From Promethearchaeota archaeon (GTDB taxonomy: Archaea; Asgardarchaeota; Hermodarchaeia; Hermodarchaeales; Hermodarchaeaceae), in NCBI GenBank assembly GCA_048938295.1, contig JBHLMI010000018.1, positions 1 to 32,000 on the forward strand: 32,000 nucleotides of DNA, in the 5' to 3' direction. The position numbers and the translations under genes were made by a program. Positions 1 through 32,000 of the stretch are shown here, piece by piece. The notes below the pieces were generated by a model, which saw only the letters and a program-made list of their open reading frames with translations, had not been told where the DNA came from and did not search any database. Positions within the stretch are counted from its first letter, which is position 1. Every line of letters starts with the position of its first letter.

Positions 1-2
1 TT

Positions 3-1049
3 GTGGTCATCATGATGGACGAAACCATCCAGAAAGGTTGGGGCCTCGGCAGTGGGGTCAGCCTCTTCATCATGGCCAATGTGTTCACCCAAATCCTCTG
101 GGGTATGCTTGCGATCGTACCCCCACAAACCGCTGACGTCCCCGGCATCGCCTGGGCCGCCCAGGGTATCATCCCTTACGTTTTGCAGAACCTCAGTGCT
201 TGGTCTGCGGTCGGTTTCGACCCGGCAGCCATTTACAATCCCGCTACTGCCACCGGATGGGTGGCCGATCTGGTCACCATATGGTTCAGACCACAAAACC
301 CCCGTGCCAGTGGCCTCGGTCTCATCACCACTTTCGTCACCTTCGTCCTCGTCATCTACATGGAATCCTTCCGGGTCAACATCCCCTTACAATACGCTCG
401 CTACCGCGGCTTCCGTGGTCAATATCCCATCAAGCTCCTTTACGTCTCGAACATCCCCGTCATCTTCACCCAGGCCCTCTACGCCAACGTCCTCTTCATC
501 ACCCAAATCCTCTGGGTCCAAGTCCCCGCCCTCCAAACCTCCTTCTGGTTCAACCTCATCGCCAGCTACACCGCTGCATCTGGCGGAAACTACCTAAGCC
601 CCAATCCCTTCTGCTTCGTCTGGTTCCTCACGCCCCCCATCGGCATTCTCTCTCTCTTCGATCCTGGCGGATGGATCAGAGCCATCGGCTATGCCCTCCT
701 ACTTATGGTCTTTTGCGCCGGCTTCGCCCGACTCTGGATCGATGTTTCCGGCATCTCCCCACGCGACGTTTCTCAGCAACTCATCGGCGCTGGCATGCAG
801 GTCCCCGGCTTCCGTCGATCACCCCAAGTCATCGAAAAAATCCTCAACCGCTATATTCCCACCGTCGCCATCCTTGGTGGAATCATCGTGGGTGGACTCG
901 CCGCCTTTGCTGACTTCCTTGGTGCCCTCACCTCGGGTATTGGCATCCTCCTTGCCGTCGGCATCATGCGCCAGTACTTCGAATTGCTAGCGAAGGAGCA
1001 GTTGGGTGAGATGCACCCGATGATGCGCGGTCTCCTGGGTGTTGGCTAG
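3..1049 (+). CDS. secY: Preprotein translocase subunit SecY/Sec61alpha (5' end outside window)
   Basis: Multi-TM protein with GWGLGSGVSLFI, YPIKLLYVSNIPVI, GMQVPGFRRS, RYIPTV and GIGILLAV motifs; lies upstream of adk as in the conserved archaeal operon. Confidence 0.97.
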   Translation: MVIMMDETIQKGWGLGSGVSLFIMANVFTQILWGMLAIVPPQTADVPGIAWAAQGIIPYVLQNLSAWSAVGFDPAAIYNPATATGWVADLVTIWFRPQNPRASGLGLITTFVTFVLVIYMESFRVNIPLQYARYRGFRGQYPIKLLYVSNIPVIFTQALYANVLFITQILWVQVPALQTSFWFNLIASYTAASGGNYLSPNPFCFVWFLTPPIGILSLFDPGGWIRAIGYALLLMVFCAGFARLWIDVSGISPRDVSQQLIGAGMQVPGFRRSPQVIEKILNRYIPTVAILGGIIVGGLAAFADFLGALTSGIGILLAVGIMRQYFELLAKEQLGEMHPMMRGLLGVG

Positions 1050-1081
1050 CCAGAGTACAAGAGGTCCCTTGTTGCGGGCTC

Positions 1082-1096
1082 GAAAAGCTCTTAAGG
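1082..1096 (+). promoter_or_regulatory. Putative BRE/TATA promoter of adk-DUF106-cmk-L14e-cbf5
   Basis: GAAAAGCTCTTAAGG about 30 nt upstream of SD GGAGG (1126-1130); a near-identical motif GAAAGGCTCTTAAG lies upstream of mvk. Confidence 0.5.
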
Positions 1097-1138
1097 CTGT
1101 GTCCTTGAGTGTGCTCAGTTCAGCTGGAGGTCAAATGA

Positions 1139-1726
1139 TTGCAAGTGCGAAAAGTCGTTGTCGTCAGTGGTGTGCCCGGTGTCGGGAAAACCACAGTGGT
1201 TACTGATGCGATTCGTAAGGTTGAGGACCGGCTCAACGTATCACTGATTACCTATGGGTCAGTGATGTTTGAGATTGCCCAGAAGATGCGGTTGGTCGAG
1301 AGCCGAGATGAACTTCGTATGTTGCCGGTGAAGAAGCAACGTGAGGTTCAGAAACTGGCTGGTGAACGCATCGCTGCGATGAGTAAGACGCAAGTTGTAA
1401 TTGTTGATACCCATACTCTGATTCAAACCGCGGATGGTGGCTATCTGATCGGGCTTCCCAAATGGGTGGCGGAAGCCATTCGTCCCGCCTCCATTGTATT
1501 GGTTGAAGCGGATCCTGCGAATATTGCATCCCGCCGGGCTAAGGATTCAACTCGGACACGGGATGAGCAGCTGATTGCGAATATTGCCGAACATCAACAG
1601 CTCTGCCGATCAGCTGCGGTGGCTGTTGGCACGTTAACTGGTGCTACCGTACTGATTCTTAAGAATGTAGAGGGTAAAGCTGAGGAAACAGCAACCGCTT
1701 TTGCGGAGTTGCTCTTGAAGGTGTGA
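1139..1726 (+). CDS. adkA: Archaeal adenylate kinase (TTG start)
   Basis: P-loop GVPGVGKTT, VDTH, GLP and VEADP motifs; GGAGG 8 nt before TTG. Confidence 0.95.
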   Translation: MQVRKVVVVSGVPGVGKTTVVTDAIRKVEDRLNVSLITYGSVMFEIAQKMRLVESRDELRMLPVKKQREVQKLAGERIAAMSKTQVVIVDTHTLIQTADGGYLIGLPKWVAEAIRPASIVLVEADPANIASRRAKDSTRTRDEQLIANIAEHQQLCRSAAVAVGTLTGATVLILKNVEGKAEETATAFAELLLKV

Positions 1727-2376
1727 TGGCCTTGCAGAATGTGTTCATTGATATCGCTGTTGCTATCCGAGCCGCGCTGGGCCTTTGGGCCTATCCGCCC
1801 TTGGCCGCAGTGGTCGTCCTGCTGATCAGTATCCTCATCGCCTTAACATCGAACTTGGTGAACCGTCATTTCATTGATTATGACCGGCTCAAGCGGTCGC
1901 GTGAAGAAATCAACAAGTATAATGCCATGAAGAAACAAGTCAAAGGGGAGACGGATCCAAGGGCACGTCGGAAACTCGAGCTAAAGATTAAGCGGCGTGA
2001 ACGCTATGTCATGAAACTGCAAGGTGATGTGAGTAAACAGGGGTTTATTCCTATGTTGGTGACCATCGTTCCATTCATGGTGGTCTTTACGGTTATGAAT
2101 GGAGTCTTCGTTGATCCGGGCTTAGCCTTTCCCCCCAATGCAATTCCTGCTCCTGTTCTGTGGTCTCCACTAAACTTCGCTCAATTATTGGGTGCTTTTG
2201 GCGTCGGCTTCGGATGGCAGTATGGGCAATGGGTTGATACAGGTCCATATGCTCCAGGGGTACCTTTCCTTGGGATGGGGATGCTCTACATTTACTGGTA
2301 CATTATCTGCAGCTTCACTATGAATCTGATTATCCAGAAATTGTTAGGAACTACCATGACCTCTGCTTATGGATAA
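1726..2376 (+). CDS. DUF106 / EMC3-TMCO1 (Oxa1 superfamily) membrane protein
   Basis: TM - charged coiled coil - TM architecture ending in WYIICSF; conserved position after adk; ATG overlaps the adk TGA. Confidence 0.85.
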   Translation: MALQNVFIDIAVAIRAALGLWAYPPLAAVVVLLISILIALTSNLVNRHFIDYDRLKRSREEINKYNAMKKQVKGETDPRARRKLELKIKRRERYVMKLQGDVSKQGFIPMLVTIVPFMVVFTVMNGVFVDPGLAFPPNAIPAPVLWSPLNFAQLLGAFGVGFGWQYGQWVDTGPYAPGVPFLGMGMLYIYWYIICSFTMNLIIQKLLGTTMTSAYG

Positions 2377-2392
2377 AGGCGCGTGTGATGCC

Positions 2393-2947
2393 ATGGGCTT
2401 GACAATTGCCATCAGTGGCTTACATGGGGCAGGCACTACTACCGTTGCTCAAGCGCTGGCTGAAACCTTCAATCTTCGCTACCTTTCCGCAGGCATGATT
2501 TTCCGACAACTTGCTAAAGAAAAGGGCATGTCCTTGTCGGCGTTCAGCAAACTCGCTGAACAAAATCCTCAAATCGATCAAGAAATCGATGATCGGACCC
2601 AACGTGAAGCAGAAGTCGGTGATGTAGTCATCGATGCCTATATCGCGGGATGGGTGGCGCGACGGCACGCAGATTTGGCAATTTACCTACTTGCACCCCT
2701 TGAAGTTCGCGCCCTCCGGATTGCGAATCGCGAATCACGTCCTTATGAAGAAATCTTGGAAGAAACACTGATCCGGGAAGAAAGTGAGCGCGATCGATTC
2801 CAAGAATTCTATGGCATAGATGTGACGGATACACACCTTTTTGATTTGGTTTTGAACACCGACCGGTTCAACGCTGTCGCTACGATAAGTATATGTACCG
2901 CAGCGGTGAAGGCGTATCTCACGTCCTCCGGCGAGACATCTGAATGA
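2393..2947 (+). CDS. cmk: Cytidylate kinase
   Basis: IAISGLHGAGTTT, SAGMIFRQLA, IDQEID and FQEFYGID motifs; start refined to ATG 2393. Confidence 0.93.
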   Translation: MGLTIAISGLHGAGTTTVAQALAETFNLRYLSAGMIFRQLAKEKGMSLSAFSKLAEQNPQIDQEIDDRTQREAEVGDVVIDAYIAGWVARRHADLAIYLLAPLEVRALRIANRESRPYEEILEETLIREESERDRFQEFYGIDVTDTHLFDLVLNTDRFNAVATISICTAAVKAYLTSSGETSE

Positions 2948-3000
2948 GGTTGCTGTGGTAACACGGCAGCTGACTGTTAACCGGTGGAGGTTGAATCCCC

Positions 3001-3276
3001 ATGAGTTTAGTTGAAGTTGGCCGAGTTTGCGTGAAAATGCGTGGTCGTGAAGCCGGCAAGAAATGTGTTGTAGTTGAACGCGTAGATAAGAACTTCGTCC
3101 TCGTCACCGGACCACCAGAAGTAACTGGTGTCCGTCGGCGTCGCTCCAATGTTGATCACCTGACTCCGACGAAGAATAGGGTCGACATCAAGGCTGGCGC
3201 AGAGGATGCCGCTGTTGTGAAAGCTATCACGAGTGCGAAGCTCACACCCTTTATGAAAGCAGAAGGGGATGAATAA
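3001..3276 (+). CDS. rpl14e: 50S ribosomal protein L14e
   Basis: EVGRVCVKMRGREAGKKCVVV and TGVRRRRSNVDHL; SD GGAGG upstream. Confidence 0.96.
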   Translation: MSLVEVGRVCVKMRGREAGKKCVVVERVDKNFVLVTGPPEVTGVRRRRSNVDHLTPTKNRVDIKAGAEDAAVVKAITSAKLTPFMKAEGDE

Positions 3277-3279
3277 CAC

Positions 3280-3298
3280 AGCCCCTTTCAAAGGGGCT
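3280..3298 (+). promoter_or_regulatory. 8-bp hairpin directly 5' of the cbf5 SD
   Basis: AGCCCCTT-TCA-AAGGGGCT is a perfect inverted repeat, followed immediately by AAGGAGG. Confidence 0.55.
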
Positions 3299-3314
3299 AA
3301 GGAGGACTTCGAAT

Positions 3315-4368
3315 CTGACAAAGTCGCAACTCCCTGCGGATAAGAAACGAAACCTAATCACCCGTGCGGAGGACACCACGAATCCCGCCTATGGTCGTAT
3401 TCCCCAGGAGCGAACCATTTCGGAACTGCTTCGGGATGGTATCATCAATCTGGATAGCTTGCTGAAGGGCGCTGAGCTCCTTTCCAAACCCAGAAAAACC
3501 TCCTGGTCCAACCAGCCATGAAGTGGTTTCGTGGGTTAAACGCATTTTAGGGTTGAATCGCGCAGGGCACTCAGGCACATTGGACCCCCAAGTTACAGGT
3601 GTACTACCTGTCATGCTAGGAAATGCGACAAAAATCGCGAATGCCCTCTTGACATCAGGCAAAGAATACATCTGTATTATGCGATTACACCAACAAGAAA
3701 AACCCCAAAAGATACGCGAAGTCGCTAGTGAATTCGTTGGAACCATTTATCAGCGCCCGCCAGTCCGCTCTTCGGTGAAACGGAGAGTGCGAACACGAGA
3801 AATCTACTACCTTGAGGTTCTCGAAATCGAGGATCAAAACGTCCTCTTCCGTGTAGGATGTCAAGCAGGGACGTATATCCGAAAATTAGTCTTTGATCTC
3901 GGGGAGGTCCTCGGAGGAGGTGCCCACATGGCTGAACTCCGCCGCACTCGTACTGGCCCTTTCAGAGAGGACGCTACTTTAGCCTCGCTCTATGATGTGA
4001 TGGATGCCTTTCATTTCTGGAACGAAGAGAAGGATGAACGGCTTCTCCGCCAATATGTGCAACCGTTAGAAAATGGTGTTGAACATCTTCCTCAGATTAT
4101 CATTCGCGATACTGCGGTTGATGCGATTTGTCACGGAGCTAACCTTGCGGTGGCTGGTGTCTTACAACTCCATACGGATATTCAACCGGGTGACCTGGTA
4201 GCCATTATGACCTTAAAGGGAGAGCTGGTAGCGCTTGCGGTTGCGCAGCAAGAGAGTTCAATGATTCTTGAGGCTACCTCAGGAATAGTAGCTGATACTA
4301 AACGGGTCGTTATACAGCAAGGAACATATCCTTCGACTTGGCAACGAAAATCCGCTAAGAAATCGTAG
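3315..4368 (+). CDS. cbf5: H/ACA RNA-guided pseudouridine synthase Cbf5; join(3315..3455,3496..4368), CTG start, 337 aa after splicing
   Basis: Exon 1 (frame 3) gives ...LPADKKRNLITRAEDTTNPAYGRIPQERTISELLRDGIINLD. Exon 2 (frame 1) gives KPPGPTSHEVVSWVKRILG...GHSGTLDPQVTGVLP, IYQRPPVRSSVKR, GTYIRKL, ELRRTRTGPF and the PUA domain. Confidence 0.93.
3456..3495 (+). other. Putative 40-nt BHB-type intron in cbf5 mRNA
   Basis: CTGG(3450-53) pairs with CCAG(3490-93); the 3-nt bulges are AT^A and AA^A. Cutting after the second bulge base joins GAT to AAA CCT (D-K-P) and restores the frame. The insert itself folds into a hairpin. Confidence 0.88.
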
Positions 4369-4397
4369 TCAAGTCATGGTTGAGAGAAAAAGAGCGG

Positions 4398-4513
4398 TGG
4401 CGCCGCGGACGAGATTCGAACTCGTGCGACCCGAGGGTCACAGGCTGTTTGGTAATCACCCACTATGAAGTAAAATTCCAGGCCTGCGCCGTAATCCACT
4501 TGGCTACCGCGGC
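4398..4513 (-). tRNA. tRNA-Ser(GGA) with 29-nt intron at 37/38 and encoded CCA
   Basis: Acceptor stem GCCGCGG/CCGCGGC, G73 and CCA; anticodon stem CAGGC/GCCTG with loop CT GGA A^A; long variable arm GACC-CTCG-GGTC; T-loop TTCGAAT; 87 nt when mature. Confidence 0.96.
4447..4475 (-). other. tRNA-Ser intron (relaxed BHB)
   Basis: Sequence TTTTACTTCATAGTGGGTGATTACCAAAC between A37 and A38; central helix CUGG/CCAA carries one C.A mismatch. Confidence 0.88.
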
Positions 4514-4539
4514 TTGCGAGTTCCTTCAGACACGTGACC

Positions 4540-4545
4540 TTTAAA
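4540..4545 (-). promoter_or_regulatory. TATA box of tRNA-Ser
   Basis: TTTAAA 27 nt upstream of the tRNA 5' end; a T-tract (CTCTTTTTCTC on the minus strand) follows the CCA as a likely terminator. Confidence 0.6.
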
Positions 4546-4614
4546 GATTTAGTTGATAGGTTTGCTCCCCTGTGATGAGAAAGAGCTCTCTGTGATTCGG
4601 ACTTTGGCAACACA

Positions 4615-4622
4615 TTTAAAAG
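4615..4622 (+). promoter_or_regulatory. TATA box of the S13-S4-S11-rpoD operon
   Basis: TTTAAAAG about 55 nt upstream of the S13 start, divergent from the tRNA promoter. Confidence 0.55.
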
Positions 4623-4677
4623 TGGCACTGTATTTCGATTGCGATAGCTCAGTGATAGTGCTATTTGAGGTGCTGAC

Positions 4678-5133
4678 TTGTCGTCATCATATCGACACAT
4701 AATCCGCGTTGCTCGGACTGATCTTGATGGAAGCCAAAAACTAGACATGGCACTAAGTGCCGTGAAAGGTGTTGGAATCCGACTAGCCCGGGCCATAGTT
4801 GAAGCAGCCGGGCTCAATCCAGAGCAACGAGCAGGCTTTATTACCGACGATGATGTCGCGAAAATCGAAGAAGTGCTCCAAGCACCCGCAAAATTCGATA
4901 TTCCCCACTGGATGCTCAATCGTCAGAAGGATATGGCTACAGGCGAGCATAAGCACATTACTGGTTCAGACCTCGACTTTCAGTTAAAACTGGACATCGA
5001 CTATATGATGAAAACCAAAAACTGGCGTGGGGTTCGCCATGGACTTGGACTACGAGTACGAGGACAGCGCACGAGAACATCAGGGCGAACAGGACGGACA
5101 GTCGGAGTAACCCGGAAGCGACAAGTTGCCTAG
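4678..5133 (+). CDS. rps13: 30S ribosomal protein S13 (TTG start)
   Basis: YRHIIRVARTDLDG, KGVG, WMLNRQKD and RHGLGLRVRGQRTRTSGR; SD GAGGTG. Confidence 0.97.
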   Translation: MSSSYRHIIRVARTDLDGSQKLDMALSAVKGVGIRLARAIVEAAGLNPEQRAGFITDDDVAKIEEVLQAPAKFDIPHWMLNRQKDMATGEHKHITGSDLDFQLKLDIDYMMKTKNWRGVRHGLGLRVRGQRTRTSGRTGRTVGVTRKRQVA

Positions 5134-5143
5134 GTGAGTGGAT

Positions 5144-5866
5144 ATGGGTGGAATACGAAAACCAAAGAAAAAATACATCCCTCCTGGGCATCCTTGGCAG
5201 AAGACCCGATTGGCTGAAGAACTGATTTATGTCGGCGAATACGGTCTTCGGAATAAACGCGAACTCTGGAAGCATCGAACCCAACTCACCCAGTTTCGTG
5301 GTACTGCTCGGGACCTCGTAGCCTTGCCCCTTGAAGAACGTGAGCTTCGTGAGGGTCAGCTACTTGGTCGATTGAACCGATTAGCCCTCATTAACGAGAA
5401 TTCCCAACTAGATGATATCTTGAACCTGACAATTCGAGATGTACTTGAACGACGCTTGCAAACACAGGTACTACGACAGGGACTTGCGAAGTCCATGCAT
5501 CATGCCCGACAACTAATCGTGCATGGGCATGTGGTCTTAGACAATCACCGTGTAACCTCGCCAAGCATGCTTCTATACCGGGGTCAGGAAAAACAACTTG
5601 CATATGCGTCCAATAGTCCGTATCGAAACCCCATTCATCCTGAAATCCCCAAGGGCGAAGTTGTCGCCCCGAAGCCAGAACCTCCAATTCCTGATGAACC
5701 AGAGAAAATCGAAGTGAAGCTTCCTAAAGTCCGCGAAATCAAAGAAGTCGTTATCGCGGAAGACGAGATCAGTGATGATCTTGACGAAGATAATGAAACT
5801 GAATTAGAGGAGCCTTCAGAAGAAGAAAAGAAAGACGCACCAACGAAAAAAGCCTCTAAGAAATAG
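5144..5866 (+). CDS. rps4: 30S ribosomal protein S4 with acidic C-terminal tail
   Basis: HPWQ, YGLRNKRELW, LERRLQT and ARQLIVHGH motifs; start at ATG 5144 after GGTGA. Confidence 0.97.
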   Translation: MGGIRKPKKKYIPPGHPWQKTRLAEELIYVGEYGLRNKRELWKHRTQLTQFRGTARDLVALPLEERELREGQLLGRLNRLALINENSQLDDILNLTIRDVLERRLQTQVLRQGLAKSMHHARQLIVHGHVVLDNHRVTSPSMLLYRGQEKQLAYASNSPYRNPIHPEIPKGEVVAPKPEPPIPDEPEKIEVKLPKVREIKEVVIAEDEISDDLDEDNETELEEPSEEEKKDAPTKKASKK

Positions 5867-5888
5867 TATGTTTAAATGGTGATGGGTT

Positions 5889-6491
5889 ATGGCGGAGGAA
5901 AAGGAAACCAAAACAGAACCGGAAGACGCAGTTGAAAAAGAACCCGAAGAGGTCGTTGAAGCTCCTGAAACAGAAGAGCCAAAACCCAAAAAGAAAAGGG
6001 CTACGCCGAAAACCGAAGAGGACAAAGAGGAAAAGCCCACACGACAAACACGAACACGCAGACCACGCTCAGGGGGACGCGCTCGTACACTCACACCAGT
6101 TGAGAGCCAGGAGAAATGGGGCGTTGCTCATATTTACAGTTCCTATAACGATACCATCGTACATATAACCGATATCACCGGTGCCGAAACAATTGCCCGG
6201 GCATCAGGTGGTATGATCGTGCGTGCTGACCGTGATGAAAGTTCACCCTATGCTGCCATGCAAGCTGCATTCCGGGCTGCCCGTGCTGCCATGGATAAAG
6301 ACATCACACGGGTTGATATTAAGGTACGAGCTCCGGGTGGGCATGGTCCTAAAACGCCAGGTCCTGGCGCTCAAGCGGCCATCCGTGCCCTTGCACGCGC
6401 TGGGCTCCGAATTGGTCGAATAGAAGAAGTAACACCGATGCCTCACGATGGTACTCGCCGTCCTGGAGGTCGGCGTGGTCGCAGAGTATAA
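5889..6491 (+). CDS. rps11: 30S ribosomal protein S11 with charged N-terminal extension
   Basis: [44 protein letters not shown] and [14 protein letters not shown]. Confidence 0.97.
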
Positions 6492-6531
6492 TGGGGTGTA
6501 ACGTAAGGCAATAAAACGAGGTGAACTGGAC

Positions 6532-7515
6532 ATGAAAGTAACTGTTCTCGAAAAAACAGAAGATGCCCTCAAGTTACGCGTAGATGAAGTAAATCCTGGA
6601 TTGATGAATGCCTTACGTCGAGTCATTATTGCTGAAACCCCATCGATGGCAATTGAAGAAGTAGTGATTCTTGAAAACCAGTCACCGCTCTTCGACGAAA
6701 TCATCGCACATCGCCTTGGTCTTGTTCCGCTCAAAACGAATTATGAAACCTATGTCCTTCCCTCCGAATGCACCTGTGAGGGCGCAGGATGCCATCTCTG
6801 CCAAGCAGGGTTCACCATGGAGGTCGAAGCCCCCGAAGACGGCTACTTAGCCACTACCGCTGACCTCAAACCCCAGGATCCCGATATTGTCCCCGTTAGT
6901 GATAAGATTCCAATTGCCAAAATGGCAAAGGGTCAACGTATTGTCGTGGAAGCGTATGCCCGACTAGGCATCGGACAAGACCACGCAAAGTGGCAGCCAG
7001 TCTCAACGATGGCCTACAAAATGATTCCTCACGTCAAAGTCAATGCCAAAAAATGTGACGGCTGCAAAGAATGCGTCGACGCTTGTTTTAGACAAGTCTT
7101 CGAAATGCAAGATGGCAAAGCCGTCGTCGTCGATGAACTAAATTGTACACTGTGCAATCTATGCGTAGAAACCTGCGATGTCCAGGCAATCACCGTTACA
7201 CATGATGATAACAGCTTCATTGTCACCATCGAATCCACGGGGGCCCTATCGCCTGAGGAAATCGTCGAGAAAGGATTAGACGTATTCAGAAAGAAGTACG
7301 AAACCCTCATCGAGCTGCTGCCGGGACGATCACCGACAAAACCCAAACCAGTTGCTAAAAAGGCTGCAGCACCTAAGCCAATAGCCGCCAAGAAGAAAAC
7401 ACCAAAGAAAACAGAAGCGAAGAAGGCCACGCCGAAAAAAACCGTTGCTAAATCTAAATCCACTAAAGCCAAGGCAAAGACCTCCACCAAAGTAAAGGCC
7501 ACCAAATCGAAGTGA
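6532..7515 (+). CDS. rpoD: RNA polymerase subunit Rpo3/D with 2x[4Fe-4S] domain and Lys-rich tail
   Basis: NALRRVIIAETP, DEIIAHRLGLVPL and HAKWQPV motifs; two CxxCxxCxxxC motifs. Confidence 0.96.
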   Translation: MKVTVLEKTEDALKLRVDEVNPGLMNALRRVIIAETPSMAIEEVVILENQSPLFDEIIAHRLGLVPLKTNYETYVLPSECTCEGAGCHLCQAGFTMEVEAPEDGYLATTADLKPQDPDIVPVSDKIPIAKMAKGQRIVVEAYARLGIGQDHAKWQPVSTMAYKMIPHVKVNAKKCDGCKECVDACFRQVFEMQDGKAVVVDELNCTLCNLCVETCDVQAITVTHDDNSFIVTIESTGALSPEEIVEKGLDVFRKKYETLIELLPGRSPTKPKPVAKKAAAPKPIAAKKKTPKKTEAKKATPKKTVAKSKSTKAKAKTSTKVKATKSK

Positions 7516-7527
7516 GAGTGAAACTGA

Positions 7528-7887
7528 GTGAAATCCAAAACAACTGATGAAAAGCGGCGACAGCTTATTATCAAACTCAAACGCCAATCCCGCAACCCCG
7601 GAGGCCGCATTTGGCGGGATTTATACGAAGACTTGCAAACTCCGCGACGGAACCGCGTCACCAAAAATGTTGGAGATTTACAGCAGCATCACACGCGTGG
7701 CCAAGTCATGGTGGTTCCCGGAAAAGTCCTTGGTGATGGAGTAATTGAAGCCAAACTCAATGTGGCTGCGGTTGACTTTTCTGAACAGGCCCGGGCAAAG
7801 ATTGAGGGTAATGGCGGAAAATGTCTGACTATTGAAGAGTTCATGGAACAAAATCCAACCGGGAAAAATGCCCAAATCATCAGCTAA
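7528..7887 (+). CDS. rpl18e: 50S ribosomal protein L18e (GTG start)
   Basis: IW..L..PRRNR, VVPGKVLGDG and FSEQARAKI motifs; conserved position. Confidence 0.93.
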   Translation: MKSKTTDEKRRQLIIKLKRQSRNPGGRIWRDLYEDLQTPRRNRVTKNVGDLQQHHTRGQVMVVPGKVLGDGVIEAKLNVAAVDFSEQARAKIEGNGGKCLTIEEFMEQNPTGKNAQIIS

Positions 7888-7900
7888 GGAGGCTAGAAAA

Positions 7901-8377
7901 ATGGTAAAATCAAAGCAACCCGCATTATCTGATGAGTCTGCGCCCATCGAGCCACTCCTAGTTGATGCTCACAATGCTGTTGCTGGACGCTTAGCAACAG
8001 TGGTAGCAAAACAGCTACTTCAAGGCGAACATGTTATAGTAATTAATGCCGAAAAGGCATTGTTGTCAGGAAATCGGTCCAGTCTCATTCTGCAATATAA
8101 GGAAGAGCTTGGACGGCGAACCCGCAGCGCTCCTTGGAAGGGGCCATTACATCCCCATCAACCCGATCGGCTTCTTCGCAGAATGATCCGTGGGATGGTT
8201 CCCTGGAAAAAGGATCGGGGTCGCAAAGCCATGAAGCGGCTCCGCGTGTACACTGGAACTCCTGACGGATTGAAAGCTAAACGGCATCTTGACGTCTCAG
8301 AGTTTGAACGGACGGGGCGTCGTACGATGTACCTAGGTGAAATCGCCCAAGAACTTGGATGGAAGGGATCAGCATGA
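7901..8377 (+). CDS. rpl13: 50S ribosomal protein L13
   Basis: VDAHNAVAGRLA, VINAEKA, GPLHPHQPDRLLRRMIRGMVP and RLRVYTGTP; ATG 7901 after GGAGG. Confidence 0.95.
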   Translation: MVKSKQPALSDESAPIEPLLVDAHNAVAGRLATVVAKQLLQGEHVIVINAEKALLSGNRSSLILQYKEELGRRTRSAPWKGPLHPHQPDRLLRRMIRGMVPWKKDRGRKAMKRLRVYTGTPDGLKAKRHLDVSEFERTGRRTMYLGEIAQELGWKGSA

Positions 8378-8775
8378 AAATAACCGTAAGTGCAGGAAAA
8401 CGGAAAACAGCCACTGCGCGTGCTACAGTACGAGAAGGAACCGGACGAATCCTCATTAACAAGATTCCGTTAGAAAATTACGATCCACTTATTGCACGGC
8501 AGATTATCGAAGAGCCAGTCTTAATCGCTGGTTCTAACATTACCTCTAAGGTAGATATTCGTGTCAACGTTCGCGGAGGTGGAACAATGGGTCAGGCCCA
8601 AGCGTCCCGTATGGCAGTCGCGCGGGCACTGGTGGACTTCACGAAGAGTGCTGATCTTCGTAAGCAGTATGTTGAATATGACCGAACGCTCATGGCAGGT
8701 GATTCGCGTCGGAAGGAAAAGAAAAAGTTCGGGGGTCCTGGTGCCCGAGCAAAGAGGCAAAAGAGTTACCGGTAG
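8374..8775 (+). CDS. rps9: 30S ribosomal protein S9
   Basis: [22 protein letters not shown] and [17 protein letters not shown]. Confidence 0.97.
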
Positions 8776-8789
8776 AGGAGACGAAATTC

Positions 8790-8990
8790 ATGATTATTCC
8801 AATTCGCTGTTTCACTTGTGGTCGGCTGGTTGCTGACAAATGGGAGGAGTATAGCCGACGCGTTCGGCAAGGAGAAGACCCTGCCGCCGTCTTGGATTCA
8901 ATGGGACTCAAACGTTACTGTTGTCGAAGAATGCTCCTAAGTCATGTAGACATCATCGATGCAGTCTTACAATTTGCGGAGCGAACATAA
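8790..8990 (+). CDS. rpoN: RNA polymerase subunit Rpo10/N
   Basis: [11 protein letters not shown]...[13 protein letters not shown]. Confidence 0.98.
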
Positions 8991-8991
8991 C

Positions 8992-9606
8992 ATGACCGAA
9001 GATCTTCTCATTGCCCTAGATCAGTATCTTGCCGCCGGTATCCACATCGGTACACAAGTGAAAACCGTCACTATGGAACCGTATATCTACCGAGTACGTC
9101 AAGACGGGTTGTATGTTCTTGACATTCGGAAATTCGATGAACGGGTCCGTGTTGCGGCACGAACGCTAGCCCGTTACGATCCCTCTACTGTAGCCGTCGT
9201 GGGCGCCCGACAATATGCCCAAAAGCCCATTAACACCTTTTGCACGATTACCGGAGCCACACCCCTATCCGGTCGGTTCATTCCTGGCACCTTCACAAAC
9301 CCACATCTACCCCAATATACAGAACCATCGATTATCTTTATCACCGATCCAAGGGCAGATGCTCAGGCTGTCCGTGAGGGGGCAAAGGTTCGAGTCCCCA
9401 TTGTGGCGCTGGTCGATACCGACAACTCCCTGCAATACATCGACCTTGCAGTGCCGTGTAACAATAAGGGCCGCAAATCCCTCTCTCTCACCTACTGGCT
9501 CCTAGCTCGCCAAGTTCTCCGGGAACGCGGTCAATTGACACCTGACGCTGAATTTCCCTTCAAAGTTGAAGACTTTGAGGCAATCTTACGCCGAACCGAA
9601 GCATAA
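8992..9606 (+). CDS. rps2: 30S ribosomal protein S2
   Basis: YLAAGIHIGTQ, RFIPGTFTNP, TDPRADAQA and PCNNKGRKSL. Confidence 0.97.
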   Translation: MTEDLLIALDQYLAAGIHIGTQVKTVTMEPYIYRVRQDGLYVLDIRKFDERVRVAARTLARYDPSTVAVVGARQYAQKPINTFCTITGATPLSGRFIPGTFTNPHLPQYTEPSIIFITDPRADAQAVREGAKVRVPIVALVDTDNSLQYIDLAVPCNNKGRKSLSLTYWLLARQVLRERGQLTPDAEFPFKVEDFEAILRRTEA

Positions 9607-9686
9607 CAAGTAAAGGCATCTTTTCGTTGAGGCATGGAAAGGCTCTTAAGCGTTCAAATCCGAATCGACCCGTAACATCCCCATTC

Positions 9687-9709
9687 GAATGAGATATCTT
9701 ATCTCATTC
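9687..9709. promoter_or_regulatory. Perfect 10-bp inverted repeat upstream of the mevalonate block (candidate operator or leader hairpin)
   Basis: GAATGAGATA-TCT-TATCTCATTC lies between the promoter-like GAAAGGCTCTTAAG (9637-9650) and the mvk SD. Confidence 0.5.
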
Positions 9710-9743
9710 AATATCATCTTCACACCTCTGGAGGTCAATCATA

Positions 9744-10682
9744 TTGGCTAAAGGCGCAGGATACGGGAAAACCATTCTTTTTGGCGAACATTTCGTTGTT
9801 TATGGGCTCCCCGCTATTGCCGCCGCAATCGGATCTACAACAACTGCCTTTGTACGTAGGACACAAGAATCAGGATGGAGCCTTACGGACAATCGACCTG
9901 CTGTACCTGGATACAAAAAGAAAAAACAAGATGAGCAGACTGCTTCCATCGAAAACATCCTCCGCTTTGCCGATATTGACCTCAGTGAAACAGGCATCCA
10001 CATCACACTCGGTGGAAAACTGGTTTGTGCCAGTGGAATCGGAGCAAGTGCTGCAAGCTGTGTTGCAATTGCCCGTGCACTAAACGAAGAATTCAGGCTC
10101 GGCTGGGATGATAATAAGGTAAACGCATGCGCATATGAGGGTGAAAAGGGTTACCACGGAACTCCAAGTGGCATTGACAATACGGCTGCAACTTTTGGAG
10201 GCATAGTTTGGTTCAAACGAAATTTAGAGGGTGGGGAGCCGACCATTGAAACAATTAAGATGAAAGAACCCACAGAAATCGTGATTGCCAGCACCGGAAT
10301 CACTGCCAGTACCAAGGAGGTCGTTGCTGATGTGCGCCGCATGAAGGAAGAAAAGGGGAAGTGGTTCGACCAAATCATCGAAGACTATCTAGATATTGTA
10401 AACACGGCTCGCCAAGGCTTCGAAGACCACGATTTACAACTTATCGGTCTGCTGATGAATCAAAACCACAACCTTCTCATAGAGATTGGCGTATCATGCG
10501 TGGAACTTGAAGAGTTAGTCGGTGTGTCCCGTCAAGCTGGAGCATGGGGCGCAAAACTTACGGGAACTGGGCGCGGTGGGAATATGGTAGCTTTAACGCC
10601 AGGTCGAGACCTACAAGACAATATCTTTGGTGCTATTAAGCAACGTGGCTTTTCTGCCTGGCGATATTCTATTGGTGTATAA
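9744..10682 (+). CDS. mvk: Mevalonate kinase (TTG start)
   Basis: GHMP motifs GKTILFGEHFVVYG, SGIGASAA, HGTPSGIDN and GAKLTGTGRGG. Confidence 0.93.
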   Translation: MAKGAGYGKTILFGEHFVVYGLPAIAAAIGSTTTAFVRRTQESGWSLTDNRPAVPGYKKKKQDEQTASIENILRFADIDLSETGIHITLGGKLVCASGIGASAASCVAIARALNEEFRLGWDDNKVNACAYEGEKGYHGTPSGIDNTAATFGGIVWFKRNLEGGEPTIETIKMKEPTEIVIASTGITASTKEVVADVRRMKEEKGKWFDQIIEDYLDIVNTARQGFEDHDLQLIGLLMNQNHNLLIEIGVSCVELEELVGVSRQAGAWGAKLTGTGRGGNMVALTPGRDLQDNIFGAIKQRGFSAWRYSIGV

Positions 10683-10702
10683 GATTCTATGAGGTGAATT
10701 GA

Positions 10703-12010
10703 ATGAATTTACGAAGCCATTTGAAGAAACTGGACAAAGAGGGAACACTGTTAAAGATTACCGAACCCGTCTCAAAGCGCCTGGAGGCTGGTGGAATCCT
10801 CAAAGCTGTTGAACCGAGACCGGTTCTCTTTGAAAACGTCAAGGATTCAGATTACCGAATTATGGGTAACCTCTTTTGCAACAAAGAGAGTGTAGCCTCC
10901 TATCTGGGAATCAACACTAACGAACTGATTCCCACGTTAAGCAAAGCCATCGAGGATCGATCAGTTCCTGAAACAATCCACAATGCTCCCTGTCAAGAAG
11001 TTGTCGAAACTGATGTTGACCTTGACAAGATTCCAATTCTTTTACATAATGAAAGTGATGGTGGTCCATATATTTCGTCAGCTGTTGTTGTTGCAGGTCA
11101 CCCCAAGTATGGTCAAAATCTGGACTTCCATCGGGCTATGCAAATTAAAAAGGATATGATGAGTACCCGTGTAGTCGCGAAGCGAAACTTTCACGCCTTT
11201 CTCGAAGATCTCGGTGAAGTGAAAGTTGCTTACTGCATTGGAAATACGCCAAACATTCTCGTTGCCGCGGCAACTAGTGTAGATATTGGGATAAACGAGC
11301 TTGAAATCGCCAACGCGTTAGAACCTATCCGCGTTGTAAAAGCCAAGACATCGGATCTCCTTATCCCTGCTGACTGCGAGTGGGTAATTGAAGGTACCGT
11401 CTATCGTGACAAACGCCATGATGAAGGCCCTTTCATCGATTTAACTGAGACTTATGATGTGATTCGCAACGAACCGGTTTTCGAGGTCAGCTGCATCACC
11501 CACCGAAAAGACGCCATATGGCAGGCGCTTCTTCCAGGCGCGTTCGAACACAAACTCCTCATGGGCATGCCACGCGAACCCACTATCTTTCGCAAAGTCA
11601 CAGAGAAAGGCGTTCACTGCCTTGACGTGAACGTGAATCCCGGTGGTACGAGTTGGCTGCACGCCATTGTCAAAATCGACAAACAGCGAGAAGAGGATGG
11701 CAAACTAGCCATAGAAGGCGCTTTTGAAGGCCATAGGAGCTTGAAACACGTCTTCATAGTTGATAAAGATATTGACATATATGACCCCCTCGACGTGGAA
11801 TGGTCGATGGCTACTCGTTTTCAAGGCGACGTAGACATGATTGTAAAAGACAAAGAACGGGGAAGCAGCCTCGATCCCAGTTCGGAGCCAGGAACTTACT
11901 TGACAACAAAAATCGGTTTCGATCTCACTCATCCATTAAAAACCGAAGGAAAAAACTTTGATAAAGCCAGCTTCCCCCATGTCGACCTAAAACGATTCAT
12001 TCGGGAGTAA
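10703..12010 (+). CDS. UbiD-family decarboxylase, probably anhydromevalonate phosphate decarboxylase
   Basis: DGGPYISSA, EGPF, EH..LMGMPREP, VDKDID and KIGFDLT motifs; flanked by mvk and AcnX genes. Confidence 0.88.
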   Translation: MNLRSHLKKLDKEGTLLKITEPVSKRLEAGGILKAVEPRPVLFENVKDSDYRIMGNLFCNKESVASYLGINTNELIPTLSKAIEDRSVPETIHNAPCQEVVETDVDLDKIPILLHNESDGGPYISSAVVVAGHPKYGQNLDFHRAMQIKKDMMSTRVVAKRNFHAFLEDLGEVKVAYCIGNTPNILVAAATSVDIGINELEIANALEPIRVVKAKTSDLLIPADCEWVIEGTVYRDKRHDEGPFIDLTETYDVIRNEPVFEVSCITHRKDAIWQALLPGAFEHKLLMGMPREPTIFRKVTEKGVHCLDVNVNPGGTSWLHAIVKIDKQREEDGKLAIEGAFEGHRSLKHVFIVDKDIDIYDPLDVEWSMATRFQGDVDMIVKDKERGSSLDPSSEPGTYLTTKIGFDLTHPLKTEGKNFDKASFPHVDLKRFIRE

Positions 12011-12018
12011 CGCAGACC

Positions 12019-13209
12019 ATGAAGCTAACCCGCCTTCAGAAAGAAATGCTTGACGGAAAACACGGATACGCCGCCCAAAAGAGCATGGAAATTCTCAATG
12101 CGCTTGGCGATATATTTGATGCTGAAGAAATGGTCCCAGTCACCTCCGTGCAAATTGCTGGAGTCAGCTATGCCAATCTTGAGGAACCTGGATTAGACTG
12201 GCTGGCTCAGATGGCCAAGGACGGGCGTGTTCGGGTATTAACCACCCTCAATCCTGCTGGAATGGATCTGGAGAATTGGAAGATCTTAGGAATTGATCCC
12301 GAGTTCGCGAAGAATCAAGAACGGGTGGTCAACGCCTTTGCGAAGATGGGCATCATTACGACTTGTACTTGTACACCTTACCTGGTCGGAAACCTCCCCC
12401 ACTTCGGGGAACACATCGCCTGGGCTGAAAGCAGTGCAGTATGTTTTGCTAATTCAGTGATTGGCGCAAAAACCAACCGGGAAGGTGGACCTAGCGCCCT
12501 AGCAGCTGCTCTAACTGGGTACACCCCCAAATACGGCTACCATCTCGACCAAAACCGTCAAGCCCAAATCGGATTCACAGTAAAACCGTCGATTTCAGGT
12601 ACTGCTCAGTTTGGCACTCTAGGGAAAGTCATCGGCGATATCCTTGACTCGAAAACTGAGTGGACCATTCCCTACATCACTGGCATTCCCAGTGCAAATA
12701 CTGATGAGCTTAAATCATTCTGTGCATCCATTGCCACGTACGGGGGAACCGCCCTTTTCCATATGGAAGGATTAACCCCCAACAAGACCACGATCCCTAA
12801 AGAAACTATCACCATAACAAAAACGGACCTCGAAAAGGCTGAGGAAGACCTCAACGAAGAAAATGCCACCATTGATTTTGTGAGTATTGGCTGTCCTCAC
12901 GCTTCGCTACAGGAAATCCAGCACATAGCTGAACTCGTTAAGGGCAAGCAGGTGAAAAAAGAGACCTGGATTACGACCGCTCGACCCACCAAACAGGTCG
13001 CCGACCGCATGGGATACACCCAAACCATCGAAGCCGCAGGAATCAAATTTGCCTGTGATACTTGTTGTGTAGTTGCTCCAATCAAAGGGCGATTTACCGG
13101 ATTATGCACCGATTCAGCGAAAGGCTGCTATTATGGACGCGGGCGTAATAAATTCCAGACGAAACACTGTTCGTTGGAAGTATGCATCGAGGAGGCGTTG
13201 ATGCAATGA
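12019..13209 (+). CDS. Aconitase X large subunit, probably phosphomevalonate dehydratase large subunit
   Basis: GVSYANL, TCTCTPY, AESSAVCFANSVIGAKTNREGG, IGCPH and DTCCVVAP. Confidence 0.9.
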   Translation: MKLTRLQKEMLDGKHGYAAQKSMEILNALGDIFDAEEMVPVTSVQIAGVSYANLEEPGLDWLAQMAKDGRVRVLTTLNPAGMDLENWKILGIDPEFAKNQERVVNAFAKMGIITTCTCTPYLVGNLPHFGEHIAWAESSAVCFANSVIGAKTNREGGPSALAAALTGYTPKYGYHLDQNRQAQIGFTVKPSISGTAQFGTLGKVIGDILDSKTEWTIPYITGIPSANTDELKSFCASIATYGGTALFHMEGLTPNKTTIPKETITITKTDLEKAEEDLNEENATIDFVSIGCPHASLQEIQHIAELVKGKQVKKETWITTARPTKQVADRMGYTQTIEAAGIKFACDTCCVVAPIKGRFTGLCTDSAKGCYYGRGRNKFQTKHCSLEVCIEEALMQ

Positions 13210-13601
13210 CCAAGAAATTCGAGGGGCGTAAAATCTCTCCTGGCTCAGCTGACGGTGAAGCGTTAGTCACCAGTCAAGGACTTTCCTTCTATGGAGGGGT
13301 AGATCCTAAAACTGGGGTTGTTGTGGAAAAAAACCATGAGCTGGAAGGACAATCTGTCACTGGTAAAGTACTCGTCTTTCCCAGCGGAAAAGGATCAACT
13401 GTTGGATCCTATGTCCTCTACCAACTGGCTAAAACAGGTAAAGGACCAGTGGCAATAATCAACAAGCAAACTGAGACGATTGTCGCCGTTGGCTGTATCA
13501 TTAGCGAAATTCCAGCCGTTGATAAAATTCCAATTGACCAAATCAAAACGGGGCAGCAATTACGGGTTGACGCCACAAACGGTATTGTCGAACTCATCTA
13601 G
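13206..13601 (+). CDS. Aconitase X small subunit (DUF126), probably phosphomevalonate dehydratase small subunit
   Basis: LSFYGGVDPKTG and GKVLVFPSGKGSTVGSYVLY; ATGA overlap with the large subunit gene. Confidence 0.9.
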   Translation: MTKKFEGRKISPGSADGEALVTSQGLSFYGGVDPKTGVVVEKNHELEGQSVTGKVLVFPSGKGSTVGSYVLYQLAKTGKGPVAIINKQTETIVAVGCIISEIPAVDKIPIDQIKTGQQLRVDATNGIVELI

Positions 13602-13658
13602 CGAATAATCCCAATAGAAATCACAAACTGCTCCCACAGGTTCCGGGAGGAGCTGATA

Positions 13659-14807
13659 TTGGTAAAACCCCAATCAAAAACGAAATCAGAGGCAAAAGAC
13701 AACCTAACTGAAGACCGGAAACTGGACCATATTCGTATCTGTTTAGAGAGTGAAGTGGAATCCAGCATTCCCACAGGATTTGACGATATCACCTTAGTTC
13801 ATAATGCAGTTCCTGAATTGAATTTGGACGATGTGGACATTCGAACCACCTTCCTTGGACATAAACTGCAAGCTCCTTTGATGGTCACTGCCATGACTGG
13901 TGGGCATCAGGAAGCTCTAGCAATTAACAAGCACATTGCCCAGGCCGTTGAATCGCTAGGACTTGCTATGGGCGTCGGGAGTCAACGCGCTGCCGTTGAA
14001 GATGCCAGTCTAACCGATTCTTTTACGGTCACCCGCGAACATGCTCCGACAGCCTTCCTCGTTGGAAACATCGGAGCTCCGCAGCTGTCATTAGGTTGGG
14101 GTGTAGAAGAGGCGCAAACGGCGATTGACATGATTCACGCCAATGCGCTTGCTATCCACTTCAATGCCGCACAGGAAGCTGTTCAGCCAGAAGGTGAAGC
14201 GACCTTCGCTGGCGTGCTCTCATCCATTAAAAAGCTGACCACTAAGCTCTCTACGCCTCTCATTGCCAAAGAGACCGGAGCCGGCCTAAACCAAAGCTCA
14301 GCTAAAGCCTTGATGGCTGCTGGTGTCAAGGCGTTAGATGTTGCAGGACTTGGAGGAACCAGCTGGCCTAAAGTCGAGGCGAAACGCGCTAAACCAGAAG
14401 ATGCCATGAAGGCTACGTTAGGCCGTTGGTTTACCGATTGGGGAATACCTACAGCCGTAGCAACCTTTGAAGTTGCACATCATGTGAAGAAACGAATCCC
14501 CATTATCGCATCTGGAGGAATCCGGACGGGGATTGATATTGCCAAGGCTATAGCTATTGGAGCCGACCTTGCTGGTGTCGCTCTGCCAGTTCTCTCCTCT
14601 GCAATCATCGATGCACAAGCTGTTCAACTCTTTCTAGCAAGCCTGATTCATGGTCTTAAAGCCGCGATGTTTCTTGTTGGTGCTTCCAATCTCAAAGAAT
14701 TAGCCCAAGCCCCTTTGGTCATCACGGGTAGGACCCGAGAATGGCTTGAATTCCGCGTGTATGACGAACTTGTGGAATTTCAGGCTGACCGCCACATCCG
14801 CAAGTAA
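13659..14807 (+). CDS. fni: Type 2 isopentenyl-diphosphate isomerase (TTG start)
   Basis: RKLDHI, AMTGG, GVGSQR, QEAVQPEG, KETGAG, GGTSW and ASGGIRTG. Confidence 0.96.
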   Translation: MVKPQSKTKSEAKDNLTEDRKLDHIRICLESEVESSIPTGFDDITLVHNAVPELNLDDVDIRTTFLGHKLQAPLMVTAMTGGHQEALAINKHIAQAVESLGLAMGVGSQRAAVEDASLTDSFTVTREHAPTAFLVGNIGAPQLSLGWGVEEAQTAIDMIHANALAIHFNAAQEAVQPEGEATFAGVLSSIKKLTTKLSTPLIAKETGAGLNQSSAKALMAAGVKALDVAGLGGTSWPKVEAKRAKPEDAMKATLGRWFTDWGIPTAVATFEVAHHVKKRIPIIASGGIRTGIDIAKAIAIGADLAGVALPVLSSAIIDAQAVQLFLASLIHGLKAAMFLVGASNLKELAQAPLVITGRTREWLEFRVYDELVEFQADRHIRK

Positions 14808-14832
14808 AAATAAGCCAATCGGACTGTGAGAA

Positions 14833-14848
14833 GAAAAACCTTTAAATG
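14833..14848 (+). promoter_or_regulatory. BRE/TATA promoter of rpl7ae-rps28e-rpl24e
   Basis: GAAAAACCTTTAAATG is a canonical purine-rich BRE plus TATA box. Confidence 0.7.
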
Positions 14849-14880
14849 TCGAGTCGTTTGCTACAGTGTCGCCGCAGCCA

Positions 14881-14940
14881 CGGGTCTATTCATTACAGGC
14901 TGTCGACCTCGACAAGACCCGATGAATACACCATGAGGTG
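14881..14940 (+). promoter_or_regulatory. Structured rpl7ae 5' leader with kink-turn overlapping the SD
   Basis: CC-GAT-GA-AT-acacc-AT-GA-GG fits a k-turn (C-stem, 3-nt bulge, tandem G.A pairs) and uses the SD GAGG; a competing stem CGGGTCT/AGACCCG is also present. Confidence 0.65.
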
Positions 14941-14946
14941 TTCTTG

Positions 14947-15315
14947 TTGTCAAAAGCGCATGTTAAATTCACAGCACCAAAAGAACTGCAAGATATTGCA
15001 TATGAGATAATCGAGCTTGCCCGGGATACTGGCAAGGTCCGTAAGGGAACTAACGAAACCACTAAAGCCGTTGAACGAGCAATCGCGAAATTTGTCGTCA
15101 TTGCTGAAGATGTAGATCCCCCTGAAATCATCTTCCATCTTCCCGTTATGTGTGAAGAGAAGAACATTCCTTACATCTATGTTGCCAGCAAAAACAAAGT
15201 GGGCAGCTCCCTCGGCATCGATGTTCCTTCTGCCTCCGCCGCGGTCATTGAAGCAGGGGAAGCGCAGAAGCTCATCGCTGATCTTGCTAAAAAGTTGAAG
15301 GACCTACAAAAATAG
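14947..15315 (+). CDS. rpl7ae: 50S ribosomal protein L7Ae (TTG start)
   Basis: GKVRKGTNETTKAVER and IAEDVDPPEI motifs; MSKAHVKF N-terminus 6 nt after GAGGTG. Confidence 0.97.
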   Translation: MSKAHVKFTAPKELQDIAYEIIELARDTGKVRKGTNETTKAVERAIAKFVVIAEDVDPPEIIFHLPVMCEEKNIPYIYVASKNKVGSSLGIDVPSASAAVIEAGEAQKLIADLAKKLKDLQK

Positions 15316-15338
15316 GCATAACCAAGGGTGACAGATAA

Positions 15339-15554
15339 ATGAGTTCAGAAGACGTGGGCATTCCTGCTGAAGTCGTCCAGGTTGTGGGACGAACGGGTCT
15401 CACTGGAGAAATCATCCAGGTCCGGGTCCGCGTATTGGAAGGCCGTGATACAGGCCGCATTCTCACCCGAAATGTCAAAGGTCCAATCAGCGAAGGAGAT
15501 GTCTTGGTTCTACGTGAAACTGAACGCGAAGCACGGAAGATACGTACTCCATAG
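15339..15554 (+). CDS. rps28e: 30S ribosomal protein S28e
   Basis: [17 protein letters not shown] and [23 protein letters not shown]. Confidence 0.97.
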
Positions 15555-15576
15555 AACTTGCAGCTTGGGATTATGA

Positions 15577-15993
15577 ATGGTCAAAAAATATACTTGTACT
15601 TTCTGTGGTACCGATATTGAGCCAGGCACAGGCTCCGTTTATGTGAAAAACGATGGGTCGCTCTTCTACCTTTGTTCGAGCAAATGTTGGCGGAATCAAA
15701 TTCTTCTCAAGCGACGGCCCAGACGTCTGAAATGGACCGAAGTGTATGAGGAGCGAACACGTCGTCGAGCACATGCTGCGAAGAAGAGTAGGGCAAAACC
15801 CACACCCAAAGCGAAGAAGGCTGAGGCAAAACCCAAGGTTACCCCCAAAGAAGAACCCTCAAAACCCAAAATAAAACAGAAAGGCAAGAAAAAAACTAAG
15901 AAAGAAACCAAGGCAACTGAAAAGAAAACAGCTGCGAAATCTGAAACAAAGAAACCAGCCAAGAAATCTAAATCTGAGTCTAAATCAAAGTAA
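15577..15993 (+). CDS. rpl24e: 50S ribosomal protein L24e with long Lys-rich tail
   Basis: CTFCGTDIEPGTG..YVKNDG...CSSKC...PRRLKWT. Confidence 0.95.
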   Translation: MVKKYTCTFCGTDIEPGTGSVYVKNDGSLFYLCSSKCWRNQILLKRRPRRLKWTEVYEERTRRRAHAAKKSRAKPTPKAKKAEAKPKVTPKEEPSKPKIKQKGKKKTKKETKATEKKTAAKSETKKPAKKSKSESKSK

Positions 15994-16050
15994 TATTCGC
16001 CTTCCTTCTCTTGCTCATTTTCCTTCATCCATTCTGCTGATGGTAGTATT

Positions 16051-16722
16051 TCAAGAGTCACTATCACGGTCTAGATCCATATTTCCCAAAATGGCGTTGG
16101 CCAGTCTATTCAGCTCTGATTCAGTCCAGTCTGGGCATTCCTCGATTAGCAGCTCAGTGATCTCAGATTGGTATGTTCCTCGATTCAGGTATTCGCGAGC
16201 ATAATCGTGGCAAATTTGACGAATTTGTTCCGTGGCTACTATTGGGGTTTCCAACCATTTGGCAATATATGCATTGATAGCTTCAAGTCCATCTTGGTTC
16301 AGGTCCAACTGGGCTTCCTTTTGCCAAAGGGCAATTTCCTTTTCTGCGTTGGCAGGTTCGTCGGAAGCATGGGCTACGTTCACCCCACCAACAATTCCAT
16401 ATTTTCCCCGAATACTGTCGGGGTTAGCTTTCTCAACAAAGGTCGCCCCCAGAACTTCTCGGAGTTGCGCAACAATATCTTCGCCTTCTAAGACGGTTAC
16501 CAGAACATTACCCACCTGGATGAATTGCAACAGCCAGGGATAGAAGAACTTGCCTTCGTGAATGGCGTAGTGTTTTTCTGCTAAATTAGATGGAACTGAC
16601 ATTTCTAGAAATCCTTTCAACTTGGCATCAGGCAGAGAATTGAGGATTTGTTCAAATACAGCTGCTCCTACACCTCTTCGCATAGTGGCATCAGGTTTCA
16701 GGATAAGTAAAGTTTGTTCCAA
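16051..16722 (-). CDS. ndk: Nucleoside diphosphate kinase with about 75-aa C-terminal extension (TTG start)
   Basis: EQTLLILKPDA, HYAIHEGKFFY, LGAT...SIRGKYG and catalytic HASD; GAGGTG 6 nt before TTG. Confidence 0.9.
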   Translation of the reverse strand: MEQTLLILKPDATMRRGVGAAVFEQILNSLPDAKLKGFLEMSVPSNLAEKHYAIHEGKFFYPWLLQFIQVGNVLVTVLEGEDIVAQLREVLGATFVEKANPDSIRGKYGIVGGVNVAHASDEPANAEKEIALWQKEAQLDLNQDGLEAINAYIAKWLETPIVATEQIRQICHDYAREYLNRGTYQSEITELLIEECPDWTESELNRLANAILGNMDLDRDSDS

Positions 16723-16817
16723 GGGGCACACCTCGAATGGCACAATTAGTTTTTCACACAAAAAGGCTTCTCTCGGTGAAGAAACTCTTCTTTCCCTGAT
16801 TTCCAGGGACATAAGCC

Positions 16818-16824
16818 TTAAATA
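16818..16824 (+). promoter_or_regulatory. Putative TATA box of infB
   Basis: TTAAATA in the divergent ndk/infB intergenic region. Confidence 0.45.
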
Positions 16825-16890
16825 GCGCAGACCTGTCGATGCAAACTAGAGCGCTGCCCTGGTAATAACGCGTTAGCGGAGGTGTTGTCG

Positions 16891-18672
16891 ATGCCCATCC
16901 GTCAACCTATTGTCACCATGCTAGGTCATATTGACACAGGTAAAACCAGTCTCCTTGACAAAATCAGAGGCACTGGAGTCCAAGCGCGTGAAGCTGGGGG
17001 CATCACTCAACAAATTGGGGCTAGTTTCTTTCCCTTATCCACGGTAAAAGAACTGGTTGGCCCCCTTATGAAGACTTTCAAGCGGAAACTAACACTTCCA
17101 GGACTACTGATAATCGACACACCCGGTCATGCTGCATTCTTTAATTTACGGAAACGGGGGGGCGCGGTAGCGGATATTGCTATTCTTGTCATCGATATCG
17201 TCGATGGGCTCCAACCGCAAACCTATGAGTCACTGCGCATTCTCCGAGCTCGTAAGACGCCCTTTCTTATCGCCCTGAACAAGGTGGATCGACAACCTGG
17301 CTGGAAACCCCAAGATACCTGGGTAATCAGCGAATCACTCAAAGCCCAATCGGAATTTGTCAAAGGAGAGCTAGATAAGAAGATCTATGAAGTCATGGGC
17401 GACCTGTCACGTGAAAACATTCAATCTGATCGCTACGATCGCATCACGAATTTCGCAAAAACTGTGGCGATTGTCCCCACAAGTGCAAAAACCGGGGAAG
17501 GATTATCAGAACTCCTCTTAGTGTTAATCGGACTTGCGCAGCAGTTTCTCGAAGAACAATTACAGACTACTAAAGGTCCCGCCAAAGGTGTCGTTCTGGA
17601 AGTTAAGGAGGAACCAGGACTCGGTATCACTGTTGACACCATCATCTACGACGGGGTTCTCCACCAGGGCGATACCATTGTCGTAGGTGGACTACCGGAA
17701 CCAATAACCACCCATGTTCGCGCTCTTCTGATGCCCAAGCCCCTCGATGAAATTCGCGATCCCCGTGAACGATTTTCACCGGTCAAAGAAGTAATTGCTG
17801 CCGCTGGTATCAAGGTTGCCGCCCCTGACTTGGATGGAGCGATTGCGGGAGCAGGTTTATTTGTAGCTAACTCTGATGACGACATCGAATCCATTAAGGA
17901 ACGCATCATTCAGGACATGGAAGCCGTTCGGATTGAAACGGACAAAATCGGAGTGCTACTAAAAGCTGACACTCTGGGCTCCCTAGAAGCACTCATCGAA
18001 TATCTGAAGGCACGCGACATTCCCATTCGCCGAGCAGATATTGGCGACATTTCGAAGAAGGAAGTGAAAGCTGTTTCCACTGTCTATGAGCACGATCCCT
18101 TCGTTGGCGTCATTTTAGCCTTCAATGTAAGACCCCTACCAGATGCAGCTAAGGAAGCCGATGAGTTAAGCGTCCCAATCTTCCAAAGCCAAATCATCTA
18201 TGATTTGGTGGACCAGTATGAGAACTGGGTCTCAGATAAGCACCGAAAACTTGAGGAGGCAATGCTTGAAGAACTTATTTTCCCTGGGAAGTTCGAAATT
18301 CTCCCAGGTTATGTCTTTCGACAGAGTAATCCTGCTGTCGTCGGCGTGAGAGTGCTTGCTGGACGCATTAGTGCCAAAAGCCACCTCATAACCCCTGACA
18401 ACCGTCGGGTTGGCTCAATTCAGCAAATTCAAGATAGTGGCGAGACCATCTCCATAGCTCGTATTGGTGCTGAAGTCGCCGTGTCCATTCGTGGGGCTAC
18501 TGTGGGTCGCCAAATCGATGAAGGTGATATTCTCTACATTGATTTACCCGAGGGAATGGTTATTCGACTTAACCAGGAGTTCAAGGATAAACTCTCAGCC
18601 GATGAACAGGAATTGTTACATGAGTTCTTGGAACTGAAACGCAAGCACGTGCAACCCTTTTGGGGCGTCTAA
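16891..18672 (+). CDS. infB: Translation initiation factor aIF5B/IF-2
   Basis: GHIDTGKT, EAGGITQ, DTPGH, NKVD and KADTLGSLEAL; ATG 16891 after GGAGGTG. Confidence 0.97.
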   Translation: MPIRQPIVTMLGHIDTGKTSLLDKIRGTGVQAREAGGITQQIGASFFPLSTVKELVGPLMKTFKRKLTLPGLLIIDTPGHAAFFNLRKRGGAVADIAILVIDIVDGLQPQTYESLRILRARKTPFLIALNKVDRQPGWKPQDTWVISESLKAQSEFVKGELDKKIYEVMGDLSRENIQSDRYDRITNFAKTVAIVPTSAKTGEGLSELLLVLIGLAQQFLEEQLQTTKGPAKGVVLEVKEEPGLGITVDTIIYDGVLHQGDTIVVGGLPEPITTHVRALLMPKPLDEIRDPRERFSPVKEVIAAAGIKVAAPDLDGAIAGAGLFVANSDDDIESIKERIIQDMEAVRIETDKIGVLLKADTLGSLEALIEYLKARDIPIRRADIGDISKKEVKAVSTVYEHDPFVGVILAFNVRPLPDAAKEADELSVPIFQSQIIYDLVDQYENWVSDKHRKLEEAMLEELIFPGKFEILPGYVFRQSNPAVVGVRVLAGRISAKSHLITPDNRRVGSIQQIQDSGETISIARIGAEVAVSIRGATVGRQIDEGDILYIDLPEGMVIRLNQEFKDKLSADEQELLHEFLELKRKHVQPFWGV

Positions 18673-18814
18673 TTTCTCTATCACTATACCTTTTATCCTC
18701 CATTCATTTGATGGTAAGATTGATAAGCGCTAATCCTATGCTACGAATTCATCAGCGCCTTCCCTACTAAGTGGAAAGTGGAACTGAATTAGTACAAAAA
18801 TTGAGGTCTCTGTT

Positions 18815-19210
18815 ATGACACGTATCCGTTTAGTCATCGGTGATCCCCATAGCGGAAAGACCATCCAACTAGAACTCAGTGAGCAGCGTAGCCGTCTCCT
18901 TCACGGCAAAATCATTGGTGAAATTGTAGATGGTGATCCCCTAGGCTTCGGGGGCTATCAATTCAAAATCACTGGTGGTAGTGATGGAACGGGAACGCCC
19001 ATGCGCCCAGATGTCCACGGTGCAGTCCGTAAGCGTCCACTGCTAGCAGGAGGGATCGGATACAAGCCCAAAACCCACGGAGAACGCCGTCGACGACGGG
19101 TTCGTGGCAACGAAATCACCGATGAAATCGTACAAGTGAATGCCAAAATCATTACTCCAGGGCCCAAACCCATTCTAGAATTAATTGAGCAAAGCACCGC
19201 TTCCTCATAA
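18815..19210 (+). CDS. rps6e: 30S ribosomal protein S6e
   Basis: KITGGSDGTGTPMRPDV, GERRRRRVRGN and VQVNAKI. Confidence 0.96.
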   Translation: MTRIRLVIGDPHSGKTIQLELSEQRSRLLHGKIIGEIVDGDPLGFGGYQFKITGGSDGTGTPMRPDVHGAVRKRPLLAGGIGYKPKTHGERRRRRVRGNEITDEIVQVNAKIITPGPKPILELIEQSTASS

Positions 19211-19250
19211 GAATTAAACATAGAAGTCCCCTATGAGATGACAAGTTATC

Positions 19251-20507
19251 ATGTCTTCCCGGAAAACCATGCCCAAACAAGCTGAAGTCAACATCGGTCT
19301 AGTGGGCCATGTCGACCATGGGAAGACAACCTTAGCAAAGGCATTATCGGGGGAATGGACTGACCGCCATTCAGAAGAGCTTCGTCGTGGAATTTCCATC
19401 AAATTAGGATATGCAGATGTCACGTTTTACAAATGTGAGAGGTGCAGTGGTGCTGTTGCATATACAACCTCACCGAAGTGCACCAAATGCGGAGGGAAAG
19501 CGGAACCCTTACGACGGATCTCACTCGTGGATGCACCTGGGCACGAAGTGTTGATGGCTACCATGATATCAGGCGCCGCATTGATGGATGGAGCAATCTT
19601 GCTCATTGCAGCGAATGAGAAATGCCCCCAACCACAAACACGGGAACACCTGGCCGCCTTGGAAATCATCGGCGTTGATAAAATCATCATTGCCCAAAAC
19701 AAAGTGGAAGTGGTATCCGAAAAGGAAGCCCTTGCCAATTATAATCAAATCAAACGCTTTGTTGCTGGGTCTATTGCTGAAAATGCCCCAATAATCCCCA
19801 TTTCCGCCATGTTTGGGACCAACATTGATTTCCTTATTCAAACCATTGAACAAGTCATTCCCACTCCCAAACGGGACTTAGAGAAGCCTGGATTGTTTTA
19901 TGTAGCCCGTTCCTTTGACATCAATAAACCAGGTACACGACCCAAGGATTTGCTTGGCGGCGTCATTGGTGGCACTATCATCCAAGGAAAGGTATCGGTG
20001 GGCGATGAACTTGAAATTCGACCCGGAATTCCAGTGAAAGAAAAAAGCAATATCAACTACACACCTATATTCACCTCGGTAAAAAGCATTCAGACCGGAA
20101 CTGGAAAATCCCTCAAAATCGCTCATCCCAGCGGCTTAATTGGAATGGGAACCAACCTTGATCCGTCGCTGACACGTGCCGATGCCTTGATTGGCAACCT
20201 TGCTGGACCAACGGGAAAGCTCCCCCCAATTATGGAGCAACTGACACTGGAATCATACCTACTCAAACGCGTTGTCGGTATGGTAGAACAGACTGCTGTC
20301 CAAGGGATAAAACCGAATGAAACGCTCATGCTGATCGTCGGCTCTTCAGCAACGGTGGGCCAGGTCACAAACATTGGAAGTAAAAACAAGATTACCTTTA
20401 CACTTAGAAAACCCGTCGCCGTGATTCCCAATCAACGTGTCGCGATAAGCCGACAAATCGAAATGCGGTGGCGGTTAATCGGATGGGGCACCGTCGTTGC
20501 CGAATAA
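19251..20507 (+). CDS. eif2g: Translation initiation factor 2 gamma subunit
   Basis: GHVDHGKTT, ELRRGISIKLGYA, DAPGHE, PQPQTREH, RSFDINKPG and WRLIGWG. Confidence 0.97.
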   Translation: MSSRKTMPKQAEVNIGLVGHVDHGKTTLAKALSGEWTDRHSEELRRGISIKLGYADVTFYKCERCSGAVAYTTSPKCTKCGGKAEPLRRISLVDAPGHEVLMATMISGAALMDGAILLIAANEKCPQPQTREHLAALEIIGVDKIIIAQNKVEVVSEKEALANYNQIKRFVAGSIAENAPIIPISAMFGTNIDFLIQTIEQVIPTPKRDLEKPGLFYVARSFDINKPGTRPKDLLGGVIGGTIIQGKVSVGDELEIRPGIPVKEKSNINYTPIFTSVKSIQTGTGKSLKIAHPSGLIGMGTNLDPSLTRADALIGNLAGPTGKLPPIMEQLTLESYLLKRVVGMVEQTAVQGIKPNETLMLIVGSSATVGQVTNIGSKNKITFTLRKPVAVIPNQRVAISRQIEMRWRLIGWGTVVAE

Positions 20508-20922
20508 TTTGCAGGCGTCTTATGGGACGAAAGTTCTGTTGGATACGAATTTTCTTCTACTCCCTTTTCAGCGCCAAATCGATATCTTTAACGAAATTCC
20601 ACGGCTAATCGGTGGGCAAGTTCATTTTGTACTCCTCCCACAAATTATCACTGAATTGGAATGGTTAAAGACTCAAGGAACTGCCAAAGAAAGACGAGCG
20701 GCGGAAAGCGCGTATCAGTTGATGGAACAATTTTGCCAAGTACTTACCGATCTTCCTGCATCTATTCAGGACCTTGACGCAGACTCCGCACTTCTACGCT
20801 ATGCGCATGAAACAGGAGCCATCGTAGCCACGAATGATGGTGCACTACGCCGAAAACTAGTAAAACAGGGTTCTCGTGCCATATTTTTACGAAAACTAGC
20901 TATCCTTGCCCTTAACGAGTAA
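20497..20922 (+). CDS. PIN-domain protein (Utp24/Fcf1-like), TTG start
   Basis: VLLDTNFLL, EL..L, DADSALL and VATNDGALRRKL; conserved position after eif2g. Confidence 0.85.
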   Translation: MPNNLQASYGTKVLLDTNFLLLPFQRQIDIFNEIPRLIGGQVHFVLLPQIITELEWLKTQGTAKERRAAESAYQLMEQFCQVLTDLPASIQDLDADSALLRYAHETGAIVATNDGALRRKLVKQGSRAIFLRKLAILALNE

Positions 20923-21009
20923 GACAAACGGTAAATACAAGAGCGTAGCAATTGAATAGAAAAGCTTATCAGCCCGACTTGTAATCGGTCGGAAGTCGGA
21001 GGCAGGACC

Positions 21010-21612
21010 ATCTACCAAGCCGTTATCATAAAAGGGCATGTGCGCATTCCGCCGAATCGGTTCAGCGAAGACCTGTATGAGGTTGCTGAAGAAATTCTTC
21101 GTGAACAATACGAAGGAATCATCGATGTCGACCTTGGGTTCATCATCGCAGTTACCGAAGTACTCGCGATTGGAGTGGGGAAAATCATTCCTGGTGACGG
21201 CGCAACCTACCATGACGTGAAGCTTGAAGTCCTTACCTTTGATCCCAAAGTGAACTTCCTTACCCAAGGCGAGGTTGTGGAAGTAGTTGATTTCGGAGCC
21301 TTCATTCGTCTAGGTCCCCTTGATGGACTCTGCCATGTGAGCCAAATTACCGATGACTTCTTCTCATACGATCCCCGAAGTGCGGCCCTGGTTGGCAAGG
21401 AGACGGGGCGAGTCATCACAGAAGGCGATTTAGTGCGCACCCGAATCGTTGCGGTTAGTATCGATGGCGGTGCCCGTAGTGGAAAACTTGGCTTGACAAT
21501 GCGACAGCCTTTTCTAGGCAAGTTTGAGTGGATTAAAGAAGAAATCGCGAAATTACTTGAATCAAAGCGAAAAGCGGAGAAGAAGAAAGAAGGAAAAGAT
21601 AAGGAAAAATGA
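21010..21612 (+). CDS. rpoE1: RNA polymerase subunit Rpo7/E' (inferred ATC start)
   Basis: xYQAVIIKGHVRIPP N-terminus, GDGATYH, GAFIRLGPLDGLCHVSQI and GLTMRQPFLGK; GGAGG 7 nt before ATC; in-frame stop at 20953. Confidence 0.93.
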   Translation: MYQAVIIKGHVRIPPNRFSEDLYEVAEEILREQYEGIIDVDLGFIIAVTEVLAIGVGKIIPGDGATYHDVKLEVLTFDPKVNFLTQGEVVEVVDFGAFIRLGPLDGLCHVSQITDDFFSYDPRSAALVGKETGRVITEGDLVRTRIVAVSIDGGARSGKLGLTMRQPFLGKFEWIKEEIAKLLESKRKAEKKKEGKDKEK

Positions 21613-21660
21613 TAAGCTCCTTGATTTCCTAACCCGCAAAACCCGATACTGGTGATGAAA

Positions 21661-21849
21661 ATGGCCAAACGAAAAGCATGCAAAGTCTGTCATACGATGA
21701 CAACTAAATCACATTGTCCAGCCTGCAAAAGTACCAATCTTTCAGAGAGCTTCTCCGGGCTAGTTTTGATTTTTGATCCCGAACATTCCATGATTGCCAA
21801 GAAACTCAACATCACTAAAGATGGGGAATACGCTCTCCAAGTCCGTTAG
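21661..21849 (+). CDS. spt4: Transcription elongation factor Spt4 (RpoE'')
   Basis: ACKVCH...CPAC...SESFSGLVLIFDPEHSMIAKKLNI...YALQVR. Confidence 0.95.
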   Translation: MAKRKACKVCHTMTTKSHCPACKSTNLSESFSGLVLIFDPEHSMIAKKLNITKDGEYALQVR

Positions 21850-21858
21850 GTGAAATAG

Positions 21859-22434
21859 TTGGCTGCCAAGCAGCTGCGACAAAATACCCTTGTACTCCCC
21901 GACCATCTTCGTCAATCACTCCAAGGACCGAAAGGCGAGCTGTTCTCCCGAACAGACTTAGGCGCGGCAGAAGACGCTTGCGCTTATATTCGGAAACACA
22001 AGCTAGCTCCCGTCATCGCGGTTGGTGACTTGGTCTCGATTAATCTAGCGAAGGTCAACTGCCAAGCCACCCTGTCTATTCTGGATGGAAAAACAAAGCG
22101 CAATGATCCTGTGGAATTTTCCCTAACAACTGATGTCACCTTTACAGCAACAAATGCTGCTGCTGAAATTCGTCCTGAGGTATGGATTGCCATCGAACTA
22201 GCCCTCACTGCTGGTCAATCTGGCAAAACTGCGAAACTCTTAATAGAGGGCGAAGAGGACCTAACGGCACTGCCCGCAGTGGCACTTGCACCCTCTGGCT
22301 CAGCCGTTGTATACGGGCTTCCCAATCAGGGCATAGTTGTCATTAAGGTCGCGGCAGAGCACAAACAGGCAGTAAACGCAATCTTACAAGAAATGGTGCA
22401 AAAAGATGAAAATCAAAATCGAAGAGAAAAATGA
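21859..22434 (+). CDS. GTP-dependent dephospho-CoA kinase (DUF359), TTG start
   Basis: VGDLVS, DGKTKR, NAAAEI, IEGEEDLTALP and VVYGLPNQG. Confidence 0.88.
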   Translation: MAAKQLRQNTLVLPDHLRQSLQGPKGELFSRTDLGAAEDACAYIRKHKLAPVIAVGDLVSINLAKVNCQATLSILDGKTKRNDPVEFSLTTDVTFTATNAAAEIRPEVWIAIELALTAGQSGKTAKLLIEGEEDLTALPAVALAPSGSAVVYGLPNQGIVVIKVAAEHKQAVNAILQEMVQKDENQNRREK

Positions 22435-22876
22435 CAATGCGCTCCTTCAGCGTCAGGAAATTACTTTCTTAATTGATCATACGGGAACTGCGACACCTCC
22501 TCGCGTTGATGCCCGTGCAAAACTTGCTGCTATGCTGAATTGCAAAGAAGATCAACTCTATATCATTAAACTTGTTGGACAATATGGCCAATCCATCTCT
22601 CAGGGCTATGCTCATCTTTATCCTTCAAAAGAAGCTGCCGAAACGCAAGAACAGACGTACATCAAAAAACGAAATGGCGCTGAAGAGGCTACACAGCCAC
22701 CCGCCATGAAAGTAGCCAAACCTGCGGCCAAAGAGAAGAAAGAAGAAGCCCAAGAGGCATCAAAAGAAAAGGCTGAAAAGCCACTAGAGCCGCTTAAAAA
22801 GAAGGAAGATGAAAAGCCCAAGCGAGAAGAGGACAAAAAAGAGAAACCTCGGGCAGAGAAAAAGGAAGGGTCATAA
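22406..22876 (+). CDS. rps24e: 30S ribosomal protein S24e with Lys/Glu-rich tail
   Basis: NALLQRQEI, HTGTATPPR, KLAAMLN and GYAHLY. Confidence 0.93.
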   Translation: MKIKIEEKNDNALLQRQEITFLIDHTGTATPPRVDARAKLAAMLNCKEDQLYIIKLVGQYGQSISQGYAHLYPSKEAAETQEQTYIKKRNGAEEATQPPAMKVAKPAAKEKKEEAQEASKEKAEKPLEPLKKKEDEKPKREEDKKEKPRAEKKEGS

Positions 22877-22909
22877 TTCGATTCAAGAATTAATAAAAGG
22901 TGAAATCCG

Positions 22910-23092
22910 ACGACAAAGACACACAAATATTACTCTGTTGGAAAGGATGGAAAACTCGAACGTAAACGCAGGTCATGTTCACGCTGCGGTGAAGGCACCT
23001 TCATGGCAGAACATGCCAATCGGTTCCACTGTGGCCGTTGTGGGTTTACAGAATATAAGCCCTCAAAGAAGAATGAGGGGAAAGAAACTTAG
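22910..23092 (+). CDS. rps27ae: 30S ribosomal protein S27ae (inferred ACG start; absent from the ORF track)
   Basis: Manual translation gives (M)[59 protein letters not shown], with a C4 zinc ribbon; conserved position after S24e. Confidence 0.93.
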
Positions 23093-23177
23093 ACACGACG
23101 ACCCACTTACACTTTGGTGGTTTATCAGGGTCACGTCATGTGGCACATAACTTGTTTTTAGGTGTGGTTAGGTCAAG

Positions 23178-24164
23178 ATGGTTGTTCTAGGTATTGAAAG
23201 CACAGCACATACCTTCGGTATCGGTATAGTAGATAGCACAGGTCAAATTCTCGCCGATGTAAAGGCGGTATATTCTCCCCAAGAAGGTGGGATTCATCCT
23301 CGAGAAGCAGCCGAACACCATCAAGTCTATGCACTACATGTGTTATCTGAAGCATTCACTCGGGCTAAGATTTTCCATAATCAGGTGAATGGAATCGCGT
23401 TTTCACAGGGACCTGGTCTTCCTCCTGCACTTCGTGTAGGTGCCGTTTTTGCACGGAGTCTTGCTACAAGCCTTGGCGTTCCTCTAGTCGGTGTCAATCA
23501 TTGTGTTGCCCACATCGAACAGGCTCGGTTCTTCACAAAAGCCGACCACCCGCTAGTTATCTATTTATCTGGTGGAAATACACAAATAACTACGCTGATA
23601 GCACAGCGGTATCGAATTTTCGGGGAAACTTTAGACATCGCTTTGGGTAATATGCTTGATATGTTTGCTCGGGAAGCGAATCTGAAACACCCTGGTGGAC
23701 CAAAAATCGAGCAACTAGCCCTTCAAGCGAAGAATGGCTATCACGAACTACCATACACGGTGAAGGGTATGGACCTGGCTTTTTCCGGATTGTTAACAGC
23801 GTCAAAGCAGCTGCTTTCACAAGGCGTTTCCCTTGAAGAAGTCAGCTATAGCCTTCAAGAAACGGCGTTTTCAATGATAGCTGAAGTAACTGAGCGAGCC
23901 TTAGCCCACACACAACGAAAGGAACTGATAGTCACTGGAGGAGTTGCAGCCAATGCCCGGCTCAAGGAAATGCTCCAAATCGTAGCAGAAGAGCAATCGG
24001 CTCGATTTGCCTCAGTTCCCCGAAAATACGCTGGGGACAATGGATCTATGATTGCATACAACGGCTTGCTCCTCCTTCAAGCAGGTAAACGAACCGCCAT
24101 CTCTGAAAGCCGAACCCAACCTAAATGGCGTCTTGATCAGGTCGATATACCGTGGGGGGCGTGA
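23178..24164 (+). CDS. kae1: KEOPS t6A N6-threonylcarbamoyltransferase Kae1
   Basis: GIESTAHT, GGIHPREAAEHH, VNHCVAHIE, GETLDIA and DNGSMIA. Confidence 0.96.
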   Translation: MVVLGIESTAHTFGIGIVDSTGQILADVKAVYSPQEGGIHPREAAEHHQVYALHVLSEAFTRAKIFHNQVNGIAFSQGPGLPPALRVGAVFARSLATSLGVPLVGVNHCVAHIEQARFFTKADHPLVIYLSGGNTQITTLIAQRYRIFGETLDIALGNMLDMFAREANLKHPGGPKIEQLALQAKNGYHELPYTVKGMDLAFSGLLTASKQLLSQGVSLEEVSYSLQETAFSMIAEVTERALAHTQRKELIVTGGVAANARLKEMLQIVAEEQSARFASVPRKYAGDNGSMIAYNGLLLLQAGKRTAISESRTQPKWRLDQVDIPWGA

Positions 24165-24171
24165 ATCTATT

Positions 24172-24813
24172 ATGTCACAATTACTTGCTAAAGGGGCAGA
24201 AGCCACACTCTACCTAGAAGACTTCTACGGGTATCCTTCTGTCCGCAAATACCGTCGACCTAAACCCTATCGGCTCCCCCAATTAGATGCCAAACTACGC
24301 ACTGATCGGACAATCCGTGAAGCACGATCCCTTGCTGCTGCACGTCAGAGTGGTGTTGCTACTCCTGTTCTCTTTCAAGTTGATCTAGAGAATGCGACCA
24401 TAATCATGGAATACATTGCTGGGCAACGAGTTAAGGAACAGGTTCCTATCTTGAAGAAAGCCAAGCGGCGTCGGGTATTCAAAAAAATTGGCGAAGCTGT
24501 CGCCCGTTTACACTTGCATGAGATGACTCATGGGGACTTAACGACCTCGAACTTGCTGCTGGGGCCATCACATCTCATCTATTTCGTTGATTTTGGGCTA
24601 TCAACGGTCACAAATAATATCGAAGACTTTGGAACAGACCTTCATCTATTACGCCGCGCTCTTCTGAGCACTCATCACACACACTGGGAAGACTGTTATA
24701 AGGCAGTCCAAGAAGGATACAGCGAGACCTTCGGAAATAGAAGCAATGAAGTTTTCCGCAAGGTCGAAGCAATAGAAAGCCGTGGACGCTACATCACAGA
24801 ACGAATCCGGTGA
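24172..24813 (+). CDS. bud32: KEOPS kinase/ATPase Bud32 (stand-alone)
   Basis: KGAEA, K.R.PKPYR, RTIREAR, HGDLTTSN and VDFGLS. Confidence 0.95.
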   Translation: MSQLLAKGAEATLYLEDFYGYPSVRKYRRPKPYRLPQLDAKLRTDRTIREARSLAAARQSGVATPVLFQVDLENATIIMEYIAGQRVKEQVPILKKAKRRRVFKKIGEAVARLHLHEMTHGDLTTSNLLLGPSHLIYFVDFGLSTVTNNIEDFGTDLHLLRRALLSTHHTHWEDCYKAVQEGYSETFGNRSNEVFRKVEAIESRGRYITERIR

Positions 24814-24818
24814 ACCAC

Positions 24819-25397
24819 ATGACACAGCGACCGCTCCTCTTTGTCACTGGAAATAAAAATAAATTCGCTGAAGCCCAGCGGATTACGAAGCGTGCAGGGA
24901 TTATAATTGAGCAATTTCACGATCGACCGACTGAAATCCAATCGAGTTCTCTGCATAAGATAGCCCAACACAGCTGTGAAGTGGCGTTACATCAGCTCAA
25001 GCGTCCCCTGTTTGTTGAGGATGCCGGGTTGTTCATCTACCAACTCAATGGTTTCCCCGGGCCTTATTCTTCGTACGTTTTGAAGACCCTTGATAATGCA
25101 GGCATTCTCAAGCTTATGCAAACTGAGAAAAATCGTGTCGCCGTATTTCGCAGTATTATAGCTTACGGAGAACCAGACCGGGAAATTCAACTCTTTGAGG
25201 GGGAAACCATGGGAACAATATCACGGCGTATTCGCGGCACTGAATGGGGGTTTGATCCAATTTTTATCCCCGATGAAGGCGATGGCGCTACCTATGCTGA
25301 AATGCCAGATGATATGAAAAACCGGATCTCTCACCGAGCCAAATCGTTGGCTAAATTTGTCAATTGGTATCTGACTTATGGTTCTGCAACCACATAA
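24819..25397 (+). CDS. rdgB: XTP/dITP diphosphatase (ITPase, HAM1 family)
   Basis: FVTGNKNK, EIQ, EDAGLF, GFPGPYS, WGFDPIF and KNRISHR. Confidence 0.94.
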   Translation: MTQRPLLFVTGNKNKFAEAQRITKRAGIIIEQFHDRPTEIQSSSLHKIAQHSCEVALHQLKRPLFVEDAGLFIYQLNGFPGPYSSYVLKTLDNAGILKLMQTEKNRVAVFRSIIAYGEPDREIQLFEGETMGTISRRIRGTEWGFDPIFIPDEGDGATYAEMPDDMKNRISHRAKSLAKFVNWYLTYGSATT

Positions 25398-25497
25398 TAG
25401 AGATACAATTAAATACCGTTGTCGATTCCTGCTCTCCGGTGCTTAGCGTCTAAGAACCTATTGAAGCAGGAATCTCTCATCACCTTGGTGAAATCTA

Positions 25498-25953
25498 ATG
25501 GCTCGAATGCATTCCCCTCGAAAAGGAAAATCTCATTCCAAACGTCCAATCCGCCTCGAAACTCCTGATTGGTGTCAACGGACACCAGAGGAAGTTGAAG
25601 AGCTCGTAACTACGCTAGCCAAGGAAGGTCATCAACCCTCCATGATTGGGTTAAAACTCCGAGACCAATATGGGATTCCCCTAGTGAAGGCGATCACCGG
25701 TAAGACCATTACTCAGATTCTTAATGAAAATGAGCAATCATTACGCGTACCTGAGGACCTTTTCCATCTCATTAGTCGAGCCGTTACTCTGCGAAGGCAC
25801 CTTGAAGATGCGAAAAAGGATTTACACTCTCAATACGGACTTCGATTAATTGAGAGTAAAATACGACGCCTAGTGAAATATTACCGTCGACAGGGTGTTC
25901 TCCCTCAAGACTGGAAATACACGCCAGAGCAAGCTGCGCTCCTCATTCGCTAG
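25498..25953 (+). CDS. rps15: 30S ribosomal protein S15 (eS13/uS15)
   Basis: [39 protein letters not shown] and LPQDWKY. Confidence 0.97.
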
Positions 25954-25979
25954 GCGCAAAAGGCTATTGGCTGATTTCC

Positions 25980-27476
25980 TTGACCCGTGACTTGGAACGT
26001 CTTTTAGAAACCGCAGATTCGGCGGCAAGCCGTATCAACGACTGGATTGAAGCCAATGAACCAATTTTTGTGACTTCTCACCTAGATGCAGATGGCCTAT
26101 CTGCTGCAGGCATTATCGGTTCCACGTTAACTCGCCGAAACACTCCTTTCCAATTACGAATCGCCCGTCAACTCGATGATGTCTACTTATCAGAAATTTC
26201 CGGGAAGGGCTGTAACCACTACATCTTCTGTGACCTCGGGAGTGGACAGTTACCACAAATTACAAAGGTAGTAGGCGATGCGGAGATTATCATATTAGAT
26301 CATCATCCTCCCGGATCGATGAAGGTTCCTTCTAATATCCGCCAAGTGAATCCGCATGAGTGTGGATTTGATGCCACCTACGAAATCTCCGGTGCAGGAG
26401 TTGCCTATCTCGTCTCCCGCCACCTCGGCGGCTCAAATGAAGATCTAGCGGCATTAGCGGTGGTAGGCGCTTTAGGTGATGTTCAAGATCGTGGAAAGCA
26501 ACACGACTTTGTCGGATTAAACAAAGAAATCATCGTTGAAGATGCCATCGCAGCTGGCGTCATCGATCGATCCATTGATCTGCGAATCTTTGGACGAGAA
26601 ACCCGACCAATCCATATCGCCTTACAATACACAAGTGACCCTTACATACCAGGGATTAGCAACGATGCCGAAGGGGCTTTGAATTTTTTAGCTGATCTCG
26701 ACATTGATCTCCGTGAAGGTGATGAGTGGCGTTCAATCGCCTCCCTCTCCAAAGACGAAAAGCGGAAACTCAACTCATCGCTTGTCACCTATATGCTCAA
26801 ACAGAATATTCCACCACGCGAAGCCCAATCACTGATTGGCGTAGTATTCACACTCCTTCAGGAAGAGAAGGGGAGCTATCTTCGTGACGCTCGCATGTTT
26901 TCCACTCTGCTCAATTCCACAGGACGCTCCAATCAAGGCAGCATTGGCGTTGCCGTGTGCATGGGTGATCGAGGTGCCCTTCTTCGAAAGGCTGAAACTA
27001 TCCTCAAAGAATATCGGGAACAACTCGCCTTGGGCCTTCAATGGTTAACTGATGATCCTACAGCGATTAAGAAACTGAAACTCATTCAAACCTTTCATGC
27101 TGAAGGTCGTGTTCCTGACACCATCGTGGGCTCAATTGCTGGTATGGCATTGAACGCACGGCTGATCGATTGGACAAAACCAATTATTGCCTTTGTGTAT
27201 TCTCGAGAAGGACATGTCAAGGTCTCGGGGCGCACAACACGACAAATCGTAGAGGCTGGAGCAGACCTCGGCGAAGCCATGTCACAAGCCGCTGAAGAAA
27301 TCGGTAGCGGAGCGGTCGGTGGTGGACACAACATTGCTGCAGGCGCAACGATTCCGCGAGGCCAAGAAGAGCGATTCTTGGAGATAATTGAACGCATTCT
27401 CCGGAAACAAATGGGGCGAATGAAAGAGGTGACTCCTGACTCAGAGGAGAGTGCGAATGAGGAAACAATTAAATAG
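25980..27476 (+). CDS. RecJ/Cdc45-like DHH family nuclease (GAN-like), TTG start
   Basis: SHLDADGLSA, DLGSG, ILDHH, GALGD, FSTLLNSTGR, KVSGR and GGGHNIAAGA. Confidence 0.9.
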   Translation: MTRDLERLLETADSAASRINDWIEANEPIFVTSHLDADGLSAAGIIGSTLTRRNTPFQLRIARQLDDVYLSEISGKGCNHYIFCDLGSGQLPQITKVVGDAEIIILDHHPPGSMKVPSNIRQVNPHECGFDATYEISGAGVAYLVSRHLGGSNEDLAALAVVGALGDVQDRGKQHDFVGLNKEIIVEDAIAAGVIDRSIDLRIFGRETRPIHIALQYTSDPYIPGISNDAEGALNFLADLDIDLREGDEWRSIASLSKDEKRKLNSSLVTYMLKQNIPPREAQSLIGVVFTLLQEEKGSYLRDARMFSTLLNSTGRSNQGSIGVAVCMGDRGALLRKAETILKEYREQLALGLQWLTDDPTAIKKLKLIQTFHAEGRVPDTIVGSIAGMALNARLIDWTKPIIAFVYSREGHVKVSGRTTRQIVEAGADLGEAMSQAAEEIGSGAVGGGHNIAAGATIPRGQEERFLEIIERILRKQMGRMKEVTPDSEESANEETIK

Positions 27477-27538
27477 CCGAGTCTGATTTTGCCCTTCACG
27501 CTTCACGAAAGCGACTATCCTTCAAAAGGTAACGAACC

Positions 27539-28132
27539 ATGAGCCGACAATCTCGAGTTCGCGATAAGTGGCGCGAAAAACACTGGTATACAATGGTGGC
27601 CCCCTCCTCCTTTGGAAATATAGAAATTGGGGATACCCCTTCAGGCAACGCTAAAACCCTAGTGGGTCGTAAAGTGGAGACCACACTCTATGCCATCTCA
27701 GGCGACTTTAATCAAATCCATATCAAACTCTACTTCCAGATCAATGAAGTAAAAGGTGATAAAGCCTACACCCACTTTTCTGGTCATGATTTCTCTCGTG
27801 ACTATCTCCGCAGCCTCGTCCGCCGAGGAAGCAGCCGCATCGATGGTATATTTGATGTCACAACCAAAGATGGCTACCAGATTCGAATTTATGCCATAGC
27901 CTTTCCAGTTCGCCGCGCCAAAGCAACGCAACAATCTGCTATTCGTGAAGTCATGGAAAAAGTTATTACAAAACGCGCAAAACGCCTTAACTTCGATGCC
28001 TTCATCCAAGAATGTGTTCTTGGTAAAATCGGTAGTGACATCTACAACAAGGCGAAGACCATTTTTCCACTGCGAAAAAGCGAGATCCGAAAAAGCAAGT
28101 TACTCACCCAACCGGCCGCAGCGGCTAGCTAG
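27539..28132 (+). CDS. rps3ae: 30S ribosomal protein S3Ae
   Basis: RVRDKWREKHWY, GRKVETTL, RDYLRSLVRRGSSRID and IFPLRKSEIRK. Confidence 0.97.
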   Translation: MSRQSRVRDKWREKHWYTMVAPSSFGNIEIGDTPSGNAKTLVGRKVETTLYAISGDFNQIHIKLYFQINEVKGDKAYTHFSGHDFSRDYLRSLVRRGSSRIDGIFDVTTKDGYQIRIYAIAFPVRRAKATQQSAIREVMEKVITKRAKRLNFDAFIQECVLGKIGSDIYNKAKTIFPLRKSEIRKSKLLTQPAAAAS

Positions 28133-28380
28133 ACTCAGTCGCCATTTGCAGAGTAAGGTTCCATTCTTCCATGTGTTGGTTATAAGAAGCGATAATACCA
28201 CCTTTAAGCGCGCGCATGTTATGGAGATATTAGCCGCTTTTTATACAACCTTGAAATCAATTCTCTGACTTAAGAATGAGGTTTGAAAGTAAGGGCTTTA
28301 GAGCGAGCCTGGCTTCTTTTTTTGAAGCGATTTAAAACAGTATTCTACGAAAGCTGACCGGTAAGGCTTATTAATAATAG

Positions 28381-28695
28381 ATGCGCCAAGTGGCTAGGGT
28401 CTGGCTTACTATGTTTGCTCGAACACTCCAGCGGCAGGGTTTTTGGAAAGCCCGAAATGTAGAGAACGAATCCGGGCGGCGGATCTTTCTGAAGCATGAT
28501 CTGTACCTAGGTGGTATCTACGTGGAGGTAATGAACCGTGTTGCGGTTCTCCGGATTACCGAGTTAGGGATCGTTCGTGTCTTCAAGCGAGCTAAAGCTC
28601 TCAGAACATTCTTAGCGGAGCTTGAAGCCATGAAAGGTCGGATTGCGGTGGAATCACCTTCCCTCCATTCCCTTGTACAGCTCTCCAGCGAGTAG
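28381..28695 (+). CDS. Small basic hypothetical protein (start may be ATG 28411)
   Basis: Fills the intergenic gap and is preceded by a TATA-like TTATTAAT (28368-75); I recognise no family. Confidence 0.55.
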   Translation: MRQVARVWLTMFARTLQRQGFWKARNVENESGRRIFLKHDLYLGGIYVEVMNRVAVLRITELGIVRVFKRAKALRTFLAELEAMKGRIAVESPSLHSLVQLSSE

Positions 28696-28848
28696 ACGCC
28701 CGTTTCCTTTCTTTCATTGTATCATGTTCCACATTGGGGTTACTCCTCGAATTCCATTCAAGGCAGAATATTTTTGTAGCGTTGCTTCTGGGCTAGAGGG
28801 AAAACCATTATGTCTTAACCTTTGAAGACACCGAAAGGTGAAAAGAAA

Positions 28849-30408
28849 ATGCCGCTGCAATTTCGGGAGCGCAATGTTGTGAAGAAAGACTGGCGAAAGG
28901 TTCAGCTGCGTATCGCATTGTGTTATCCGAACGTGTATCGTGTTGGCATGACGAGTCTTGCTGTGCAGTTATTGTATGCTCAGTTCAATGCTGATCCAGC
29001 GGTTGCGTGTGAGCGAGTCTTTTATGTTCCAGGGGAGGCGCCTCGGTCGCTTGAGTCGGGGCAGCCTCTTTCTGAGTTTGACGTGGTGGCGTTTTCTCTT
29101 CAGTTTGAAACCGATTTCGTCCATGCAGTTGAGATGCTGGTTCGATCAGGAGTTCCACCGCTGGCAATAAAGCGAAAGCGTCCTTGGGTGTTGGTTGGAG
29201 GTCCCTGTGCCCTTTCGAATCCCTTTCCTCTCCTTCCTTTCATCGATGTGGTACAAGTTGGAGATATTGAACCGGTCTACACCCAGCTGCTCGATGCCCT
29301 TCTCAATACTAAATCCCTTGAAGATCTGAATGTCCGGTTGGATAACCGCTTTTTATTATCAGAAAGGGCTCAAGCGACGCGAGCCTATATCGCTGATCTT
29401 GATTCAGCGTTTCATCCTACTTGTCAAGTGTTACCGGACCCGCCATTTCCTGCAGAGCTTGAACCGACCTTTGGGCAGAGCCTTTTAGTTGAAATTTCTC
29501 GGGGATGTGATCGACGCTGCAACTTTTGTATGACTGGCTATCAAAATAGTCCGTGTCGCGAACGCACATTGAGTACGCTGAATCGCCTTATCGATGAAGG
29601 AACCCGGTGCACCGTAGTAGATAAGGTAGCTTTGTTGGCCTCAGGATTTATTGACCATTCAGCACTCATCCCACTTCTTACAGCGATTGTAGATGAGGGG
29701 CATCAACTCTCTGTTCCTTCACTTCGCGCTGATCTCTCAGATCCGGAAATTCTTCCACTGATTTTCCAAGGTGGACAACGCACGCTTACCTTTGCTCCCG
29801 AGGCGGGCTCAGAGCACCTTCGATCGCTCATCGGAAAATCTATCCCCGATGACACCTTTCTGCAGGCTTTTGAATTCGCATTGGATGCAGGCTTTTCACA
29901 GTTCAAACTCTATTTTATGGTGGGGTTGCCCACCGAGACCGATGATGATGTGGCTGCGATTTACGATTTTTGCCTTCGGTTACTAGCCTTAGCTGACAGG
30001 AGTCATCGTATCCACGTGAGCGTGTCACCTTTCATCCCTAAACCGCATACTCCATACCAATGGTTGGGTTTAACCCCGCTTAAAATATTGAAGAGGCGAC
30101 TGCAAATTCTGGAAGGTCTTGGTCGTTATGGACGCATCCAACTTGACTTGCCTAATCCTCGATGGGCGGTTATACAAACCGTCTTATCTCGGGGGTCAAG
30201 TGAACTAGCTCCATTGCTACTTGAAGTAGCACAACATGATCAAATTACCGCGGGTACATGGCTCCAAACCGGAAAACAACTCGGATTGAATCTCGAATCC
30301 CTGGCAACCGCTGATTACTCTACGGATACGACATTTAGTTGGGAAAGAATCGATGTGGGCATCAATCGCAATATTTTATTGCGACGGTTTAGGAATCTTG
30401 ACCAGTAA
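28849..30408 (+). CDS. Radical SAM protein (COG1032-like; N-terminal B12-binding-like region)
   Basis: SRGCDRRCNFC (CxxxCxxC), YPNVY..GM, GGPC, PSLRAD, TFAPEAG and YFMVGLPTE; ATG 7 nt after GGTGA. Confidence 0.88.
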   Translation: MPLQFRERNVVKKDWRKVQLRIALCYPNVYRVGMTSLAVQLLYAQFNADPAVACERVFYVPGEAPRSLESGQPLSEFDVVAFSLQFETDFVHAVEMLVRSGVPPLAIKRKRPWVLVGGPCALSNPFPLLPFIDVVQVGDIEPVYTQLLDALLNTKSLEDLNVRLDNRFLLSERAQATRAYIADLDSAFHPTCQVLPDPPFPAELEPTFGQSLLVEISRGCDRRCNFCMTGYQNSPCRERTLSTLNRLIDEGTRCTVVDKVALLASGFIDHSALIPLLTAIVDEGHQLSVPSLRADLSDPEILPLIFQGGQRTLTFAPEAGSEHLRSLIGKSIPDDTFLQAFEFALDAGFSQFKLYFMVGLPTETDDDVAAIYDFCLRLLALADRSHRIHVSVSPFIPKPHTPYQWLGLTPLKILKRRLQILEGLGRYGRIQLDLPNPRWAVIQTVLSRGSSELAPLLLEVAQHDQITAGTWLQTGKQLGLNLESLATADYSTDTTFSWERIDVGINRNILLRRFRNLDQ

Positions 30409-30438
30409 TAGATCACGATCCTGGTTCGGGACCATATT

Positions 30439-30879
30439 ATGGTATCGAAACGAAAAGAAACCAAGAAAGAAAAGACTCTAGCTCCATCGGAGATACCTAA
30501 TGAAGCTGAAGAGGGAACGGATCCTGAGTGTGAGGATTTATCTGAAAAGATCTTAGAGCGTCTACCACACCTGGCAAACGAGGTAAAATCCTCTGGACCC
30601 GGTGTCCGAGTTGGGGGGGTACGGTGGGAAGAGACAGATCGAACTCGCCAACCGGTAAAGATAGGAGAAAACCGGTTTTCTGGGCATTCACCAGATGTGA
30701 TTGATTTTATACGACGTTGTTCCTCCGAGGATGAAGCCTTGGAAATCATCAACTTCTTAGAAAGGCGGGGCGAAATCAAAACCCATCATGCTAAAGAGCT
30801 TCGGGACCAATTGCGACGTCGTGGTGTGCGAAGCTTTGGAACCCAAAAAAGATGGGGCCATTATGAACGCGAGGGCTAG
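30439..30879 (+). CDS. DUF2095-family archaeal protein
   Basis: PDVIDFIRRC..EDEALEIINFLERRGEI...GVRSFG..K.WGHYER. Confidence 0.75.
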   Translation: MVSKRKETKKEKTLAPSEIPNEAEEGTDPECEDLSEKILERLPHLANEVKSSGPGVRVGGVRWEETDRTRQPVKIGENRFSGHSPDVIDFIRRCSSEDEALEIINFLERRGEIKTHHAKELRDQLRRRGVRSFGTQKRWGHYEREG

Positions 30880-30880
30880 C

Positions 30881-31999
30881 TCAGTGAGTGGCTCCTGCTG
30901 CCACGATGCGGACAACATCGTTGGCTTGTAGTTCATAATTTTCAGCTACACGTTTTTTGGTTCGGGCATCAAGGGCATGGATGAAAGTATCTCCTAACTC
31001 AGTGTGGATTTTGTAGGCAAGTTGTCGAGCGGTGGTTCCTTTGGGAACCAGATAGACATCCGGAAGGACGTTGCCATCATGATCTGAGAGCTTTCCCGCA
31101 TCTTCAACCGGATAGACTGGAATGAGTTGAAGGACGTCGAAGACCACCGTATTCAAGACTTGTTGAACCCCCGTTGACCCATACCGGTCCAAAATCTCTG
31201 ATTGTAATCGTTGTAATTGAGATTGCTCCTTCTCTCCTAGCTCATTGGGAGCTAAGATCTCGAAGCGAGATCCGCCTGGTTGATAGGAAATAATGCCTTT
31301 TTCACTCAGATTACGGAGTATAAATTCCCCTGCGGCAGTACATGGAATCACAATTTCATCAGTGAGTTCACGTAGCGCCTCCAAGTGGTGGGCAGCCATT
31401 GGGCGGTCAATTTTGTTCGCTGCAATTACCATAGGCTTTGCGCGTCGTCGTAGATAACTTACAAATCTTTCAAGCTCCTCCTCCGTCCATTCGGTTGGTT
31501 TCGTGGTTGGCAGTTCAGCATCGAGAATGGCGTTTTTAATCACCTGCTCGCTAATTTGAAGTCCTGAGAGTCTTTCAGCTAGCAGGGTACTGATTTTCAG
31601 TTTCTCCGTTTCAGCTGTCCGTGAAATTCGCCGCCAGTCTCGTTGCAGAATTTGGACTAGCCACATGGTGATTTCTCGTTCAAGAAACTCAACATCCTGA
31701 CGGGGATCCCAAGTTCCGGGTTCTACATCCTGCCCCTCCGCATTCAAGGACCCTGATGTATCTATGACATGGATGAAGGCATCCGCGCGACTTAGGTCAC
31801 TAAGAAACTCGTTACCTCGGCCCCGTCCAAGGTGGGCATCAGGAACAAGGCCTGCAACATCTAGCATATCGATGGGGATAAGGCGGACCCCCTCGCGGCA
31901 TACCGAATTCTTGGCATTGCAGGTAACCTCAAATTCCTGACAAAGGCAATCGACGCGAACATAGGCAGTTCCTGGGTTCGGGTCGATAGTGGTGAATGG
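30881..31999 (-). CDS. ychF: YchF/Obg-family ATPase (5' end outside window)
   Basis: Frame extends to the window edge: PFTTIDPN..., DVAGLVPDAH.GRG.GNEFL, HVID, AANKID and the TGS domain AYKIHTELG. Confidence 0.94.
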   Translation of the reverse strand, partial: PFTTIDPNPGTAYVRVDCLCQEFEVTCNAKNSVCREGVRLIPIDMLDVAGLVPDAHLGRGRGNEFLSDLSRADAFIHVIDTSGSLNAEGQDVEPGTWDPRQDVEFLEREITMWLVQILQRDWRRISRTAETEKLKISTLLAERLSGLQISEQVIKNAILDAELPTTKPTEWTEEELERFVSYLRRRAKPMVIAANKIDRPMAAHHLEALRELTDEIVIPCTAAGEFILRNLSEKGIISYQPGGSRFEILAPNELGEKEQSQLQRLQSEILDRYGSTGVQQVLNTVVFDVLQLIPVYPVEDAGKLSDHDGNVLPDVYLVPKGTTARQLAYKIHTELGDTFIHALDARTKKRVAENYELQANDVVRIVAAGATH

Positions 32000-32000
32000 G

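Follow-up and report, generated by a model that had tools for sequence, protein, structure and literature searches.

The DNA analyzed here, referred to as the window, is a stretch of 32,000 nucleotides from an uncultured Asgard archaeon (Hermodarchaeia), in which gene identities were confirmed by Pfam. When the start codons were tabulated and checked against five to seven sister genomes, 14 of approximately 42 genes were found to begin with a codon other than ATG: ten with TTG, one with GTG (rpl18e at 7528), and three apparently with near-cognate codons. An earlier sequence-only reading had counted 13 non-ATG starts among 41 genes, nine of them TTG; its one GTG and three near-cognates held in the recount, whereas the exact totals did not. 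The ten TTG starts and the GTG start, listed below, are ordinary archaeal usage.

1139–1726, + strand: adk, TTG behind GGAGGT; TTG, GTG, or ATG at the same position in sister genomes; Pfam AAA_17
1732: TTG start, from the start table and the sister-genome check
4678–5133, + strand: rps13, TTG behind GAGGTG; TTG in 7/7 genomes; Pfam
7528–7887, + strand: rpl18e, GTG; GTG or ATG in sister genomes; Pfam
9744–10682, + strand: mvk (GHMP kinase), TTG behind GGAGGT; TTG or ATG in sister genomes
13659–14807, + strand: fni (type 2 IDI-like; FMN_dh), TTG in six genomes, ATG in one
14947–15315, + strand: rpl7ae, TTG, in a tandem TTG TTG at 14944/14947; sister genomes and Pfam
16051–16722, − strand: ndk, TTG at 16722 behind GAGGTG; ATG at the same position in 7/7 sister genomes; NDK profile (Pfam) position 1 on residue 2 of the product
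20497–20922, + strand: PIN_9 protein, TTG with a weak Shine-Dalgarno sequence; TTG kept across the genus; Pfam
21859–22434, + strand: DUF359 protein, TTG behind AGGTGA; TTG in 8/8 genomes; Pfam
25980–27476, + strand: RecJ-like DHH protein, TTG in 7/7 genomes; DHH, DHH-CID, and DHHA1

The three near-cognate genes, cbf5, rpoE′, and rps27ae, have the following features.

3300–3305, + strand: cbf5 Shine-Dalgarno sequence AGGAGG, 9 nt 5′ of the CTG, matching the genome's own 16S 3′ end
3315–3317, + strand: putative cbf5 start codon CTG; in-frame TGA upstream at 3270
3315–3455, + strand: cbf5 exon 1, 47 codons, ending ...INLD
3456–3495, + strand: predicted BHB-like intron of cbf5, 40 nt
3496–4368, + strand: cbf5 exon 2, beginning KPPGPTSHEVV; TruB_N, TruB_C_2, and PUA
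20998–21002, + strand: rpoE′ Shine-Dalgarno sequence GGAGG, 7 nt 5′ of the ATC
21010–21612, + strand: rpoE′ (Rpo7) coding sequence, putative start ATC at 21010–21012; in-frame TGA upstream at 20953
22898–22903, + strand: rps27ae Shine-Dalgarno sequence AGGTGA, including the in-frame TGA at 22901, 6 nt 5′ of the ACG
22910–23092, + strand: rps27ae (eS31) coding sequence, putative start ACG at 22910–22912

At all three sites we found, as had been claimed, an upstream in-frame stop, no ATG, GTG, or TTG before the conserved N-terminus, and a Shine-Dalgarno sequence (SD) at normal spacing. The 3′ end of the 16S rRNA, GGAUCACCUCCU, is the canonical anti-SD and complementary to Shine-Dalgarno sequences, and the SDs of the three sites are in register with canonical starts of the same genome. 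The Pfam profiles start at residues 2–13 of the near-cognate-start proteins.

The first exon of cbf5 (47 codons) contains no ATG, GTG, or TTG. The position of CTG 3315 is occupied in congeneric genomes by CTG (six), GTG (six), or ATG (one), and the product shows the DKCLD domain from residue 4, followed by TruB_N, TruB_C_2, and PUA, all above the Pfam gathering score. In rpoE′, ATC 21010 aligns with Met1 of the MY(K/Q) N-terminus of other Asgard RpoE′ proteins; a metagenomic relative begins MYQAV, and the product has SHS2_Rpb7-N and S1 domains above the gathering score. The codon at this position is ATC in 14/14 genomes of the genus, ATT, CTG, and ATT in the sister genus, and ATG in most other Asgard families. 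Codon 1 is invariant, and among nearby codons for invariant residues only 3/33 keep a single codon. In rps27ae, the Ribosomal_S27 profile (positions 1–44) aligns from residue 4 of eS31 above the gathering score, and the next ATG falls within the zinc ribbon. The genomes of the family have ACG (nine) or ATG (six) at the start position, with a stop at −9 in most of them, and a three-protein tree indicates at least four independent switches between the two codons.

The ORF lists give only a GTG 3523 fragment of cbf5, because a 40-nt insert breaks the gene. The sequence-only reading had made no mention of this insert, which we predict to be a BHB-type intron. A central helix of 4 bp (CUGG 3450–3453 with CCAG 3490–3493) is flanked by two 3-nt bulges (AUA 3454–3456 and AAA 3494–3496), and the outer helix is weak, as in the relaxed form of the motif. 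Removal of 3456–3495, with cuts after the second nucleotide of each bulge, fuses INLD to KPPGPTSHEVV and restores the frame. In 13 genomes the insert measures 40, 41, 42, or 43 nt, covering all three classes modulo 3, and contains stops in most of them; no insert was found in the cbf5 genes of five other Asgard families. The cbf5 pre-mRNA of Crenarchaeota has an intron that interrupts the catalytic Asp codon (Watanabe 2002; Yokobori 2009, PMC2738675). The two introns share the gene, the short length, the BHB-type motif, the variable interior, and the cut between the second and third bulge nucleotides. Unlike the crenarchaeal intron, the present one separates INLD from KPPGP, a site approximately 25 codons further upstream, and belongs to an Asgard genus; it was therefore probably gained independently.

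Outside the window, eight of nine further near-cognate candidates were confirmed by the same approach. The start of tfb is ACG in 18 of 18 genomes of the family, and in the sister genus a TAA immediately precedes it; in the codon-level comparison ACG is kept in 17–18 of 18 genomes, against 3/22 comparison codons that keep one codon. The start position varies among CTG, TTG, GTG, and ATG in korB, among ATT, ATC, and ATG in an ABC ATPase, among ATC, ATA, and ATG in a SLOG-type protein, among CTG, ATG, and TTG in an FMN reductase, and among ACG, GTG, and ATG in a NifX-like protein; a NuoB-like subunit has ATA vs ATG in five genomes, and an ‘IPRGL’ protein has ATC or ATT in all. The near-cognate starts had been placed in core information-processing genes, which fits cbf5, rpoE′, rps27ae, and tfb, but not korB, the ABC ATPase, the FMN reductase, the NuoB-like subunit, or the NifX-like protein.

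We also performed a genome-wide analysis of strong SDs located where coding ORFs begin but not followed by a canonical start. Near-cognates made up 41/145 in-frame vs 21/305 off-frame triplets at these orphan SDs (OR 5.3, p = 6e-9); the strong-SD genes of the genome start with ATG (116), TTG (50), or GTG (40). A Methanosarcinaceae control did not differ significantly from background but contained only 26 strong-SD genes, so that the false-positive rate of the method is not well calibrated. Near-cognates were found in none of approximately 57 unselected neighbour genes with resolved starts, and in 3 of approximately 42 genes of the window, which was already flagged; their genome-wide share is therefore small and poorly bounded, amounting to tens of genes or roughly 1–3%. 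The description of non-AUG starts as pervasive applies mainly to TTG and GTG, which is normal in archaea, but not to near-cognates, which do not approach a third of the genes. A comparison of 36 prokaryote groups recorded two AUG-to-CUG switches and one AUG-to-AUU switch per 61,358 AUG starts (PMC5622118); 3 of the 14 variable start columns in the window include a near-cognate (OR 36 against these rates).

As a whole, these comparisons make it likely that CTG 3315, ATC 21010, and ACG 22910 are true starts, used by SD-placed initiation with one mismatch. The 16S rRNA 3′ end would pair with an SD of 5–6 nt, which would set the codon 6–9 nt downstream into the P site, where the ordinary initiator Met-tRNA (anticodon CAU) would be taken despite one mismatch; since that tRNA is the one accepted, the first residue of the protein would still be Met. 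The one-mismatch codons CTG, ATC, ATT, ATA, and ACG would then constitute a fourth class of usable start codons in the family Hermodarchaeaceae. Their positions are conserved across genomes, and they interchange with ATG, GTG, and TTG. Such exchanges have taken place over evolutionary time; the near-cognate starts of tfb and rpoE′ have stayed fixed through the life of the family or genus.

The near-cognates are probably weaker starts than the canonical ones. Since the ACG of tfb and the ATC of rpoE′ are fixed while nearby silent sites vary, weak starts may possibly serve to tune expression. In bacteria and yeast the efficiency of near-cognates is usually a few percent of that of AUG or less (PMC4705826). 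Such a value is awkward for genes that encode a ribosomal protein, TFB, and a subunit of RNA polymerase, unless near-cognates work better in this archaeon or little of the product is needed.

It had also been suggested that start selection is relaxed in this lineage. A loss of stringency specific to Hermodarchaeia, by which a change in aIF1, aIF1A, aIF2, initiator tRNA, or 16S rRNA relaxes proofreading and any SD-positioned near-cognate works, would account for five kinds of near-cognate in unrelated genes. The Hermodarchaeia aIF1 reads G(V/I)I(V/L)L(Q/M)GDHR vs GRIELQGDHR in all other sampled Asgard archaea, and the variant residues adjoin the GD motif to which the classical yeast Sui− mutations D83G and Q84P map. 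However, Odinarchaeum has the standard aIF1 motif and shows the same kind of enrichment (17/54 vs 12/116, p = 0.0017), and its asd gene starts with a validated ACG where three sister genomes have ATG. No fidelity-relaxing substitution was found in the initiator tRNA (A1:U72, GGG/CCC anticodon stem, CAU), the anti-SD, the aIF1 basic loop (RKWGR Asgard-wide), or KsgA (match full-length in 18/19 family genomes). We consider a Hermodarchaeia-specific change unlikely. The restriction to this lineage proved too narrow: the trait is shared by at least one other Asgard class, Odinarchaeia, and so characterizes a broader group. The infC arrangement, with the weak start in the fidelity factor's own gene, was not found: the aIF1 gene starts with ATG (MSEICP...), and the genes with near-cognate starts are functionally diverse.

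We tentatively suggest, giving it less than even weight, that the start check is intrinsically permissive throughout the Asgard archaea (in Hermodarchaeia, in Odinarchaeia, and probably in others), with SD-positioned CUG, ACG, and AUH starts as routine in approximately 1–3% of genes and the weak starts of TFB and Rpo7 selected as an expression set-point. If so, published Asgard proteomes, including proteins behind inferences on the origin of eukaryotes, would be systematically mis-started, and eukaryotes would have acquired their strict AUG rule after descending from an ancestor that was notably lax.

If the proteins were shorter, starting at the next canonical codon, the near-cognates would belong to untranslated leaders. 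Such a codon exists in rpoE′, where GTG 21040 lies ten codons into the gene in the genus and many database calls for relatives begin (MRIPPNRF...). But the sister genus lacks this internal GTG. The stretch ahead of the next canonical codon shows protein-level conservation and forms part of domains: a shorter eS31 would be without the first Cys pair, TFB, starting at its next GTG, would lose the first CPxC of its Zn ribbon, and residue 2 is where the profiles of the FMN reductase and of NDK-type proteins begin. The ATG, GTG, or TTG of sister species stands exactly at the near-cognate position with equal SD spacing, and we regard shorter proteins as very improbable. Gene finders do cut the affected proteins of the Hermodarchaeia archaeon, as had been predicted, and some calls mis-extend them.

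Slightly more improbable still is C-to-U RNA editing, which would produce a standard start from ACG (AUG) or CUG (UUG). The most enriched codons include ACG and CTG (approximately fivefold each), and one such change makes each canonical, but the ATC, ATT, and ATA starts (rpoE′, ABC ATPase, SLOG-type, NuoB-like, and IPRGL) are beyond C-to-U repair, and archaea are not known to have an mRNA editing system of this kind. We give very little credence to an upstream exon that brings in an AUG by BHB splicing. The genome does have a predicted BHB-type intron 140 nt 3′ of the cbf5 start and inserts in helix 45 of 16S rRNA; the distance from SD to near-cognate is nevertheless normal, the sister genomes have a canonical codon at the same place behind the same leader, and no BHB-like fold or frame break was seen at the three starts.

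The genome is a metagenome-assembled one in 66 contigs, but sequencing or assembly errors, or decay of genes that lost their starts, can practically be dismissed: a second assembly (Logan contigs, depth 38–43, approximately 40x) is identical to the window over all three sites, identical codons recur in 14–18 independently assembled genomes, and the genes are intact, single-copy, core, and evolving as coding sequence. The sequence-only reading had likewise judged errors unlikely, and the sister genomes bear it out, since they share the start position with near-cognate or canonical codons and the pattern reaches beyond these loci genome-wide.

SD-placed one-mismatch initiation resembles the rare starts of bacteria, where infC of E. 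coli starts with AUU and NCBI translation table 11 includes CTG, ATT, ATC, and ATA, but not ACG. In both, an SD-placed codon that differs at one base from a full match with the anticodon of the initiator is kept in particular genes and is read, here presumably, by the normal initiator tRNA. Unlike in table 11, ACG is among the commonest near-cognate starts here. In E. coli, only a few genes have non-canonical starts, which are linked to IF3 autoregulation (PMC4705826), whereas here they concern tens of genes, including those for TFB, Rpo7, eS31, and Cbf5; the initiation factors here are also of the archaeal set (aIF1 and aIF2). In published prokaryote comparisons, switches to near-cognates are approximately 100 times rarer than AUG-to-GUG (PMC5622118).

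Ordinary archaeal GUG and UUG starts on SD-led mRNAs have the same SD register and likewise interchange with ATG between species; they are first-position wobble accepted everywhere, whereas mismatches in the second (ACG) and third (ATC, ATT, ATA) positions also occur here. Plant organelles similarly have conserved genomic ACG starts in essential genes, alternating with ATG by species, but there ACG becomes AUG by editing, an explanation that does not extend to the ATC, ATT, and ATA starts. The eukaryotic near-cognates (CUG, ACG, and GUG; eIF1 and eIF5) are of the same codon classes, with CUG and ACG prominent, and the factors are homologous (aIF1 to eIF1 and aIF2 to eIF2); among archaea, it is the Asgard group to which eukaryotes are most closely related. 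Eukaryotes, however, rely on scanning and Kozak context and use near-cognates mostly for uORFs and N-terminal extensions, whereas here the SD would set the position, and the near-cognate would be the sole start of core genes.

The window spans the opening 32 kb of contig C9 in a 2.52-Mb, 66-contig genome that is 91.6% complete. Within the window, information-processing genes form a conserved block, nearly all of it on the plus strand. The source organism is an uncultured Asgard archaeon: its close relatives in a public genome collection bear the titles of Candidatus Hermodarchaeota or Promethearchaeota MAGs. Three genes of the window carry near-cognate codons (CTG, ATC, ATT, ATA or ACG behind a Shine-Dalgarno (SD) sequence, as opposed to canonical ATG, GTG or TTG) at their putative starts:

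cbf5: CTG at 3315; SD AGGAGG at 3300-3305; frame closed by TGA at 3270
rpoE' (Rpo7): ATC at 21010; SD GGAGG at 20998-21002; TGA at 20953
rps27ae (eS31): ACG at 22910; SD AGGTGA at 22898-22903, which contains TGA 22901

In cbf5, 47 codons run up to ...INLD without any ATG, GTG or TTG; in rpoE', ATC TAC occupies the position of the opening Met-Tyr of RpoE' in other Asgard archaea; and in rps27ae, the earliest ATG falls within the zinc ribbon. Upstream of ATG starts genome-wide, the SD register peaks at 9 nt for GGAGG, 7 nt for AGGTG and 6 nt for GGTGA. The SDs at the three near-cognate sites keep this register, which the 3' end of the genome's own 16S rRNA, GGAUCACCUCCU, fits.

Starts in the window were called from SD strength and by comparison with the homologous positions of five to seven sister genomes, and the gene names were confirmed by Pfam. 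The canonical non-ATG starts were:

TTG: adk, the gene at 1732, rps13, mvk, fni, rpl7ae, ndk (minus strand), and the PIN, DUF359 and RecJ-like proteins
GTG: rpl18e

These start positions are fixed across the sister genomes, where ATG, GTG and TTG interchange freely (for adk: TTG, TTG, GTG, ATG, ATG, GTG, ATG). Genome-wide, the genes with an SD of at least 6 nt start with ATG in 116 cases, TTG in 50 and GTG in 40, and a mix of this kind is ordinary for archaea (PMC4705826). The GTG at 21652, listed as the start of spt4, was rejected, since in one sister genome a stop separates it from the ATG at 21661. In the sister genome G010, the ortholog of the window gene at 24172 has TCA where six genomes have ATG, and the ATT that precedes it at an SD-appropriate distance is likely a further near-cognate start.

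The RpoE' start codon is ATC in all 14 same-genus genomes. The sister genus (same Hermodarchaeia family) comprises four genomes, and the three in which the gene was found have ATT, CTG and ATT; most other Asgard families have ATG. At the eS31 start position, nine family genomes carry ACG and six carry ATG, most of them with a stop 9 nt upstream; at that of Cbf5, CTG occurs in six genomes, GTG in another six and ATG in one. Mapped onto a three-protein tree, the eS31 pattern amounts to at least four independent ACG/ATG switches, and cbf5 CTG is the mark of a single clade with at least five species. Within residues 2–40 of RpoE', 3 of 33 invariant-residue codons keep a single codon across the genus, and codon 1 is invariant; the start codons are constrained at the nucleotide level.

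The whole genome was scanned for strong SDs (at least 6 nt) that lie at the 5' edge of a coding ORF with no canonical start in reach (orphan SDs). An in-frame near-cognate codon was present in the spacing window of 37 of the 90 orphan SDs, compared with 17% for SD-like motifs deep within genes. At the same orphan sites, near-cognates made up 41 of 145 in-frame and 21 of 305 off-frame triplets (OR 5.3, p=6e-9), CTG and ACG each being enriched approximately 5-fold and ATA approximately 4-fold. Nine further candidates, seven of them drawn from the orphan-SD lists, were checked in sister genomes, and this comparison confirmed eight as near-cognate starts:

TFB (transcription factor B): ACG in 18 of 18 family genomes; TAA immediately 5' of ACG in the sister genus
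korB: CTG, TTG, GTG or ATG
ABC ATPase: ATT, ATT, ATT, ATC, ATG
SLOG-type protein: ATC, ATA, ATC, ATC, ATG
FMN reductase: CTG versus ATG, ATG, TTG, ATG
NuoB-like subunit: ATA versus ATG five times
NifX-like protein: ACG, ACG, GTG, ATG, ATG, ATG
'IPRGL' protein: ATC or ATT in all

The ninth, C66:14677 (ATT), stays a candidate only, its N-terminus being variable. A start of TFB at the next GTG would lose the first CPxC of its Zn ribbon. The near-cognate starts noticed in the sequence-only reading are borne out: sequence comparison confirms the putative starts as real, conserved and genome-wide, in a small share of genes.

The tfb gene opens with ACG ACG AAA GAA GTA (G000:C39:19487-19501 in the genome of the window; L095:988-1002), and its codons 3–5 do not differ by a single nucleotide across the 18 family genomes, suggesting that the RNA near the start is constrained. 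TFB-like matches number 8–11 per Hermodarchaeia genome in the family, an unusually large paralogue set.

C-to-U RNA editing back to a standard start codon is an unlikely alternative: it would mend ACG and CTG, whereas ATC, ATT and ATA lie beyond its reach. That a spliced upstream exon supplies the start found no support. Both the domain boundaries and the start positions in sister genomes contradict the idea of shortened proteins initiated at canonical codons further downstream. Sequencing or assembly errors, which the sequence-only reading had considered unlikely, are excluded, since independent Logan contigs from the best-holding sediment run (depth 38–43) show zero differences from the window at all three sites, and independent sister genomes carry the same codons at a conserved or interchanging start position.

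The cbf5 gene contains a 40-nt insert (3456-3495, context 3449-3500) that separates ...INLD from KPPGPTSHEVV. Across 13 genomes of the genus, its length is 40–43 nt and covers all three classes modulo 3, mostly with internal stops; five other Asgard families lack the insert. The insert folds into a bulge-helix-bulge (BHB)-type structure with the central helix CUGG/CCAG, the bulges AUA and AAA, and cuts after the second bulge nucleotide; the inner 5-bp helix pairs despite A/G changes, and the hairpin is variable. The insert is a predicted BHB-type intron. The crenarchaeal cbf5 intron sits in the catalytic Asp codon (PMC2738675), a different site from the INLD/KPPGP junction used in this genus. 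Two sister genomes have approximately 1.6 kb of extra DNA within cbf5 exon 2 (G006:C30 ~47886-49525 and G010:C9 ~50465-52100, equivalent to window ~3889), a candidate second intron, intein or mobile element.

The initiation machinery had also been named as a place to look for fidelity-relaxing substitutions. No defect was found in the components checked, namely the initiator tRNA, aIF1, KsgA and 16S helix 45. An alternative initiator tRNA was rejected because the sole initiator-type tRNA among the 31 tRNAs detected by aragorn, which missed intron-bearing ones, is canonical (A1:U72, GGG/CCC anticodon stem, CAU). Loss of aIF1 was rejected, as the gene is present and full length, with a zinc knuckle and 54% identity to M. 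jannaschii aIF1 over the alignment. The basic loop RKWGR of aIF1, whose counterpart in P. abyssi aIF1 is R31-Y32-G-K34 (PMC6237735), is common to all Asgard archaea sampled. The only family-specific change in aIF1 (G000:C61:65105-65410, minus strand) is G(V/I)I(V/L)L(Q/M)GDHR replacing GRIELQGDHR, the other sampled Asgard archaea and M. jannaschii having G(R/T)IELQGDHR; as a cause, this change is a lead and not evidence, because the closed Odinarchaeia genome G019 (Odin) has the standard motif. Loss of KsgA/Dim1 was rejected on the basis of full-length matches in 18 of 19 family genomes.

The 16S helix 45 (G000:C48, L263, 1318-1445) has two inserts (~59 and 32 nt) around a 6-nt GGGGAA, the loop with the universally dimethylated adenosines. 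G014 is arranged in the same way, G006 has the second insert only, G029 and G021 have inserts at other helix-45 positions, and no insert is present in the sister genus, Odin, G024, G025 or G027. Since the sister genus uses near-cognates with a plain helix 45, the inserts do not correlate with near-cognate use, and an altered helix 45 was rejected as the cause. Elsewhere in this 16S gene are a 617-nt insert at Rfam model position ~916 (L263 ~123-740) and, in helix 44, one of 63 nt (~1215-1277).

Read most simply, a strong SD would set a one-mismatch codon in the P site, the normal Met-tRNAi would be accepted there, and the initiation check of the group would be tolerant enough for near-cognate alleles to persist. 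Selection for low output is one possible reason for the retention of the weak tfb and rpoE' starts.

The same test on 800 kb of Odin gave near-cognates at 17 of 54 in-frame and 12 of 116 off-frame triplets (OR 4.0, p=0.0017), and Odin asd (G019:C1:137649, L175:17649) has an ACG start that is ATG in three sister Odin genomes. A Methanosarcinaceae control of 800 kb was not significant (OR 1.9) and was underpowered, with only 26 strong-SD genes. The predicted near-cognate starts extend beyond Hermodarchaeia, and their use is probably not, contrary to the earlier suggestion, a property of this lineage. Other candidate Odin starts (ATA, ATT or AAG) are in genes for MoaA-like, aldehyde dehydrogenase, molybdopterin-oxidoreductase-like and metallophosphoesterase proteins. 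Our literature search on Asgard archaea and non-canonical start codons found no report.

Standard gene callers do mishandle these genes, as anticipated: RpoE' of close relatives has five different starts in public databases (MRIPPNRF from an internal GTG, MYEVAEE, MGRLIPG, MEKLISP... extended to ATA, and MNIYQAV), the calls using an internal GTG or ATG, using the ATA extension or missing the N-terminal domain. In one subclade (G006, G002 and G005; L009, L010 and L012), an in-frame ATG lies two codons before the rpoE' ATC and 1 nt after GGAGG, and it may be a secondary canonical start picked by gene callers (MNIYQAV). In Asgard MAGs, which are heavily mined for eukaryote-like proteins, calls for TFB, eS31, Cbf5 and metabolic enzymes will equally be mis-started. 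The genes also form a conserved set for studying near-cognate initiation by an eIF1/eIF2-type apparatus in an SD context, for example tfb ACG (fixed, 18 genomes), rpoE' ATC (genus-fixed) and rps27ae (with its repeated ACG/ATG flips), and this set bears on the origin of the stringent AUG selection of eukaryotes.

Non-AUG initiation had been called pervasive; its genome-wide occurrence stands, but near-cognates account for a small share only. None of approximately 57 resolved neighbour genes around eight validated loci had a near-cognate start, after rescoring, as the automated start-column caller mis-called internal Ile or Lys columns in weak-SD genes. Two automatic calls were rejected: korA reads ATA-ATG with ATG as the true start, and the codon in a DUF134-like protein is an internal Ile. 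The orphan-SD excess is approximately 20–30 genes, and the window's 3 of approximately 42 is an ascertained sample; from these counts combined, we estimate tens of genes, roughly 1–3% of the genome. Among 61,358 ancestral AUG starts in 36 prokaryote groups, two switches to CUG and one to AUU were reported (PMC5622118). The frequency here is far above these rates. The published figures were drawn from annotated starts, and codons of this kind escape annotation; the contrast suggests that these archaea truly differ or that gene callers have a blind spot in general.

What the first reader, a model, noticed from the sequence alone, without database searches (positions are those of the whole stretch)
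3315..3521. tRNA-type (BHB) intron splitting the cbf5 mRNA, apparently at a different site from the known crenarchaeal one
Seen: the Cbf5 N-terminus is in frame 3 up to GIINLD (ends 3455) and the remainder is in frame 1 from KPPGPTSHEV (3496), separated by a 40-nt insert. The boundaries form a BHB: U3449-A3497, helix CUGG/CCAG, 3-nt bulges AU^A and AA^A, then G3457-C3489. The insert interior pairs as GAAGGG/CCUUUC. Cutting after the second base of each bulge, which is the EndA rule, gives exactly GAU|AAA|CCU, so the structure predicts the junction independently of the protein alignment. Unspliced, frame 3 stops at 3519-21 (68 aa) and frame 1 has TGA at 3463. Established: archaeal mRNA splicing of cbf5 is described for Sulfolobales and Desulfurococcales. 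My recollection, unverified, is that those introns sit at the catalytic GTLDP Asp codon. Here GTLDP is uninterrupted and the insert lies about 30 codons upstream. Inference: an independent intron gain in the same gene in another archaeal lineage, making pseudouridine synthase output depend on the tRNA splicing machinery.
Basis: partly seen in the sequence, partly recalled or inferred. Interest (0 to 1): 0.92.

Follow-up and report, generated by a model that had tools for sequence, protein, structure and literature searches.

The report
tRNA-type intron splitting Asgard cbf5
The only gene for the RNA-modifying enzyme Cbf5 in this Asgard (Hermodarchaeota-type) archaeon is broken by a 40-base insert shaped like a tRNA intron, and it sits at a different place from the one archaeal coding-sequence intron described in print, so this essential protein very probably depends on the tRNA-splicing enzymes.

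Summary
cbf5 runs in frame 3 to GIINLD (3455) and resumes in frame 1 at KPPGPTSHEV (3496). The 40 nt between fold into a relaxed bulge-helix-bulge motif: a 4-bp helix, CUGG/CCAG, two 3-nt bulges, and an intron helix h'.

Cutting after the second base of each bulge joins the exons without a gap: exon 1 ends at residue 52 and exon 2 starts at residue 53 of solved Pyrococcus Cbf5.

The insert is in all 14 genomes of the genus that hold cbf5 and in four further metagenome contigs. It is 40-43 nt long, and the h' helix and inner hairpin show compensatory changes. Every 42-nt (in-frame) version carries a stop codon.

The insert is missing from the sister genus and from about 150 other archaeal cbf5 loci.

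The genome encodes a two-subunit (alpha-beta) EndA and RtcB.

The published crenarchaeal intron lies inside the catalytic Asp codon (PMC2738675). This one lies 88 nt upstream, between codons.

No RNA data were available, so splicing itself is inferred.

The scan found this intron before on another genome (e1-2790996). I found no published report.

Verdict: a real intron, a new variant of a known kind.

The parts
3299..3305 (+). Shine-Dalgarno-like AAGGAGG, 9 nt before the cbf5 start
   Evidence: Sequence. GAGGAGG at the same spacing is conserved in congeners.
3315..3455 (+). cbf5 exon 1 (47 codons, CTG start, DKCLD domain, ends ...GIINLD)
   Evidence: Translation. Pfam DKCLD, E 1.3e-9. Aligns to residues 9-52 of P. 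furiosus Cbf5 2ey4_A. The start codon column is ATG, GTG or CTG in relatives.
3450..3453 (+). Central helix H, 5' strand (CUGG, exon 1)
   Evidence: Pairs with 3490-3493. 100% paired in 16 sequences, with two pairs changing to G-U wobble. The CTG codon is invariant in all 18 intron-bearing sequences but is CTG in only 19 of 77 intron-less junctions.
3454..3456 (+). 5' bulge A-U|A; predicted cut after U3455
   Evidence: The rule of cleavage between the second and third bulge residues is stated in PMC2738675.
3456..3495 (+). 40-nt intron
   Evidence: The homologous insert is 40-43 nt in 17 other distinct sequences.
3457..3461 (+). Helix h', 5' strand (GCUUG)
   Evidence: Pairs with 3485-3489. 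93.8% of cells are paired and 3 of 5 pairs have changes on both sides.
3464..3484 (+). Inner hairpin GAAGGG / CCUUUC with a variable loop
   Evidence: 4 pairs with changes on both sides. All length variation among relatives falls here or just 5' of it.
3485..3489 (+). Helix h', 3' strand (CAAAC)
3490..3493 (+). Central helix H, 3' strand (CCAG, intron)
3494..3496 (+). 3' bulge A-A|A; predicted cut after A3495
   Evidence: GAAAA is invariant in 16 sequences.
3496..4368 (+). cbf5 exon 2 (290 codons plus stop; catalytic Asp at 3583-3585)
   Evidence: Pfam TruB_N, TruB_C_2 and PUA. Aligns from residue 53 of 2ey4_A.

Best explanation
The 40 nt at 3456-3495 are an archaeal endonuclease-type (bulge-helix-bulge) intron in the cbf5 pre-mRNA of an Asgard (Hermodarchaeota-type) archaeon.

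Proposed mechanism:
1. In the transcript, the last bases of exon 1 (CUGG) pair with the last paired bases of the intron (CCAG) to form the 4-bp central helix.
2. A 3-nt bulge lies on each strand. The 5' bulge is closed by a 5-bp intron helix (h'). The outer exon helix is nearly absent, so this is the relaxed HBh' form.
3. The genome's two-subunit (alpha-beta)2 splicing endonuclease cuts after the second base of each bulge, that is after U3455 and after A3495.
4. RtcB joins the exons to give ...CUG GAU|AAA CCU..., and probably circularises the intron.
5. Translation from CUG 3315 then yields a 337-aa Cbf5.

Shown: the gene split, the motif, its conservation and covariation, the seamless junction, and the presence of the enzymes.

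Inferred: cleavage, ligation, and any regulatory consequence.

The intron sits at a different site from the crenarchaeal cbf5 intron, so it is a separate acquisition. It arose in or before the common ancestor of this genus.
For: (1) The gene is split exactly as described.

(2) The junction is seamless. Exon 1 ends on D52 and exon 2 starts on K53 of P. furiosus Cbf5 2ey4_A.

(3) All 14 genomes of the genus that hold cbf5 carry an insert at the same site, as do four distinct metagenome contigs. This gives 18 distinct sequences of 40, 41, 42 or 43 nt. All six 42-nt versions contain an in-frame stop (read).

(4) Covariation on 16 sequences:
- Central helix 100% paired.
- h' 93.8% paired, with changes on both sides in 3 of 5 pairs (for example C-G, U-A and U-G at one pair).
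- Overall 88% paired, against 59% or less when the partners are slid.
- 1-2 of 500 shuffles reach the observed scores.

(5) Indels are confined to the inner hairpin and linker.

(6) Flanking exon differences are almost all at third codon positions, and the translated junction is I/V-N-L-D|K-P-P-G in all sequences. The CTG codon that forms the helix is invariant.

(7) The motif at the required register is rare by chance: 84 of 200,000 shuffles.

(8) The splicing machinery is present:
- An EndA catalytic subunit with Tyr, His and Lys and the loop aligned to the A. pernix alpha subunit (3p1z_B, E 2e-45).
- A second paralogue that lacks the His.
- RtcB.

(9) This is the only cbf5 in a 91.6%-complete genome.

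(10) Logan contigs from four runs hold the insert, with no joined form in DNA.
Against: There is no RNA evidence of any kind.

The outer helix h is a single pair here and is absent in 5 of 16 relatives, so the 3' cut site lacks the closure seen in canonical BHB motifs.

The fold is not more stable than shuffled sequence.

The sequences come from one family, so the covariation counts rest on few independent events. The alignment used for counting was fitted to the model structure.
Confidence: 0.87

Rival explanations
1. The insert is removed from the RNA, but by something other than EndA/RtcB, and the BHB-like shape is incidental.
For: The outer helix is missing. No cleavage data exist.
Against: The conserved and covarying parts are exactly those EndA needs: the 4-bp helix, the two 3-nt bulges and h'. 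The rest varies. At 40 nt the insert is far too short for a self-splicing intron. The cut rule predicts the exact junction.
Confidence: 0.05
2. The ribosome reads across the insert by translational recoding (programmed frameshift or bypass), with no RNA splicing.
For: The 40-nt insert shifts frame 3 to frame 1, which a +1 shift would also achieve.
Against: Relatives would need different shifts: 40 and 43 nt versions need one kind, 41 nt another, and 42 nt none, yet the 42-nt versions carry a stop. There are no matching take-off and landing codons. Reading through would put about 13 variable residues into the invariant LDKPxG motif.
Confidence: 0.03
3. cbf5 is a decaying or two-piece gene. Exon 1 and a shortened exon 2 (from GTG 3523) are made separately, or not at all.
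For: An ORF from GTG 3523 exists.
Against: The nine codons from 3496 to 3522 lie upstream of that GTG, yet they are conserved with mostly synonymous change in 18 sequences. Both exons stay intact across a whole genus. It is the only cbf5 copy. The insert's structure covaries.
Confidence: 0.04
4. The insert is an assembly or sequencing artefact.
For: None found.
Against: Eighteen distinct versions occur in MAGs and contigs from different studies. Contigs from four public runs, three of them not marked as possible sources of this DNA, hold it.
Confidence: 0.01

Closest known systems
cbf5 pre-mRNA intron of Crenarchaeota (Desulfurococcales and Sulfolobales; Watanabe 2002, Yoshinari 2006, Yokobori 2009, PMC2738675)
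   Same: Same host gene. Both are short: 16-44 bp there, 40-43 nt here. Both have a relaxed BHB motif with cleavage between the second and third bulge residues. Both hosts have a hetero-oligomeric EndA. Both show a patchy distribution that suggests gain and loss.
   Different: [quoted passage not shown] Here it lies 88 nt upstream, between the Asp and Lys codons of motif I, INLD|KPPG (phase 0). The host is an Asgard archaeon. Splicing was shown by cDNA there and has not been shown here.
Non-canonical (HBh'-type) tRNA introns of archaea with (alpha-beta)2 or epsilon2 EndA (Marck and Grosjean 2003; PMC5829648)
   Same: Same motif architecture and the same presumed enzymes. The genome is itself rich in tRNA introns: 12 of 21 ARAGORN calls carry one.
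   Different: The substrate is an mRNA coding region, so half of the motif must also encode protein.
HVO_1309 5'-UTR intron of Haloferax volcanii (PMC7714728)
   Same: A BHB element in an mRNA that is processed by EndA.
   Different: It lies in the untranslated leader, not in the reading frame, and its host has a homodimeric EndA.

Membership tests
Archaeal EndA-spliced (BHB) intron | [quoted passage not shown] | tested here: met
   Helix 3450-3453/3490-3493 with bulges 3454-3456 and 3494-3496. The helix is 100% paired in 16 sequences.
Archaeal EndA-spliced (BHB) intron | Flanking helices h (exon) and h' (intron) for the canonical hBHBh' form | tested here: inconclusive
   h' is present with covariation (93.8% paired, 3 pairs with changes on both sides). 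h is a single pair that holds in only 11 of 16 sequences. This fits the relaxed HBh' class, not the canonical one.
Archaeal EndA-spliced (BHB) intron | Cutting after the second bulge base on each side gives a functional product | tested here: met
   The product is GAU|AAA, in frame. The exons abut at residues 52 and 53 of solved Cbf5. The same holds for all aligned relatives.
Archaeal EndA-spliced (BHB) intron | The host encodes an endonuclease able to cut relaxed motifs, and an RNA ligase | tested here: met
   Two EndA paralogues are present. The alpha subunit has the Tyr/His/Lys triad and its best PDB match is the A. pernix alpha subunit. The beta subunit lacks the His. RtcB is present. That the two paralogues form a heterotetramer is inferred from their number and residues.
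Archaeal EndA-spliced (BHB) intron | The spliced RNA or the excised intron is observed | not testable with these tools
   No RNA run was listed.
Crenarchaeal-type cbf5 intron | [quoted passage not shown] | tested here: not met
   The Asp codon GAC 3583-3585 is intact. The intron lies at 3455|3496.
Crenarchaeal-type cbf5 intron | Host gene is cbf5 | tested here: met
   Pfam and PDB matches.

The most novel reading that the evidence does not exclude
cbf5 is a repeatedly and selectively targeted gene, not a chance host. Endonuclease-type introns were fixed independently at two sites, each inside one of the two most conserved catalytic-core motifs (LDKPxG here, GTLDP elsewhere). Both sites occur within Asgard archaea. 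The reason would be that making the pseudouridine synthase depend on EndA/RtcB couples RNA modification to RNA-splicing capacity. In this clade a weak CUG start would act as a second brake.
Probability: 0.15. Interest if true: 0.8.

Novelty: new variant of a known kind. Interest (0 to 1): 0.64.

Why it matters
The papers I could search describe endonuclease-spliced introns in archaeal mRNAs for only two cases: cbf5 of some Crenarchaeota, and one Haloferax leader (PMC10485636, PMC7714728).

A second, independent insertion site in the same gene has three consequences:
- Such introns can be gained more than once in coding sequence.
- Gene callers will truncate or split an essential gene in these genomes.
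- It provides a clean natural pair of sites for asking why cbf5 is hit repeatedly.

The host belongs to the archaea closest to eukaryotes, which adds to the interest. The same genome also has a dnaG gene interrupted by a 28-nt insert whose fold I did not resolve. Protein-gene introns may therefore be a wider feature of tRNA-intron-rich Asgard lineages.

Tried and rejected
RNA evidence: no RNA holder was listed for 3250-3750 or for 3300-4368, so expression and splicing could not be examined. Laying contigs of four DNA runs showed the insert present and no joints. That bears only on the DNA.

Fold energy: the z-scores are unremarkable, so I did not use stability as an argument.

Copies elsewhere: blastn-short of the intron with its flanks against the whole genome found no second copy, so there is no sign of a dispersed mobile element.

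Raw MAFFT alignment A1 mis-registered three rows in the inner hairpin. I re-aligned with covariance model R1, which biases counts slightly towards the structure.

Single gain versus gain plus loss: the Cbf5 tree puts two intron-bearing metagenome contigs with the intron-less sister genus (96/94). The AU test does not reject a single intron-bearing clade (p 0.117). This stays unresolved.

I did not try a longer-range outer helix (GGU 3438-3440 with ACC 3498-3500) beyond inspection. The wobble positions there vary without compensation.

I did not attempt a genome-wide hunt for further mRNA introns.

Full report
**What is in the sequence**

The window carries the usual archaeal run of cmk (2369-2947), rpl14e (3001-3276) and cbf5. 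cbf5 is in two frames.
- Frame 3 reads from 3315 to ...GIINLD at 3455.
- Frame 1 reads KPPGPTSHEV... from 3496 to the stop at 4366-4368.
- Pfam finds the DKCLD domain in the first piece and TruB_N, TruB_C_2 and PUA in the second.
- Left unspliced, frame 3 stops at 3519-3521, and frame 1 is closed upstream by TGA 3463-3465.

Exon 1 aligns to residues 9-52 of Pyrococcus furiosus Cbf5 (2ey4_A), and exon 2 aligns from residue 53 of the same chain. Removing exactly 3456-3495 therefore restores the protein with no residue lost or added.

**The structure**

CUGG 3450-3453 pairs with CCAG 3490-3493. The 5' strand then has the bulge A-U-A (3454-3456) before G3457-C3489 opens a 5-bp helix (3457-3461 with 3485-3489, one C.A mismatch in this genome). 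The 3' strand has the bulge A-A-A (3494-3496). An inner hairpin, GAAGGG/CCUUUC, caps the intron.

Published work places EndA cleavage between the second and third bulge residues (PMC2738675). That predicts cuts after U3455 and A3495, which is precisely the junction the protein requires.

The outer exon helix is only U3449-A3497, so this is the relaxed HBh' form. The thermodynamic z-score is unremarkable. The motif at the one register the protein fixes is rare by chance: 84 of 200,000 shuffles and 35 of 31,800 window positions.

**Relatives**

Record titles of the nearest genomes name Hermodarchaeota / Promethearchaeota, that is Asgard archaea.
- In the search of 40 relatives, every genome of the same genus that holds cbf5 has an insert at this site. 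That is 13 genomes plus this one.
- Four further distinct versions came from metagenome contigs.
- Lengths are 40, 41, 42 and 43 nt. All six 42-nt versions, which would be in frame, contain a stop codon.
- The four genomes of the sister genus, and about 150 other archaeal cbf5 loci fetched, have no insert there.

I aligned 16 sequences to a covariance model and counted pairs.
- The central helix is paired in 100% of cells, with two pairs switching to G-U.
- h' is paired in 93.8%, and 3 of 5 pairs change on both sides.
- The inner hairpin has 4 such pairs.
- The outer pair holds in only 11 of 16.
- Overall 88% of cells are paired, against 59% or less when partners are slid. Only 1-2 of 500 shuffles reach the observed values.

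Length changes fall only in the linker and the loop.

In the exons, differences are almost all at third codon positions. The CTG codon that supplies three bases of the central helix is invariant in all 18 intron-bearing sequences, but CTG is used at only 19 of 77 intron-less junctions.

These sequences are kin and the alignment was fitted to the model, so the statistics overstate independence. The pattern is nevertheless what an EndA substrate predicts.

**Machinery**

The genome has two EndA paralogues.
- One (186 aa) keeps the Tyr/His/Lys triad. It aligns end to end with the catalytic alpha subunit of Aeropyrum pernix EndA (3p1z_B, E 2e-45), including the loop linked to broad specificity.
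- The other (196 aa) has lost the His and matches structural subunits weakly.

This is the (alpha-beta)2 arrangement, the type reported to cut non-canonical introns (PMC5829648). RtcB is present.

ARAGORN finds only 21 tRNAs in this 91.6%-complete genome, 12 of them with introns. That fits the heavy interruption of tRNA genes reported for some Asgard lineages (PMC11291895; bioRxiv 10.64898/2026.10.13.758758).

**Comparison with what is known**

[quoted passage not shown] Here that codon (GAC 3583-3585) is intact and the intron lies 88 nt upstream, between codons, in motif I (LDKPxG). It is therefore not a member of that intron family by position, although it works the same way.

Reviews up to 2023 list only cbf5 and the Haloferax HVO_1309 leader as mRNA substrates (PMC10485636, PMC7714728). 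Searches for Asgard or Hermodarchaeota together with such introns found no report.

Within this scan the same intron was noted earlier on another genome (e1-2790996).

**History**

A Cbf5 tree puts two intron-bearing metagenome contigs next to the intron-less sister genus (support 96/94). That would mean a gain at the base of the family followed by a precise loss. An AU test does not reject a single intron-bearing clade (p 0.117). Either way the intron predates the radiation of the genus.

**Rivals**

- Recoding is excluded because relatives would need different frame shifts, and the in-frame versions carry stops.
- A split or decaying gene is contradicted by purifying selection on codons upstream of the first possible internal start, and by the covarying structure.
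- An artefact is excluded by 18 distinct versions from several studies, and by contigs from four runs, three of them not marked as possible sources.
- Removal by some other enzyme cannot be excluded without biochemistry, but nothing points to it.

**What remains inferred**

No RNA run was available, so cleavage, ligation, circularisation and any regulatory role are all inferences.

Noticed in passing
window 3315-3317 (and L004-L018): cbf5 has no ATG, GTG or TTG between the upstream in-frame stop and the intron. Its start column is CTG in this genome and six congeners, ATG in one, and GTG in four other congeners and three sister-genus genomes. In the genus it is preceded 9 nt upstream by GAGGAGG or a close variant. 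This looks like a conserved CUG initiation codon.
   Followed up: partly
G024 (L031), G034 (L030), G029 (L195), G039 (L194), G037 (L196): Five other genomes of the same phylum have cbf5 interrupted at the classical site inside the catalytic Asp codon (GTL-E...N-P reading). The four whose inserts I could read (not G037) show matching 4-bp helices and 3-nt bulges. G029 (2.81 Mb, one contig) fits the size of the published Atabeyarchaeia-1 genome. Asgard archaea would then carry cbf5 introns at two different sites.
   Followed up: partly
L197 (G010:C9:49700-52900) and L198 (G006:C30:47100-50300): In two congeners cbf5 carries both the 42-nt BHB intron and an intein of about 530 aa, inserted after ...GTYIRKL. 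For G010, Pfam finds Intein_splicing and LAGLIDADG_3 domains. One gene is thus interrupted at both the RNA and the protein level.
   Followed up: partly
own genome G000:C35, about 27,161-27,271 (minus strand): dnaG is split by a 28-nt insert between ...GQTEGL and IGEDLDLRELQ, with a frame change. This matches an earlier scan note on another Hermodarchaeia genome. I did not resolve the BHB register.
   Followed up: partly
whole genome; window 4398-4513 (minus strand): ARAGORN finds only 21 tRNA genes in a 91.6%-complete genome, and 12 have introns. One is tRNA-Ser(GGA), with a 29-nt intron, immediately downstream of cbf5. Many tRNA genes are probably too interrupted to be called.
   Followed up: no
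L117, L118 (metagenome contigs Ga0187774_10019955, Ga0153915_10051675): Two contigs carry the intron with the most diverged h' helix (U-A replaced by C-G). In the Cbf5 tree they group with the intron-less sister genus, which hints at a precise intron loss in that genus.
   Followed up: partly
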